From contig NC_042999.1 in the NCBI RefSeq assembly GCF_006345805.1, positions 132,494,001-132,558,000 on the forward strand: a DNA stretch of 64,000 bases, given 5' to 3'. The DNA is from Octopus sinensis (taxonomy: Eukaryota). Positions 1 through 64,000 of the stretch are shown one piece after another; positions within the stretch are counted from its first letter, which is position 1, and each line of letters starts with the position of its first letter. Under the pieces are notes generated by a model. That model was not told where the DNA came from. It made no database searches and worked only from the letters and a program-made list of their open reading frames with translations. The translations under genes and the position numbers were made by a program.

Positions 1-612
1 TACGTTTTGAGTTCAAATTCCGGCGAAGTTGACTTTGCCTTTCATCCCTTTCGGGGTCGTTAAATTAAGTGCCAGTTACGCACTGTGGTCGATGTAATCG
101 ACTTAATCCGTTTGTCTGTACTTGTTTGTCCCCTCTATGTTTAGCCCCCTGTGGACAATAAAAAAAATTTTTGAAATAAAAAATACGAAAGGAAAAAATA
201 TATTAAAAAAAAAATAAATAAATAAGGCGGCGAGCTGGCGGAAACGTTAGCACGCCGGGCAAAATGCTTTGTGGTATTTCGTCCGCCGCTGCGTTCTGAG
301 TTCAAATTCCGGCGAAGTCGACTTTGCCTTTCATCCTTTCGGGGTCGATAAATTAAGCACCAGTTACACACTAGGGTCGATGTAATCCGTTTGTCTGTCC
401 TTGTTTGTCCTCTTTATTTAGTCCCTTGTGGGTAGTAAAGAAATAGGTGTTTCGTTTGCCGTTACGTTCTGAGTTCAAGTTCCACCGATGTCAACTCTGT
501 TTTTCATCCTTTCGGGGTCGATAAATTAAGTACTAGTTGCGTACTGGGTCGATCAAATCGACAGGCCACCTCCCCGAAAATTTTGGGCCTTGTGCCAGGA
601 GTAGAAAAGATT
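1..612 (+). mobile_element. tRNA-derived SINE family A: partial copy at window edge plus a dimeric copy starting at 226
   Basis: Head GGCGGCGAGCTGGCGGAAACGTTAGC at 226, B-box-like GAGTTCAAATTCC, body GTCGACTTTGCCTTTCATCCTTTCGGGGTCGATAAATTAAG; same sequence recurs many times in the window. Confidence 0.85.
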
Positions 613-960
613 ATTCTATGTACTGTATTTGCACTTTTGGTTATATTTTTTGATAAGTTGAAATATACTTCAGTAGTGTAAACAATAAGTTCATTATATA
701 TAATATTTCATATTATTATGAGTTCGCATTCACATATATATATATATATATAATATTCATATTACATATATTTCATATTATTATGTGAGTTCGCATATGG
801 ATAAATTAATTGGGAGAAAAAGTTTAAGAATGTTAGTAATGGAGAAGGGAGATAACTTCCTAGTTCTATTATTTAATGCTAGAACTGTATTTATTGACAT
901 ATTAGCGTTGATATTCTTTTATGTAAGTCAATGTGCATTATTTAACATTATTTGCAAGTC

Positions 961-1155
961 GGCGAGCTGGCAGAAACGTCAGCAAGGCGGGCGAAATGAT
1001 TAGCAGTATTTCGTCTGCCTTTACGTTCTGAGTTCAAATTCCGCCGTTGTCGACTTTGCCTTTCATCCTTTCGGAGGTCGATAAATTAAGTACCAGTTGC
1101 ATACTGGGATCGATCTAATCGATTAGCCCCTTCCCCCAAAATTTCGGGCCTTGTC
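961..1155 (+). mobile_element. SINE family A copy
   Basis: Same head, B-box and body as 226-612. Confidence 0.85.
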
Positions 1156-1399
1156 AGTTTAAAATGCTATATTCTCAGATCCCCATCAAAATTGCTTACT
1201 GAATCATAACAGCTATTTTCGATTGATAAACAATATGATTTGACGAAAAAATTTAGTGCTTACCTCTTTCTCTATCATGTATACAAAAGTTTCAGTAATC
1301 AAGGAAATTATTAAATTACTATCAATCATATCTACATCTGACTGAGCAAATCAATTTGATTTTTTTATTTAGTGATACAGGAGCACTCCGTCGGTTACG

Positions 1400-1700
1400 A
1401 CGACGAGAATCCCAGCTGATACGATCAACGGAACAGCTTGCTCGTGGAATTAACGTGCAATTGACTGAGCAATCCACAGACACGAGTACCCTTAACGTAG
1501 TTCTCAGGGAGAGTCAGCGTGACACAGAGTGTGACAAGGCCGGCTCCTTGAAATACAGGTACAACTCATTTTTGCCAGCTGAGTGGACTGGAGCAATGTG
1601 AAATAAAGTGTCTTGCTCAAAGACACAACGCATCGCCGGGAATCGAACTCACGACGTTACAATCGTCAGCCGAATGCCCTAACCACTAAGCCATGCGCCT
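1400..1700 (-). mobile_element. tRNA-derived SINE family C
   Basis: Reverse complement of GGCGCATGGCTTAGTGGTTAG...GAGTTCGATTCCCGG...TTGAGCAAGACACTTTATTTCAC, matching 39494-39810 and 43775-44055. Confidence 0.8.
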
Positions 1701-2059
1701 TCACTTTTTTAGTGATAATGTTATATCTAACAAAAACCGAAAGAAAACACCAGAAAACAAAAACACAAATACAAAAACAGAAACAAACAAAACGCCAACA
1801 CATAACGGACAGTAATGCTTATAGCTACCACCGTTAATAAGTTTTAAGAGAGAGAGGCGGTGGGAAAATACTTGCAACTGACCTCTATCGTTTAAGTTGA
1901 AACTTTATGAACCTCATTGCAATCATAAACTATAATAGAAGAAAGCTGTCGAATATAAAAGACGTAATGGAATGAGCAGAACAAGAGGATAGACGTGGGA
2001 TAGAGAATCGCTGAAGGGATCACTGGATGTATGATGAAAGAACTTCGACAAAGAAGCTA

Positions 2060-2136
<77 letters not shown>

Positions 2137-2147
2137 TAATAATAATA

Positions 2148-2237
<90 letters not shown>

Positions 2238-2284
2238 TAATAATAATAATAATAATGATAATATAATAATAATATATAATAATA

Positions 2285-2323
<39 letters not shown>

Positions 2324-2400
2324 TAATAATGATAATAATAATAATAAATAATAATAATAATATAATAATATAATATAATAATAATAAATAATAATAATAA
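2060..2400. repeat. (TAA)n microsatellite
   Basis: Direct reading; source of the poly-I/L/Y ORFs. Confidence 0.98.
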
Positions 2401-2584
2401 AGAAACAATAAAGAAGAGTGCGATTGTTATAAAAAAAACAATATTTCGCCATCTCGTGTGTCTTCCATAGAAATATTGCTAATTTGATAACAGTCGCACT
2501 CTCCTTTATTGTGTCTTTACTTTCTGGAGGAGTAACATCAATCCTTTAAATATGACTAATAATAATAATAATAATATAATAATA

Positions 2585-2622
<38 letters not shown>

Positions 2623-2625
<3 letters not shown>

Positions 2626-3194
2626 TGATCACATCTCACTCCTCTGGAACTTCACCATTCAAACTGACAGAAAGATAGATGCGAATAGGCCAGACATCAT
2701 ATTGAAAGACTTCAGACAAAAATCATGTCTCCTCATTGATATGACTGTCCCAATCGATATAAACGTATCTGTCAAGACCTACCAAAAACTGAGCAAATAT
2801 AAAGATCTTGAAATAGAAATTGGCAAAATGTGGGAAACTGAAGACTAAAACAATACCTGTTGTCATAGGTGCCCTGGGAATGATAACAAAAGGGGCTGAT
2901 TGCTAACTAGCTCAGATACCAGGAAACCCCAAAATGGCAGAAATTCAAACGATAGTGCTCATGGGAACTGCTCATATCCTACGCAAAATACTTTCTATGT
3001 AATCTCAAGTTTTAAAACAAACATAATTTTCTTATGGTTTCTTAAACATTCTCTAGAACAACACTATGTACAAAACCAAATATATGGCACCCTAGGCATA
3101 ACACCAGCATGAGCTTCCAACTTGTTGTCTCTTGAGGTCTCTGGGTGAGACTTGGAGCCAACTTGTGCAAATGTAAAGCAAAAGTCAAACATAA

Positions 3195-3200
<6 letters not shown>
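2623..3200 (+). mobile_element. 5'-truncated RLE-type non-LTR retrotransposon (R4/Dong/HERO-like), 3' end
   Basis: Encodes NRPDIILKDF...LIDMTVPIDINVSVKTYQKLSKYKDL (PD..D/E-x-K restriction-like endonuclease); near-identical to 57190-57780; flanked both sides by (TAA)n. Confidence 0.85.
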
Positions 3201-3249
<49 letters not shown>

Positions 3250-3319
3250 TAATAATAATAATAGAAATATTAAAATTACTAAGTCTCTCTAAAGGAGATT
3301 ACGGCAGCGTTACTGGAAA

Positions 3320-3715
3320 TTAATAGTTATCGCCATACTAATATGGCAGTCTTATAAATATAAGAACAAAGCTGTCGCTGATTAGCTCCAAGATGCCACC
3401 GCCTCAAGCTAGCTACTTGACACACAATCTGCGTCCATTATTAAACCTTCGAACAGGGGAGATCAGCCGCTTCATCCTGCTAGTCCGACACCTGCAGGTC
3501 TGACTACGCTGCATTGATAAGGGGCAACAACCCTGAAACATGTCTGTAGCTGTCGGACTAGCAGGATGAAGCAGCTGACCTCCCCTGTTCGAAGGTTTAA
3601 TAATGGACGCAGATTGTGTGTCAAGTAGCTAGCTTGAGGCGGTGGCCTCTTGGAACTAATCAGCGACAGCTTTATTCTTATTTTATAAGAATGGCATATT
3701 AGTATGGCGATAACT

Positions 3716-3720
<5 letters not shown>
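3320..3720. repeat. ~400-bp inverted repeat (arms ~3320-3490 and ~3551-3720) with a hammerhead-like spacer
   Basis: Left arm TTAATAGTTATCGCC...TAGTCCGACA is the reverse complement of right arm TGTCGGACTA...GGCGATAACTATTAA with a few mismatches. Confidence 0.9.
3508..3550 (+). ncRNA. Degenerate minimal type I hammerhead ribozyme motif
   Basis: Stem I GCTGCA/TGTAGC, core TTGATAA (two changes from CTGATGA), stem II GGGG/CCCT, GAAAC-AT-GTC cleavage triplet. Confidence 0.55.
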
Positions 3721-3787
<67 letters not shown>

Positions 3788-4189
3788 GCTGAAGTGAAGA
3801 TCGAATATATATAGTGCGTGAGTTTGACAAGAAAACTATGACCATCCCCAACTATAACAATGTCGAATATAAAATTATAGATAAATGAAGAAAAGCAAGT
3901 AAATCTAACATGGGCTGTTATTCATCTGAGATGTTGTGATTTATCAATTATACTTTAGTTTTTTGGGGTTTTTTTAAGTACAAGCAGCAATAGGAAAAAA
4001 GTATACTTAGTTATATAAGAATAATAATTTATTCAGTTTAACTCACACCTCACTAAATATGTCATTTAGAAATACTCCAAACACCCTCAACATATAATCC
4101 GCTTCATTAATTTCTCGCATCTGTGTTACCTTTCACCTTTTACTGTAGCCATGCTGGGACACGACCACGAAGAGTTTTAAATGGAATGA

Positions 4190-4380
4190 ATCGATGCCAG
4201 TCGTTTTTTTTTAAAGCTTGGTACTTATTCTATCGATCATTTTTATCGAACCACTAAGTTACGAGGATGTAAACATACCAACACTGGTTGTAGAGAGGTG
4301 GTGGTGGACGAACACAGACACAGGCACGCACACACACACACACAAACACACACGCACACACACACATACACACACGCGCG

Positions 4381-4417
<37 letters not shown>

Positions 4418-4552
4418 CAGAAGTCTTTCAGTTTCCGTCCACTAAATCCACTTACAAATCTTTGGTCGGCCCAAGGACATAGTAGAAGATACTTGCCCAA
4501 AGTGCCACGTGAGACTGAACTCGGAACCATGTAGTTGGGAAGCAGGCTTCTT
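4190..4552 (-). mobile_element. tRNA-derived SINE family B whose head is split by the 4553-6981 insertion (rest of head at ~6982-7003)
   Basis: Minus strand reads ...CCCAACTACATGGTTCCGAGTTCAGTCTCACGTGGCACTTTGGGCAAG...; the missing TGTGAGGTAAGAAGC part lies at ~6988-7002. Confidence 0.8.
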
Positions 4553-6981
4553 TATTTCATTACATTTGCCATAAAGGCAGTACATAGAGTAAATTAGCTT
4601 TGCGGGATGGACGAGGACATTAATGAAATGAATGATAATGAAAGAAAGATGATAAGGATGGGAGAAGACAAAAAGCGCCCGCCGACTTCTGCTTCTCTAA
4701 AACATTGTTCTTTAAAACTAAATACAAAACGAGGTATTAAACCTCTTACAACTTTTACAACTTTTCAATTTTTGGACTTAACAGTCCATTACAAACAACA
4801 ACATAGTTCAATAATTACATATAATATAAATACAATACACAACGCCCCTCCTCCCAGACCTGGCTTACACTTCCCTTAGGAGTGCGCCAGCTCTAGGTCG
4901 GGGCCCCTCAAGTCGTATCTAAACATGTCCTATCAAATATAAAAAATACATTATCACTTCTCCCTTCCTCCTCTTTCCGGACCTCCAGTGAAATATCTAG
5001 CCGCCTGCAGAGCAGACCACGTTGACAGCCGGGGAGTTTAGAAAGAAAGCGAAGTGCCTATTATCAAATGTTTGTGTCACACAGTGCCACAATTTACGAC
5101 TCATCCTCAAAATAACTTGTGCCCGCATCTTCTGCCATCCTCCACACCCCTTCCAGAACCTCATCGAGTTCCGTGTTAGCGTTTCCCGGGTACAAGCGAT
5201 ATTCCTCATTGAGCTCCTCCAGCTCAAACGTCACGTCGAACGTCGTGGCCTCCACAGCTATCTGCGGAGGCCATTCGGGGTCCTGTGTGAAGGCTGAAGG
5301 TGCTCCCTTATGGTGCTTTTCTATTACCTTTTCAATCCCTCCGCCTCTATGGAAGAAGATCAATACATCGTCTTTCCCCGGGGGCGGGATATTCAATTCT
5401 TTCCTTGGCGGCACAGTTCCCGCCAACGGTGTTTCTTCTCCTGTCGGTGGCACAACCCCAACCGACGTAGTTCCGGGACATTCCGGTACTATGTCACCGA
5501 CTGCCGGCAATGTTCCGTTTCTCTTCCTCTTCCTCTTTTTTTTCTTTTCAACTGAGGGAGGGTGCGTCTCCTCCGTGGTCGGAAGATTCGCCTTTCCCTC
5601 CTCATCTCCAGGATTCCTTGGTGAGCACCCACTGTTGCTCACCTTCTTCCTCTTTCGGCCCCTGTTTGAGGAGTCCTCCGCTCCCTCGGCCGTCTTCATT
5701 CCCTCTTCTACAGGGGTTTCACTTAACTGCTCCGGGATCTTATTTTGTTCCCGGGGACAGTTTTTCTTTATATGGCCGGACTCCAGGCACCGATGACATC
5801 GGGGGGGGGGGCGACCCTCAAGTATCACCGGGTACCTGCAACCGGCCATTTTCAAAAAATCTGGAAAAACCAGATTGGCTGATTGGGTCCAAAGGGTCAA
5901 AATTGCTTTTGACCCAACCCAAATAGTCGCAGGAAGAACTTTCACATTAAGAAGCTTGGTCCCGCTGCCACCCAGACCCCGGCGGATAGTCTCCTCTATC
6001 CACTCGGGTTTTATCCCGGGTGGCAGCCCGCAGATCCAAGCTTTCGTTAACCTCTTCCCATGATACGTGGGAAGAAATAAAATTTCCTTACCCTCCAGGG
6101 GTTGACTAGCAAATTTGCGAGCCTCTTCAGGGGTGTCAAATAGCAACCACACCGTTGCATATCTGACACCCCTGGAAATGAATTTAATTGTTAGCAAATA
6201 CTCTGCCAACCCCTTTTCAATTGCCGTCTTTTCGATTAGGGCGATGGTGTCGAGTGCCTTGGAGTAGGTTCTCAACACCACCGTCCTATCTTCACGGTCT
6301 TTTAACCACTTTTCAGGCGGTATAATCTTCCTTTCCAAAATTTTGTCATTTTTCATTGCCATGTTTTTTTTTAAAATATATTCAAAATAAAACTTAAAAA
6401 GCGAGAAGAAAAAAGAAATCAAAAGAAAGTCACAATAAACAAAAAGGAGAAAGTCAAATAAAGTTTAGAAGTAAGTCAATAGTTCAGGAACACAGCAAAA
6501 AAATCTTCCGGCCATCCGGTACTCCCGGCCTAGCTTGAACCCGGAACGCCACAACTGAAACACGACATCCACAAAAATTGATATACAAATTGTTTAATCT
6601 TCGGAGGCAAAACACTCCCCCAAACAGCTGTTCTCACAATTATTAAAGTTCTTCAAAAGGCACAGTACAAGCAATATTCTCATAATTAAGTGAGAAAAAT
6701 ATTCACTCAACATAAACCGAAGACGAATACACCCCCAGACAAAAATTTTCACAATTCAGCGAGAAAAATTATTTGCCCCATGTCGACAGAACCAGAATTC
6801 TGAATAAAGTAGGAATTCCTGCCGGTACAAAAACAATTCTCAACAAAAATTCCCACTGGACCCAAAAAACAGAATCTTACCTTACAATGGAGCTTCAAAA
6901 TTTTTCAATTCGAGACGGTTTCAAAAGCATGTCTCATCTCTTTGGTGCCGAACACCACAATTATTCGCACATGCGCAGTGA
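4553..6981 (-). mobile_element. ORF1-only Tx1/L1-derived non-autonomous retroelement (HAL1-like), ~2.4 kb
   Basis: Bounded by a 13-bp direct repeat AAGCAGGCTTCTT (4540-4552) / AAGCAAGCTTCTT (6982-6994); one ORF1-like ORF; no recognisable ORF2; AATAAA formed at the 3' junction. Confidence 0.7.
5094..6362 (-). CDS. LINE (Tx1/L1-type) ORF1-like nucleic-acid-binding protein with CCHC zinc knuckle, ~422 aa from MAMKNDKIL
   Basis: Uninterrupted ORF; VILEGRPPPRCHRCLESGHIKKNCP (CX2CX4HX4C); RRM-like KAWICGLPPGIKPEWIEETI; basic low-complexity tail. ATG at 6362 preferred over the TTG start at 6422. Confidence 0.8.
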   Translation of the reverse strand: MAMKNDKILERKIIPPEKWLKDREDRTVVLRTYSKALDTIALIEKTAIEKGLAEYLLTIKFISRGVRYATVWLLFDTPEEARKFASQPLEGKEILFLPTYHGKRLTKAWICGLPPGIKPEWIEETIRRGLGGSGTKLLNVKVLPATIWVGSKAILTLWTQSANLVFPDFLKMAGCRYPVILEGRPPPRCHRCLESGHIKKNCPREQNKIPEQLSETPVEEGMKTAEGAEDSSNRGRKRKKVSNSGCSPRNPGDEEGKANLPTTEETHPPSVEKKKKRKRKRNGTLPAVGDIVPECPGTTSVGVVPPTGEETPLAGTVPPRKELNIPPPGKDDVLIFFHRGGGIEKVIEKHHKGAPSAFTQDPEWPPQIAVEATTFDVTFELEELNEEYRLYPGNANTELDEVLEGVWRMAEDAGTSYFEDES

Positions 6982-7500
6982 AAGCAAGCTTCTTACCTCA
7001 CAAGTCATACAAATAGTTAGCTAGAAATATAATTTATGAAATTTCAATCAAATCAAGCCATTCTCTAATCTAGGTGTCTTACTACATCTGTTGTCAGTTC
7101 ATACTGACCCACTTGAACCAAACTATGTCTTCCATGGCATATAATTGGCTTACGCAGTTTTACGTCGAGTAAAAAGAAAGATAAAAACAAGAAATGTTTC
7201 TGGCTGTAAGGTATCTCTTTCTATGTAAAGAATGTTTTGTGAGTTGGCATGATAGTGTAAGCACTCATGTCGTGATTTCTGCCAGATATTTTTTTACGAA
7301 TTGGTCTTAACACAATGCGTAATATAGGTTTCAAATTTTGACGCTAGGCAAGCAAATTTGAAGTATGGGATAAGTCGGTCACATTGGCTCCAGTGCTCGA
7401 CTTGTTCTTATTTTATCGACCTCGAAAGAATGAAAAGCAAAGTCGACCTCGACGGAACTTGAAAACAGAACGTAAAATCGGTCGAAATGTCGCTAAGTAT

Positions 7501-8340
7501 TACGAGATAGTATCAAAAAGTTACCAGGACTTGTTAAGCTTAATAAAAGATAACTTATTTACATAAGTTTTTGCATCTTCTCCTTTGAAATAGTCACCTT
7601 ACGCAGCAATACACCGGTCCCAGCATTCCTGCTACTTTTGGAATGTGGCTTGGAAGTCATTTTCCGTAAGCGAGTCGAGGACATTATGCGATTCGCTCTG
7701 GATCTTGACAACGGTGTTAAAACGGCGGCCTTTGAGCTGCATTTTCATCTTGGTGAAGATATGGAAGCTCGTGGGTGCTAAATCTGGCGAATAGGGTGTG
7801 TGCAGAAGCGATACCATGTTGCTTTTGGCGAGAAACCTACGGGTGATGAGAGCTTGGTAATAGGTTGCATTGTCGTCGTAAAGAATCCAATTCTTCGCGC
7901 CCCAGAGAACCCGTCGCTTTCGCCGAATGTCCTCATTCAAACGCTTCAAAACATCGCAGTAGTACTTCGATTGACGGTCTGGGACTGAGAAATGAATTTT
8001 CGATGCACAATACCACATTTCCGAGGATGATGCATACGACTCTTTGCCTCTTCGCCGTAAAGCTTACCGAAGCATACTCAATGTCCCTGTGGAAGACTTT
8101 CAATGCTTAACGTAAAATTTCGCGTTGGTTCTTCATTCCTATTCATGACAAAGTCGCGGACTACAGCATACACGTGATCACAAAAACAAATTTCACAATT
8201 TGCCAAGTAAAAGCAATCATGTCACTCGGTACACTGCCTCATAAAGGTCACTGCTAGTTCTCACTGCGCATGCAAAGGTGTACTGTCATCTGTTGGTGTA
8301 CTATAGAACAAGACAGGGAACCTTCTGATATCACTTCGTA
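7501..8340 (-). mobile_element. Internally deleted mariner element
   Basis: TIR-like TACGAGATAGTATCAAAAAG / GATATCACTTCGTA; ORF 7632-8018 has WILYDDNA...HTPYSPDLAP...LKGRRF mariner motifs. Confidence 0.85.
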
Positions 8341-8344
8341 TTTA

Positions 8345-9060
8345 CTAACCCAGAAAGAGTACAGAAAATGCCATGACAAAGTTGCACGGCGAGTACACTG
8401 TGCAAAAGGCACAGACTATGATATACCGACCAGTGGTTTGAACATCAACTCTTGCTAATCATAGGAAATGATAAAAATGAAGCTCACGAAGGAAATGACA
8501 GTCTTCACAGATAAGAAATTGATACACACATAAAACTCTCCTACGAAAAGACTCCAAACATGGAAATTGCAGCAAAGCTGCGGGATAATGGTGCCCGATG
8601 TGGTATGCAGACCATCATGTAACCTGTTTGATATTGCGTTTTTGTTCTTCGTTTCCATTTTATTTTGACATCCGCATTGCGTTTTTATTCTTCTCTTCTG
8701 TTTTACGAATACAGTGTGTACACGTGCATTGCATGTTCATACTTCTCTTTCCGGTTCCTACTCAAAACTGTTTACAGGTCACAACCATTTCACGAAACTG
8801 CAGTCATGGAAAGCGTTGTGAAAAATTGGATCTTCATTCATAGAGAGGTACCTGTAGGTCAGCAGATTGTAAAGACAGAGAATGAGAAATGCAAAAGGTG
8901 ACAAGACATGGCATTTGAAGTGCAGCGTGTTCATACACACGCTGGAATGAGTGTAATTCTCATTGCGATTGGTGCACCAAGAACAGAAACACCTGACATG
9001 AGAAGCTGGAACTATCAAACATCATTAGAAGAATAGAGTTGGCGGCCAAACTCAGAACTG
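8345..9060 (+). mobile_element. Highly decayed RLE-type LINE 3' fragments
   Basis: KEYRKCHDKVARRVH (RHD-like) and VILIAIGAPRT (VIPVVIGALG-like) segments. Confidence 0.35.
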
Positions 9061-9610
9061 CATATGCATTGAGGAAAATGTTGTGCCTCTAAGCTGTGGG
9101 AAGGTGCTGGGACGAGGTATAAATAACGCAGAACACGAAACTAGAGAGAATAGCAGCAGCAACAGCTGTAATAACCCTTTCTATCATTGGCACAAAGTCT
9201 ATAACAGAAAGGATTATTGTTATCAGTTCTTCAGCCACAGAGACCGGAAAGGTAGACGCTGCGAATTTACACGTGAGACAGGTCCCTCTTATGGTATTCC
9301 CGTCATCGTTCAATGACTGGTTGCGCAATTCAGCGGCTCGCCGTAATAAATAAACGGGATGACAGCGCCAAGCTGTGATGTGTATAAATACCAGTTCAAA
9401 TTTACTTGAAGCATATGCGAACCTGCAAGAAAGCCATTTGTTAATATGTATTTTCATCAATAGTTCTTTAAAAAAATTTAGTAGACTTGAAGTTATTGAT
9501 CAAGTGTGTAAGCCCAATTATGTTGTCTCCAAGCCTGTTGCTCGAAAATCTGAAATTATGCATATAAATGGCTTACCAAACAGAATTAATAACATAAAAT
9601 ATTACCGTTA

Positions 9611-9995
9611 GGCGCAGGAGTGGCTGTGTGGTAAGTAGCTTGCTAACCAACCACATGGTTCCGGGTTCAGTCCCACTGCGTGGCATCTTGGGCAAGTGTC
9701 TTCTGCTATAGCCCCGGGCCAACCAATGCCTTGTGAGTGGATTTGGTAGACGGAAACTGAAAGAAGCCTGTCGTATATATGTGTATATGTGTATGTGTGT
9801 GTGTCTGTGTTTGTCCCCCTAGCATTGCTTGACAACCGATGCTGGTGTGTTTACGTTCCCGTCACTTAGCGGTTCAGCAAAATAGACCGATAGAATAAGT
9901 ACTGGGCTTACAAAGAATAAGTCCCGGGGTCGATTTGCTCGACTAAAGGCGGTGCTCCAGCATGGCCGCAGTCAAATGACTGAAACAAGTAAAAG
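9611..9995 (+). mobile_element. SINE family B, full length
   Basis: GGCGCAGGAGTGGCTGTGTGGTAAG head, GGTTCAGTCCC B-box-like, internal TA/TG repeat, tail CAAATGACTGAAACAAGTAAAAGAG. Confidence 0.9.
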
Positions 9996-10136
9996 AGAAA
10001 GAGAAAAAGAGAAAGAGAAAGAGTTAATCGCAGGTTATCAGATAGGTAACCTTTAAGGGTAGATAACATTATTCTTGATGACGCTAGTATGATAAAAGTT
10101 ATTTCCCTTGGCAGCTTATTTTCGAGTATTATCTAA

Positions 10137-10640
10137 GGCGGCGAGCTGGCAGAAACGTTAGCACGCCGGGCGAAATGCGTATCCGTATTTCGTCTGCCGT
10201 TACGTTCTCAGTTCAAATTCCGCTGAGGTCGACTTTGCCTTTCATCCCTTTCGGGGTCGATAAATTAGGTACCAGTTACGCACTGGGGTCGATGTAATCT
10301 ACTTAATCCGTTTGTCTGTCCTCTCTGTGTTTAGTAAAGAAATAGGTATTTCGTCTGCCGCTACGTTCTGAGTTCAAATTCCGCCGAGGTCGACTTTGCC
10401 TTTCACCCTTTCGGGGTGTCGATGTAATCGACTTAATCCCTTTGTCTGTCCTTGCCTGTCCCCTCTATGTTTAACCCCTTGTAAGCAATAAAGAAATAGG
10501 TATTTCGTCTGTCTTTACGTTCTGAGTTCGAATTCCGCTGAGGTCGACTTTGCCTTTCATCCCTTTGGGGTCGATAAATTAGCTACCAGTTGCACACTGG
10601 GGTCGATCAAATCGACTGATTCTCTTCCCACATATTTCTG
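10137..10640 (+). mobile_element. SINE family A, internally multimeric copy
   Basis: Head at 10137 followed by three repeats of the GTATTTCGTCTG...GTCGACTTTGCC unit. Confidence 0.85.
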
Positions 10641-10699
10641 GAATGCACATTGTACAAATAATCTACTATAATAATACTCATGTTTTTCTCCGACACAAC

Positions 10700-11560
10700 A
10701 TCATGCGTTCGGTTCGTCAATGATGCCCTCTCTCGTAGCTTCTGTATGTATTAACTCTTGAGCCACTACTGCGGAAGCTTGCGACGCTGAGGGGCATCCA
10801 CGAGAGCTGGGATGTAGGAGAAGCGTGTCTGCATACGCGGACGACGTCACCGTCATAGTGTCGAGCCACAAGCACATCAACCTGGTCGGCGAGACACTAA
10901 AAGAATACGAAGCGGTAACGGAAGCAAAAATTAACCGGGAAAAGTCAGTGGGCTTGCGGCTCGGCACCTGGAGAAGCAAGCCCATGCCGTCCAACAGCGT
11001 CTCCATCGTGGGACACTGGACAGACGGACCGGTTAAATTGCTCGGAGTTTGGTTCGGTCTGGGCCTCCAAATGGAGAAGAAGTGGGCGAAATAACGACTA
11101 GGACGGCCACTCTCACCCAGCAATGGGCCGAGAGGAAGCTCTCTCTAAAAGGTCGGGCGGAGGTGGCGAATGCGTACATCGTGTCCGTCATCGAGTACCG
11201 TCTGACCGTCGTGCCTTATCCCGACCCGACAAAGGCGTTCTATAGAGGATTAGTGGAGGGGAGGTGCGATGACGTTCTCGGGCAGAATCTGGGCGTCGAC
11301 GAGGAACACCTGACCCGCCTGTTCAGGACAACTTTCGGGTCGGGACCTATGGACAACCACCAAAGATCCCTGGTCTGGCAGTGCTATCGAGAAGCATTAC
11401 CTGTTCGGGATAAGCTCTACAGGCACGGTTTTAGACACACCGTACCAATTTGCCCGATATGTGGTCAGAGCGACGAAACCGCTCTATGGGTTTATGACGA
11501 ACGGCTGCTGTAACGTGTGAGACGAGTCCGCCTGTCGGCCGAGTCTGTTGGGGTAATTGC
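10700..11560 (+). mobile_element. Tx1/L1-type ORF2 (RT and C-terminal zinc finger) fragment, internally deleted
   Basis: SAYADDVTVIV, KINREKS, VKLLGVWFG, WAERKLSLKGR, CPICGQSDET; frameshifted. Confidence 0.85.
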
Positions 11561-11570
11561 TTCGCCACAC

Positions 11571-11620
<50 letters not shown>

Positions 11621-11624
11621 GTTA

Positions 11625-11850
11625 GTATGTGTGTATGCTTGTGTGTCTCTGTTTGTCACCCCAACATCGCTTGACAACCGATGCTGGTGTGTTTACGTCC
11701 CCGTAACTTAGCGGTTCGGCAAAATAGACCGATAGAATAAGTACTAGGCTTACGTAGAATAAGTCCTGGGGTCGATTTGGTCGACTAAAGGCGGTGCTCC
11801 AGCATGGCCACGATGAAATGACAGAAACAAGTAAAAGAGTAAAAGAGTAA
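11625..11850 (+). mobile_element. SINE family B 3' half
   Basis: Matches 9790-9990. Confidence 0.85.
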
Positions 11851-11874
11851 AGAATACGCCGGCCTGAAAGAAGA

Positions 11875-12124
11875 TCCTGAGTGGTCGCAAGCAGACGGCA
11901 GCAAGAAAATCAATGTTGAGAATTCTTGTAGGCTGAAGAAAGGAAGGAGTGAGCATAGTGTTTAGCGCCAGTGAGAAGTGGTGGACATAATTTGGGTGAC
12001 GAGGGGAAGAGAAATATGTAAGTCAGAAGTGTCTGAGTGGACTTTAAACAAGACGAACTAACCAAGCCATGAGACAGACAGGTCAGAGGTGCATAGCTCG
12101 CTGCCGCAGTGTTCTAGAGGCGGA

Positions 12125-12170
<46 letters not shown>

Positions 12171-13550
12171 AGGAGAGAGAGAGAGAAAAGAGAGAGAGGG
12201 AGAGAAAGAGAAAGAGAGAGAGATGGTGTCATACATCTTCATTCGTCAGAGGCTGGAACAATTCTTTGATGACCAACTTTGTGTTAGTGCGTTGATGATT
12301 TTCTTGGTTGCGATCCTATGTTACCCTGTGTATACCATTTGCACTTCCAAATCTAAGAACAATATGACATTGTGGCTCTTGAGCGTTGTATTGAGTTGTC
12401 AGGGACTTCAAACCTTCTTTTATGGTGGGCCAATCTTTGGCTACGTTAAATATATATCTTCCCAGGAAAGAATCTCAGTGATATGACTGGCTAGCAGATG
12501 AAGCCTTGTTTAGGGTTTCAGGTTCATGCGCTTCATTTTTGGTTTATGGTTTACGATATTGTTTCCATGATGTGGGTTGTGATTTGGATATTGTGCTGGT
12601 GAAGGAGAAACGATATGGATGACAATATTAGAGAATGGTTTCAATGGCTCGGTTTCTGGAGTTAGTGCAAAGTCAAACGTGACATGTCTAGATTGCATAT
12701 GAATGACGTCTGGCTGCAAAAGGGTAAAGAAGAATAAAGGTTGTATATTGGTGGACGTTGCTGGAGGTGACAGCAAATACACCGTTGATGATTTGGAAGA
12801 AGAATGTTGGAAAGAAAGTCGAAATTCGGTGTGTCCAAGAGCTTATGAAATATGACCGAGCGACACGCATCAGCACACAAACGATGGTGAAATTTGATTC
12901 GATGTTAAAGCTTTAGAGTGGAGTAGCAAGAGGCTGTACCGCCAGTTGTAGCATTTATGCTTAAACTATATTCTAATGTCCTCAGGTGACTGGGTTAGTC
13001 CAAGGATCAAATTTCACCATTGGGTGTGTGCTGATGATTGTCTCTCGGCTATACTTGGACACCCCCAAACACTTGGACACCCCCAATTTCGGATGCAGGG
13101 GAAAGGAAACAAAGAGATGGAGCTATCTCTATTTTTGTTTCTATGCAAATACATATGCTGCGTGTACCTTTCCTTGAAGTCATTGGTTATCATGTCGATG
13201 TAGTGCCTTGTGATGCGTTGGGATGGTATGTGGGTGGCTCTGTAGAGTACTACCCTTGAGAAGCAGGATCCTGGTAGAGGACAGCTAGTATGGCTTCGGA
13301 AATGACAATTTTGTGTTGGTGTTTGTAGGGATATATGTTTGCGCCTACTCTAGAATGTTAATGTTAGAAGCTGTCGCAACCACACTTGCATACATGTGTC
13401 CAGAAACATAAATGTATTCCTTTTTAATTCAATTAGTGTCGCTGGAGTGTCGATCTTACTTCAGACAACACTATGTAACCTGCCTAGACCAATAGCAGTG
13501 CAGGTTCTGGCTGCCATTTTGGATTTTCGGGGTCTCTCTATACAGTAAGG
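11875..13550. repeat. Orphan copy of the upstream flank block of the sushi-gene duplication unit
   Basis: Colinear homology with 20320-21960 and 27620-28570, and in part, inverted, with 35430-36500. Confidence 0.8.
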
Positions 13551-13769
13551 CATGGATGAATTAACTTTAACTTTAATATCCCCCTTCTTATAAATACCAA
13601 GTAGCTATTTAATCCGCTTTGTGATCGTGAGTGCTCTAAACCATACGTGTGCGTATGCTTACATTTTCGCGGATACTTGTATGAGCGAGCGTGCACGCGC
13701 CATGCAACTTGCGCGAAGACGTTTATACATCCATATATGTTAACGGTTATTTCTAATACTTTTCTCGCT

Positions 13770-15260
13770 GTATTGCGTGTTCGTTGCGTGTTCGATCTCT
13801 CATCTCCGCCGCGGTTATCTGTCTCCCGTTTCCTCTCACCTACCACCCCTGCTCCTCCAACGCACCTTTTCCGAGTTTTCCGGCGACTCCAGTCCGACCC
13901 CACCACTTCGCACATATTCCCCAACCTCCCCTACCCGCCCCTCCTTCAAACGAGCCCACAACCTACGTGACCTCCTGGTCCACAGTTTCTTCCCTAACCC
14001 GACCTCCCAGCCTGGCTCGTTCCCCTACTTCCGCCTACGCTGCTGCACTTGCCCCTATTTCCCCAACACCACCATCTTCAGGCACCCATCATCATCCCTA
14101 TCATATCACTGACTCCTTTACATGAACTTCTAGCAACGTCATTTACTGCATCCCCTGCTCTTTCTGTCCTTCTTTGTACATAGGTCAAACGGGACGCCGC
14201 TTGGCTAACCGGTTCGTGGAGCACCCCTGAGACATTAGACTCGGCAACGACACGCCGGTCTCGCGCCATTTCCGCTCTACCGGTCATTCATTACAACATC
14301 TGTGTGTGCTCGGAGTGTCTTTGCACAAGGGCCATCCGGACTCCCATCTTCGCCGTGAACAGGAATTAATTTTCTCTCTTCGCTCCTTTGCGTCACATGG
14401 GCTCAACTCTCCTCCCCTCTTCATCTGACACCCCTCTCTCCTCTCTTCGTCTCACACCTTATTCCTCTCTTCACTCTTACCCACCTCGCCTCTCCTCTTT
14501 TGCCCTGACACCTACTTCCTCTCTTCACTCTTATCCACCTTCTCCCTTCATCGATACCCCTCCATACACACCCCACCTTAACCGCCCACACTCCTACACA
14601 TCCCATCCCCATATATCCCACCCCTACATATCCCACCACCACCACCACATCCCTACACATCCTAACCCCACCCGCACCACCCACATCTACCCCGCATCCT
14701 CACCTCAAACACACACTCCACCCTCACATCCCCACATCCTACACCATCATCACCATACCCCAACACCACCACACCACATACCACCACGCCACATCATACC
14801 ACACCCACCACACACCACCACATTATATCACACCCCTCCGCACACACTAACACTGACCACTTTCCAGCACCCACACCATCATCGAAACACCCACACATTA
14901 CAGACGCACACATTTACACACGCACACATCCACACGTCAGTCACCAGCCCCTATCCACACGCACACATTTACATACTCTCACATACACACGCACGCGCAC
15001 CTTCATTTTGGGATCACCAATACTTTATTATCTCCCCTTCTTCCTAGCTCTCCTGTCTAACTACATTTTGTCCGGCCAGCCGCCATGATTGACCACTAGC
15101 TCCCAAAGTTTTTTTTTATTCTCTCTCTGTTTATTTCATCATGTTCCTTTCAGTTGAAGAGCGTAGGCTCGAAATGTAAAAGACTTTCTTACCTTCCCGA
15201 GCGTCAAAGTAATACATCCGTTTGTTGTTTATACACCAGTCTTGGTTTTTTCTTTTTCTG
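13770..15260 (+). mobile_element. Penelope-like element 3' part (GIY-YIG endonuclease plus terminal repeat region)
   Basis: LTYHP...SFKRAHNLRDLLVHS...TSSNVIYCIPCSFCPSLYIGQTGRRLANRFVEH across frameshifts; terminal motif with hammerhead-like core at 15147. Confidence 0.85.
15147..15182 (+). ncRNA. Variant hammerhead-like motif
   Basis: CTTT-CAGTTGA-A-GAGC GTAG GCTC-GAAA-T-GTA-AAAG; homologues at 30709-30744 (-) and 43592-43627 (+). Confidence 0.45.
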
Positions 15261-15949
15261 TAAATTTCAACTACACACACACACACGCATACACACACAC
15301 ACACACGCGCGCGCGCTACGACTTATTTTTAATACAGTTAGTCGTTGGTAAACATAATGTCGTCATACATGTAGATATTTTTATGATCATATGAGCCCAT
15401 CTCATTTACCTTATTGACATTATTTTGTGCAAACCGAATGAATGATGTATATTCTTTGTTTATATATAACATGTAGGTATACAATTAAATATTGTAACAT
15501 ACAAAATAAGACTCAAGTGAAACAAGCTGATATGTAGATATATAATAGTAATGTAATATTAGTGTTATTGGTGTTATAGAAATAGGTAAACGTACACAAA
15601 TTTGCCTCACCGATTTTCTCACGCCATAACTTACACAAAAATGGATATTGTTCAATGAAATTATCTACAAATATGCTTCGAATCGTGTAGATTCCGACTA
15701 TATCTGAATTTGTGGTGAAAAAAATGTATTTGCTGGGCGTGGAGAGAGGAGATTCAGAAAATACAAACGGATCAACTCTGTTTCCTCATAAGTTTCGGAA
15801 AAGTAGGTATTCTTCAATAGAGATTTCTACAAATACCATTCAGAGAGTGTCGATCACGCTTATATCAGAATTTTGTACGCAAATAAAAAAAATGGTAGGA
15901 TTGGACACATACATAATGCGTGCATTATTGTAGAGGTAGTACAAAGCAG

Positions 15950-16920
15950 AGTGATGTCATACCAGTCAGTCAAGTGGTTTTCTCTGGAGGACGATTAGGG
16001 TGTCTCTGTGCACAACAGCATTACCGTCCAGATGGGAATATATATATTTTGGTTGTGAAGGTTTAAATCAGCTATAAGTAAATGCATTTGCGATGAGAAA
16101 TCCTCGGTGTTGTGAGACATCTATCAGATTGCTGCTCATGTTTTAATGGTGTGAAGTATGATATTTTCCTTTTGATATAAGCAGTTCTGGTACATATTTA
16201 CTGTTGAAAGGGACAAGTTTCTCATCATTCCAAGAAAGGCACGTACGCGGTTTCAGTTCATAGATCATTGTATGTTTGTGTTGCAGTGTCAATGTTATCG
16301 GCCAAGGTCGCGAGGCTGGGGAAAATTGCAGAGGAAGGTAGGACAGTATCATTTACGTAAGAGTTAGACGGAAGGGCAAACAGGTCATAGATGATAAGAA
16401 AGAAGGAGGCAGAGGAAAACTGAATTTCAGAGTACACCAGTATTGCTTGAGTGTGAGAGAGGAAGATCTCCGTCAACATGCAGCGCGATGATGGGATGCG
16501 ATAGAATCTATCTATCAGATCCCAACGTTTAAGATTTGAGAATGCCGAAGTATATCGACTGAAAGTTTCGAAATGAGATTCACATGCCAGAATCAGTCTA
16601 AAGCTTTGCTGATATCAAGGGTAACGACATTGCTTTCTCAAATGCATTGGCGAACGATGTAGGAATTTATTCCTGTCACCCTATTGGATATGGTTCTACA
16701 GAAGTGCCCACGACCGTTGCTTGGCAACTGACGTAAGCTGATGCGATGTCTAGTGACTGAAACTGTTTGCCGTCGAAGAGATATTTTAACCAGAATAACT
16801 GGAATTGTTAAATTTAATGAGACACAGTGGCAATGCATGAGAAACGTGGCCACAGAAGCATAGAAACATGACGAAATTAGGGGAACTTTATAGCAGGGCA
16901 GAGCATACTATAAAGAAATG
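15950..16920 (-). mobile_element. Decayed CR1/jockey-type LINE RT fragment (part of the duplicated unit)
   Basis: Minus strand LDISKALD motif near 16600-16620; paralogous segments at 22230-23060, 32380-32700 and inverted at 44990-45320. Confidence 0.7.
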
Positions 16921-17244
16921 CATATATATGCATACGCACATACACGTACATACGCGCGCACGCAAGCAGACACACACACAAACACACACACGTACACACA
17001 CACAATAAATGCACACGAGTAGGCACACACCCACATATAAACATAGGGTGTTTTAAATATACACACATATACAATCACATATACAGGTATACACTTGCTT
17101 CGGCCTACTAGCCTACCTCGGACTGTCTGTTTAAGGCGAGCAGGCCGAAACTTCAAAGTCGCTGTCAACAATCTTCGTGTAGAAGTATAAAACAATCTTG
17201 AGTTATCCTTCACTGTAATGTAAAATACTTGATATAAAAACATT

Positions 17245-17500
17245 TGTATGTATGTATGTATGTATGTATGTATGTATGTATGTATGTATGTATGTATGTA
17301 TGTATGTATGTATGTATGCATGCATGCATGCATGTATGTATGTATGTATGTATGTATGTATGTATGTATGTGTGTATGTATGTGTGTATGTATGTATGTA
17401 TATATGTATATACGTATGTATGTATGTATGTATGTGTATGTATGTGTGTGTGTATGTATGTATGTATATTTGTATATATGTATATATGTGTGTATATATG

Positions 17501-17534
<34 letters not shown>

Positions 17535-17580
17535 TGTATGTATGTATGTATGTACGTATGTATGTACGTATGTATGTATT
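17245..17580. repeat. (TATG)n microsatellite
   Basis: Direct reading. Confidence 0.98.
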
Positions 17581-18282
17581 CATGTGTGCATATATGAATA
17601 TACACATATATAATATATACATATCTCTCTCTATATATACATACACACACACGCACACACACATATATACACGTATATATATATCTGTGTATATAAACAT
17701 ATGTATATACACATACATATGTAAATGCTTGTATGTATGTGAAGTTCTATATAGAAACAACGTAGCATTAAACTGAATAATTATTCAATACATTGACATA
17801 ATAAACGTTTATTAAACATTTGTAAAGACGAGTTTTATTTAATCTTTCCTTTAAGTCATATGCAGAGAAAACAAAAAGCTGTTTTAACGAAACCATCACC
17901 CGGTTTACGTAATAATCTTGACATCCAACCCATTTAAACTTAAATCAGGTTCTGTTCACATCTAATACAAAGTGTGTATGGAGTACATTTATATTTTCGT
18001 TCCAAAACATTAAAAAAAAAAATATTATCGCTCCTGCGGGGTTGAACATTGTCAAATTAAACAAAATTTGTGCATAAATATGTAAGGAAAATAATTCAAT
18101 TCCAGTAATTATAGTTTATAAAAGGTGGCGAAAATACAAAGCAGAATTGCTTCACTTACATTGCTATAGTTCTTTAGGTAAATGTGGAATATATTCCATT
18201 CCATTTCAAAACAAATTATGCATGCATATATATGTTTGTGAATACGAAAAAGCTTCAGGCACGGAGTACTTTGGTATTACAG

Positions 18283-19758
18283 TCAATAACACCTCAAACC
18301 ACAACAACTTCTATGGACTAGCCTAAAATCTATTTCTGACGTGGCATTGTTAAAATGCACAGTAACACAATTAAAGTTGTTACATGTAATTTTTTCACAA
18401 CCTATATCAAGGAAGCCAAAATATATGCAAGTATATTTTGAGGTACAAATCGACGCTGATGAATATTTTTTGTAATGAAGCATGCCCTTTTTCAGCGAAA
18501 TATAATTTGTATTAATATATGAACAGATTGGTCGCGGACTCAAGACACCATTATTACAAGTAACATTTCCGTTAGAATTTCTCGTGTAATTGGCGCGACA
18601 TGAATAAGTAATATTCGTATTTTGTGGAATTAAGCTACCAAACGGAAGATATTGCAAATTGTCTGAATAACGGTAGCTATATATGCCAAATTCGGGTAAC
18701 AGTTGACAGCTCTTCACACACCTTGGAAGTGTTCCATTCCAAGTTCCATTTTCTAAACAGGTCCTTTTAGAATCTCCCAACAATGTTTCTCCTGCTGAAC
18801 AGCTGTATTCAATAACTGAAGAATTATGTAACAAAATAAAGTTTAATCCACTTTGTGTCTCAATTGTACACGATTTTCTGCACTGCATGTCTGGGTACCA
18901 TTTACCTAACAAGCATTGAACGGCACCAAACGCAACTGGAATGAAAGATCGTTTGCAAGAATATATCACTTTTCTTCCTTCATTAATTAATGTTCTGGGT
19001 TTTAAAATTGTATCTTCAGAAATAGTCACCACTCTGCCAGCAATTTCTGGTACAAAGCATTTCAACGTGCAGACAGGTGTTGCAAAGTTCCATTCACCAT
19101 CTTGAAGACAAGTTAACACTGATTCACCTTTCAGGTTATATGGTTTTGAGCAACTGAAAGAAATGGTTTCGTTAATTTTAACTTCATTTGTATTGTTAAC
19201 ACTGCCATTTTTCGGTGGATGCGGTGGGAGACATTTTGTAGTTTCACAAACTGGTGGTAGAGACGTCCACTGCTGATTTTCTTGACAACGTATTGTAGTG
19301 TTTCCTCGCATAGAATAACCAGAAAAGCATGAGAAGTAAACAACAGAGTTATATGTGTATGCAACATTGGTTAAGATACTGTGAGCAGGTTTATGAAAAA
19401 TTGGGCAGGCTGTTAACTTACATTTTATATCTTGATACTTCCATTTACCATTCAGACAAACAACGTCAGTCGTATTCCGTTGGCTTGCTCGAAAATAGCG
19501 ATTGCACTTTTGTTCCAGATATATTTTTTGTTCTTCCCACTTTATGATATATTGTATTCTACCGTTGTGTAATTTTGGTAAAGGACCACAGTTTAAGAAA
19601 TTTATCACTTGTTTAAGAAGCCACGGAGAAATGATTTTATCTGATGCAGTGGTATTATCATATTCCGACAAAATATTTTGCATAATATTAAATGCATTAT
19701 TTTCACTTTTCACTGTGAATATAATTAAAGAAAGAAAATAGAAAGATCTGAATATCAT
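18283..19758 (-). CDS. Secreted six-sushi (CCP/SCR) protein with C-terminal 8-Cys domain, copy 1 (491 aa, intronless, intact)
   Basis: ATG start, hydrophobic N-terminus MIFRSFYFLSLIIFTVKS; six 4-Cys modules (aa 57-113, 118-171, 176-230, 234-293, 297-347, 351-412), with the Trp between Cys3 and Cys4 in the first five; many NxS/T sequons; no TM segment; terminal C-x5-C-x9-C-x4-C-x4-C-x20-CC-x3-C. Confidence 0.9.
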   Translation of the reverse strand: MIFRSFYFLSLIIFTVKSENNAFNIMQNILSEYDNTTASDKIISPWLLKQVINFLNCGPLPKLHNGRIQYIIKWEEQKIYLEQKCNRYFRASQRNTTDVVCLNGKWKYQDIKCKLTACPIFHKPAHSILTNVAYTYNSVVYFSCFSGYSMRGNTTIRCQENQQWTSLPPVCETTKCLPPHPPKNGSVNNTNEVKINETISFSCSKPYNLKGESVLTCLQDGEWNFATPVCTLKCFVPEIAGRVVTISEDTILKPRTLINEGRKVIYSCKRSFIPVAFGAVQCLLGKWYPDMQCRKSCTIETQSGLNFILLHNSSVIEYSCSAGETLLGDSKRTCLENGTWNGTLPRCVKSCQLLPEFGIYSYRYSDNLQYLPFGSLIPQNTNITYSCRANYTRNSNGNVTCNNGVLSPRPICSYINTNYISLKKGMLHYKKYSSASICTSKYTCIYFGFLDIGCEKITCNNFNCVTVHFNNATSEIDFRLVHRSCCGLRCY

Positions 19759-19896
19759 TTTCTGAATTTTGATGGTAAACTTTTCGTGAAAAATTTACAA
19801 AATTATTGTACTTAAAGTATAAGTGTTAGTGATTCTTTTACAGTCGAGATAGCAGGCAGTTCGTCGACTCCACAAGGAAAAAATAAGAAACATGAA

Positions 19897-19936
19897 TATT
19901 TATAGTAGGAGGGGTTTGAAGATTAGTTGATTGGCT
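19897..19936 (-). promoter_or_regulatory. Putative core promoter of copy 1 (CCAAT and TATA boxes)
   Basis: Minus strand AGCCAATCA (CCAAT at 19930-19934) and TATAAATA (19897-19904), ~140 bp upstream of the ATG; conserved in copy 2, TATA also in copy 3. Confidence 0.55.
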
Positions 19937-20289
19937 GTTTTAATTTGAATATTAAATGTGACTTAGGTTATAGTAGTAAAAAAATCATTGAATAGCAGTA
20001 AGCGTATTTACATAAATTACATGCATTGCATTAGATAAACACACACACACACACACCACACACACACACACACACGCACGCATACACACACACGCACGCA
20101 TACACACATACGCGCACACACATACACAGACACGCACGAACGCACACATACACACACATACTACATATGATGAAACATATGGCTTCGAAGTTTAAAATAT
20201 TAATATTCCCAGGGCAAATAGAATAAATGCACAATGCAAAGAAGATCGAGTGCACATGAATATCTGCAAGATAAAATCTGTAGATACAT

Positions 20290-20562
20290 TCTTCTATATT
20301 GTGCTGGTCTAAGAGAGGGTTTTGAGCGGTCGCAAGTTCACGGCGGCAGGAAAATCATTGGTGAGAATTCCTGTAGGCAGAATAATGGAAGTGCTTGACA
20401 TTATGTTTAGTGCTGGCTAGAAATGATGGACATAATTTGGTGACGAGAGGAAGCAAAATACGTAAATTGGAAGTGTTTGAGTGGACGTAAGACAAGGCGA
20501 TTACAAGACAAAGAAGGTGAGAGAGAAGAGAGAGAAGAGAAGGTACGGTGAGGAGAGAGAAC

Positions 20563-20594
<32 letters not shown>

Positions 20595-20605
20595 GATAGA
20601 GATAG

Positions 20606-20667
<62 letters not shown>

Positions 20668-21960
20668 TGTGTGAGAGGGTGATGTTGTCATATAACTCGT
20701 CCGTTAGTCAGCAGTTGAAAGAATTCTTTGATAAGCAACTTTGTGTGTCAGTGGGTTGATCATTTTCTTGGATGGTGTATACGGTGTACACCATTTACAC
20801 CGTCCCAAATCTATGAACAATACGATATTATGGCTTGCGCGTGTGCGTTGTACTGAGTTGTCAGGGTCTGCAAGACTCGTTTTTGGTGTGCTAATCTTTG
20901 GCTGCGTTAAAGATATACGCCTCCGGGAAAGGTTATCAATGACGTGATTGGCCTAGCAGATGAAGCCATGTTAAGAGTTTTAGTTCCATGTTCTCCGTTT
21001 TTGGTTTATAGTGTGCTATGTTGTTTCCCTGATGAATATTGTGATTTGGATATTGTGCTGGTTAAGGAGAAACGATATGGATGACAATATTAGAGAATGG
21101 TTTCGATGACTCGGTTCCTGGAGTCCGTGGAAAGTTAAACCTGACGTCATATGAATGACGTCTGGCTACAAAAGGTAAGGAAGAATAAAGGTTGTATATT
21201 AGTAGACGTCGTTGATAATTAGAAGAATGTTGAAAAGAAAACCGAAATTGGGTATGTCAAAATGATTATGAAATATGGGCGTGCGACGCCCATCAGCTCA
21301 CACCCGATGGTGAAATTTGATTCGTTTCTACCGCTCTAGAGTGAGGCAGCTAGAGGATGTACCGTTAGCGGAAGCAATTTTGCTTAGACTATTATCCAGT
21401 ATAATCAGGTGATTGAGTTAGCAGAAGGGTCAAATTTCCCTATTGGGTATTTGCAGATGGGTGTCTCTCGGCCATAGTTTACAAACTCTTGGACGCCTCC
21501 AGTTTCGGCTGTTGAGGAAACGATACAAAGAGATGAACTTGTCTCTATCTTTGTATCTATATGAAAGCATGTCCTGCGTGTACCTTTACTTGAAGGCATT
21601 GGTTATCATGCCGGTCTAGTGTCTTGCGACGCAATGCGGCTGTGTGTAGGTGGCTCAGAAGACTACATCACTTGAGAGGGCAGCTGGTATAGTTTCGGAA
21701 TTTACAATTTTGTGTTGGAGATTGCATGCTTGCGTCTACTCTAAACTACAATGGTAGAAGCTGTTGCAAACCACACTTGCATACATATGTCATGCTTGCA
21801 AGCATAATAAATACTAGAAGCATGAATTTATTGGTTTTTAATGCATTTGGTGTCGCTGGAATGTCGATCTTACTTTAGACACTCTATGTAATCCGCCTTG
21901 ACTAACAGCAGTGCAGGTTCCGGTTGCCGCTTTGAATTTCCAGCATCTCTTCATACAGTT
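20290..21960. repeat. Upstream flank block of copy 1 (decayed element with GIY-YIG-like motif and internal inverted duplication)
   Basis: Homologous to 11875-13550 and 27580-28570; consensus minus-strand reading RHYxGMxTNAFKERYTQH resembles a PLE GIY-YIG segment. Confidence 0.6.
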
Positions 21961-22229
21961 AAGTAAGCCCGTTACTGCAAGAAGTTATTGTGTGTGTGAA
22001 TGCGTTCATAAATTATAATTTTTATTACTCTCTCTCTATAAAAAAAAGGCATTATCATGTTCCCATCAGGTCTATAGATGTGATGAGAAAGTTATTTGAC
22101 ATACATGTCCAGGGCCGCAATGTGAGAACTTGTTATATATACATTTATAAAACATGCATGAAAAAAAATAATTACAGATAAAACATTAAAATAATAGAAT
22201 TATCATTATTTCTAAATCTCCCAAAGTTC

Positions 22230-23060
22230 TTTTAAGTAAAGGCTATTTGCCGACATAATGTGGTTGTGCAGGACAGTCACATTATGTTGGCAAATGTGAA
22301 GTCTGATGTTTTCCTTTTGATATGGCCAGTCCTCGTGTATATTTACTATTGGAAGGGACAAGTTTCGATTGACTCCAACTGAAGATACGTGCGCGGTCTC
22401 AGTTTATAAATTGTACGTTTATGTTGCGATGTCAATATTATTGGTAGAAGTTGAGCTGCTGGGTAAAACTTCTAGAGGAATGAAGGATAGTATCATTTGT
22501 ATAAGTGTTGAATGGAAGGACAAATAAGTCATATATGATAAGAAATAAGGGAGCAAGGGATACATTGAACTTTGGAGCACACCAGTATTGTTTGAGTGTG
22601 ATAGAGGAAGATCTTCGTTAACATGCAACGGAATGGCGCGATGTGATAAGAAGCTGCCAGAACCCAACGTCTAAGATTTGAGAAAGTACCGAAGCGTATA
22701 GACTAGAAGTTTCGAAATGAGACTCACGTACCAGAAAAAGTCTCAAGTTTTGCTAGTGTCAAGGCCAACGACATTGCCTTCTCAAATGGATTGTTGAACG
22801 ATAAATGAGTGTCGACCTGTCACCCTAGTGGAAACGGTCCTACAGAAGTGCCAGTGATTGTTGTTTGGCAACTGATGTAAGTTGATATCAGGATTAGTAA
22901 CCGAAACAGTTTGTCGCCGAAGTGATATTTTAACCATTTAAGAAAAACGGGAACTGTTAAGTTTAATGCGACGCAGGAGAATTGTAAAAGAAACGATGTC
23001 ACAGAAGCATAGAAGCATGACGAAAATCGTGGGAACTTTATAGCAGAGCATACAATAAAG
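22230..23060 (-). mobile_element. CR1/jockey-type LINE RT fragment paralogous to 15950-16920
   Basis: Colinear similarity including the shared end CAGAAGCATAGAAGCATGACGAAA. Confidence 0.7.
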
Positions 23061-23068
23061 ATATATAT

Positions 23069-23101
<33 letters not shown>

Positions 23102-23105
23102 TATA

Positions 23106-23872
23106 TGTATATTGGCAGGGCTGGCCTGCTAGGTAGCCGGCCAGAATGCTAGAAGAAGATCATCAACGATCAAACTACAAGGGAAATTCTCTAGAGGAAG
23201 AATTCAGCGAACACCAGAACCAAATTTGGCGGGCAGGACATATGAAAAATTAAATAAAAAACAGACTTAAATGCATACCTCGGTTTCGGTCTTAACAAAA
23301 GAATTACTTGCATAATTCAAGTGTCCGTGACTTCATCAGTACATTCGGTCCTCGAGATGCAAACCGCAAGACTAACCCCAGCTCTCTGTGTCAAGACAGA
23401 CACGTGCTTAGTCTTACTGATTACATCGGGAATAAAATTTCAAATGTCTTGGTTCTGGCGCGCTAAGAGACTCCTGAAGCGAAGGGCTGCAGTGAATAAT
23501 TCACTGCAGGTAATGCTTACAACTAGGGAACGTATTTATTTAAATATTTAAAAATTGAGGGAGATAAATTAATATTACTTTTAATTTTAATATCAATTTA
23601 AAACCAGTAGTCCAGCATTTTTCATATGTCCTGCCCGCCAAATTTGGTTCTGGTGTTCGCTGAATTCTTCCTCTAGAGAATTTCCCTTGTAGTTTGATCG
23701 TTGATGATCTTCTTCTAGCATTCTGGCCGGCTACCTAGCAGGCCAGCCCTGCCAATATACACATATATTTGAATTTTCTCTGACTCCTCAGATTTTTTGA
23801 ATGCTGGACTACTGGTTTTAAATTGATATTAAAATAAAAGTAATATTAATTTATCTCCCTCAATTTTTAAAA
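23106..23872. mobile_element. Interleaved inverted-repeat element (Penelope-like terminal region) containing a hammerhead motif
   Basis: 23106-23250 is the near-perfect reverse complement of 23617-23761; 23547-23620 is the reverse complement of 23800-23872. Confidence 0.7.
23271..23344 (-). ncRNA. Type I hammerhead ribozyme motif
   Basis: Minus strand: stem I ATGTA/TGCAT, CTGATGA, stem II GTC/GAC with inner hairpin ACTTG/CAAGT, GAAAC-CGAG-GTA cleavage triplet. Confidence 0.65.
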
Positions 23873-23883
23873 ATTTATATATA

Positions 23884-23932
<49 letters not shown>

Positions 23933-23999
23933 TGCATGTATATGTATTGTATGTATGTATGTATGTATGTATGTATGTATGTATGTATGCATGTGTGTG

Positions 24000-24033
<34 letters not shown>

Positions 24034-24214
24034 TGTATGTCATTGTTCAGTTTTATTTCAAGATTTCTTGCCAACTGAGAAAGAACCGGTTTCAAGGTTC
24101 CTTCATTGGAATTTCAACATCAACAACATGATGTTTTTGTATGTATGTATGTATGTATGTATGTATGTATGTATGTATGTATGTATGTATGTATGTATGT
24201 ATGTATGTGTGTGT

Positions 24215-24252
<38 letters not shown>

Positions 24253-24319
24253 ATGCATGTGCAGATTTCTATGTTTCATGTATGTATTCTCATGCATATA
24301 GTTGCATATCTAGACATGC

Positions 24320-24975
24320 TTATATATATTTAAATGTTAAACTTCGGGAAAGTTTTTCAGATTTTACAGTTCCAGTGATAGATTGGATTTGTAGTTTTCG
24401 AATTAGCTTTCTCCTTTCTGGCTTTGAAAAGCCTATTTTCTCAAGATTGTTATTCAGGCAGTGTGTTACATATCCCAAGGCCCCAATAATTACAGATATA
24501 AACCTGAACTCGTAATCTGAACAGAGTAACTGCAGATTTCTCAATAGTTCAGCATAGTTGTTCTCTTTTTCACTGATCTTCAGCTTTATGTTAACGTCAG
24601 CTGGGCAGCTAATTTCCACAACTGTGCACAGTTTCTCTTCTCTATCCCAACTCATTATATCAGATCTATTGTGCTTGCATTTTATTGAGGTCTTCACTGG
24701 TATGTTCCACCAGTATTCCCTTTTATTATGAGTGGATATGGCTTCTACCATATTGTGGATTTTTATTTCTTTGTCCTCGGGATTATCCTTCCGACGGATT
24801 TCATTATAGGGTGTCCTAGCTACAACGTCATGACTCATCGGTAGATATATCGTGATGACATTTTCGGACAACTACTTATGATGTGGATAATATCTTCAGC
24901 GTGAACTCCACAAAGTCTGCGTCGGTTGTCACATTTTACGGCGTTTCCTGCATCTCTATCCCTTTTGTGCATCAG
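24320..24975 (-). mobile_element. RLE-type LINE 3' fragment (second family)
   Basis: CRLCGVHAEDIIHIISSC zinc knuckle, HDVVAR, RSDIMSWD...EISCPADVNIKLKISEK; homologous to 59870-60115. Confidence 0.8.
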
Positions 24976-25741
24976 GTATGTATGTATGTATGCATGTATG
25001 TATGTATGTATGTATGTATGTATGTATGTATGTATACACACATATTTTCATCAAGTTCTATATAAATAAATATATTTATATCAAGTTCTATATAAAAACA
25101 ACCTGGCATTAAACTTAATAATTATTCAATACTTTATGGCACAATACGCGTCTGTTAAACATTTATAAAGATGTGTTTTACCTATAGTTTCGCATCCGTC
25201 ATATCTAGAGCAAGCAAGGCTTTTCTAACGAAACCATCGCCAGATTTATGTAATAATGTTTACTTCACACTCGTTGAATCTTAAATATGGTTCTATTCAC
25301 TTATAGTACACAGCAGAGTACATGCACATTGTTTCAAAATTACAAGCAACATTCATATATTATCACTTCTGCATGGTTGAATACTGTCAAAATTTATGGA
25401 TATGTATGTAATTAAAATAATAGTTTTCCAGCGATATACAGTGTGATAAAACGTGTGAGACTGAAGGTTCATATTCATGAAACAAAATAGAAACGCCAAC
25501 AACAGAATCAAGGGGAATATATGAAAGATTATTTTAATTTTAAAAATATGTCTTCAATTAGTGATGCCTTTTTAAAATAATCAGACACCTCGCGAAAATA
25601 CAAAATAAGATTGTTTCACTTATATTGTTATAGTTCTGTAGTTAAATATAGAATAGGCTCCATTCCATTTAAGACAAATTATGAATGTATATATATATCT
25701 TTTTGTATAAGAGATAGCTTCATGTTGGGAGTACTGTGATA

Positions 25742-27125
25742 TTAGTATGTATTACACTTCAAAGCGCAACAATCTCCAAAGTAATCCATAAAATTTATTT
25801 CTGACGTAGCATTGTCAAAATGCACAGTAACACAAAGTAGTTGCATGTTATCTCTTCACAACCTGCATCAAAGTAAACCAAAATATTTGCAAGAATAGTT
25901 CGCTGCACAAACAGACATTGGTGAATATTCTTCGTACTGAAGAATATTCTTTTTATTCAGCGATATATTTCTACATGAACAAATTGGATTGGGATTCAAG
26001 ACACCATTATTACAAGTAACATTTTCGTAAGAATTCCTCGGGTAATAACGGCGACATGAATAAGTAATTTGCGTAATTTGTAGAATTGAGCTGCCAAACG
26101 GAAGATATTGTAAAATGTGTGAATATCGGTAGCTATATATGCCAAATTCGGGTAACAGTTGACAGCTCTTTACACACCTTGGAAGTGTTCCACTCCATGT
26201 TCCATTTTCTAAACAGGTCCTTTTAGAATCTCCCAACAATGTTTCTCCTGCTGAACAGCTTTATTCGACAACTGAAGAAATACGTGACAAAATAAAATTT
26301 ATTTCACTTCGTGCCTCAATTGTACCCGATTTTCTGCACTGTATGACTGGGTACCATTTACCTGACAAGCATTGAACGATTCCAAACGCAACTGGAATGA
26401 AGGATCGGTTGCAAGAATATATCACTTTTCCTCCTTCATTGATTAATGTTCTGGATTTTAAAATTGTACCTTCAGAAATAATCACCACTCCGCCAACATT
26501 TTCCGGCACAAAACATTTCAACGTGCAGACAGGTATTGGAAAGTTCCATTCCGTCTTGAAGACAAGTTAATACTGAATCATCATTCAGATTATATGGTTT
26601 TGAGTAACTGGTTTCGTTAATTTAACTTCATTTGTATTGTTTATATTGCCAATTTTCAACGTGCAGACAGGTGTTGCAAAGTTCCATTCACCATCTTGAA
26701 GACAAGTTAACACTGATTCACCTTTCAGGTTATATGGTTTTGAGCAACTGAAAGAAATGGTTTCGTTAATTTTAACTTCATTTGTATTGTTAACACTGCC
26801 ATTTTTCGGTGGATGCGGTGGGAGACATTTTGTAGTTTCACAAACTGGTGGTAGAGACGTCCACTGCTGATTTCTTGACAACGTGTTGTAGTGTTTCCTC
26901 GCATATAATAACCATAAAAGCATGTGAAATGAACAACAGAGTTATATGTGTATGCAACATTGGTTAAGATACTGTGAGCAGGTTTATGAAAAATTGAGCA
27001 GGCTGTTAACTTATATTTTTTATCTTGATACCTCTATTTACCATTCTGACAAACGTTGGCTTGCTCGAAAATAGCGGTTGCATTTTTGTTCCAGACATAT
27101 TTTTTGTTCTTCCCATTTTACGATT
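25742..27125 (-). pseudogene. Sushi-array gene copy 2 (pseudogene)
   Basis: Colinear with copy 1 but lacks ~340 bp including ATG and signal peptide, has several frameshifts and a ~135-bp tandem duplication of the CCP3 end; terminal DCCALKCNTY* at 25742. Confidence 0.9.
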
Positions 27126-27220
27126 CTACAACTACATCTCAGAGAAATATTTTTCAGTTATATACTTACTTTGAAATCGAGGCTTATGACATTGCTTAGG
27201 GAGAGAATAAGAGAGATGGA

Positions 27221-27260
27221 TATTTATAGTAGGAGGGGTTTGAAGATTAGTTGATTGGCT
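27221..27260 (-). promoter_or_regulatory. CCAAT/TATA block upstream of copy 2
   Basis: TATTTATA at 27221-27228 and ATTGG at 27254-27258 on the plus strand, same spacing as copy 1. Confidence 0.5.
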
Positions 27261-27388
27261 ATTTTAATTTGAATAGTAAAATGTGGCTTATATTATAGCT
27301 GAACAGTAGAAGTAGTGTTGCACAGCAGTAAGCATGTTTGCATAAATTGCATGCATTAGATTGGACACACACACACACAACACACACA

Positions 27389-27433
<45 letters not shown>

Positions 27434-27579
27434 TAAACAAATACATACACTCACACACTCTACATTTGGTGAAACATAGGACCTGGATGATTAAAATATC
27501 AATATGACCAGGGGACATAGTATAAATCCACAGATTGCTGAGAAAATCTAGTGCGCATGACTATCTGTAGGATAAAATC

Positions 27580-27938
27580 TGTACGTATGTGTTTTTTATT
27601 GTGTTGGTTTGAAAGAAGTTTCTGAGCTTTTGCAAGTTCACAGCGACAGGAAAATCCTTGTTGAAAATTCCTGTAGGATGAGGAATAGAATAGCAGAGCA
27701 TAATGTTTAGTGTCGGTTAGAAATGATGGACATAATTTGGGTGATGAGGGGAAGCGAAATACATAAATCTGAAGTGTTTGAGTGGACGTAAGTCGAGACG
27801 AACCAACCAGGCCGTAATACAGGTCGATTAGAGGTGTATGGCTAGCTTTAGTTGCGTTTTATATAGAGAGAGGGGGTGGAGACATAGAGGGAGAGAGAGA
27901 GGAGCGTAGATGCAGAGAAACAGAGAGAGAGAATGAAT

Positions 27939-27988
<50 letters not shown>

Positions 27989-28570
27989 GAGAGAAACATG
28001 ATGGTGTGATACATCTCGTCCAGTCATCAGATTGGAAGAATTGTTTAGTGGACGTTTTTGGAGGTGACAGTAAATACGCCGTTGATGATTTACAGAAAGA
28101 ATGATGAAAAGCAAACCGAAACTGGGGGTGTCCAAGAGTTAATAATGTATGTTCGAGCGACACCCATCATCACACGCTCGATAGTGAAATTTGACACGAT
28201 TTTACCGCTCTACAGTAGCGTAACTAGATGATGTACCACCAGCGGGAGCACTTGTTCTTAAACTATTTTCTAGTACCCTCAGGTGACTGAGTTAGCCCAA
28301 GTGTCAAATTTCGTCATGTGTTGTGTGTGGATGGTTGTCTCTCGGCCATACTTTATAAACTTTTGGACACCCCTAATTTCGGCTGTAGAAGAAACTAGAC
28401 AAATAGATGGAATTGTCTCTTTCCATGCATCTAAGCGAATACATATGCTGCATGTACCATTCCTTGAAGGCATTGGTCATCATGCCCGTGTAGTGCCTTG
28501 GGATTCGATGAGATGGCGTGGGAGTGGGTCTTTGGAGTACTACAATTGAGAGGCAGAATCATCTTAGAGG
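27580..28570. repeat. Upstream flank block of copy 2
   Basis: Homologous to 20290-21700 with an internal deletion. Confidence 0.75.
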
Positions 28571-28787
28571 GCAGAGGGATAGCACAATTACATAGTACAT
28601 AGTAACACTGATCACATTTTTAATTCAATCAATTTATAACCACAACAAATTTCAATATAATCTGAATCTATAACTATATCTACATTATCTGAAGCGTATT
28701 TGTCGAAAATTCCATGCTCCTGAAAGTTATTAGGAAAGACATTCGTTGGGACACATATGTTAGCTTTAGCTAACCCATGCCGGTTAC

Positions 28788-28911
<124 letters not shown>

Positions 28912-29149
28912 CGTATATATTTTGGCAACAAGCATTTCAGTTAGAGATATAGAAACAATAACCGCATATTCCAGGTATGCTGATGCAAATAGGAAAAATA
29001 GAACTCAAAATATGAGTATATGGATATTTTTTATTACAATTCAGCAGAAGTAACAGAGCCACTCAATGTCCGAGAGTCTCGTGCGTTGGCACTTATCACT
29101 TTGATAAGTGCCAATGCACAAAACTCTCGGACCTTGTGTCACTCTGTTA

Positions 29150-29930
29150 TATATACTCTTTTACTCTTTTACTTGTTTCAGTCATTTGACTGCGGCCATG
29201 CTGGAGCACCGCCTTTAATCGAGCAACTCGACCCCGGGACTTATTCTTTGTAAGCGTAGTACTTATTCTATCGGTCTCTTTTGCCGAACCGCTAAGTGAC
29301 GGTGACATAAACAGTTTCCGTCTACCAAATCCACTCACAAGGCTTTGGTCGGCCCGAGGCTATAGTAGAAGACACTTGCCCAAGGTGCCACGCAGTGGGA
29401 CTGAACCCGGAACCATGTGGTTGGTAAACAAGCTACTAACCACACAGCCACTCCTGCGCCTATATATATACGAAGGAAAGAATAAATAGATTCAAAAGGA
29501 AGACAGAGAGCGATTCGACAGCTGTCTAATGACCCCTACACATGTTTCGATACAACGTAGATCCACATATATACAGGGTTTAAATTTGAATTAATTAATA
29601 GTTTACCTGTATAATAGGATTTAGTTGTATTTCCTCAGGTGATAAATAATCGGTGTCTCCGTAAATAAATGTCTAAATTAGATGCTATCACATCCAACTG
29701 GCTCCTCAGTTTCAAGCCGGTCGGTCTGAGCTTGCCGCTAATACGTTCTTAACGGAATACACTTTAACTATATATATTCCTTTACTCTTTTACTTGTTTC
29801 AGTCATTTGACTGTGGCCATGCTGGAGCACCGCCTTTAGTCGAGCAAATCGACCCCAGGACTTATTCTTTGTAAGCAATGTTAGGGGGACAAACACAGAC
29901 ACACAAAGATACACACACACACATACATAT

Positions 29931-30008
<78 letters not shown>

Positions 30009-30170
30009 GACGGGCTTCTTTCAGCTTCCGTCTATCAAATTCACTCACAAGGCTTTGGTCGGCCCGAGGCTATAGTAGAAGACATTTACCCAAGGTGCCA
30101 CGCAGTGGGACTGAACCCGGAACCATGTGGTTGGTAAGCAAGCTACTTACCACACAGCCACTCCTACGCC
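29150..30170 (-). mobile_element. Two SINE family B copies (29150-29460 and 29775-30170)
   Basis: Reverse complements of 9611-9995. Confidence 0.9.
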
Positions 30171-30306
30171 TATATATATAATATTTAACATTATAGTCGA
30201 TTTCGATATAATCATATTTAATAATAGAGTTTATTATAAGTAAAATTATTATATTATATATATTATTTATATCTTAAAAATATTGATTATATTTTAGATA
30301 TTTAAA

Positions 30307-30373
30307 CCACCTGATGAATGACTGCGACTCAAAAATTTGAAGAAGTTAGCAGGCATGAAACGATCGTAGTGTG
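30307..30373 (+). ncRNA. Type I hammerhead ribozyme motif with extended stem II
   Basis: CCAC-CTGATGA-ATG...CAT-GAAA-C-GATC-GTA-GTG; same family as 44221-44263, with similar downstream AT-rich sequence. Confidence 0.65.
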
Positions 30374-30510
30374 ATATTAATTATATTTTTTAATAATTTT
30401 GTTATATACTTAAATAATATAAATATAATAATCTTATGTATTGGCTTAAGTTTTTCATTGTTTGATTTGCCTAATAGTGGTTTTGTCTCTAATTTAATAT
30501 AATATAATAT

Positions 30511-30543
<33 letters not shown>

Positions 30544-30556
30544 GTATATATTTATG

Positions 30557-30591
<35 letters not shown>

Positions 30592-30624
30592 ATGTATATA
30601 TATATATATGTATATAAAGGGAAA

Positions 30625-30860
30625 GTTTACGAAAATAAACAAAAGACGAAGGCAGGTGGTGCACAAACAAACAGATGTATTAGTATAGCGCACAGGAATA
30701 GAAAAAGTATTTTAGGTTTCGAGCCTACGCTCTTCTACAGAAAGGTACACAGAAAAAACAAAGAGAGAAACAAGGAGAGAAAAAAATGTGTGTAGTAGCT
30801 AACGATCTATCATGGCATCTGACTCGAATGGTCAGACAGGAAGGGGAAAGTAGGGGAGAT
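30625..30860 (-). mobile_element. Penelope-like terminal repeat fragment with variant hammerhead at 30709-30744
   Basis: Reverse complement similar to 43520-43715 and 15100-15260. Confidence 0.6.
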
Positions 30861-31360
30861 AACAAGGTCAAGATGATATATATATATATACGTATACATA
30901 CATACATACATACATACATACATACATACATACATACATACACACACATATATATATATATATATTTATATATGAATGATTCAATAAATTATGTTTAATA
31001 ATGTTTAAAAAAAAACACCATTATCATGTTTTCGTTGGGCTTACAAATGTCAAATTATTTGACATACATGTACAGAATCGCGATGTGAGTCCTTGTTATG
31101 TAAAACATGCATAAACAAAAAATTGCAGACAAAGCCTAAGAATAATGCTGCTGAAGAAAAAATGCAGAAATTTCGACGATATTTGTAAGAATATTTTCTT
31201 ATTCTTAAAACTAATCTATATTTTTATATAGTCTGCATATCACAGACGATGGAATTAAATAGATAAAACCAGTATGCAAACACAAAATACAAGCAGAATG
31301 TGAAAACTATTGATATGTGTAATTATAATTGTGTATATATATATATATATAATGTATATG

Positions 31361-32020
31361 TAGGTGGTCTGATCAATAAGTAACTGGACTGTTGCCATAG
31401 TAGCGAAGCTAATGTACGCAGAGTAAAGCCGCTTGCTACAGATTAACCTTGACGTTTGTTGCGCATGCGCAGTAAGTTTTAACGTTCTAGCTCACATATG
31501 CTGTTTACAGTAGTGCTTGGAAGGAAGGTCTGTAGCGTGTGTCCCTTGCATTGACTATGACAGAGAAAGTTGAGCAGAATATTTGCATCAAAGTTTACCA
31601 AAGTTTATGGAAGTTGTCCAGAGGCCTACACAAAGTTTTCAAAAAGTGTTCATGGCTCAATCAAGGAGATCTTGTACAGCTGAAACTCTAGTGTCTTTCT
31701 TGTCAGCTGAAAACAGTTTGGGCACAAACTTGGCAGACATGCGTCTCATACACAAATCTTCAGTGATAATGGACTGAACTGAACCATAACTAATTTGCAC
31801 ATCTTCTGATAACTCACGGATGGTGATTTGAATAATTCCCCTCACAGCTTCATGCACATCTGCAATGTTTTTCTCAGTTCTGCAGGTTGCTGGTCGCCCA
31901 AAACGTTCGTCCATCTTAGAAAGTCGGAATTACTCGTACACTTCTGTGTGGCTCATACATTCCTCTCCATACACTTTCTGTAACTTTGCGTCGGCCTCTG
32001 AGCATGTATCACCATGACAA
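31361..32020. mobile_element. Mariner 5' half with an internal inversion
   Basis: TIR-like GGTCTGATCAATAAGTAACTGGACT near 31365; MTEKVEQNICIK on plus at 31557; continuation GRPATCRTE...MRRMSAKFVPK on minus at 31657-31914. Confidence 0.8.
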
Positions 32021-32749
32021 CTTTATATATACATAGATGTATATATATATTTAAGGGTTACACTACTTTTCCTATATTCCGGGACTGGAGAAATAGGTAC
32101 TGCACACATCATTCGCAGGTTCGTAACTCTGATGAGATAGAAATCGTTAATTGTTCTTGATGTTTTAAGCCAACACTTTCAGGAGAAACATGGAGAGGGA
32201 GGGAATTTCAGAGGTGTATCATCTGCGAAGGAAGGACTAGGTGTAGCAGGTTATTGCGAATCCTGAGGGGTTTGGACACACCACAACATGAAATAGAAGA
32301 AGATGAGAGACATACAGATTGGTAGTGCTTGAGGTGAGTTGGCATGAGACCAGCCAGCAACGAGGAACTGAGCCCATTATATTGGTGGCCGAAAAAACAC
32401 TGTTATGCCAGTCAGTCATGTAGCTTTCTCTTGGTACGGTTTAGAATGTTTCTGGTGCAATTGTGAGACATCTAGCAGTTTGCTGTTCATGTTTCAAATG
32501 TATGAAGTGCGATGTTTTTCTTTTGATATGATCAATCCTCGTGTATATTTACTATTGACTCCAATAGAGGAAATATGCGCAGTCACAGTTCATAGGTCAT
32601 TGTATGTTTCTTTTGCAGTGTTATTATTACTGGCCAATGATGCGTAGCCGGGGAAAATTGTTGAGGAAGGAAGAATAGTAATGTGCGCATAAGAGTTAAA
32701 CATCATACTTTTACAATAGAATTGTTGAAGGCGGACTGGCCAGCCGGAA

Positions 32750-32813
32750 AATGTGTATACAACATTTATTAAAATACTGTGAGCAGGTTTATAAAAAATT
32801 TGGCAGGTTGTGA
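32750..32813 (-). pseudogene. Relic of a fourth sushi-array gene (start of CCP2)
   Basis: Minus strand reads TTCQIFYKPAHSILINVVYT versus copy 1 TACPIFHKPAHSILTNVAYT; lies just beyond the same LINE-containing downstream block. Confidence 0.7.
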
Positions 32814-33118
32814 AGATAGTGTAAAATTACGTCGAACAAATTAAGAAATTGGTCAAATCCTGTGTACGATCTGCTGAGGTCATTAGAAATAAAGGATTGT
32901 ACACATCTTAATATATTGACGTGGATTGTAAAAATTTCTGGCAAAATTTTGAATTCTTGAATTTTACGGTATATGTTCTCTAATTTAGTCGATTTTGTAT
33001 TTTCAAATAAATATTTTTTCTATTATAAATTATTTAGTTATTAAGCACTTCTTACACATTTTATTGTAAATAATGAACATACTTTAAAGTATATACAGTA
33101 AAAATTTAAAGAAGAATG

Positions 33119-33445
33119 TTACGATCGTGAAGGGGAATCACAATGACCTTTTGTATGCACAATTTGTGATAGACCATGCCTTTCTTTTACTGGGCTCAAA
33201 TCCACTAAAAAAGAACTTTCACTAACTATTCTGTCTATATGTCTGTGTACACTTTTCAATGCCATGTATACCATAAGGTCTGCAAGTCTAACGGAGATCC
33301 ACAAAAGACATTTTAAGATCCACAAAGATCAGAACTTAACTGCAGCTCTTGGTGGTCCAGATCGGATATGCAATCTATGTGGGTATCTTCAAAACATTGC
33401 CTGGTTTAAAAACCACATCAAACGCCATGATGGATCTAAGGTGTA
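33119..33445 (+). other. Degenerate C2H2-type zinc-finger-like fragments, probably a LINE C-terminus
   Basis: FVCTICDRPCLSFTGLKS and ICNLCGYLQNIAWFKNHIKRH in broken frames. Confidence 0.35.
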
Positions 33446-33485
33446 AGTACAGGTGATCAGATTCTGCATAAAGAGGAGACAATCA

Positions 33486-33564
<79 letters not shown>

Positions 33565-33572
33565 ATATATAT

Positions 33573-33619
<47 letters not shown>

Positions 33620-34189
33620 TGGTGTGTGTGTATGTGCGAATGTGTGCATATGTACATACATTACATACATACATATGTGTGAGTGTGTATGTATAATCCC
33701 CACCCACACCGATCTATATACATCCATACATACATATACATTTCGTAGATATTCGGTGAAAGATACAGAAAAAAATACTCCGAAGTTATGTATGTATGTA
33801 TGTATGTATGTATTTATGTATGTATGTATGTATGTATGTATGTATGTATGTATGTATGTATGTATGTATCTATCTATCTATCCATTTGTCTGTCTATCTG
33901 TCTGTCTATCTGTCAATTTTGCTTCCTGGGTTTGGGAGAAGTGCAATAATAATAACCTTTGCACCCCTCCGGGACCGGTGTGATTCAGGCTATCAGTGTT
34001 CCACTTAAGATACTGCAGGGTAACACTTATCCGAAAGACATGAAATAGGATGCGGAGCGAGCCGCTTTCCAGATAACTGATATTCCGAAAGGCAAGACTG
34101 GGAAAAAAATTATTCGAACGGGGTCTGCAGTATAGATGATGAAAGAATGAGGAGGAAGAAGAAGGGGAGGAAAGGAAAAAAAGTAGGTC

Positions 34190-34680
34190 GAGGATGTCTT
34201 GTGGGGGGAAAAGACATGAACAAGGAGTGAATTCAGTGGTGTGTAATTGCTATTAAACGAGTCAAGATTTGCATGTATGCAGAGTGTGGGTTACGAATGG
34301 TTGGGGAAGATTACTTAAGTATTGAAAGGTAGCATCATTTTCATAAGGGTGAGTGTTTCTGGAACTGGCGCCCTGCAGGTAAATGGTGCATAAACGTGAT
34401 TAGGGGATAAAACATAACCTTGGGGCATGCCAGAGTCAATAAAATTGGGGAAAGGAACAGCTGAGCCAATACATGAGGCGATAGTGCAATATAATAGCGA
34501 GCTGTCAATTTAAGAGACGCGAGACAGGTGGGACTCGTAGACAAATATTTCGATAGAGATTCGCATGCACAAACACGGTCGAAAGTTTTGTTGATGTTGA
34601 TGATAAGGGACAAAATAGTGGTTTCCTTAAATTTCTCCAAGGTAAGAGCCCGCCAATGGGTTACTGAAAAGGTTACCTGC
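34190..34680 (-). mobile_element. Deleted CR1/jockey-type LINE fragment
   Basis: ININKTFDRVC (DISKAFDRVW-like) joined directly to a segment resembling the C-terminal SLFYRYY region. Confidence 0.45.
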
Positions 34681-35429
34681 TTATCTGGTTGAACCGAGAC
34701 TGTACTGGTGATCGTAAAGAGAGAATGAAAGAGAAAAAGAGAGGGATGGGGAGGGGTAAAGACAGAGGAAGAAATAGAGATGAAGAAACAGAGAGGGAGA
34801 AAGAGAAAGTGAGAGAGAGAGGGGGGTTAATGAGTCCAGAGAGTAAAGAGGCTATGTCTATTGAGCAATGTTTGAGGGAAATGTAAACTACTCTGATGGC
34901 CTTGTTAATTCGAAGTGACCAATGGTGCTTCCGTACTTGGCATGTGTGTACAGAAGGTGGTGATTGTAAAAGGGAGGGAGGCGAAAGAAATGGCGGTGAG
35001 TTGCCATATATGTTCGGTGTTGAGTTGGATGACATGTGGGCAGCGGAAGTGGTAATCTTTTTAGCAAGGTACCAAAAGGACGCAGTCTTTGGAGACTAAA
35101 AATACGGTTAAATCTTAATGGTTAGGACTAAAAGAAAGAAGAGAGAAAGAAAATTCTTGTTTGATGCAATTAATAAACAGATCTTCAATAATCAGTTTAT
35201 TGAACAGCTGAACGACAAGCATAACAGTAAGATAATACAATCTGACATCCTTGAATTTAACACTTCTGTTAATGAAACCTTTTGCAAATGAGCCGCAATG
35301 TAGTAATAACATCACCAGTTTGGATACAGATGTCATGATGAATGGTAGAAAATCTCTAGGATCAGTAGTTGCGAAGCTAGGATGGCGGTTGGTAGCGATG
35401 TGGATGACCCGTAGCAATGGTGATAGTCA

Positions 35430-36500
35430 ACCACGTGCGAGGGTCTGTGTGTAAGTCTGAATAGGGAGTAAGGATATATTTTGGCAAACTCGAGAGCTGT
35501 TCTTGTCGGCATGCAACACTGTAGATCGGTGCCTTCAGGTCAAAATTTAACATCGGATATATATTGATGGGCGTCTCTTTGACATACGCTATAAAATTTT
35601 GGACAACCATAATTTCGATTTTACTTTCAACATTCTTCTTCCAGAACAACATTGGTGTAATTGCTGCCAATTCCAACAACTTCCACTACAATACAAGCTT
35701 TATTCCTCTTAAATCTTTCCCTGTCTGACATCATTCATATGCAATGTAAAAACCTCACGCCAAACTTGCATTAACTCCATAAACAGAGACATAGAAACCA
35801 TTCTTTAATGTTGTCAAAATCACTTCAAATAATTTCGTAAAATACACACTAAACATGAAGGACAAAGCTAATAGTTTCAACTACTCGGCCATTCACATCA
35901 CTGAGAATCTCTCTCAGGGAAAGTAATCTTTGGTATAGTCAAAATTACATCACTAAGATTGGCCCGCTGGTAAAGAAAATCTTTCAGACCCTAACAAGGG
36001 CCTAACTACTTACAAGGCACAACTGAAAGCCATAATGTAATATTGTCTCTGCAGATAAGACGGTGTTGATAGCGTGCATACGAAATTACAAGATCACTTC
36101 CAAGAAGATGATCAACCGACTGACCATCGTGACATTCTTCAAACCACTGACAAACGAACACGAGGTGTAACTCCGTCTCTCTACCTTCACGTTCCTCTCA
36201 CTCTCTCTCCCTCCCACTCCCTCTCTCCCCCTCTCTCTCACGCGACTACAGTGAGCTTTACTTCTTTGACTTGCTTGCCTTCTTTACAGTCTGGCTTGTT
36301 GATCTCGTTCTGCCTCCACTCAGGAACTCCCGACCCATGTATTTTGCTTCCTCTCATCACCCAAATTATGTCTACCATTCATACACGGCACTAAACATTA
36401 TGCTGAGTCATTCCTTTAGTCAGCCTAAAAAAAGTGTGGACAATATTTCTCCTATCGCCGTCAACTTGCGACCACTCAGTGCTATCTATCAGATCAATAA
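35430..36500. repeat. Inverted, more diverged upstream flank block of copy 3
   Basis: Reverse-complement similarity to 20290-21400 (e.g. TCATCACCCAAATTATGTC versus GACATAATTTGGGTGATGA). Confidence 0.7.
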
Positions 36501-36890
36501 AGTAACAAACATGTATGAAATTTACTCAATTTACTCAACTTTACACATACAGAGTTTTCATCTTGTGGTAATTTATGCGTACTTGATTTTCTCTGCATTC
36601 TGTGCATTTATTTTATTTGCCCTGTGCACATTAATATTTTTAATTTTCAAACCATATGTTTCAACATATGTAGTGTGTGTGTGTGTATGTGTGTGTGTGT
36701 GTGTGTGTGTTTATGTGTGTGTGTGTGTGTTGTGTGTGTGTGTGTGTGTGTGTAGCTAATTCAACTATGTAATTTATGCAAATACGCTTACTACTGTACT
36801 ACATGACTTGTGCTGTTCTGCTATAATCTAAGCCACATCATAATATTAAAATTAAAATAACCAGCCAGCAAATCTTTAAGCCCCACCTCT

Positions 36891-36898
36891 TATAAATA
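36891..36898 (+). promoter_or_regulatory. Putative TATA box of copy 3
   Basis: TATAAATA in the position homologous to copies 1 and 2; the CCAAT position is altered (CCAGCCAGCA). Confidence 0.45.
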
Positions 36899-37109
36899 TT
36901 CTCTCCCTAAGCAATACCATATGCCTTAATTTTAAAATTAAAGAAGTGTATATACGAAAATATTTTTCTAAGATACACTTGTGGAATCGACCAACTGCCT
37001 ACTAATTCGACTGTAAAGGACTTACTGAAAATATAAAACTAACAGCTATTCAATCGGCAATATAGTTTTGTAAATTTTTCACGTAAAGTTTACCATCAAA
37101 ATTCAGAAA

Positions 37110-38593
37110 ATGATATGCAGATCTTTCTATTTACTTTTTTTAATCATATTCACTGTGAAAAGTGAAAATAATGCATTTAATAGTATTGTGCAAAATATTT
37201 TGTCGGAATATAGTAATACAAGTTCAATCGACAAAAACTTTACTCCTTGGTTTTTTAAACAAATGATAGATTTCTTAAACTGTAGCCCTTTACCGGAATT
37301 AAACAACAGTAGAATACAATATATCATAAAATGGGAAGAACAAAAGATATCTCTGGAACAAAAATGCAACCGATATTTTGAAGCAAGCCGAGGCAATACG
37401 ACCGAGATTGTTTGTCGGAATGGTAAATGGAAGTATCAAGATATAAAATGTAAGTTAACAGCCTGCCCAATTTTTCATAAACCCGCTAATAGTTTCATGA
37501 CAAATGTTGCATATACATATAACTCTGTTGTTTACTTCTCATGCTTTTCTGGTTATTTTATGCGAGGAAACACTACAATACGTTGTCAAGAAAATAAACA
37601 GTGGACGTCTCTCCCACCAGTTTGTGAAACTACAAAATGTCTGCCACCGCATCCACCCAAATATGGCAGTGTTAACAATACAAATGAGGTTGAAATCTAC
37701 GGATCAATTTATTTCTTTTGTTCAAAACCATATAATCTGAAAGGTGAATCAGTGTTAACTTGTCTTCAAGACGGTCGTTGGAATTTTCCAACACCTGTAT
37801 GCACTTTGAATTGTGTTGTGCCTGAAATTGCTGGCAGAGTGGTGAATATTTCTGAAGGTACAATTTTAAAACCAAGAACCTTAATCAATGAAGGAGGAAA
37901 AGTGATATATTCTTGCAAACGATCTTTCATTCCTGTCGCGTATGGATTCGTTCGATGCTTTTCAGGTAAATGGTACCCAAACCTACAGTGCAGAAAAAGG
38001 TGTAAAATTGAAAAACTACATGGATTAAATTTTATTTTGTCACATAATTTTTCAGTTATTGAATATAGCTGTCCAGCAGAAGGAACTTTGTTCGGAGATT
38101 CTAAAAGAACCTGTTTAGAAAACGGACATGGAGTGGAAAACTTCCAGTTTGTGTTAAGAATTGCCAACTGTTACCTGAGATTGGTTTATATAGCTACCGA
38201 AATGAAGAAACGCAGCGATATCTTCCGTTTGGCAGCAGAGTCCCAGAAAATACGACAATTACCTATTCATGTCACTTTAATTATTCGAAGAACTCTAACA
38301 AGAGTGTGACGTGTACTAACGGTATTTTGACACCAAAACCAAGCTGTTACTATAAGAATAAAGTATACGTGAATAGAGCTAATACCCTTATGTTCAGAGA
38401 TACATCATCAATGCGTGTTTGTGGCGGAAATATTACTTGCAAATTTTTTGGGTACGGTGACGGATTTTGTAAATGGATAACGTGTAACGACTTGTTTCAT
38501 TGTGTTAGTGTACGTTTGAATAATGAAACATCTGAAGTATCTTTTGTGCCTTACTTTGGAACATGTTGCGGTTTGGCGTGCCATAAATCGTAA
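37110..38593 (+). pseudogene. Sushi-array gene copy 3, full length except one 1-bp deletion at ~38126 (recent pseudogene or assembly error)
   Basis: Frame 1 matches copy 1 up to CLENG; restoring one A (GGACA to GGAACA) gives TWSGKLPVC...CQLLPEIGLYSY...PKPSC...CCGLACHKS* with no further stop. Confidence 0.88.
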
Positions 38594-39493
38594 TATCAAA
38601 GTACTACCTATCATAAGCTTTATCCTACATAAAAGATATATATGCATGCGTAATTTGTCTTAAATGGAATGGAACATATTTCATATTTAACTACAGAACT
38701 ATAACACTGTAAGTGAAACAATCCTATTTTGTATTTTTACCAGGTTTCTTATTTGTTTTATATTCCCATAACTAACAGAAGGCATAATTATAAAATTAAA
38801 ATAATATTCAATCTTTAAAATAAGTGCATTTTACTTGATTGTGCTGTTGTTGGTGGTGATGGTGTTTTCTATATTTAAATGATCCTTCAATCTCACACGT
38901 TTTATCACTCGAGATATTGCTGGAAATGAACTATTTTCATTACATACTTATGCACAAATTTTGTTAAATTTCACAACATTCAACCACGCAGGGGCTATAG
39001 AATATAGATTTTGTTTGATGTTTTGAAACGAAAATATAATTGTGCCCCATACTCGTTTTGTATTAGAAGTGAATAGAAAGGGATTTAAGCGTATCCGAAT
39101 GTAACGTAAAGATGATTACGTAAACCGATCCATGGTTTGGTTAAAATAGCTTTTTGCTGAGGGTACGCATGAACAGATTGAGAATAAATTCCAAATATCA
39201 GGTTAAACTGCATTCAGCACGATGTTTCGATGCTGTATTGTGCACATTCATGTTTTTGCTCAATAGTTTTCAGTAAGATATATATACGTATACATCCATC
39301 CATCCATACATATATATATATATAGTGTTAATCCAAACAAGAAAACACAAAAAAACACAACAGCGCGAGGACGTGGAACAAATATAGTATTATTGGACGC
39401 TCAGGAAACATAGGAGAAGGAAAGATCCAGAGAAGGGAAGACAGAGGGAAAAAAAATCGCCAACGGTACACACGAGGTGTGTGTGTGTGTGAA

Positions 39494-39810
39494 GGCGCAT
39501 GGCTCAGTGGTTAGACCGTCGAGCTTACGATCGCGAGGTTGTGAGTTCGAATCCCGGACCGGGCTGCGCGTTGTGTTCTTGAGCAAGACACTTTATTTCA
39601 GGTTACTCCAGTTCACTCAGCTGTAGAAAATGGTTGTGACGTCAAAAGTGCCAAGCTGCATCAGCCCCTTTGCTTTTCCCTTGGATAACACTGGAGAGGG
39701 GAGACCGGTATGTATGAGCGGCTGCTGGTCTTCAATAAACAATCTTTCTCGGACTTGTGCCTGGGAAGGTAACTTTCTAGGTGCAATCCCATGGTCAGTC
39801 ATGACCGAAA
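39494..39810 (+). mobile_element. SINE family C, full length
   Basis: A-box GGCTCAGTGGTTAG, B-box GAGTTCGAATCC, then TTGAGCAAGACACTTTATTTC body. Confidence 0.85.
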
Positions 39811-40142
39811 GGGGTCTCAGCAGTGTGTGTGGTTGTATATATATATATATATATATATATTTCGTTTTTGTATTTGGTTATCATGATCATTTATGTGAAT
39901 TCGTGTGTTGAAGCATATTTTATTGTGTCTGTGGAGCGTCATTCTCCTTTAGTGCCTTATTATTTAACACACTCACCGATTCGATTTCCACTCATTTACT
40001 TATTTATTTTTTCTAAAATTTTCGTTGCACCTCGTAAACTTTTCAATAGTCGTTGACTCTGTCCGTTATCAGAGCTGGGTTCTTTTTGTGTGTGTTTGTG
40101 CGAATATGCATGTGTCAGTGTGCATGTGTATAAAAATATGTA

Positions 40143-40606
40143 TATATATAGTTGAAAATATCGTTATAGGTATAAATATACCATAAACAATTATAGAAAA
40201 ATGGAAGAGAAAAATATATTAAATCAAAATTAGATTTAATACAAAATAGGATTCAATATCTAATTTTGATTCAACATCTTTTTGTGCTCCATTTTTCTAT
40301 AATTATTTATGGTATATATATATACCCATAAGGCGGCGAGCTGGCAGAAACGTTAGCGCGCCGGGCGACATGCTCAGCAGTATATCGTCTGTCGCTACGT
40401 TCTGAGTTCAAATTCCGCCGAGGTCGACTTTGCCTTTCATCCTTTCGGGGTCGATAAATTAAGTACCACTGCCTCTACGCACTGGGGTCGATGTAATCGA
40501 CTTAATCCGTTTGTCTGTCCTTGTTTGTCCCCACTGTGTTTAGCCCCTTGTGGGTAATAAAGAAATAGGCATATATATATAGCCATAACAATATTTTTCA
40601 ACTACT
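40143..40606. mobile_element. AT-rich hairpin (MITE-like) interrupted by a SINE A copy at 40332-40569
   Basis: ATACCATAAACAATTATAGAAAAATGGA is inverted to TCCATTTTTCTATAATTATTTATGGTAT; outer arm resumes after the SINE; TATATATACCCATAA/TATATATAGCCATAA flank the SINE. Confidence 0.6.
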
Positions 40607-40744
40607 ATTTTCATATTTTTATTACTTGCTCTGGCTGTTTTTTTTATGAATATGATGAATCTTTATTAGAAATCATTCTTTCTCTCTTTTTGGATCTCTC
40701 AAAAAGTTTGAATTGCTCTCTTTTGAACTTATTTTGTCCCACAT

Positions 40745-41410
40745 ATGTATGTATGTATGTATGTATGTATTATGTATGTATGTATGTATGTATGTTGTAT
40801 GTATGTATGTATGTATGTAGTATGTATGTATGTATGTATGTATGTATGTATGTATGTATGTATGTGTATGTATGTATGTATTATGTATGTATGTAGTATG
40901 TATGTATGTATGTATGTATGTGTATGTATGTTGTATGTATGTATGTATGTATGTATGTATGTATGTATGTATGTATGTATGTATGTATGTATGTATGTAT
41001 GTATGTATGTATGTATGTATGTATGTATGTGTGTGTGTATGTATGTATGTATGTATGTATGTATGTATGTATGTATGGTATGTATGTATGTATGCATGCA
41101 TGCATGCATGTATGTATGTATGTATGTATGTATGTATGTATGTAGTATGTATGTATGTATGTATGTATGTATGCATGCATGCATGTATGTATGCATGCAT
41201 GTATGTATGTATGCATGTATGTATATATGCATGTATGTATGTATGCGTGTATATGCATGTATGTGTATGCATGTGTGTATGTATGTGTCTGCATGTATGT
41301 GTATGCACCCCAATACTCCAATACCCACAGTTTATACACAGGAAGAGTTGTTAGTAGACTGTTACGTAGATTTGTGTGTGTGTATGTGTGTGTGTGTGTG
41401 TGTATGTGTG
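40745..41410. repeat. (TATG)n/(TG)n compound microsatellite
   Basis: Direct reading. Confidence 0.98.
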
Positions 41411-41789
41411 TAAAATAAACAGATAGATGGTACATAGGTAATACAGAAAGACAAGCACGCACATACATACAACTCGCCTTGTATAAACTCATAAGAAAAA
41501 ACGTTGAAAGCCATCGCTAAATTCAAAACGGTCAAAGTGTATAGTATAAATACAATAAGACGTTATAATACATTAATATATTAAAAATATACTACATATA
41601 GTATAATATAGGCGGCTCCTTAGCAATTGAAACTTAAAGGCAAATTAATAAACAAGGGTACAAAATAGTAACGGCAGTCGCTAGAAATAAGAGTCAAAAC
41701 GACTCAAAATAGCCACACAGAGCACTAACGTCATGAATTGGCGGAAAGCAGGGAAGCAAGCTAAAGTACCTTTCCTCCGATTTCCGTCA

Positions 41790-43510
41790 AAATCAAATTC
41801 ACTCATCCGTCCACAACATCAACTTCACTCATCCATCCACAAAGAATCTCCAAGATTTCCTATCATTTATAAATTCTTTGCCTCTCTCACTCCAACACCT
41901 CTAACCACCAAAGCTTTCCTCACTCCATCCACACAAACCGAGGTCTGCATCTGGTTCTGCTGCCTACCACTTCCACCTTCATCACCCTTCTTACCATCCG
42001 CTCCTCATTCATTTTCTCCATGTGGCCAAACCACCTCAATATTTGTCTATCCATATTGGTTGTTGGTTTTTCTCTCATTCCTGCTCGCCTTCGCACCTCC
42101 TCATTCCTCATCCCGTCCCTCCGTGTCACACCAACCATAGCCTTCAAACATCTCATCTCCACAACACCTAGTCGCCTCCTTTCTGCCTCTGTCAGCCCCC
42201 ACGTCTCTACACCATATAACATTGTCGACACAATCACTCCTTCATACTCAACCTGTTATCTCTCAGCATACCTTTCACAACTCCAAGTATCTTACTCCTT
42301 TTCCTCACTCTATATCCCACTTCCTCAGCCAACCACCCATCCGCCGTCACATGTGATCGCTGATACTTAAAAACACTCACATTCTCTAACATCTCACCAC
42401 TTATACTCACATCCATCCTACCAGCCATTCCATCTCCTGAACATCTCATCACCTTACTCTTAGCTACATTCACTTTCAGTTTCCTCCTCTCACACACTCT
42501 TCCAAACTCTACGACCAGTCTCCTCAGTTGCTCTTCCGAATCCGCCACCAGTACTGTATCACCAGAAACAACAACTGACTCATCTGCCATTTCTCTCTAT
42601 TTTCTCCCACTATTTGGGCTCCCCTACCAAAGGTTCTAGCATTTACATCTCTCACTACACCATCCATATACAAATTAAACAACCACGGAGACATCACACA
42701 ACTGTCTTAACCCCATCTTCACATTAAACCACTCACTAACGCCTACCCTAACGCCCGCCTTAGTTTCTCTATAAAAATTCTGAACAGCTTTCAACAATCT
42801 ACCATCTACTCCAAACAACCGCAACACCTGCCACTTTGCATCCCTATCCACACGGTCATATGCTTTCTCTAGGTCTATAAAGGCCCTATACACCTCCCTC
42901 CCTTTTGCCAAAAACTTCTCACACATCTGCCTTCCTACAAATATTTGATCTGCACACCACCTTCCACCCCTAAAACCGCGCTACTCCTCTCCTTGTACAC
43001 TCTCTGTCTGGGTCCTTACCCTTACAATCAGAATTCTCACATACAGTTTACCAACCATACACAACAAACTTATATCCCTAAAATTTCCACATTCACATTT
43101 ATCCCCTTTCCCTTGTACAGTGGCACTATACAGGCACTGCACCAATCCATTGGTATACTTCCAGCCATGTAACAAACATTCATAAGCTTCACTAACCATT
43201 CAATATCTGTCACACCTCCTTTCCACTGTACACCCATCTATACCTAGCGCCTTCCGGTTTGCAATCTTCCGCAAGGATTCCCTCACCCCATCTTTCCAAT
43301 TGCACCGTAGTTCCATTCCCCAACAGCAGGCATTCTCCTCTCTCCTCCTACATCCACTATACTTGCCTCCCTAACATCCTCCACATTTAACAGCTCACTA
43401 AAATACTCTGCTCGTCTCCTTTGTGCACCCTCACTTCCTTTCAACAATTTTCCATTTACATCCTTTCTTCCCTTCCTCCAACCACCTTTCTTACCCTCTG
43501 TAACTCTTTG
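41790..43510 (-). mobile_element. RTE-clade LINE, decayed ORF2 (RT) fragment
   Basis: FIDLEKAYDRVDR, DTVLVADSEEQLRRLV, KVNVAKSKVM, MLYGVETW, EMRCLKAMVGVTRRD across frameshifts. Confidence 0.9.
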
Positions 43511-43519
43511 CAAATATAT

Positions 43520-43715
43520 CCGGCATCCGCTATGATAGATCTCTAGCCACTACACATTCTTTATTTTGTCTCCCTGTTTCTTTCTGTATTCCTTTCTGTG
43601 GAAGAGCGTAGGCTCGAAACCATAAAGACTTTGTCACTTCCCTAGCGTTAAACTAATACATCTGTTTGTTGTCTACACTACCTGTCTTCGTCTTTTGTTT
43701 TTTTGTGAATTCTCC
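43520..43715 (+). mobile_element. Penelope-like terminal repeat fragment with variant hammerhead at 43592-43627
   Basis: CTTT-CTGTGGA-A-GAGCGTAGGCTC-GAAAC; homologous to 15100-15260. Confidence 0.6.
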
Positions 43716-43718
43716 CTA

Positions 43719-43771
<53 letters not shown>

Positions 43772-43774
43772 ACT

Positions 43775-44055
43775 GACACTCCGTTGGATGGAGGTTCCAG
43801 TTGATCTTGTCAACGGAACAGCTTGCTCGCGAAGTTAACTTGCATGTGGTTGAGCACACTACAGACGCGCGTATCCGTAACCTGGTTCTCCGGGAGATTC
43901 AGCGTGACACAGAATGTGACAGGGCCGGCCCTTTGTATCACAGGTACTACTCGCTTTTGCCAGCTAAGTAGACTGGAGCAACGTGAAATAAAGTATCTTA
44001 CTCAAAGACACAACGCATCACCGGGAATCGAACTCATGACCTTATGATCGTGAGC
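43775..44055 (-). mobile_element. SINE family C
   Basis: Matches 1400-1700. Confidence 0.8.
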
Positions 44056-44220
44056 CGATTATATATATCTTCATCCGATGAAGGCTAGTAAACCGAAATT
44101 TCAAAGTCACCATTACCACTTCTTGTAAAAGTACCACACACACTCACGCAAATACGCCTATGTCTGAGTATATATATATATATATATATATAAATTAAAA
44201 CAGATTAGGAGATCGAAAAT

Positions 44221-44263
44221 CCACCTGACGAATGTCATTGAAGACATGAAACGATTGTAGTGG
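44221..44263 (+). ncRNA. Canonical minimal type I hammerhead ribozyme
   Basis: Stem I CCAC/GTGG, core CTGACGA, stem II ATGTC/GACAT, GAAAC-GATT-GTA cleavage triplet (cut after 44259); all core positions intact. Confidence 0.75.
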
Positions 44264-44465
44264 CGGTTTATTTCTTTATATTAAAAATTTTTATGTATTG
44301 ATTAAGTCTTTCCTTGTTTGTTTTGCAAAATAGTGGTTTTGTCTCGAATTAATATTATATAATATTTTACTATAAAATTGGATTTAATCCTAAATCTGAT
44401 TTTTTCCCTGTAAATTTGGATTTATTCCCTAATATTTATTATTATATATATATATATATATATAC

Positions 44466-44707
44466 AATTGCAGCGTGCAAGGTGTTTATAAGCCATTTAA
44501 GAAACACACAAAACCGTTAGATTCGTGCTGCACGAAGCTTTGTCAGTGAACAGGTCGCGGTCTCAAAGCGACTAAAAATATTTTGACAAATTAAATTTAA
44601 ATGTTGAAGTGAATCTAACGGTCTTGTGTGTTTTTTAAACGCTGCAATTGTTTTCGTTCCAGCACACGATCTCAGATCAAGTCACTCGCTATGCAAGTAC
44701 ATCTCCG

Positions 44708-44710
<3 letters not shown>
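44466..44710. mobile_element. Deleted copy of the foldback/MITE also at 63370-63757
   Basis: Shares TTGCAGCGTG...AAGAAACAC arms and the outer GCAAGTACATCTCCGTA end. Confidence 0.75.
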
Positions 44711-44776
<66 letters not shown>

Positions 44777-44989
44777 ATATATATATCATATATTTATATA
44801 TCATATATTTATATTTGTACATGTCTTATACATACGTATGTGTGTGTGTATGTGTGTGCATGCATTTATCCATATATGTACGCAAATATGTGTAAATACA
44901 CAAGAATATATGTATGTCTGCATATATATGCAATTGCATCGTAAAATTCTCATTTTAACCGTTTACATATACCCCAGATTTGTTGTCCT

Positions 44990-45320
44990 TATTTTTGTCT
45001 ATTTCTTTCCAGTATGCTCTGCTATAAAGTTCCCACGATTTTCGTCATGCTTTTATGCTTCAGTGACCTCGTTTCTTTTACAATTCCCCTGCGTCTCATT
45101 AAATTTAACAGTGTGTTCTTAAATTTTTAGAATGTCTGTTCAGCGGCAAAATTTCACTTACAACACATATCAGCTTACGTCTGTTGCCAAACAGCTATCA
45201 CCGACATGGCTCCTGTAAACCCAGATCTAGTGGAGGAGGGTAGGGAACTTTCTTCTTATCATCCACTAATGTATGTGAGAAAGCAATGTCGTTGCCCTAG
45301 ATATCAGCAAAGCTTTAGAC
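44990..45320 (+). mobile_element. CR1/jockey-type RT fragment, inverted paralogue of 16600-16920
   Basis: GATATCAGCAAAGCTTTAGAC (DISKALD) at ~45300; marks the far end of the inverted duplication unit. Confidence 0.7.
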
Positions 45321-45633
45321 CAGTGGTCCATATGGCCCCTGATAGTTCATATAAAAATTTTGGGGTTCCACGAAATAAAATAGTAAACTGAGGATCTGAA
45401 AAATTTTTGCTTCAGATGTATTTATTGGTATTTATTGCAAGAAACAGCTAGGTTTCTTTCTCTAGCATTTTATATAATTCAACCTACACAAGTTAATGTG
45501 TGAAAAACAAAATAGGAATTTTGAAAGAAGTTTCTATAAAACTAGCTTTTAAACATCGAATGGCTAGCGGGGTCCGCCAGAATAAAACAGTAATCAAAGG
45601 AGTCCATAAATAAAAATTGGTTGACAATCCTTG
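45321..45633. mobile_element. hAT-type MITE
   Basis: Starts CAGTGG, ends GGTTGACAATCCTTG; 8-bp TSD CTTTAGAC (45313-45320) / CTTTAGAT (45634-45641). Confidence 0.6.
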
Positions 45634-46099
45634 CTTTAGATTGTGTCTAGTATGAGTCTAGTCTATATGCTTCGTCACTCTCTCTCTCAATCTTAACGCT
45701 GGTATCTATTCAGATCGCACTGACCATTCAAATCACACTCTCGCAGTGCGTTCTCCGCTTTCTTCTCTCTTAAACATCTCTCACCTGTTTACCTTTCCGT
45801 TCAATTCCTGCACAGATAAACCTATCCTTCAGTCCTTCCCAATTTCCCCCAGCTATACACGTTCAGCCTGTAATCTTGACTACGCCAGCAGATATAGATT
45901 GATTTTCGTTATTTTTCCTCTCTGCCTGCGTGGATTGTTTTCAAGTACTTTGGTTTTCTGGGAGTCCCCTTTTTAAAGTAGAAGAAATAGCTAAGGTTTT
46001 TTGGTTGCTATTTCTAAACGTCGGTATGTGGTAAAGCAAATCTTTGCTGAACCCTTATTATAAAGTATTACTTAAGTTTACCGTGAAATGGTCCTTTTT

Positions 46100-46872
46100 C
46101 ACGCCGAATTCTACTCGGTGAAATTATTGATTACTTCTTAATTAATTAATTTTACCCTTTGTTACTGAACATACCGCTTCTGATACAGACGATCGGGAGC
46201 CCTTTTAGGCGTTCTAATTTCCTTGCTGGAAGGGTTCCCAACCCATGGGCAAAGGAGGGGTAGATGATGGGGTGATGTTTTCAGAAGGGCTCTGTCGATC
46301 AAACTCCCAACCCATGCGCTCCCGTCGGGACACTGATTCTTTAGAACTGGGTTGGGTGTGAAAACCAACTTTAAAGTATAAATATTGATGTTTTTGAATC
46401 AGCAATGTTATGTTCGGTTAAGTCCTATTTGGGGTGAAAAATCAATAAACTGCTTCCTTATTGGCTTTTCCATTTAATCAGGGTAAAAAAATCGATAGAC
46501 CGATTCCTTATAGGTCTTCCCACTATAATTGGGTACACCCCATTTTCAACCATAACTTTTACCAATTTTGATGTATTTTGTTCAAACATGATGCCAGCAT
46601 TACTTATGACTCATAGGATCTTTGAATGCTTTAAGTTCTCCAAAAACCAAAAAAAAAAAAAACATCGATGAGCGGAAAAAAATCGATAAACCGATTCTTT
46701 ATGGGATTTCCCAATCAAATTGTCTGCAACTCATTTTCAGCCAAAAGTTTACCAATTTCAACGGATTTCGCTCAAATTTGACGTCGATATTACTTAGTTT
46801 GGTTTGAAATAAAGAGCTTGATTAGCTTAATAATCTTAACTTAATCCCAAGCAAAGCCGGGCTATACTGCTA

Positions 46873-46874
<2 letters not shown>
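46100..46874 (+). mobile_element. Possible non-autonomous Helitron (3' end supported, 5' end uncertain)
   Basis: Ends in GC-rich GCAAAGCCGGGC, a short spacer, then CTAG (46870-46873) followed by T. Confidence 0.4.
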
Positions 46875-46920
<46 letters not shown>

Positions 46921-46926
<6 letters not shown>

Positions 46927-47492
46927 AATTTATATATGAGGATAATATCGATATTTAAGTATCAAATTATCAAGTGGCCAGCATGAAAAAAATACCTTAC
47001 AAAGGTAAAAAATTTTTTAACAATTAAAAATTAGGGTGTCTAAAAGACACCAACATGCCGAAATAGCAGTCGAAATTCTGACTATAAAACCACGTTAAAT
47101 GTTCATATCGTACCATGAGGTAAAGCGGAGGGACAAAACATACAAGCAAAAATTATTGAATAATTCAAGATCCAAGGATTTCTGGTTCTGCTTTAAATAA
47201 GCTTTACCGTCATCAATTGAATATATCAAGGGTACATAAATACAGATATATATATGCACAGCAAACGATATACTTACATATACGAGCGTCGCACATACAT
47301 ACATATGCACGTATGGACATAGCCATTTGAATTGCCCGCCAAATCACCGCATAAATACGATATGGTTAAAATAAGCACCGCAGTGAATATAATAACGAAT
47401 TATATAAATTTATATATGAGGATAATATCGATATTTAAGTATCAAATTATCAAGTGGCCAGCATGAAAAAAATACCTTACAAAGGTAAAAAA
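46921..47492 (+). repeat. ~90-bp direct repeats (46921-47012 and 47401-47492)
   Basis: TATATAAATTTATATATGAGGATAATATCG...CCTTACAAAGGTAAAAA present twice, essentially identical. Confidence 0.9.
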
Positions 47493-47494
47493 TG

Positions 47495-48120
47495 TTTAAA
47501 GCGTTTAGAGTGGAGTAAAAAGCCTATAGAATTGGTTCCTAGAGCAGTGGAAGAATGTTATTTTCTTGGTCGGGTTATCCTTTACCTTATTTCGGACCAC
47601 TGACCGAGTATACATGTGGAGACAGCCAAAAGAAGCATTTGGGCCAGACTGCCTTCTTGCAACATGGAGGAGGATCTGTGATGAACTAGGGAGCGAGCTA
47701 TATCTTGGAAATCCGCCGGCCCAATGGTTTCCCTTCATGGCAGAATAAATAGTCAAGACTATTTAAGCATTTTATCTGATTAAATTTATCATATGGTTGC
47801 GGAACTGTTTCTGGAGGGAAACGCAATCTTTCAGGATGATAATGCACCAATTCACACAGCTAGAGTTGTTACTGAATGGTACGAGGAACATTCTAGTGAA
47901 GTTGAACGTCTTATCTGGCTACCACAGTCCCCAGATCTCAATATTATTGAACATTTATGGTGCATTTTAGAAAAGCAAGTAAGGAGTCGATATCCTCCAC
48001 CATCATCACTACAAGAATTGGAGACTGTATTAGCTGAAGAATGGACAAAAATTCCATTGGAAACAATTCAAACTTTGTACGAGTCCATACCTTGTAGAAC
48101 TATTTTGCCCCCCCCCGTAT
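47495..48120 (+). mobile_element. Tc1 transposase 3' fragment
   Basis: IFQDDNAPIHTAR...WLPQSPDLNIIEHLW (DD34E region) and TIR-like ending CTATTTTGCCCCCCCCGTA. Confidence 0.9.
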
Positions 48121-48138
48121 ATAATATATGTATATATA

Positions 48139-48198
<60 letters not shown>

Positions 48199-48234
48199 AT
48201 GTGTGTGTATCTGTCTGTCTCTGTGTGTGTATGT

Positions 48235-48420
48235 GTTTGTCCCCCCCACCAACATCGCTGGTGTGTTTACGTCTCCGCAATCTAGCGGTTCGGCAAAAGG
48301 AATCGATAGAATAAGTACTGAGCTTACAGAGAATAAGCCCTGGGGTCGATTTGCTCGACTAAAGGCTGTACTCCTGCGTGCTCGCAGTCAAATTCCTGAA
48401 ACAAGTAAACGAGCAAAAGA
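48235..48420 (+). mobile_element. SINE family B 3' half
   Basis: Matches 9810-9990. Confidence 0.75.
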
Positions 48421-48639
48421 GTACAGGACAAAACAGAGAATGTGCATGTGTGTGTGTGTGAGTGAGTGTGTGTTGTTGTGAGGGTTTTGCGTGTAAACAA
48501 GATTAACAAAATTTAAAAAATAAGGAACAAATCGACAATGTGTAATCCTCAAAAGGGAGATATTCGAGGGCTGTTCATGGAAAAAACCCATAAAAAAAAA
48601 CCCATGGGTACACTGACTTTTGGGACAGGTGCCTTTTCA

Positions 48640-49175
48640 AATTTTTCCACAAGGGCAGCAATTTTCGGAGACGGGACGGGTCGATTACGTCGATCCTAGT
48701 GCAGTAACTGGCACTTAACTTATCAACCCCGAAAGGATGAAAGACAGTCAACCTCGGCGGAATTTGAATTCAGAACGTAAGGACGGACGAAATATGTTAA
48801 ATGTATGCTATATACTTATCTCATTCTTCTGTCAAGCGCCTCTTTTTGAGAAACATTTTGAGTGCTTCCAAATCTTCTGACTGTTTCCTCAGACCAGATC
48901 TTCCCACGTGGTGGGCAAAGGTGAAGAAATGCTTTCTTTGAAAACGTCACAACTGAACGAAATCGTTTTGTTCGATTATTCGATTTGGATATAAATTAAT
49001 GTTATTTATTTAGCTTTGATCTGAATCGAAATGAATTGTAAAAGATGAAGGCTGCATGGTGGGAGAAAAAAAAAAAAAAGATGGAGGGAAAAGAACCGGG
49101 AGAGAATTTCTTTGGAGGTAGTGAGAAATAAGGCATTACGCCCGGTGTGCTAACGGTTCTGCAAGCTCGCCGCCC
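48640..49175 (-). mobile_element. SINE family A split by a ~340-bp insertion (48795-49133)
   Basis: Head at 49134-49175, body at 48640-48794; the insert recurs inverted at 50988-51321. Confidence 0.75.
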
Positions 49176-49197
49176 TTCAACAACAACGACGACGACG

Positions 49198-49261
<64 letters not shown>

Positions 49262-49262
49262 T

Positions 49263-49321
<59 letters not shown>

Positions 49322-49537
49322 GATAATAATAATAAAGTAAAAGTTCACCAAACAAAAAATTTGTATTTGTTATATGGGCTGGCATCTTGTTGGATATTTA
49401 TTTCGAGTGTTATTCAATGGAAATCTCTGCAGCTTAACGTACTTTGACGCCCTATCCAATCGTGGGTGAGAGGCAGATTAAATGTTGAAAATCTTTTAAA
49501 GATGACTCTCATATATATATGTATATATATATATATG

Positions 49538-49570
<33 letters not shown>

Positions 49571-49630
49571 CTATGTATATGTAGTATATATTATATATAT
49601 ATATATATTATATATATATATATATGTATA

Positions 49631-49661
<31 letters not shown>

Positions 49662-50199
49662 AAATATTTTATATATGTATGTATCTATACTATATGTGTG
49701 TGTGTGTATGAATGTAGTGTATGTATCTCTATATATGTATGTGAGTATATATATAGATATGTACCATTGTTTCTTACATAAGCCAGACTTGCTGTCTCCA
49801 TGTTACAGTGATGCTTTGCTTAAATGTACTGTATGTATATGTTAACGATAGGAAACGCATCTAATCTGTGTGTGATGTGCTTTAAAAGCTTGAATTCGAT
49901 ACTTTCACCCTGACATTTCTCCTGTGAGACTTTCTCTTACGAAACTACTGCACGTTTATAATTCAACTGTGTTTTCGGAATCACTTCCTGTTATAGACTC
50001 TGTCAATCTTGTTGGATTAAATTCCCTCTGACCTCTTCCATTGCTTTTACCAATAAAAATCTGCATATACAAACCATTGTCTCTCATTTCTAGCCGTCTT
50101 CCCCATTCTCCTCATTTTTCTTTATTTTTTTTTTGTTTTGTTTATAATTCATATATCAATTTGTTTTATTTCTTTCAAGTTCTATTTCTTCCTTATTTA

Positions 50200-50203
50200 A
50201 TTT

Positions 50204-50259
<56 letters not shown>

Positions 50260-50306
50260 TTTTCTTCTTTCTTTCTTTCTTTCTTTCTCTTTTCTCTTTT
50301 CTTTTT

Positions 50307-50350
<44 letters not shown>

Positions 50351-50831
50351 TTTTCTTCTCTTTTCTTTTCTTTTTCTTTCTTTCTTTCTTTCTTTCTTTC
50401 TCTTTTCTCTTTTCTTTTTTCTTTCTTCCTTTCTTTCTTTCTTTCTTTTTTTCTTTCTTTCTTTCTTTCTTTTTCTCTTTTCTTTTTTCTTTCCTTTTCT
50501 GTCTTTCTTCTTTTCTTTCATCTGTCCTTCCTTTCTTACCCACTTTCCTTCCCTCCTTCCTTCCTTTTTCCTTCATTCTGTCCTTTATTTCTTTGTTTGT
50601 TTCTTCCTTTCTTTCTTCATTTCTTCCTTTTCTCCCTTCGTTTCTTTGTTCGTTCGTTTCTTCCTTCCTTACTCTAATTCTCCCTTGTCTTTCTTCCTGC
50701 CTTTCATTCATTCATTCATTCATTCATTCATTTATTCAATCATTTAATTCTTTCGCTCTTTCTTCTCTCTTTTTTCTTTCTTTATTCATTTCTTCCTTGT
50801 CTTTCTATCTGTCTTTCATTCAATCTTTCCT

Positions 50832-50863
<32 letters not shown>

Positions 50864-50900
50864 TTTCTTCCTTCCTTCCTTCCTTTCTCTTTCTTGCACT
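50200..50900. repeat. (TTTC)n-rich polypyrimidine tract
   Basis: Direct reading. Confidence 0.97.
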
Positions 50901-51484
50901 TCTTAGCTTCCTACTGTTCTCTTCCATGAGTTCAATATTTCACCTACCGCAAAAACATTCGATCAACTGAACTGTATTTCACATTCTCCTTCTTTCTCAC
51001 TATCTCCAAGAAATTCTCTCCCGGTTCTTAACCTCCATCTTCCCCCCCCCCCACCATGCAGCCTTCATCTTTTACAATTCATTTCGATTCAGATCAAAGC
51101 TAAATAAATAACATTAATTTTAGCCAAATCGAATAATCGAACAAAACGATTTCGTTCAGTTGTGATGTTTTCAAAGAAAGCATTTCTCCATCTTTGCCCA
51201 CCACGTGGGAAGATCTGGTCTGAGGAAACAGTCAGAAGATTTGGAAGCACTCAAAATGTTTCTCAAAAAGAAGCGCTTGACAGAAGAATGAGATAAGTAT
51301 ATAGCATACATTTAACCTATATTCTTACACAAAAATAAGCATAAATGTATACACGTACGTATATACACAAGCACATACATGCATACAAGAATAAATACAC
51401 ACACGCATATACATCATACACACGCAACATACATATACATATACACATATAAATATGTGTACCCCTATCACACACACATCATAC

Positions 51485-51562
<78 letters not shown>

Positions 51563-52625
51563 GTGTGTATATATATACGAACATACATGCACATACATAG
51601 TCACACACACATACAAAGAGTCATACATAACCACATCATACATATGTAATGCATATGCAAACGTACATAATGAATATCGATTACATACACACACACACAC
51701 ACACACAAACAAACATATATATATACATATGCTTAATACATATATGTATACATAATACATAAATGCATACATGCATACGCACACACACATATATATATAT
51801 ACATGTACATAGTACATGTATGTATACATAATACATAATACATAGATGTATACACACATACATACATAGATAAATACATACATACATACATACATACATA
51901 CATACATACATACATACATACATACATACATACATACATACATACATACATAAATACATACATACATACATACATACATACATACATACATACATACATA
52001 CATACATACATACATACATACATACATACAAAAGTGAAACCTCAGAAATAAATATGACTGCATATCATCGGGAAGTCATTTATGGTTTTGTAGCTGTGGA
52101 GATGAATAATGATAACAGCCTAAGTAGAGCAGTATATTCTAGGTCACTGACTACTGCTACGTTGCATTATATGTTTATTATACAGGGCCAGAGGCCACCA
52201 ACAAACTAACTACACCATGCGTAAAAGGGATAAATTTAAAATGTTTGCTTCTCAACTACTTTGCCCCGGGTTCGGTCACACTGCGTTGCAGCTTGTGCGA
52301 GTGCCTTCTATTATAGACACGCATCAACCAAAACTATGTGAGTGGATTTGGTAGACGGAAAGTGATAGAAACCCGTCGTATGTACGTATGCATGTATGTG
52401 CACTTTGGTGTCTTATATGTACCTACCTACCTACCTACCTACCGACGTACCTACCTACACCTACCTACCTACCTACCTACCTACCTACCTACCTACCTAC
52501 CTACCTACCTGCCTATCTACCTACCTACCTACCTACCTACCTACCTACCTACCTACCTACCTACCTACCTACCAACCAACCAACTAACTAACCTACCTAC
52601 CTACCTACCTACCTACCTACGTATC
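51485..52625. repeat. (CATA)n (51485-52030) and (CCTA)n (52420-52625) microsatellites
   Basis: Direct reading. Confidence 0.97.
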
Positions 52626-52859
52626 TATCTATCTCTATCACATACTTAACGTGTGTGTGTTGTTAAACGCCTGTAGCTGCGGGATTCTGTCCAAAAGAGG
52701 TTCCATTTAAAGACATACAATTATGTGCTGTGACTACCACATTAGAGGATTTTAGTCCTTATTTCAAGCAATGTAGGTGTTTCTAACAGCCTAATCATAT
52801 TTAGTGACAATAATAGTTTTCTTTTTGGTGAAAAACTACAAACTGCTGTCTATCTTAAT

Positions 52860-53930
52860 TATATATATATATATATCAATACTTGTCAGGAAAAGAAATG
52901 GAGAACTTAAGAATGAATGGGAATTCGAAAAAGTTAGGAAGTATGGTGTAGATACAAAAAGCCTGAATGTTGTAATTGAAGAACTGAAGCAGAGCATACA
53001 TGCAAAAAAGCAAAACTAACTAGGTTTGAACAACGGATTAAGCAATACCGGCAAAACAAATTGTTTAGAACCAACCAAAACAGATTTTAACAAAAGATTA
53101 ACGACGATAAAAAAACGTGAAAGATTTGTCCCTGGTTCTGATGAAAGTCAACTTTTCTGGGGTAAGATATGAGGTAAGCAAGAACAAGATAATACTACAG
53201 CTGAATGGCTCTGAAGCAAACAGCTTTTTATCCTCACAGAAGACAGTATAAAAAGTACGAGAAAAAAGATAAGCAATTGGAAAGCAGCAGGACCTGATGG
53301 TGTACAGGGATTTTGTATAAAAAAGTTCAGTAGTTGCCATTAATTGATCGCAGAGTAATTTAATGCATTGATCAATGGAGAAGAAAAAATTCCGGGTTGG
53401 TTGACAAAAAGACGAACGGTGTTGCCTCCCATTAATGTGGAAGTTACAGTCAGGAGAATTGCAGAAGAACTGTATAAATTTCTTGATGAGAACGATATAT
53501 TACCCACGGAACAAAAAGGCTGTAGAAGGAAATGCAGAGGTACCAAAGATCAACTACTGATAGACAAAATGGTAATGCAAGATTGTAAATGAAGAACAAA
53601 TCTGGGAATGGCCTGGATTGACTATCGCAAAGCTTATGATATGATTGAACTGACATCTTGTGGAAAAAGCTTGGGCAATCTAGGTATTAGACGAGGGATT
53701 TTCCAGGGTGATAGCCTATCTCCGTTACTTTTTGTTCTCTACATGATGTCCCTGACCTTGGTACTTAGGGAAATGAACATGGGGTACCAACTAAAAGAAA
53801 AATCCCAAACAATCAATCACCTCCTTTCATGGATGATTTGAAACTGTAAGGCAAAGATGAGACACAAGTGAGTTCCTTAGTGAACACAGTCCTTTGCTTA
53901 AGTACTGATATTTAAAATGGAAAAGAATAG
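52860..53930 (+). mobile_element. Decayed RLE-type LINE RT fragment (third family)
   Basis: EQKGCRRKCRGTKDQLLIDK, WIDYRKAYD, GIFQGDSLSPLLF. Confidence 0.85.
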
Positions 53931-54044
53931 ATAATATGGTACCGTAGGCTGCAGGTAGCAAGCCCGCTACACGTGTAAGACTCCAGGAGCTCCAACAAAA
54001 TCTGTGTTGAAGGTTAAAATGTCACTATCTTCCGGGATTTTCCA

Positions 54045-56126
54045 GTGAACATCGACAGATCGATCCAGGCGAATCGAACAGACAGGAGTTCATATGGATG
54101 TAAGGACCAATTACTGATTGATAAAATGGTCATTAAAAATTTCAAATCCAAACGCAGAAACAAATTTAGCACCGACCGGATAGATTACAAGAAGGCTTTT
54201 GACAGTGTCCCCCATGCATGGACCAGCAAGGCCCTGGAAATTTACGAGATAGCAACAACAATTGTGAACTTTTTAAAAGTAATCATGAATTCGTGGAGAA
54301 CCACTCTCATTTTAAACCATACACAAACATATACCACCCCACCAGACATCAATATCGCCTGTGGTATCTTTCAAGGTGACTCAAATTCACCATTACTATT
54401 CTGCCTCGCTCTCTGCCCTTTATCAACGCAACTAAATAATGCTAAGAGAGGGTATTAGATCTTTGCCAGAAAATTAATCATCTACTCTATATGGATGGGC
54501 TAAAACTGTTTGCCAAAAACTGATTGCCAAAAACGACAAAGAATTAAAAGAACTGAATATTGTCAAAGAATTCGGCTCTGATATAGGTCAGGAATTCGGA
54601 CTTGATAAATGTGCGAAGGCTACTTTCAAGGCAGAGAAGTTCATAAAGGCAGAAAACATAGAACTTGATACTACCACAGCTATTCGAAACCTAGACCAAT
54701 CCGAAGTATACAAATATCTGGGAACCAATGAAGATGATGGTAACCAGCACTCTAAAACGAAAGAGAAAATCCGCAAGGAATGCTACCGAAGGGTAAGAAT
54801 GGTCCTAAACTCAGAATTAAATGCTGCTAACGGAATTAATGTGATTGATTCTTTGGCACTACCAGTAACCACATATAGCTTCGGTATGATTAAGTAGAGT
54901 CTCACTGACATGCAGAATATGGATGGAAAGATCCGTAAAATCTTTACAAGGTACCGAATCAGATGTAGACAGGATTTATCTCCCAAGAAAAATAGGTAGA
55001 AGAGACTTGATACAGCTCGAATAATCCTTCAAATCAGCAATAATAGGCCTTGAAACATACCTTAATACAACAAGTAATGTGCTCTTACGAACTGCACTGA
55101 AGCATGAAGATTCCAAGCAAGCTTCAGTCATGAAGCTTAGTCAGAAATTTAAAAAGTCTCTTGGCTTACAAGTTAACAATAAGAATGACCAGGGACACCC
55201 AGATACTGACAGACCTACTATTGCCTCTCCAGATTTAGAAATTAACAATCAGAAAGATCGAACAGATTCAAATAGTGGCAAACCTATCATTGATGCAAAA
55301 AACATCAAACAAAAAGCAAGGAAGGCTTGCATGTATAATATCGAAGACAACTGGAAAGGTAAACTCCTGAAAATACCCTAACCGCCTGTCCAAGCCAAAT
55401 ATTGATCAAAATCTAACACTCCAATGGGACAGGCTTGAGAGGGGAAACAAAAGGTTTTGTTATTGCAGCGCAAGATCAGAGCTTACCTACCCAGTTCTAG
55501 CTGAAAAGGAGTACCTCATAAGATATGGCAGACTAGGGCAGTACATCCACTGGAATGCGTGTAAATACTACAAAATTAAATCCCATGATAAGTCATACAA
55601 GCACCAAACAGAGGATGTAGTAAATAGCGTGGGCATCACCATCCTTTGGAACATCCCAATACAAACAGACCGAAAAATTGACTGCAGTCGACCAGACATT
55701 GTGATCAAGGACTACAACAGAGGAACTTGTCTGTTAATTGATATGTCTGTCCCGCAAGAGCAAAATGTCTCAAGAAAGGAATGCGGAAAGCTTTCTCACT
55801 GTAAAGATCTACAAATTGAAATCACAAAAATGTGGAAGCTTAGTACTACGATAATACCAGCAGTAATTGGTGCGTTGGGAATGATAAAGGAGGGAGCTGA
55901 GAAGTATATTAAGCAACTCCCTGGTAACTCCATTCTGCGTGAACTACAAAAGATAACCTTGATGCGTACAGCCCGTATACTACGGAAAGCACTCTGCATC
56001 TAAAATGGAATAAATGTGATGATAGTTTTAGCATGCATAGCAAAACGAAAGTGCTCTTGCTACTCTTGGCCTCTGGAGGATGCCCGGTACTAACGTAGCT
56101 GAAATAAAGTTATAATGAAAGGAAAC

Positions 56127-56130
<4 letters not shown>
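54045..56130 (+). mobile_element. Decayed RLE-type LINE (RT, zinc knuckle region, RLE)
   Basis: GCKDQLLIDK, DYKKAFDSVPH, GIFQGDSNSPLLF, SRPDIVIKD...LIDMSVP; ends in (CAA)n/(TAA)n. Confidence 0.85.
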
Positions 56131-56178
<48 letters not shown>

Positions 56179-56179
56179 A

Positions 56180-56232
<53 letters not shown>

Positions 56233-56233
<1 letters not shown>

Positions 56234-57782
56234 TTGTAATTGAAGGGAACGGAATAAGGCATTCAGAGATGAAGGAAAGGATCAGGAGAGAATGTTTTCG
56301 AAGAGTGAGAGCAATACTCATGACAGAGCTGAATGCAAGAAACAGGATCGAAGCAATCAATGCATTAGCCATACCAGTCGTGACTTACAGTTTCAATATC
56401 GTTAACTGGTCAATTACTGAAATATGTCAGCTCGACAGAAAAATAAGAAAACTGTTGACAATGCATAGAATGCACCACCCTAAGGCAGATACAGAACGAC
56501 TTTATCTGCCAAGAAAAGAGGGAGGCCGTGGTCTTTTGCAACTGGCAATAACAATGAAGATTGCTACAATTGGCCTAGACACCTATCTGAAAAAGTCTGA
56601 GGACTGGATGTTAAAACTTGTCTCAAAACATGAAAACAAGAAAGCATCATACTCAGTAACAAAACAGGCAAAGGAATATCTAAGTGAATTCCGAATACAA
56701 CAAATTTCGGAATTAGAGATAGACATACAAGAAACAAGCACAGAAAAAGCTAGGCGCATGAAAACCCGTGCCAAAACTGCGGCCTTAGATATTCTGAATA
56801 ATAAATGGCAAGAAAAGCCTCTCTATGGCAAATACCCAAAGAGAGCGAATAATGCAGATATTGACAAAGCCCTGACCCATCAATGGATAATGGCCTCTGG
56901 TTTAAAATCTGAAACAGAAGGGTTTATCATAGCAGCTCAAGATCAATGCCTACCAACAAGAAACTACCAGGCCAACATATTAAAGAACGGCAGTAGCCCA
57001 ACATGCCGTGTATGCCGACAACAAAATGAAACCATTGATCATGTTGTCTCCAAATGCAGTCTTCTAGCGCCTACAGAGTACCTCAACAGGCATGATAGAG
57101 CTGCATAATATATTCACTGGGTAATTTGCAAAAACCTGGATTTGCCCCATGAAAAAACTGGTGGGAACACAATCCACCTCCAGTACTTGAAAATGACCAC
57201 ATCTCACTCCTCTGGAACTTCACCATTCAAACTGACAGAAAGATAGATGCAAATAGGCCAGACATCATATTGAAAGACTTCAGACAAAGAACATGCCTCC
57301 TCATTGATATGACTGTCCCAATCGATATAAACGTATCTGTCAAGACCTACCAAAAACTGAGCAAATATAAAGATCTTGAAATAGAAATCAGCAAAATGTG
57401 GAAGCTGAAGACTAAAACAATACCTGTTGTCATATGTGTCCAGGGAATGATAACAAAAGGGGCTGATTGCTACCTAACTCAGATACCAGGAAACCCCAAA
57501 ATGGCAGAAATTCAAAAGATAGTGCTCATGGGAACTGCTCATATCCTACGCAAAATACTCTATGTAATCCCAAGGTTTAAATCAAACTTTATTATTTTTT
57601 AAAATTTATGTATTAGACATTCACTAGTACAACACAAAAAAACCCCCCAAATATATGGCACACTAGGCATAACAACAACGTGAACTTCCAACCTGTTGTC
57701 TCTTGAGGTCTCTGGGTGAGACTTGGAGCCAACTTGTACAGACATAAAGCAAAAGTCAAACATAGAATAATAATAATAATAA
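56233..57782 (+). mobile_element. Younger 5'-truncated RLE-type LINE in (TAA)n
   Basis: 279-aa open stretch with RLYLPRKEGGRGL, TEGFIIAAQDQ, CRVC...DHVVSKC, RHD, then RLE; (TAA)n both sides. Confidence 0.9.
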
Positions 57783-57936
57783 TACATGATAATAAAAAGA
57801 ACATATGAATAAAAACGCAGCAGCTATACCTGGATCCTCAACACTGCACACGATCTATCTAAAACAGTCCTTGGAGGAAAAGCCCACATTCTACGCAAGG
57901 TGATGCAGTAGAAATTTGCATGAAGCTACCAAATAT

Positions 57937-57974
<38 letters not shown>

Positions 57975-57977
<3 letters not shown>

Positions 57978-58390
57978 TTGAACTCAGAACGTAGCGACGG
58001 GCGAAATACCACTAAGAATTTCGTCTGACATGCTAACAATTCTGCAAGCTCGCCGCATTAATAATAATAATAATCATAATAATAATAATCTTAAATTTTT
58101 GCCACAAGGGCAGCTTGGGAGAAGGGATTAAGCCGATTCCATCGACCTCGGTGTTTCACTGATACTTAACTTATCGACCCCCGAAAGGATGAAAGACAAT
58201 AACAACAACAACAACGATAACAACAATATCAATAATAATCTTTTCTACTATAGGTACAAGTTCCGAAATTTTGGGGGGCGGCGGCTAGGCGATTACATCG
58301 ACCTCATTATTTTACTGGTTCTTAATTTACCGACCCCGAAAGGAGGAAAGGCAAAGTCGATCGGCGGAATTTCAACTCTGAACGTAAATT
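57975..58390 (-). mobile_element. Cluster of SINE family A fragments
   Basis: Reverse-complement pieces of head and body separated by (TAA)n/(CAA)n. Confidence 0.7.
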
Positions 58391-58924
58391 AGTCGTCAAT
58401 TCCAGCATATGAACTGAGTATGTTCATTTGACTACTTCCGTCTAGTAAGCGCTTATGTTATTTTAGTTGCCTTTGGAATCGTGTGTATGATTGGCCACAG
58501 AGTTTGAAAATTCGTACTTCATTCTGTGTACTTAAAAATATATGTTCCTTCGTAGAATCCATCAGGTGATATTCTACCAAACTTTTGACAGAATACCACT
58601 TGATGAAGTAGAGCTACGTTACAATGAAAATTTACGTAATTTTTATCCATGGACTCAGTATTTGGTAATAAACTACACCACTGAAACGCGTGTAATGATA
58701 TTTGAACTATCCATTCGCATATATATATATATATATATAAAATATTTTTTTTTACCTATGTTAGTCATTATATGGCTGTATGGCAAGAAGTTTGTTTCTC
58801 CACCACATTGTTTTGGACTCTGTCTGTATAGAAACTTGAGTAAGAGTCTTCTATTATAGTCCCGGGCAGCCCAAAGCCTTGTTAGTAAATTTGGTACACG
58901 GGAACAGGAACAAACCTGTCGTGT

Positions 58925-59125
<201 letters not shown>

Positions 59126-59329
59126 CACATTAATTACACACACACACATGCAGCAACAAGGCAAGGTATATCAGGAGTACTTATAATAACCATCCGACTG
59201 CCGATTGTTTCAAACATTGATTTCGGTGCCATTTTGCATCGTTTAAAAACATTAAATAAGCGACACTGGTCATCACCTGTCAACTTGATCTGGAAACTTA
59301 AAGAGGGAAAAGTGCAATACAACATCACA

Positions 59330-59862
59330 TGGACGTTTATAACAATGCATATCCGTACAACACGTTCTCAAGGTCTTGCAATTTCTTTTCTGAGGAAGCG
59401 CTATACATTTTAACGTGTACAAAGAAACTTGTGAATAGGTAATCCGAAACAGTTATTAGATGCAACGAGAGGCTAAAACGCTCTATAAATTTCATCTACA
59501 TTCGGCACTGCTTGTGCAGCAGTTTTTGTCTAGGCACAGCATCCCCCAGGTCCGACAGCCACCGTATTTACCCCGATCTCGTCCCTTGCAACTGTTTCCT
59601 CTTTCCAAAAATCAAATCTTGCTTGAAAGGAAGAAGATTTCAGGACGTCGAGGAAGTCAAAGTGAATGGCGACGTGGTAGCTGCTGATTACCGTAGGAAG
59701 CAAGTTCTAGGAATGCTCCCATTATTGAAAACAGCGCTGGATTAAGTGTGTGGCTCCGAAGGATATTAATTTGAAGGATATTAAATGCCAACTTGGTACG
59801 TATTGTAGTTTTGTTTTATAGCACCAGTCCAGACATTTATTGATTATAGATCAGACCTCTTA
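59330..59862 (+). mobile_element. Mariner 3' fragment
   Basis: QVRQPPY..PDLVPCNCFLFPKIKSCLKGRRFQDVEE; TIR-like GATCAGACCTC end matching the family at 31361. Confidence 0.8.
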
Positions 59863-59869
59863 TACTTAA

Positions 59870-60115
59870 ATGATAAACATCTGGAAAATTTTACACATTT
59901 TTACAGTTTCAGTGATGGATTGGATCTGCAGTCTTCAATTAAGCTTTCTTCTTTCTGGATTTGAGAAGCCTAATTTCTCAAGATTCGTACTTAGTGTGTA
60001 ACACATCCCAGTGCCTCAATAGTTACATAGACCTGAACTTGTAATCCAGGCAGCGTAGCAGTAGATTCTTCAAAAGTTCATCATAGGTATTTTCTTTTTC
60101 GCTGATCTTCAGCTT
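59870..60115 (-). mobile_element. RLE-type LINE 3' fragment (same family as 24320-24975)
   Basis: IKLKISEKENTYDELLKNL...YKFR; abuts (TATG)n. Confidence 0.75.
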
Positions 60116-60793
60116 TATGTATGTATGTATGTATGTATGTATGTATGTATGTATGTATGTATGTATGTATGTATGTTGTATGTATGTATGTATGTATGTA
60201 TGTATGTGAGTATGCATGTATGTATGTATGTATGCATGTATGTATGTATGTATGTATGTATGTATGTATGTATGTATGTATGTATGTATGTATTATGTAT
60301 GTGTGTATACATGTATGTATGTATTATGCATGTATGTATGTATGTATGTATGTATGTATGTATGATTGTATGTATGTATGTATGTATTATGTATGTGTGT
60401 ATGCATGTATGTATGTGCATGTGTAGGTATGCAGGTGTGTGTATGCAGGTATGTGTATGTATGTATGTATGAATGTTTGTTGGTATGTATGTATGTATGC
60501 ATGCGTGCATGAATGCGTGTATGTATGTATGTATGTATGTATGTATGTATGTATGTATGTATGTATGCATGCGTGCATGAATGCATGTATGTATGTATGT
60601 ATGTATGTATGTATGTATGTATGTATGTATGTATGTATGTATGTATGTATGTATGTATATATGTATGTATGTATGTATAAAATGCAGGTGTGTGTGTGTA
60701 TGTATGTATGAAATGCAGGTGTGTGTGTATGTATGTATGTATGATTGTATGTATAGATCAATGAATGTACGTATGCATCCATGTATCTATGTT

Positions 60794-60830
<37 letters not shown>
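60115..60830. repeat. (TATG)n compound microsatellite
   Basis: Direct reading. Confidence 0.98.
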
Positions 60831-60833
<3 letters not shown>

Positions 60834-61413
60834 CGTGTGTGAGTGTTCTTATAAGTAAGGAGTTGCCTTTAAAAAAAAAAAAGAAACAAGGCACCATCTC
60901 CGAAAACACGTCAAGTGTTACACGTAAAAGTTTAGGAACGCTTCTACATGTTTTTGCTGTTCTACTAACAAATTGTAAAGGGCGTAGTATTAGCTTCTCT
61001 CTGTATTTGCCTGAAAATTTTAGATTTGATTCTGAAATATTTACTAACATTGCCTTGTACACCTCTGTATGAGGCATCCAGCCGTTCAATAGCCACCTAT
61101 ATGACATACGTTTGCTCTGTATTATGAAGCTATATGTATTAGAAAGTGGAAGAAATGGACATTGAGGGAGATACATGCAATATAAGTGTGGTTCTGAGGT
61201 AAAGAAAGCTGTTACTGAACCAGATGGTTTCGGGTTCAGACCCACTGCGCGAAACCTTGGGCAAGTGTCTTCTGCTAAAGCCTCGGGTCGTAATTTGATA
61301 TGTACACATTAGCGAATCGCTAAATAATCTAATTATTTGAATGACGAAAACATAAATACTAATGGCGAAGCGAGTCCGGAAAGAACCGAATCCAAGCTGT
61401 CTTAACTGATGTG

Positions 61414-61496
<83 letters not shown>

Positions 61497-62250
61497 ACGC
61501 TCACACACACACACACACACACACACAACACACACACACACACACACACAATAAAAAGTGACAACAAAAGAATGAGGCCTAGATATTAGGTAAATAGAAG
61601 ATTATTATTTATACATGTGTAGTTTCGGACAATCAATAAATTGTCATAATAGGATTCAGAGTTTCAAATGCTGGAGCTAAGAGCTACGATGTATTCTCAT
61701 CGGCTATTAATGGCAATAGACGCTATGAAAAAACCGTTGAATAAAAGGGAAGTTACTCTAATTGGTAGAAAAAAAGAAGAAAACAAGAAAAAATAAAATA
61801 CACGCAACCATATTCTCACAATACATAGACATAAAACCTCTTGCGTTCATAACGTCTACATATGTACACACTCACACAAACATATGTATGTATGGTTGTA
61901 TGTATAGCTCAATGAATGTACGTATGCATCCATGTATCTATGTTCTCGTGTCACATACATATATGTGCACACGCAACTTCATCCTCATATGCACATAGGT
62001 GCATGCGTGCATACATACATATGTAGACATTTATATATGTACAGATCTATATTTAAGAGATGAGAAATTATGTGCATTATTTACATTATTTTTGAAAACA
62101 TTATTTACATTAAACGGATGTCCTCATCTTGTTTGTTGTTAACAACATTTTGGCTGATATACCTTCCAGCCTTCTACTGGTGTCCTGGGGAAATTTCGAA
62201 CCTAGGTTCTCATTCCAAAGGTATTTTTCGATGTTATTGTTGTTGTTGTT

Positions 62251-62281
<31 letters not shown>

Positions 62282-63280
62282 TCAGGTCACTGCTTGGAAT
62301 CGATCTCAGAATCTTGGGGTTAGTAGCCCACGCATTTAACCTCTACGCCATATGCCCGTGGGCAATTATGGAGTGAATTTTAGGACTTATAAATCTAATA
62401 TTTTTCTATCCTTCCTTAATACTCTGGCCCCCTCCAGGAAGATGTCCAAGTGCTGTTAGATCATGTGAACTCAATATAGCCATCCATACAGTTTGCAATG
62501 GAAAAGGAAAAAGACACTCACCTGGCATTCCTGGACGTATTAATAACACGCACCAAGTATGGATTCAGGACATCCGTATACCGCAAGCCGACCTTTACTG
62601 ACGATACCTCAACTTCAATTCTTACAGTGTAAAGAGAGGGATTTCTCAGTGCCTAAAACATCGTCCATAGAATATGAGTAGCGATCATGATACACATCAC
62701 GAAGAAATGATCAAGCTCAGTAACGATCTGTTAAGCAACAACTACCCCAATTACGAAGAAGAGAGAAGATGAGGCCAATAAACTGTCCACAGTCTATCTA
62801 CCCTATGTGAAAGGCCTCTCCGAAAAGATACAAAAGATATGCGGCCCATATGACATCAGGACAGTATTTAAGAGTAAATACAACACTTCGCAAATATCAC
62901 CTTCGTGTAAAACCACCAATAGAAGAGAATATGACCAAAGACTGCGTGCAGCTGTGGTAGGTTATACAAAGGCGAAACATGCCGCCCCCTCAAAATAAGG
63001 GTCGACGAACATCGCAAAGCTGTGGCACGAGGAGATATTGATAAATCGGTTATAGCTGATCATGTATGGAAAAATAGAGACCACCTCCCCCTGTGGGATG
63101 AAGTTAAAATAATAGACAGAGAACACCACTGGAAAATACGAAAACTAAAAGAAGCAGCACATATGCTAGGACACAACAACCTCCTAAGCAGACTGAGTAC
63201 AGATATGAGCAGCATATGGGAACCGGTATTAAGGAAGGATAGAAATATATTAAATTTATAAGCCCTAAAATTCACTCCAC

Positions 63281-63353
63281 GGGCATATGGCGTAGTGGTT
63301 AAGGGCGCGGACTACTAACCCCAAGATTCCGAGTTCGATTCCAAGCAGTTACC
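63281..63353 (+). ncRNA. tRNA-like (Ser-GCT-like) Pol III promoter head within the PLE terminal repeat; not a functional tRNA
   Basis: A-box TGGCGTAGTGGTT, anticodon-arm-like GGACTACTAACCC, B-box GAGTTCGATTCC; no acceptor-stem closure; inverted twin at 62285-62360. Confidence 0.65.
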
Positions 63354-63369
63354 TAAATAATAATAGTAA

Positions 63370-63757
63370 TTACAGAGATGTACTTGCATAGCGAGTGACT
63401 TGATCTGAGATCGTGTGCTGGAACGAAAACAATTGCAGCGTGGAAGGTGTTTATAAGCCATTTAAGAAACACGTTAGATTCACTTCAACATTTAAATTTA
63501 ATTTGTCAAAATATTTTCGTCGCTTTGAGACCGCAACCTGTTCACTGACAAAACTTCATGCTGCACGAAGCTTTGTCAGTGAACAGGTCGCGGTCTCAAA
63601 GCGACGAAAATATTTTGACAGCACGAAGCTTTGTCAGTGAACAGGTAGCGGTCTGAAAGCGACGAAAATATTTTGACAAATTAAATTTACCTGTTGAAGT
63701 GAATCTAACGGTTTTGTGTGTTTCTTAAATGGCTTATAAACACCTTCCACGCTGCAA
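63370..63757. mobile_element. Foldback/MITE hairpin element with an internal tandem duplication
   Basis: Arms ~63433-63558 and ~63566-63757 are reverse complements; a ~55-bp unit (GCACGAAGCTTTGTCAG...ATTTTGACA) is duplicated. Confidence 0.8.
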
Positions 63758-63821
63758 TAATAGTAATAATAACATCGAAAAATACCTTAGGAATGAGAAC
63801 CCAGGCTCGAAATTTCCCCAA

Positions 63822-63867
63822 GACACCTGAAGAAGGCTGGAGGGTATATTAGCCGAAATGCTGTGTT
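63822..63867 (+). ncRNA. Partly decayed minimal hammerhead motif in the PLE terminal repeat
   Basis: GACAC-CTGAAGA-A-GGCTG...TAGCC-GAAA-TGCT-GTGTT; twin at 62141-62184 (-) decayed at different positions, so the consensus restores the core. Confidence 0.6.
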
Positions 63868-64000
63868 AACAAGAAACAAGATGAGGACAAATATCCGTCG
63901 AATATAAATAATATATTTCTTTTATATCAACCTGCCTGACTTGCTTATCCTTACATTTACACACGCACGCACACACACACACACACACACACAGCAAAAA

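What the first reader, a model, noticed from the sequence alone, without database searches (positions are those of the whole stretch)
18283..38593. Birth-and-death array of secreted six-sushi proteins
One intact, one decayed, one nearly intact inverted copy and one relic lie within about 20 kb, each with homologous flanks. The architecture (signal peptide, 6 CCP, novel Cys domain, heavily glycosylated, no membrane anchor) matches no named protein I recognise. Known: CCP arrays act in complement regulation, pathogen recognition and adhesion, and a sushi module occurs in the cuttlefish toxin SE-cephalotoxin. Inference: a lineage-specific secreted family under rapid turnover (immune, venom-gland or reproductive role). 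Strongest candidate for an undescribed system here.
Basis: partly seen in the sequence, partly recalled or inferred. Interest (0 to 1): 0.75.

Follow-up and report, generated by a model that had tools for sequence, protein, structure and literature searches.

The report
Octopus-only secreted six-sushi gene cluster
This stretch of an Octopus sinensis chromosome carries a tandem cluster of one working gene, two broken copies and two remnants. The gene belongs to a family found only in octopods. It encodes a secreted protein with six sushi domains and a fast-evolving tail domain that has no relatives elsewhere, and sister genes' products occur in octopus skin mucus. This is a real and moderately interesting lineage-specific family, not a new kind of system.

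Summary
The window is Octopus sinensis CM016861.1:132494001-132558000. It contains:
- an intact single-exon gene, 18283-19758(-), 491 aa;
- a badly decayed copy at 25592-27124(-);
- a 64-nt relic at 32751-32814;
- an inverted copy at 37110-38592(+), broken by a single 1-bp deletion;

The protein has a signal peptide, six CCP modules and a 79-aa tail domain with eight cysteines. It has 13 N-glycosylation sequons and no membrane anchor.

The family was found only in octopods (Octopus sinensis, O. bimaculoides, O. vulgaris, Argonauta hians). Every complete member examined has a single coding exon. RefSeq holds them only under automatic names (factor H-like, P-selectin-like, SVEP1), and I found no dedicated study.

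The cluster layout is shared with O. bimaculoides, so the copies are not uncollapsed haplotypes. Copy 1 is under purifying selection against its orthologue (CCP dN/dS 0.33). The tail domain has no relative among 1.84 billion representative proteins and evolves with pN/pS of about 2.5-3 (p = 0.001-0.006).

Two O. vulgaris skin-mucus proteomes list paralogues, not copy 1 itself.

My best reading is a secreted surface or humoral binding protein with a conserved CCP stalk and a diversifying tail. The function is inferred, not shown.

The parts
18283..19758 (-). Copy 1: intact single-exon coding sequence, 491 aa plus a TGA stop. It corresponds to RefSeq XP_036357238.1, whose model wrongly removes aa 114-214.
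   Evidence: ORF list. Pfam Sushi at 124 bits. 100% identity to O. sinensis locus L002. dN/dS 0.44 against its O. bimaculoides orthologue L009, and 0.33 in the CCP region.
19705..19758 (-). Signal peptide, aa 1-18 (MIFRSFYFLSLIIFTVKS|ENN)
   Evidence: Read from the sequence. The hydrophobic N-terminus and the TVKSENN motif are conserved across the family. No dedicated signal-peptide predictor was available.
18523..19590 (-). Six CCP/sushi modules, aa 57-412 (57-113, 118-171, 176-230, 234-293, 297-347, 351-412)
   Evidence: Four cysteines per module. Modules 1-5 have the conserved Trp; module 6 lacks it (sequence). AlphaFold2 pLDDT is 70-87 for modules 1, 2, 3, 5 and 6, and below 50 for module 4. 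Foldseek and HMM matches are to factor H, CR1/CR2, CD46 and beta2-glycoprotein I.
18286..18522 (-). C-terminal orphan domain, aa 413-491, eight cysteines (C-x5-C-x2-FG-x6-C-x4-C-x4-C-x20-CC-x3-C)
   Evidence: No Pfam family reaches its cut-off. The domain profile finds only the family itself among 1.84 billion representative proteins. Mean pairwise identity is 35% against 62-79% for the CCPs. Pooled pN/pS is 2.5-3.1, p = 0.001-0.006. AlphaFold2 confidence is low.
19876..19960 (-). Conserved core-promoter block of copy 1: CCAAT at 19930-19934 and TATAAATA at 19897-19904, the latter starting 146 nt upstream of the ATG
   Evidence: Alignment of the upstream regions of copies 1, 2 and 3 with the O. 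bimaculoides orthologue of copy 3. Motif positions. Promoter function is inferred.
17673..23079 (-). Duplication unit A: copy 1 with its homologous downstream flank (17673-18127) and upstream flanks (19876-21959, 22295-23079)
   Evidence: Self-blastn
25016..28574 (-). Duplication unit B, containing pseudogene copy 2 (25592-27124). It has many stops and frameshifts, has lost aa 1-70, and carries a 154-bp internal duplication. TATA remnant at 27221-27228.
   Evidence: O. bimaculoides also has a decayed copy at the matching position, with different lesions (L001 5354-6135).
26654..26873 (-). A 220-nt patch in copy 2 that is 100% identical to copy 1 (19060-19279), while the rest of the two copies is 83-93% identical. 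Likely an ectopic gene-conversion tract.
   Evidence: the repeat finder family D5. Blast junction.
32751..32814 (-). Relic: a 64-nt fragment of the CCP2 coding region
   Evidence: 87.5% nt identity to 19353-19416, E 1.6e-14. tblastn E 1e-4. It lies in a 6.5-kb stretch (28574-35088) that has no counterpart in O. bimaculoides locus L001.
37110..38592 (+). Copy 3: an inverted, nearly intact copy. Its only lesion is a 1-bp deletion at 38125/38126 (GGAAC to GG-AC). It is the orthologue of the intact O. bimaculoides gene XP_014773178.1.
   Evidence: Its promoter has CCAGC where the other copies have CCAAT.
36171..39223 (+). Duplication unit C: copy 3 with its flanks, inverted relative to units A and B
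   Evidence: Self-blastn. 89% nt identity and collinear with O. bimaculoides L001 9045-12113.
11858..16934 (-). Gene-less fifth unit. Homologues of the upstream flanks are present (11858-13546 and 16150-16934) but no coding sequence. LINE reverse-transcriptase remnants lie where the gene is expected.

Best explanation
Shown:
- The region is part of a tandem cluster on Octopus sinensis chromosome CM016861.1. The cluster extends at least 62 kb beyond the window.
- The family was found only in octopods, and each complete member examined has a single coding exon.
- The cluster changes by local duplication, inversion, ectopic gene conversion and pseudogenisation.
- Copy 1 (18283-19758, minus strand) is a constrained gene with a conserved CCAAT/TATA block upstream.
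- It encodes a signal peptide, a 38-aa linker, six CCP modules and a 79-aa eight-cysteine tail domain with no detectable relatives outside the family.

Inferred mechanism: the protein is secreted as an elongated, N-glycosylated chain of domains into skin mucus or haemolymph, where it acts as a soluble binding protein. The conserved CCP stalk, above all CCP4-5, would hold a conserved partner belonging to the animal itself or to the mucus. The tail keeps its cysteine scaffold while changing amino acids faster than silent sites, so it would be the variable ligand-binding end. The most likely setting is surface defence or recognition. Gain and loss of copies would change the set of tail variants available.
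For: Origin and extent:
- The window matches O. sinensis L002 at 100% identity.
- Two further intact paralogues lie 41-62 kb upstream.
- The cluster is shared with O. bimaculoides.

Family limits:
- Only octopod hits, then a drop in score from 646 to 85 bits.
- No relatives in the viral contig collection.
- Single coding exon in Octopus and Argonauta.

Architecture.

Constraint on copy 1: dS 0.15, overall dN/dS 0.44, and 0.33 in the CCPs, against its orthologue.

Promoter block: conserved among copies 1-3 and the O. bimaculoides orthologue of copy 3.

Tail domain:
- It is an orphan.
- It keeps invariant cysteines and an FG motif.
- Its ratio of replacement to silent changes exceeds that of the CCPs (Fisher p = 3e-7 pooled).
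- pN/pS is 2.5 (p = 0.0014), or 3.1 (p = 0.002-0.006) using intact genes only.

Secretion in vivo, for paralogues:
- A0A6P7TXA6 is listed in O. vulgaris skin mucus (PMC10138644 supplement).
- Peptide QWSSLPPICEIVK is assigned to the A0A6P7S884 protein group in a second skin-mucus data set. That group also holds ORFs from a paralarval transcriptome (PMC11431876 supplement).

Birth and death: intact, frameshifted, decayed and relic copies, plus species-specific young duplicates.
Against: - There are no expression or protein data for the window's own copy. An exact-sequence look-up found nothing.
- The mucus evidence is thin. It is one peptide per study, shared among paralogues, and the peptide sequence does not match copy 1.
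- No binding partner is known.
- The selection test is a simple Nei-Gojobori count on 24-79 codons per pair. It is not a likelihood site model, and relaxed constraint on the loops with conserved cysteines would look similar.
- AlphaFold2 gives no usable model of the tail (pLDDT 28-52), and Foldseek finds nothing for it.
- The signal peptide and glycosylation are read from the sequence only.
Confidence: 0.5

Rival explanations
1. True complement regulator. The CCP chain binds the octopus C3/TEP-type opsonin and controls its deposition, as factor H, CD46 or the poxviral complement-control proteins do. The tail would tether the protein to the animal's own surfaces.
For: The closest sequence and fold matches are CR1, CR2, factor H, CD46, Crry and SPICE. 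The protein is a soluble chain of CCPs. C3-like genes are known in cephalopods (my own knowledge, not tested here).
Against: The matches are generic CCP similarity, at 16-28% identity. The family was found only in octopods whereas C3 is ancient, so this cannot be the ancestral regulator. A fast-evolving, multi-copy tail is not what a regulator tethering to the animal's own surfaces would be expected to show. The automatic names differ from paralogue to paralogue (factor H, P-selectin, SVEP1, CSMD3, factor C).
Confidence: 0.15
2. Chemical-communication or reproductive protein. It would be a secreted cue in skin mucus, or a gamete or egg-coat protein, whose rapid tail evolution reflects recognition between individuals or between the sexes rather than of pathogens.
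For: Positive selection together with tandem turnover is typical of reproductive and recognition proteins. Paralogues are present on the skin surface. The family is octopod-specific.
Against: There are no data from gonad, oviducal gland or sperm. Paralogue ORFs occur in a transcriptome of paralarvae, which are sexually immature. No receptor is known.
Confidence: 0.12
3. Salivary (venom) component, as the reader suggested by analogy with the sushi module in SE-cephalotoxin.
For: The protein is secreted, cysteine-rich, multi-copy and fast-evolving. These traits are shared with many venom families.
Against: No salivary data were examined. The only tissue evidence is skin mucus and paralarvae. The family is absent from the ink proteome. 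No hit from squids or cuttlefish appeared in any protein search. The toxin itself was deliberately not fetched for comparison.
Confidence: 0.05
4. Nothing functional in this window. Copy 1 is an unexpressed leftover of a decaying array, and only paralogues elsewhere are in use.
For: Three of the five units in the window are dead, and a fourth carries a frameshift. RefSeq models copy 1 with an odd internal intron. The exact protein is not on record in any assembly.
Against: The 491-codon ORF is intact. CCP dN/dS is 0.33 against the O. bimaculoides orthologue at dS 0.15, with 44 replacement and 34 silent changes. The CCAAT/TATA block is conserved.
Confidence: 0.08
5. Assembly artefact: the copies are uncollapsed haplotypes or mis-joined pieces.
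For: The 1-bp deletion in copy 3 and the 220-nt identical patch could each be assembly errors. Two paralogues upstream of the window differ by a dS of only 0.01.
Against: Copies 1 and 3 differ by dS 0.40 and are inverted relative to each other. Copy 2 has many independent lesions. The independently assembled O. bimaculoides genome has the same neighbouring arrangement of a decayed copy next to the copy 3 orthologue.
Confidence: 0.02

Closest known systems
Vertebrate regulators of complement activation (factor H, CR1/CR2, CD46, CD55, Crry) and the poxviral complement-control proteins VCP/SPICE
   Same: Chains of CCP modules. These are the best sequence and fold matches. Factor H and the viral proteins are soluble, and the viral ones also have a single coding exon.
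   Different: Identity is only 16-28%, and there is no orthology because the family was found only in octopods. This family adds a 38-aa N-terminal segment and an orphan eight-cysteine tail. All its complete members examined have a single coding exon, whereas RCA genes have about one exon per module (my own knowledge). C3b binding was not tested.
Beta2-glycoprotein I (apolipoprotein H)
   Same: A soluble, heavily N-glycosylated plasma protein made of a short CCP chain with a specialised binding end. Among the top Foldseek hits.
   Different: It has five CCPs, and its binding end is a modified fifth CCP rather than a separate cysteine-rich domain. It is a single-copy vertebrate gene. No homology beyond the CCP fold.
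Invertebrate secreted CCP-chain proteins with an added small cysteine-rich domain, such as C. elegans LEV-9 (CCPs plus a WAP domain). Named from my own knowledge.
   Same: The general design: a secreted CCP chain combined with a small disulfide-rich module.
   Different: Pfam finds no WAP or any other family in the tail, and no homologues outside octopods. The functional setting is unrelated.
Tandemly duplicated, diversifying invertebrate immune-type families, such as snail FREPs and sea-urchin 185/333 (Trf). Named from my own knowledge.
   Same: Lineage-restricted, clustered, secreted, and fast-evolving in the presumed recognition part.
   Different: The domains are unrelated. There is no evidence here of somatic diversification, of induction by infection or of pathogen binding.
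RefSeq/UniProt automatic entries: XP_036357238.1 'complement factor H-like', XP_029634395.1 'complement factor H', XP_014773178.1 'SVEP1', XP_014777951.2 'P-selectin'
   Same: These are the same genes, or their paralogues and orthologues.
   Different: The names come from generic CCP similarity and contradict one another. The model for copy 1 drops 101 residues. I found no dedicated study.

Membership tests
CCP / sushi / SCR module superfamily (Pfam PF00084) | A module of about 60 aa with four cysteines and a conserved Trp, scoring above Pfam's gathering threshold | tested here: met
   124 bits against a cut-off of 20.7. Six four-cysteine modules are present; modules 1-5 have the Trp and module 6 lacks it. 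Module 4 taken alone matches Sushi only at E 0.09.
CCP / sushi / SCR module superfamily (Pfam PF00084) | Small beta-sandwich fold arranged in a chain | tested here: met
   AlphaFold2 gives beta modules with pLDDT 70-87 for five of the six. Foldseek E-values are 1e-19 to 1e-9 against factor H, beta2-glycoprotein I and CD46.
Regulators of complement activation (factor H / CD46 type) | Extracellular part built of CCPs only | tested here: not met
   There is a 38-aa N-terminal segment and a 79-aa non-CCP tail.
Regulators of complement activation (factor H / CD46 type) | Orthology with the vertebrate RCA genes | tested here: not met
   Only octopod relatives were found. The next hit is a generic Lingula sushi protein at 85 bits.
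Regulators of complement activation (factor H / CD46 type) | Binds C3b/C4b, with decay-accelerating or cofactor activity | not testable with these tools
   Needs recombinant protein and octopus C3/TEP.
Selectins (the automatic name 'P-selectin') | C-type lectin domain, EGF domain, CCPs and a transmembrane anchor | tested here: not met
   Pfam finds Sushi only. There is no hydrophobic segment after the signal peptide.
SVEP1 / CSMD (automatic names) | VWA, EGF and pentraxin domains, or CUB domains, alongside the CCPs | tested here: not met
   Pfam finds Sushi only in copy 1 and copy 3, and precomputed Pfam lists only Sushi for the complete homologues.
Beta2-glycoprotein I | Five CCPs, the fifth modified with an extra disulfide and a lysine-rich loop | tested here: not met
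   Six CCPs plus a separate eight-cysteine domain. The similarity is limited to the CCP fold.
SE-cephalotoxin-type cephalopod salivary toxins | Sequence homology and salivary-gland expression | not tested
   The toxin was not fetched. No squid or cuttlefish protein appeared in any search. No salivary data were examined.
Multigene family evolving by birth and death | Tandem paralogues with pseudogenes among them | tested here: met
   One intact, one frameshifted, one decayed, one relic and one gene-less unit.
Multigene family evolving by birth and death | Paralogues group by orthology across species, with lineage-specific gains and losses, rather than being homogenised within a species | tested here: met
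   In the tree, copy 1 pairs with O. bimaculoides P0002 and copy 3 with P0003. There are species-specific young duplicates. Only one short gene-conversion patch was seen.
Retrogene-derived family | Intron-free coding region together with an identifiable multi-exon parent gene or poly(A)/target-site traces | tested here: inconclusive
   The coding sequence is a single exon in all nine complete genes and one partial gene examined. No parent gene or insertion traces were found. The event would predate the split between Octopus and Argonauta.

The most novel reading that the evidence does not exclude
The family is an octopod invention for recognition at the body surface. Each member would be a germline-encoded secreted protein with a constant CCP stalk and a positively selected, structurally new eight-cysteine tail, and tandem gene gain and loss would keep changing the set of tails. 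That would be a new class of diversified invertebrate recognition molecule. A bolder and much less likely version (a few percent at most) is that it supplies the still-unidentified skin cue that stops octopus suckers from gripping the animal's own arms.
Probability: 0.2. Interest if true: 0.65.

Novelty: new variant of a known kind. Interest (0 to 1): 0.42.

Why it matters
Very little is known at the molecular level about cephalopod immunity or the biology of the octopus body surface. This family gives a concrete set of candidates to work on. It was found only in octopods and is secreted, and its paralogues have been detected in skin mucus. It also has a clear split between a conserved stalk and a diversifying orphan domain.

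The work also corrects misleading database names. 'Factor H', 'P-selectin' and 'SVEP1' are already being repeated in proteomics papers as evidence for complement regulation. It flags a faulty RefSeq model for copy 1. The O. vulgaris annotation also appears to lack most of the family, since only one O. vulgaris model, a fusion, turned up in the searches.

If the selection signal holds up, the tail would be a new small disulfide-rich fold worth solving.

Tried and rejected
- Structure of the tail. AlphaFold2 on the whole protein and on the tail alone gave pLDDT 28-52, and Foldseek found nothing at or below E 1e-3. No fold can be assigned.
- Pfam on the tail and on the N-terminal segment gave only sub-threshold chance hits (AZUL, PhoLip_ATPase_N).
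- The profile search with the tail gave two marginal hits, P0027 and P0028 (E 7e-4). Both are unrelated repeat proteins that match a short 'C-x-(Y/L)-FG-(W/F)' stretch, so I rejected them.
- Viral origin of the single-exon gene. No relative was found in IMG/VR.
- Exact-sequence look-ups of copy 1 (491 aa) and of copy 3's truncated ORF (399 aa) in public assemblies found nothing. This gave no independent check of expression or of the frameshift.
- The RefSeq 'intron' inside copy 1. The donor GTAAGT is simply the codons for K-C-K-L, and the acceptor CAG is missing in most paralogues. I treat it as a cryptic site pair or an annotation artefact, not a conserved splice.
- The haemocyte marker 'svep1' in an O. 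vulgaris brain cell atlas is LOC115222969. I could not link it to this family.
- The ink proteome has no family member.
- Rfam and tRNA scans of the window found nothing.
- Literature searches by accession number, locus name and keywords found no dedicated study.
- One attempt to read the 2015 octopus genome paper failed because it is not held.

Full report
**Where the window comes from.** The 491-aa ORF at 18283-19758(-) is identical, wherever the two align, to RefSeq XP_036357238.1 of Octopus sinensis. The locus fetched for that protein matches window 8283-29758 at 100% identity. The window is therefore CM016861.1:132494001-132558000 of assembly GCA_006345805.1. Outside the array it holds only transposon remnants and microsatellites. 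There are no Rfam families or tRNAs.

**Checking the observation.** A tblastn search of the ORF against the window finds four places:
- copy 1, intact;
- copy 2 at 25754-27124(-), spread over three reading frames with many stops, its first 70 codons lost and a 154-bp internal duplication;
- a relic at 32751-32814, which is 64 nt of CCP2 coding sequence at 87.5% identity, E 1.6e-14;
- copy 3 at 37110-38592(+).

Aligning copy 3 with copy 1 and with its O. bimaculoides orthologue shows a single lesion, a 1-bp deletion at 38125/38126. Every other indel is a multiple of three. Its stop codon is at 38590-38592.

Self-blastn shows that the duplicated units include 0.5 kb downstream and 2-3 kb upstream of the gene. 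Unit A is 17673-23079, unit B is 25016-28574, and unit C is 36171-39158, inverted. A fifth unit keeps only the upstream-flank homologues (11858-13546 and 16150-16934), with LINE remnants where the gene should be. The relic's surroundings are only weakly similar to the other units and not collinear with them. They sit in a 6.5-kb stretch that O. bimaculoides lacks. The description is confirmed, with one unit added.

**Architecture.**
- Pfam finds only Sushi, at 124 bits.
- The sequence has 32 cysteines, 24 of them in six four-cysteine modules at aa 57-412 and eight in the last 79 residues.
- There are 13 N-X-S/T sequons and a hydrophobic N-terminus ending in TVKS|ENN.
- There is no later hydrophobic stretch and no C-terminal tail suited to a GPI anchor.
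- AlphaFold2 models CCP1, 2, 3, 5 and 6 with pLDDT 70-87. CCP4 and the tail fall below 50.
- CCP4 is divergent by sequence (Sushi E 0.09), yet with CCP5 it is among the most conserved parts of the family.
- Foldseek and PDB profile matches are to factor H, CR1/CR2, CD46, Crry, beta2-glycoprotein I and the poxviral regulators, at 16-28% identity. None of these matches covers the tail.

**The family.** A single-sequence search and a profile search of 5.8 billion proteins return only octopod proteins of 483-495 aa. These come from O. sinensis, O. bimaculoides and Argonauta hians, plus one fused O. vulgaris model. In the profile search the score then drops from 646 to 85 bits. The automatic names disagree with one another: factor H-like, P-selectin-like, SVEP1, CSMD3-like, clotting factor C.

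Every complete member whose locus I fetched has a single coding exon, including the two Argonauta genes; so does the partial P0002 model over the part its contig covers. A distance tree shows two old lineages. One lies on another chromosome (P0008/P0018 with Argonauta P0011). The other has Argonauta P0010 as sister to the expanded Octopus cluster. Within that cluster, copy 1 pairs with O. bimaculoides P0002 and copy 3 with P0003.

The cluster reaches beyond the window. Two intact paralogues lie 41-62 kb upstream and differ from each other by a dS of only 0.01. Three O. bimaculoides members are spread over about 290 kb. No relative exists in the viral contig collection. A single-exon gene for six CCPs suggests an old retroposition event, but I found no parent gene or insertion traces.

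**Not haplotypes, and truly birth and death.**
- dS between copies 1 and 3 is 0.40, against 0.14-0.15 between orthologues of the two Octopus species.
- The two copies are inverted relative to each other.
- The independently assembled O. bimaculoides genome has the same neighbouring pair, a decayed copy next to the copy 3 orthologue.
- Fates differ by lineage. Copy 3 is intact in O. bimaculoides and frameshifted here, and here its promoter CCAAT also reads CCAGC. Copy 2 is dead in both species but with different lesions. Each species has its own young duplicates.
- A 220-nt patch is 100% identical between copy 1 and pseudogene copy 2, against a background of 83-93%. It ends at copy 2's internal duplication, which points to one ectopic gene-conversion event.

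**Is copy 1 a working gene?** Against its O. bimaculoides orthologue (L009, 91% nt identity), dS is 0.15 and dN/dS is 0.44 overall and 0.33 in the CCPs, with 44 replacement and 34 silent changes. Upstream, copies 1, 2 and 3 and the O. bimaculoides orthologue of copy 3 share a block containing CCAAT and TATAAATA. In copy 1 the TATA box starts 146 nt before the ATG. This fits the 134-nt leader of paralogue transcripts reported in a proteomics supplement. The RefSeq model removes an in-frame 303-nt GT-AG 'intron' from the ORF. The donor is just the K-C-K-L codons and the acceptor is not conserved, so I regard it as an artefact or a cryptic splice. No expression data exist for copy 1 itself.

**The tail domain.**
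- No Pfam family reaches its threshold.
- A profile of nine tails, searched against 1.84 billion representative proteins, finds only the family itself plus two spurious repeat proteins.
- Five cysteines and an FG pair are invariant across the nine aligned tails, while mean pairwise identity is 35% against 62-79% for the CCPs.
- In three phylogenetically independent close pairs, the tail has 82.5 replacement and 8.5 silent differences. That gives pN/pS 2.5, one-sided Fisher p = 0.0014.
- Using only intact genes, pN/pS is 3.1, p = 0.002-0.006.
- The CCPs give 0.47, and the contrast between tail and CCPs has p = 3e-7.
- These are simple counts on short segments. They suggest diversifying selection but do not replace likelihood models.
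- No reliable fold could be predicted.

**Evidence of secretion.** The supplement of one O. vulgaris skin-mucus proteome lists A0A6P7TXA6 (XP_029654565.1, a paralogue) with what I read as one peptide, and the paper discusses it as 'complement factor H-like' (PMC10138644). A second, TMT-labelled skin-mucus study reports the peptide QWSSLPPICEIVK. It is assigned to a protein group made up of family members, including the paralogue just upstream of the window, together with ORFs from a paralarval transcriptome (PMC11431876). Copy 1 reads QWTSLPPVCETTK at that position, so the peptide does not come from it. The family is absent from an ink proteome. I found no paper that treats the family as such.

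**Interpretation.** The following are shown:
- a constrained, promoter-bearing, single-exon gene for a secreted six-CCP protein with an orphan tail;
- a family found only in octopods;
- a cluster that changes by duplication, inversion, gene conversion and decay.

The mechanism is inferred. I propose a soluble glycoprotein of mucus or haemolymph whose conserved stalk, above all CCP4-5, binds a constant partner and whose diversifying tail binds variable targets, most plausibly in surface defence. Rival readings are a genuine regulator of C3/TEP, a communication or reproductive protein, a salivary toxin, or an unexpressed leftover. Each is weighed in its own section of this report, and none is excluded by experiment.

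**Verdict.** The finding is real and correctly read. It is not a new kind of system. It is a lineage-specific variant of the secreted CCP-chain design with a new terminal domain, already present in databases under misleading automatic names. No step had to be referred.

Noticed in passing
window 19119-19421 (-), inside copy 1: RefSeq XP_036357238.1 splices out an in-frame 303-nt GTAAGT...CAG segment (aa 114-214) from an uninterrupted, conserved ORF. The donor is simply the K-C-K-L codons, and the acceptor CAG is absent from most paralogues. This is probably an annotation artefact or a cryptic splice.
   Followed up: yes
window 19060-19279 and 26654-26873: The two copies are 100% identical over 220 nt, although copy 1 and pseudogene copy 2 are otherwise 83-93% alike. 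The patch ends at a 154-bp internal duplication in copy 2. It looks like an ectopic gene-conversion tract, though an assembly error is not excluded.
   Followed up: partly
window 17245-17579, 23941-24260, 33787-33881, 40744-41286: Long (TATG/TGTA)n tetranucleotide arrays sit at or near the edges of the duplication units. They may have served as substrates for unequal exchange. This was not tested.
   Followed up: no
window 28574-35088: This 6.5-kb stretch between units B and C holds the relic and has no counterpart in the orthologous O. bimaculoides locus L001. It is either an insertion in O. sinensis or a deletion in O. bimaculoides.
   Followed up: partly
window 36857-36865 (+), promoter of copy 3: The CCAAT box conserved in copies 1 and 2 and in the O. 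bimaculoides orthologue reads CCAGC in O. sinensis copy 3. That fits real loss of function better than a mere sequencing error at the frameshift.
   Followed up: partly
L003:3505-4992 and 10001-11485 (O. sinensis, 41-62 kb upstream of the window): Two intact paralogues 6.5 kb apart differ by a dS of only 0.01. This is a very recent tandem duplication, gene conversion or an assembly duplication.
   Followed up: no
window 5094-6422 (-): An intact 442-aa ORF with a CCHC-type motif and a basic, proline-rich tail, with no Pfam match. It looks like a retroelement gag-type protein.
   Followed up: partly
window 11049-11513, 47793-48314, 54045-54458, 56269-57108: Transposon remnants: zf-RVT and RVT_1 fragments of LINE-type reverse transcriptases, and a DDE_3 (Tc1/mariner-type) transposase fragment.
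   Followed up: yes
window 14001-16000, 42001-44000, 50001-52000: Strongly strand-skewed low-complexity tracts, with GC skew of -0.40 to -0.60. The third is a long CT-rich run that reads as poly-(FLS) in translation.
   Followed up: no
O. vulgaris protein CAI9716043.1 (P0020): The only O. vulgaris model in the family is a 787-aa fusion of sushi modules with arrestin domains. The single-exon family therefore seems to be largely missing or mis-modelled in that annotation.
   Followed up: partly

Follow-up and report, generated by a model that had tools for sequence, protein, structure and literature searches.

Diversified families of immune-type proteins are known from several invertebrates and include the FREPs of snails, the VCBPs of protochordates, which are mucosal, and the 185/333 proteins of sea urchins. 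The combination of a conserved cysteine frame, hypervariable loops and fast coding divergence is, on the other hand, the classic pattern of toxin genes, and in the peptide superfamilies of cone snails a conserved precursor carries a hypervariable, disulfide-rich mature part. Chains of CCP modules are found in still other settings. C4b-binding protein possesses an oligomerisation core at the C-terminus of its CCP chain, and the mouse sperm protein sp56/ZP3R is itself a CCP chain, so that CCP-chain proteins occur in sperm-egg binding; other fertilisation proteins are likewise fast-evolving. Cephalopods are without adaptive immunity, and to our knowledge the means by which they recognise microbes, mates or self with specificity are hardly understood. 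The cephalotoxins (SE-CTX and DECA-CTX) of the posterior salivary gland are proteins of about 1000 aa composed of LDL-A, Sushi, TSP-1 and EGF modules.

Here we analysed a window of 64,000 nucleotides (the whole stretch of DNA under study) from the genome of Octopus sinensis. It contains one intact copy of a gene (copy A), one copy with a single frameshift (copy C) and one decayed pseudogene (copy B). As far as the sequence can tell, the encoded protein combines a known part, a rod of CCP modules, with what appears to be a new one, an undescribed disulfide-rich module with a localised signal of positive selection.

The intact gene and its neighbours

The intact gene, copy A, is located on the reverse strand and is organised as follows.

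18283..19758, reverse strand: copy A, intact single-exon ORF of 491 aa plus stop (from the ORF list)
19591..19758, reverse strand: signal peptide (aa 1-18, assigned by eye), then the family-specific N-terminal stretch (aa 19-56)
18718..19590, reverse strand: stalk of CCP1-CCP5 (aa 57-347), four Cys and a Trp per module
18523..18717, reverse strand: CCP6 (aa 348-412), atypical, without Trp, of intermediate variability
18454..18522, reverse strand: hypervariable linker (aa 413-435) from CCP6 to the first Cys of the tail, pLDDT below 50 in both models
18286..18453, reverse strand: 8-Cys core of the tail (aa 436-491), from alignments and AlphaFold strands

A sequence-only reading of this locus had placed an eight-cysteine terminal domain at 18283-18522, and we find the same: the interval encodes aa 413-491 (18286-18522, reverse strand) and the stop codon (18283-18285) of the 491-aa ORF. 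The protein begins with a signal peptide and the family-specific stretch, continues with six Sushi/CCP modules and ends in the 8-Cys tail. Thirteen N-glycosylation sequons are present, and the mature protein is ∼54 kDa with a pI of 8.9. Copy A is 100% identical to the O. sinensis protein XP_036357238.1 (P0001) outside a 101-aa block that is spliced out in the NCBI model. The Sushi profile PF00084 matched copy A with 124.4 bits (gathering cut-off 20.7; E=2.3e-36), which makes it a member of that family; Pfam detects four Sushi stretches, and six 4-Cys modules can be read in the sequence (aa 57-412), of which all but CCP6 have a Trp. The N-terminal stretch (aa 19-56) is kept across the family alignment (M0 omega 0.49) and found no match in a Pfam search.

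Three further features related to copy A were identified in the window.

25745..27124 (approximate), reverse strand: copy B, decayed pseudogene (tblastn, codon view, sliding identity)
32731..32814, reverse strand: isolated piece of a CCP2 module left from an additional copy (tblastn E=1e-4; blastn 87.5% over 64 nt)
37110..38593, forward strand: copy C, with the tail at 38348-38590 and the stop codon at 38591-38593

Copy B lacks its 5' end, carries several stops and frameshifts as well as an inserted tract, and includes a 222-nt tract identical to copy A that adjoins a decayed version of the same module. In O. bimaculoides, a counterpart decayed to the same extent is found upstream of P0003 (L001 5354-6135). 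The earlier description of the copy B tail as having one disrupted Cys codon understated its decay: a +1/-1 frameshift pair results in two in-frame TGA codons in the tail, and further stops and frameshifts are found elsewhere. Of the cysteine pattern that had been ascribed to all three copies, copies A and C do share the arrangement (with x5 between Cys4 and Cys5 in copy C), whereas in copy B it is broken by the frameshift pair. Copy C as assembled has one 1-nt deletion near 38124-38127 (aa 338), which shifts the frame; both pieces are otherwise open, and its O. bimaculoides orthologue, P0003, is intact.

The identities between copies A and C that had been estimated by eye were accurate, the measured values being 81% over aa 1-338, 63% for CCP6 and 41% for the tail. 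By part, the signal peptide with the N-terminus is 71% and the CCP1-5 modules are 75-91% identical.

Distribution of the family

Searches with the protein, the full-length profile and the tail HMM retrieved family members from O. bimaculoides, O. sinensis, O. vulgaris and Argonauta hians only. Within the databases searched, octopods (Octopus and Argonauta) are therefore the only animals in which the family was detected. Each sampled member is a single ORF, and the reading frames are open in at least 13 genes. Three members lie within ∼290 kb on O. bimaculoides CM046603.1, and several are found together on O. sinensis contigs. Orphan tail fragments also occur near family genes (L003 12595-12823; P0012). 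Outside the family, the best match of the full-length profile was to a generic Sushi protein of the brachiopod Lingula (E=2e-18, 26% identity).

Scaffold of the tail and searches for relatives

In copy A the cysteines of the tail are arranged as C438-x5-C444-x9-C454-x4-C459-x4-C464-x20-C485C486-x3-C490. Six of the eight are invariant in the family and the remaining ones are at least 90% conserved, with an even number of cysteines in every member. Together with an FFGYR-like motif and a V-x-V-x-F-N-N-x-T-S-E-I hairpin containing an N-x-T sequon they constitute a conserved scaffold, between whose cysteines the loops are hypervariable. The pattern is conserved between Octopus and Argonauta, that is, more than chance, and the motifs previously seen to survive between copies A and C (Cys, FG, NNxTSE and CC) are those conserved across 14 family members. 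P0007 lacks both Cys4 and Cys5, and its near-twin P0019 has both; because the two residues were lost together in the one and retained in the other, this, along with the even count, suggests a Cys4-Cys5 bridge. The eight cysteines of the ∼57-residue tail probably form four internal disulfides.

Two AlphaFold runs, one with 10 sequences (pLDDT 54.6) and one with 14 sequences and the P0004 tail as query (pLDDT 65.6), returned strands only, without a helix of four or more residues in either tail model; the fold is predicted to be all-beta. These properties bear on the question of whether the tail might be an oligomerisation or anchoring module, comparable to the C-terminal core of C4BP, and not a ligand-binding tip. 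The position at the C-terminal end of a CCP chain, as in C4BP, and the conserved scaffold residues would agree with such a role. However, the predicted fold is all-beta and not helical, the even cysteine count of every member points to internal bridges, and one would expect selection to preserve an assembly interface, not to diversify it as appears to be the case for the tail (see below). We regard an assembly role as very unlikely indeed.

Searches for relatives of the tail gave a uniform result. Pfam at E<=10 yielded no consistent match for 14 tails; single-member matches (AZUL with E=0.0036, and others) concerned 1/14 members each and were taken as chance. Phmmer and profile searches of the PDB with the tail found nothing. 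A word-index homologue search with the tail alignment missed even the family itself, which was found by an exhaustive HMM scan, and in an HMM search of 1.84 billion representative proteins the tail matched only its own family. P0013 and P0014, which the HMM scan also reported, matched in 8 and 4 short stretches, respectively, and are artefacts of tandem repeats. In Foldseek comparisons with the PDB and BFVD, for which the confidence of the models was low to moderate, the best E was ∼1 and TM<=0.34.

Several known modules were considered as possible identities of the tail and rejected. A degenerate seventh CCP would have to be one with eight Cys and no Trp; none of the 14 tails matched Sushi at E<=10, and hhalign of the tail profile against the CCP profile of the family itself gave a probability of 0.3%. 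A Ly6/uPAR three-finger domain was our own first guess from the CC-x3-C ending, but there was no Pfam match at E<=10 and no Foldseek match, the loop pattern is wrong, and the Ly6/uPAR pairing (C1-C3, C2-C4, C5-C6, C7-C8) clashes with the joint loss of Cys4 and Cys5 in P0007. Somatomedin B and WAP, considered as 8-Cys modules with CC at positions 6-7, gave no Pfam match at E<=10 and have other spacing. The initial impression that the fold could not be named thus withstood the Pfam, PDB, HMM and Foldseek checks, which returned no known domain. We consider the tail a candidate for a previously undescribed domain, which can be called neither a nameable fold nor an established new one.

Selection on the tail

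Under the one-ratio model M0, omega is 0.85-1.10 in the tail versus 0.19-0.52 elsewhere (CCP1-5, 0.19-0.52; CCP6, 0.38-0.40), and in the clade of P4, P5, P6, P16 and P17, which is of low divergence, the domain-wide tail omega reaches 1.93 (p=0.027). A dN/dS well below 1, which would have spoken against the original interpretation, is therefore not what the tail displays. Comparison of M2a with M1a gave for the tail an LRT of 37.8-61.7, with 32-41% of sites at omega 4-5, although such site-model signals may be inflated by recombination within the tail and by uncertain alignment of its loops; for the 8-Cys core the values are LRT 48 and p=4e-11. In the linker, many sites have a posterior >0.9 for omega>1. 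The M2a signal is absent in CCP1-4, CCP6 and the N-terminal stretch, and concerns one or two sites in CCP5. In null simulations (n=14) the maximum LRT was 3.0, compared with the observed 37.8. All these values come from our own implementation of the codon models, not PAML or HyPhy, with an NJ tree for each partition and, in one run, branch lengths scaled from M0; with tree lengths of 7-12 substitutions per codon, saturation affects the deep branches.

Pairwise comparisons of closer relatives agree with the site models. Eleven close pairs carry substitutions in the tail; NG86 estimates of tail omega are 1.3-6.8 in 10 of them, and in 9 of these 10 they exceed the stalk omega significantly. Sliding nucleotide identity dips at the tail in every pair, between a well-conserved stalk and 3' flank. 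K is higher in the tail than in the 3' flank in nine of ten pairs. For paralogues, the flank possibly understates the neutral rate, since it could be a UTR under constraint or a tract that has undergone conversion. The difference is also present between orthologues: 0.154 in the tail versus 0.068 in the 3' flank for P8/P21 (p=7e-4), and 0.149 versus 0.067 for P3/copy C (p=1e-3). P8 and P21 are single-copy, without a neighbouring paralogue in the 21 kb sampled, and their tail evolves about twice as fast as both the flanks and the stalk dS. In this cleanest orthologue pair the tail omega is 0.88-0.93, that is, not above 1 relative to its own dS and beyond neutrality only relative to the flanking DNA.

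Gene conversion has contributed to the contrast between stalk and tail. The nucleotide identity of copies A and C is 0.84-0.96 over most of the CCP1-5 stalk and falls to its lowest value in the gene, 0.48-0.59, in the linker. Between P16 and P6/P17, ∼1 kb of the 3' flank is 98-100% identical, while the tails differ by K=0.21. Synonymous divergence is not equally high in the way that would have undermined the original interpretation, yet dS is raised at the 3' end in some paralogue pairs (for copies A and C, 0.66-0.99 versus 0.2-0.35), because gene conversion homogenises the stalk. Part of the contrast of 80% versus 40% identity therefore reflects different effective ages, and conversion of the stalk and flanks exaggerates the stalk/tail contrast between paralogues.

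Could the tip, then, be devoid of special function and evolve under relaxed constraint, the contrast being made by gene conversion that resets the stalk and flanks? Conversion is real, several paralogue pairs have a higher dS at the 3' end, and the domain-average omega is near 1 both over the whole tree and in P8/P21. Relaxation is, however, difficult to reconcile with the conservation of the eight Cys, FFGYR and the hairpin from Octopus to Argonauta and with at least 13 open frames, with about one third of the sites falling into the class of omega 4-5 (LRT 38-62, where simulated nulls reached at most 3), with the omega of 1.93 in the low-divergence clade, or with the P8/P21 tail, which still evolves at ∼2x the rate of the flanks and of the stalk dS with no converting neighbour in the sampled 21 kb. 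We find this explanation distinctly unlikely. The tail is the most variable part of the protein, as had been proposed, and its variability appears to originate from diversifying selection, not decay, whereas the CCP1-5 stalk is under purifying selection and homogenised among paralogues. When tested as a gene-family class, the family displays sites with omega>1 in one module, a conserved scaffold, and pseudogenes and fragments of tandem copies.

Proposed function

On balance we consider it probable that these genes represent an octopod family in which a conserved CCP rod bears a diversifying 8-Cys tip used in recognition, most likely in mucosal immunity. The proteins are secreted and heavily N-glycosylated and are encoded by single-exon genes mostly in tandem clusters, with a rod of six CCP modules leading through a flexible, hypervariable linker to the eight-Cys tip. 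Recurrent positive selection drives the linker and the inter-Cys loops apart, the cysteines, FFGYR and the glycosylated beta-hairpin being retained. The family turns over by tandem duplication, pseudogene formation and gene conversion, the latter keeping the stalks and flanks alike while the tip stays diverged. In an extracellular recognition protein of this kind, the tip would be the putative ligand-binding end, and the rod may either present it or engage a conserved host partner, for example a thioester or complement-like protein. The setting would most likely be the mucosal immunity of the skin, in an arms race with microbes or parasites.

Mucosal immunity is preferred as the setting because one paralogue has been reported in skin mucus from a single peptide. 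The skin-mucus proteome of O. vulgaris includes P0019 (UniProt A0A6P7TXA6) beside abundant thioester proteins (PMC10138644, Table S2); the identification of P0019 is based on 1 unique peptide and 1 PSM with 3% coverage, in a sample that also contained many intracellular proteins (PMC10138644). The main texts of the literature searched make no mention of the family's UniProt accessions, and searches on octopus with sushi, P-selectin or salivary gland returned only the skin-mucus paper and cephalotoxins of other architecture. The conserved stalk and variable tip that had earlier been likened to recognition molecules or toxins are borne out; recognition stays our inference, and nothing was found for a toxin role.

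As a secreted toxin or venom component, the protein would have in its Cys-rich tip a warhead diversifying against prey or predator targets. The fixed Cys frame, the hypervariable loops and a coding region faster than the flanking DNA would fit, and Sushi-containing cephalopod venom proteins do exist (SE-cephalotoxin, DECA-CTX). These, however, come from decapodiforms and differ in architecture from six CCPs and a tail alone; the salivary-gland papers searched do not mention the family, and a 54-kDa glycoprotein with a conserved rod, whose sequence has no processing site between rod and tip, is unlike a small toxin precursor. A venom function is, in our estimate, very unlikely.

The evolutionary signature expected of proteins in reproductive or conspecific signalling (gamete, egg-coat or mate recognition), whose tip would diverge by sexual conflict or for species specificity, is identical to the one observed: selection in one small domain, lineage restriction and rapid birth and death. 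The sole protein-level record is nevertheless from skin mucus, and the presence of many paralogues per genome is more in keeping with an immune-type repertoire than with one lock-and-key pair, which makes a reproductive role unlikely.

A further idea starts from octopus suckers, which Nesher et al. in 2014 are said to have found to avoid grasping the animal's own arms. The family could be a variable label (individual or specific) secreted by the skin, serving as the cue that stops this grasping; the suckers would sense its tip through their contact chemoreceptors, and the orphan tail fragments might be cassette-like conversion donors. This is allowed only by the record from skin mucus and by the fact that the protein is secreted and has a diversifying tip, and a search of the sucker and skin self-recognition literature returned behavioural papers only. 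We hold it to be extremely unlikely.

Comparison with known systems

With recognition in the mucosa as the preferred reading, the family is a testable candidate for a diversified recognition system, so far in octopods only. The tail is a candidate for a new domain family and possibly a new small fold; if so, it would be of value to structural genomics and could serve as a compact binding scaffold that tolerates mutation. The locus also illustrates cleanly how gene conversion and diversifying selection can operate side by side within one single-exon gene.

RCA-type CCP chains (factor H, C4BP, DAF) are similarly secreted, with four Cys per module and clustered paralogues, but have no counterpart of the 8-Cys tail and the N-terminal stretch. 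Searches retrieve octopod proteins and then generic brachiopod Sushi proteins, not the named RCA members; because the best match outside the family is the generic Lingula protein, we recognise no orthologue among the named vertebrate proteins. The names that databases assign automatically to family members ('complement factor H-like', 'P-selectin-like' and 'SVEP1', which derive from secreted CCP chains of this kind, and clotting factor C) are misleading and provide no basis for inferring an octopus complement system. The oligomerisation domain of C4BP is a helical core with two inter-chain Cys, whereas the octopus tail consists of strands with eight Cys and does not belong with it. Ly6/uPAR domains such as CD59 resemble the tail in being small and all-beta, with eight Cys and an adjacent CC near the C-terminus; the octopus spacing, however, gives one long loop (x20) and not three, the folds being compared on models of moderate confidence. 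The multi-domain cephalotoxins also differ, the 491-aa octopus protein being Sushi only by Pfam and therefore of another architecture.

The peptides of cone snails share with the octopus family a fixed Cys frame, positively selected loops and a better-conserved precursor or non-coding neighbourhood, but the variable module of the octopus protein stays on a glycoprotein rod of 400 residues with no evident propeptide cleavage site. Finally, whereas the FREPs, VCBPs and 185/333 proteins are built with Ig, fibrinogen or chitin-binding domains and the octopod family, known from sequence, with CCPs and an 8-Cys module, all of them are lineage-specific, secreted, multigene families that join a conserved part to a hypervariable one and concentrate non-synonymous change in the latter.

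The gene and its product

The terminal domain (the tail) is encoded by 18283–18522 (−), the final 79 codons and the stop of an uninterrupted 491-codon open reading frame at 18283–19758 (−), referred to as copy A. The product is identical to O. sinensis XP_036357238.1, 'complement factor H-like', save for 101 residues spliced out in the NCBI model. The latter, of 390 aa, treats aa 113–213, which cover CCP2 and the greater part of CCP3, as an 'intron' although their frame is open; this is probably an annotation artefact, the other family members being all single-exon. The protein is organised as follows.

Regions of the copy A protein
aa 1–18: signal peptide, judged by eye
aa 19–56: family-specific stretch
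aa 57–412: six CCP/Sushi modules (Pfam Sushi, E=2.3e-36, four stretches detected)
aa 413–491: tail of 79 residues, C438-x5-C444-x9-C454-x4-C459-x4-C464-x20-C485C486-x3-C490

All six modules of the stalk are visible as four-cysteine units, with a Trp in CCP1–5. Thirteen N-x-S/T sequons are present in copy A, one of them inside the conserved tail motif F-N-N-A-T-S-E.

Searches for a known domain in the tail

Pfam searches with the whole copy A protein returned nothing credible in the tail, and at E≤10 the tails of 14 members yielded only scattered matches, each confined to one member. PDB sequence and profile searches with the tail gave no match. AlphaFold2 models of the tail contain beta strands only: a 10-sequence run reached pLDDT 54.6, and a 14-sequence run with the tail of the family protein P0004 as query predicted four strands at pLDDT 65.6. 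Foldseek comparison of the models with PDB and BFVD produced best hits with E of about 1 and TM≤0.34. The sequence-only reading, which had assigned the tail to no known domain, is thus borne out by Pfam, PDB and Foldseek alike. At the low to moderate confidence of these models, no fold can be named for the tail, nor can its fold be claimed as new.

Two candidates were rejected. A recognisable seventh CCP received a probability of 0.3% when the tail profile was compared with a profile of the family's CCP modules. For a Ly6/uPAR three-finger domain, the cysteine spacing leaves a single long loop where three would be expected, and neither Pfam nor Foldseek lends support. In addition, P0007 (locus L005) has lost both Cys4 and Cys5 of the tail (replaced by Tyr and His), while its near-twin P0019 (L009, on the same O. 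sinensis contig) retains both; this joint loss points to a Cys4–Cys5 bridge, which three-finger pairing lacks.

Other copies in the window and the range of the family

Searching the window with copy A (tblastn) yielded two further copies and one small fragment.

Further copies in the window
37110–38590 (+): copy C, open apart from a 1-nt deletion near 38124–38127
~25745–27124 (−): copy B, a pseudogene without the 5' end and with several stops and frameshifts
32731–32814 (−): CCP2 fragment

The deletion in copy C (~38124–38127, +) shifts the frame at aa 338, and P0003, the orthologue in O. bimaculoides, is intact; copy C may have become a pseudogene very recently, or the deletion may be an assembly error. 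In the tail of copy B, where a single disrupted cysteine codon had been noted from the sequence, the disruption is real but was understated: a +1/−1 frameshift pair results in two TGA codons. Copy B also carries a tract of 222 nt (26654–26875, −) that is 100% identical to copy A at 19062–19283 (−), coding nt 476–697 of the latter, and adjoins copy B's own decayed CCP3 region (~26516–26653). This tract represents a recent gene conversion or insertion into the pseudogene.

The duplicated unit exceeds the gene (23758–14283 versus 36315–39156 and 25016–28503), with inter-copy similarity starting ~700–1900 nt upstream of the ATG and ending ~400–600 nt past the stop. A 1.7-kb repeat is additionally common to the unit and 11878–13546. 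The surrounding DNA is eukaryotic, with a GC content of ~0.28–0.49, many microsatellites and transposon debris, the latter lying between the gene copies at 5094–6422 (−), 11049–11513 (+), 47793–48314 (+), 56269–57108 (+) and 24320–24871 (−). Of these debris ORFs, two match zf-RVT (reverse-transcriptase zinc-binding region) and a third is a fragment of a DDE_3 transposase; Pfam gave no match for the other two, of 442 aa (bearing a CCHC-like knuckle) and 183 aa. Long microsatellite arrays, of the (CATA/TATG)n type and others, occupy 16900–17780, 40670–41500, 51485–52063 and 60115–60570, among further places, and give rise to spurious 150–220-aa ORFs in several frames. The GC skew shows strong excursions near 14–16 kb, 42–44 kb and 50–52 kb.

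Searches with the protein, a full-length profile and a tail HMM against 1.84 billion representative proteins all returned proteins of O. bimaculoides, O. sinensis, O. vulgaris and Argonauta hians only, ~483–495 aa long and of one common architecture. The next-best full-length match beyond the family was a generic Lingula Sushi protein (E=2e-18). The taxon sample comprises three Octopus species and Argonauta, and absence elsewhere in cephalopods means absence from the searched protein collections. The 13 intact genes fetched with flanks each consist of a single ORF. One O. bimaculoides chromosome carries P0003, P0005 and P0004 inside ~290 kb, and several O. sinensis family genes share contigs; the orthologues P0008/P0021 stand alone on another chromosome. 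Pseudogene and orphan tail fragments include L001 5354–6135, L003 12595–12823, the frameshifted P0015 and the 95-aa P0012. The second of these, a tail-only copy 1.1 kb downstream of P0005, has its cysteine frame intact, and P0012 is an orphan O. bimaculoides tail copy annotated as a protein; such copies may be leftovers of partial duplication or possible donors for tail conversion. The decayed fragment at L001 5354–6135 lies upstream of P0003 in opposite orientation, just as copy B does with respect to copy C. Since this layout is found in both Octopus species, the arrangement is older than their split. The family gains and loses copies, and is detected only in octopods.

Variability of the tail and gene conversion

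The by-eye identities between copies A and C proved accurate: we measured 81% over aa 1–338, 63% in CCP6 and 41% in the tail. The designation of the tail as the most variable part of the protein likewise stands, as in all pairs sliding nucleotide identity dips precisely at the tail, the stalk and ~1 kb of 3' non-coding flank being better conserved, and the tail has the highest omega (dN/dS) under the one-ratio codon model M0. The contrast between stalk and tail among paralogues is, however, partly an effect of age: dS between A and C is 0.66–0.99 in CCP6 and the tail versus 0.2–0.35 in CCP1–5. Over ~1 kb the 3' flank of P16 is essentially identical to that of P6/P17, but their tails differ by K=0.21 (nucleotide divergence), and P7 and P19 are mosaics. 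Shared tracts, near-identical flanks and mosaics indicate that conversion evens out differences in stalk and flanks; in the tail it either does not take place or its products are purged by selection. The by-eye identities are therefore to be qualified, but the conclusion is kept, because omega above 1 and the comparison of orthologues are independent of conversion.

With regard to orthologues, K is 0.154 in the tail versus 0.068 in the flank for P8/P21 (p=7e-4) and 0.149 versus 0.067 for P3/copy C (p=1e-3). Distant flanks and stalk dS (0.064) of P8/P21 agree on a neutral divergence of ~0.06–0.07, and tail dN is 0.153. K of the last 240 coding nt exceeded that of the first 600 nt of flank, which may be UTR, in nine of ten pairs, these two among them.

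Positive selection in the tail

Pairwise Nei–Gojobori estimates by module were obtained for the 11 close pairs (tail dS<0.3) with tail substitutions. Tail omega was 1.3–6.8 in ten of them, e.g. 2.45 for P4 versus P5 (37.8 non-synonymous and 4.2 synonymous differences) and 6.8 for P7 versus P19 (13.5 and 0.5). Stalk omega in close pairs was 0.35–0.62, the difference from the tail being significant in 9/10 (Fisher p 0.001–0.03). The eleventh pair, the orthologues P8/P21, gave a tail omega of 0.88 (p=0.058). In the low-divergence clade P4/P5/P6/P16/P17, which aligns unambiguously, omega was 1.93 for the whole tail (p=0.027 versus 1) and 0.42 for the stalk.

Maximum-likelihood codon models were run in our own implementation (GY94-type, F3x4, NJ tree per partition), with the deepest branches saturated and the trees assuming no recombination inside the tail. 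M0 omega was 0.85–1.10 for the tail, 0.38–0.40 for CCP6 and 0.19–0.52 for CCP1–5 and the N-terminus. Together with the clade value, this places the tail not well below 1, in line with the sequence-only reading, which had proposed dN/dS across paralogues and species as a check. Comparison of M2a with M1a for the tail gave likelihood-ratio test statistics (LRT) of 61.7 with all 13 genes, 37.8 with Octopus only and gappy columns removed, and 48.0 with the Cys core only; in each data set 32–41% of sites had omega of about 4–5. The same comparison was flat for CCP1–4, CCP6 and the N-terminus (LRT 0–2.7). Apart from the tail, only CCP5 (aa 294–347, 18718–18879, −) hinted at positive selection, with a significant though small signal (LRT 11, ~2% of sites, omega about 9). 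Simulation under the fitted M1a (14 data sets) gave an LRT of 3.0 at most, and therefore the tail signal is not made by the pipeline at this divergence.

High-posterior sites with omega>1 fall in the linker (aa 418–435), in the loops Cys2–Cys3 (451–453), Cys3–Cys4 (455–458) and Cys4–Cys5 (460–463), at 466 after Cys5 and at 480–484 ahead of the CC pair. The cysteines, F447-G448 (FFGYR in most members) and the hairpin V-x-V-x-F-N-N-x-T-S-E-I are classed as conserved or neutral. Such a pattern is that of variable surface loops on a fixed scaffold. Relaxed constraint alone, as an account of the variability, and a role of the tail in oligomerisation are both disfavoured by the coexistence of this conserved scaffold with positively selected loops.

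Possible function and comparison with known systems

The protein is secreted and glycosylated, a CCP rod whose disulfide-rich tip evolves under diversifying selection. The tip would be a binding surface caught in an evolutionary chase, with the rod presenting it or binding a conserved partner. The sole expression evidence found for the family is P0019 (UniProt A0A6P7TXA6) in the O. vulgaris skin-mucus proteome (Table S2: one unique peptide, one PSM, 3% coverage; PMC10138644), in a list in which thioester proteins, mucins and hemocyanin are abundant and cell debris is also present (PMC10138644). On this thin basis mucosal immune recognition is considered most likely. Reproductive or conspecific recognition ranks second. 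A venom role comes third and weakest, as known Sushi-bearing cephalopod venom proteins differ in architecture and come from decapodiforms, and the family is not mentioned in the salivary-gland literature searched.

The stalk belongs to the Sushi/CCP superfamily. Factor H-like, P-selectin-like, SVEP1, CUB-and-sushi and clotting factor C, as the databases name these proteins, are automatic labels and indicate no orthology. In behaviour the octopus family resembles diversified invertebrate recognition families, and its molecular evolution follows a pattern like that of disulfide-rich peptides whose cysteine frame is fixed and whose loops are hypervariable, in both cases without homology. It is a family of secreted CCP-chain proteins bearing an undescribed, positively selected terminal domain.
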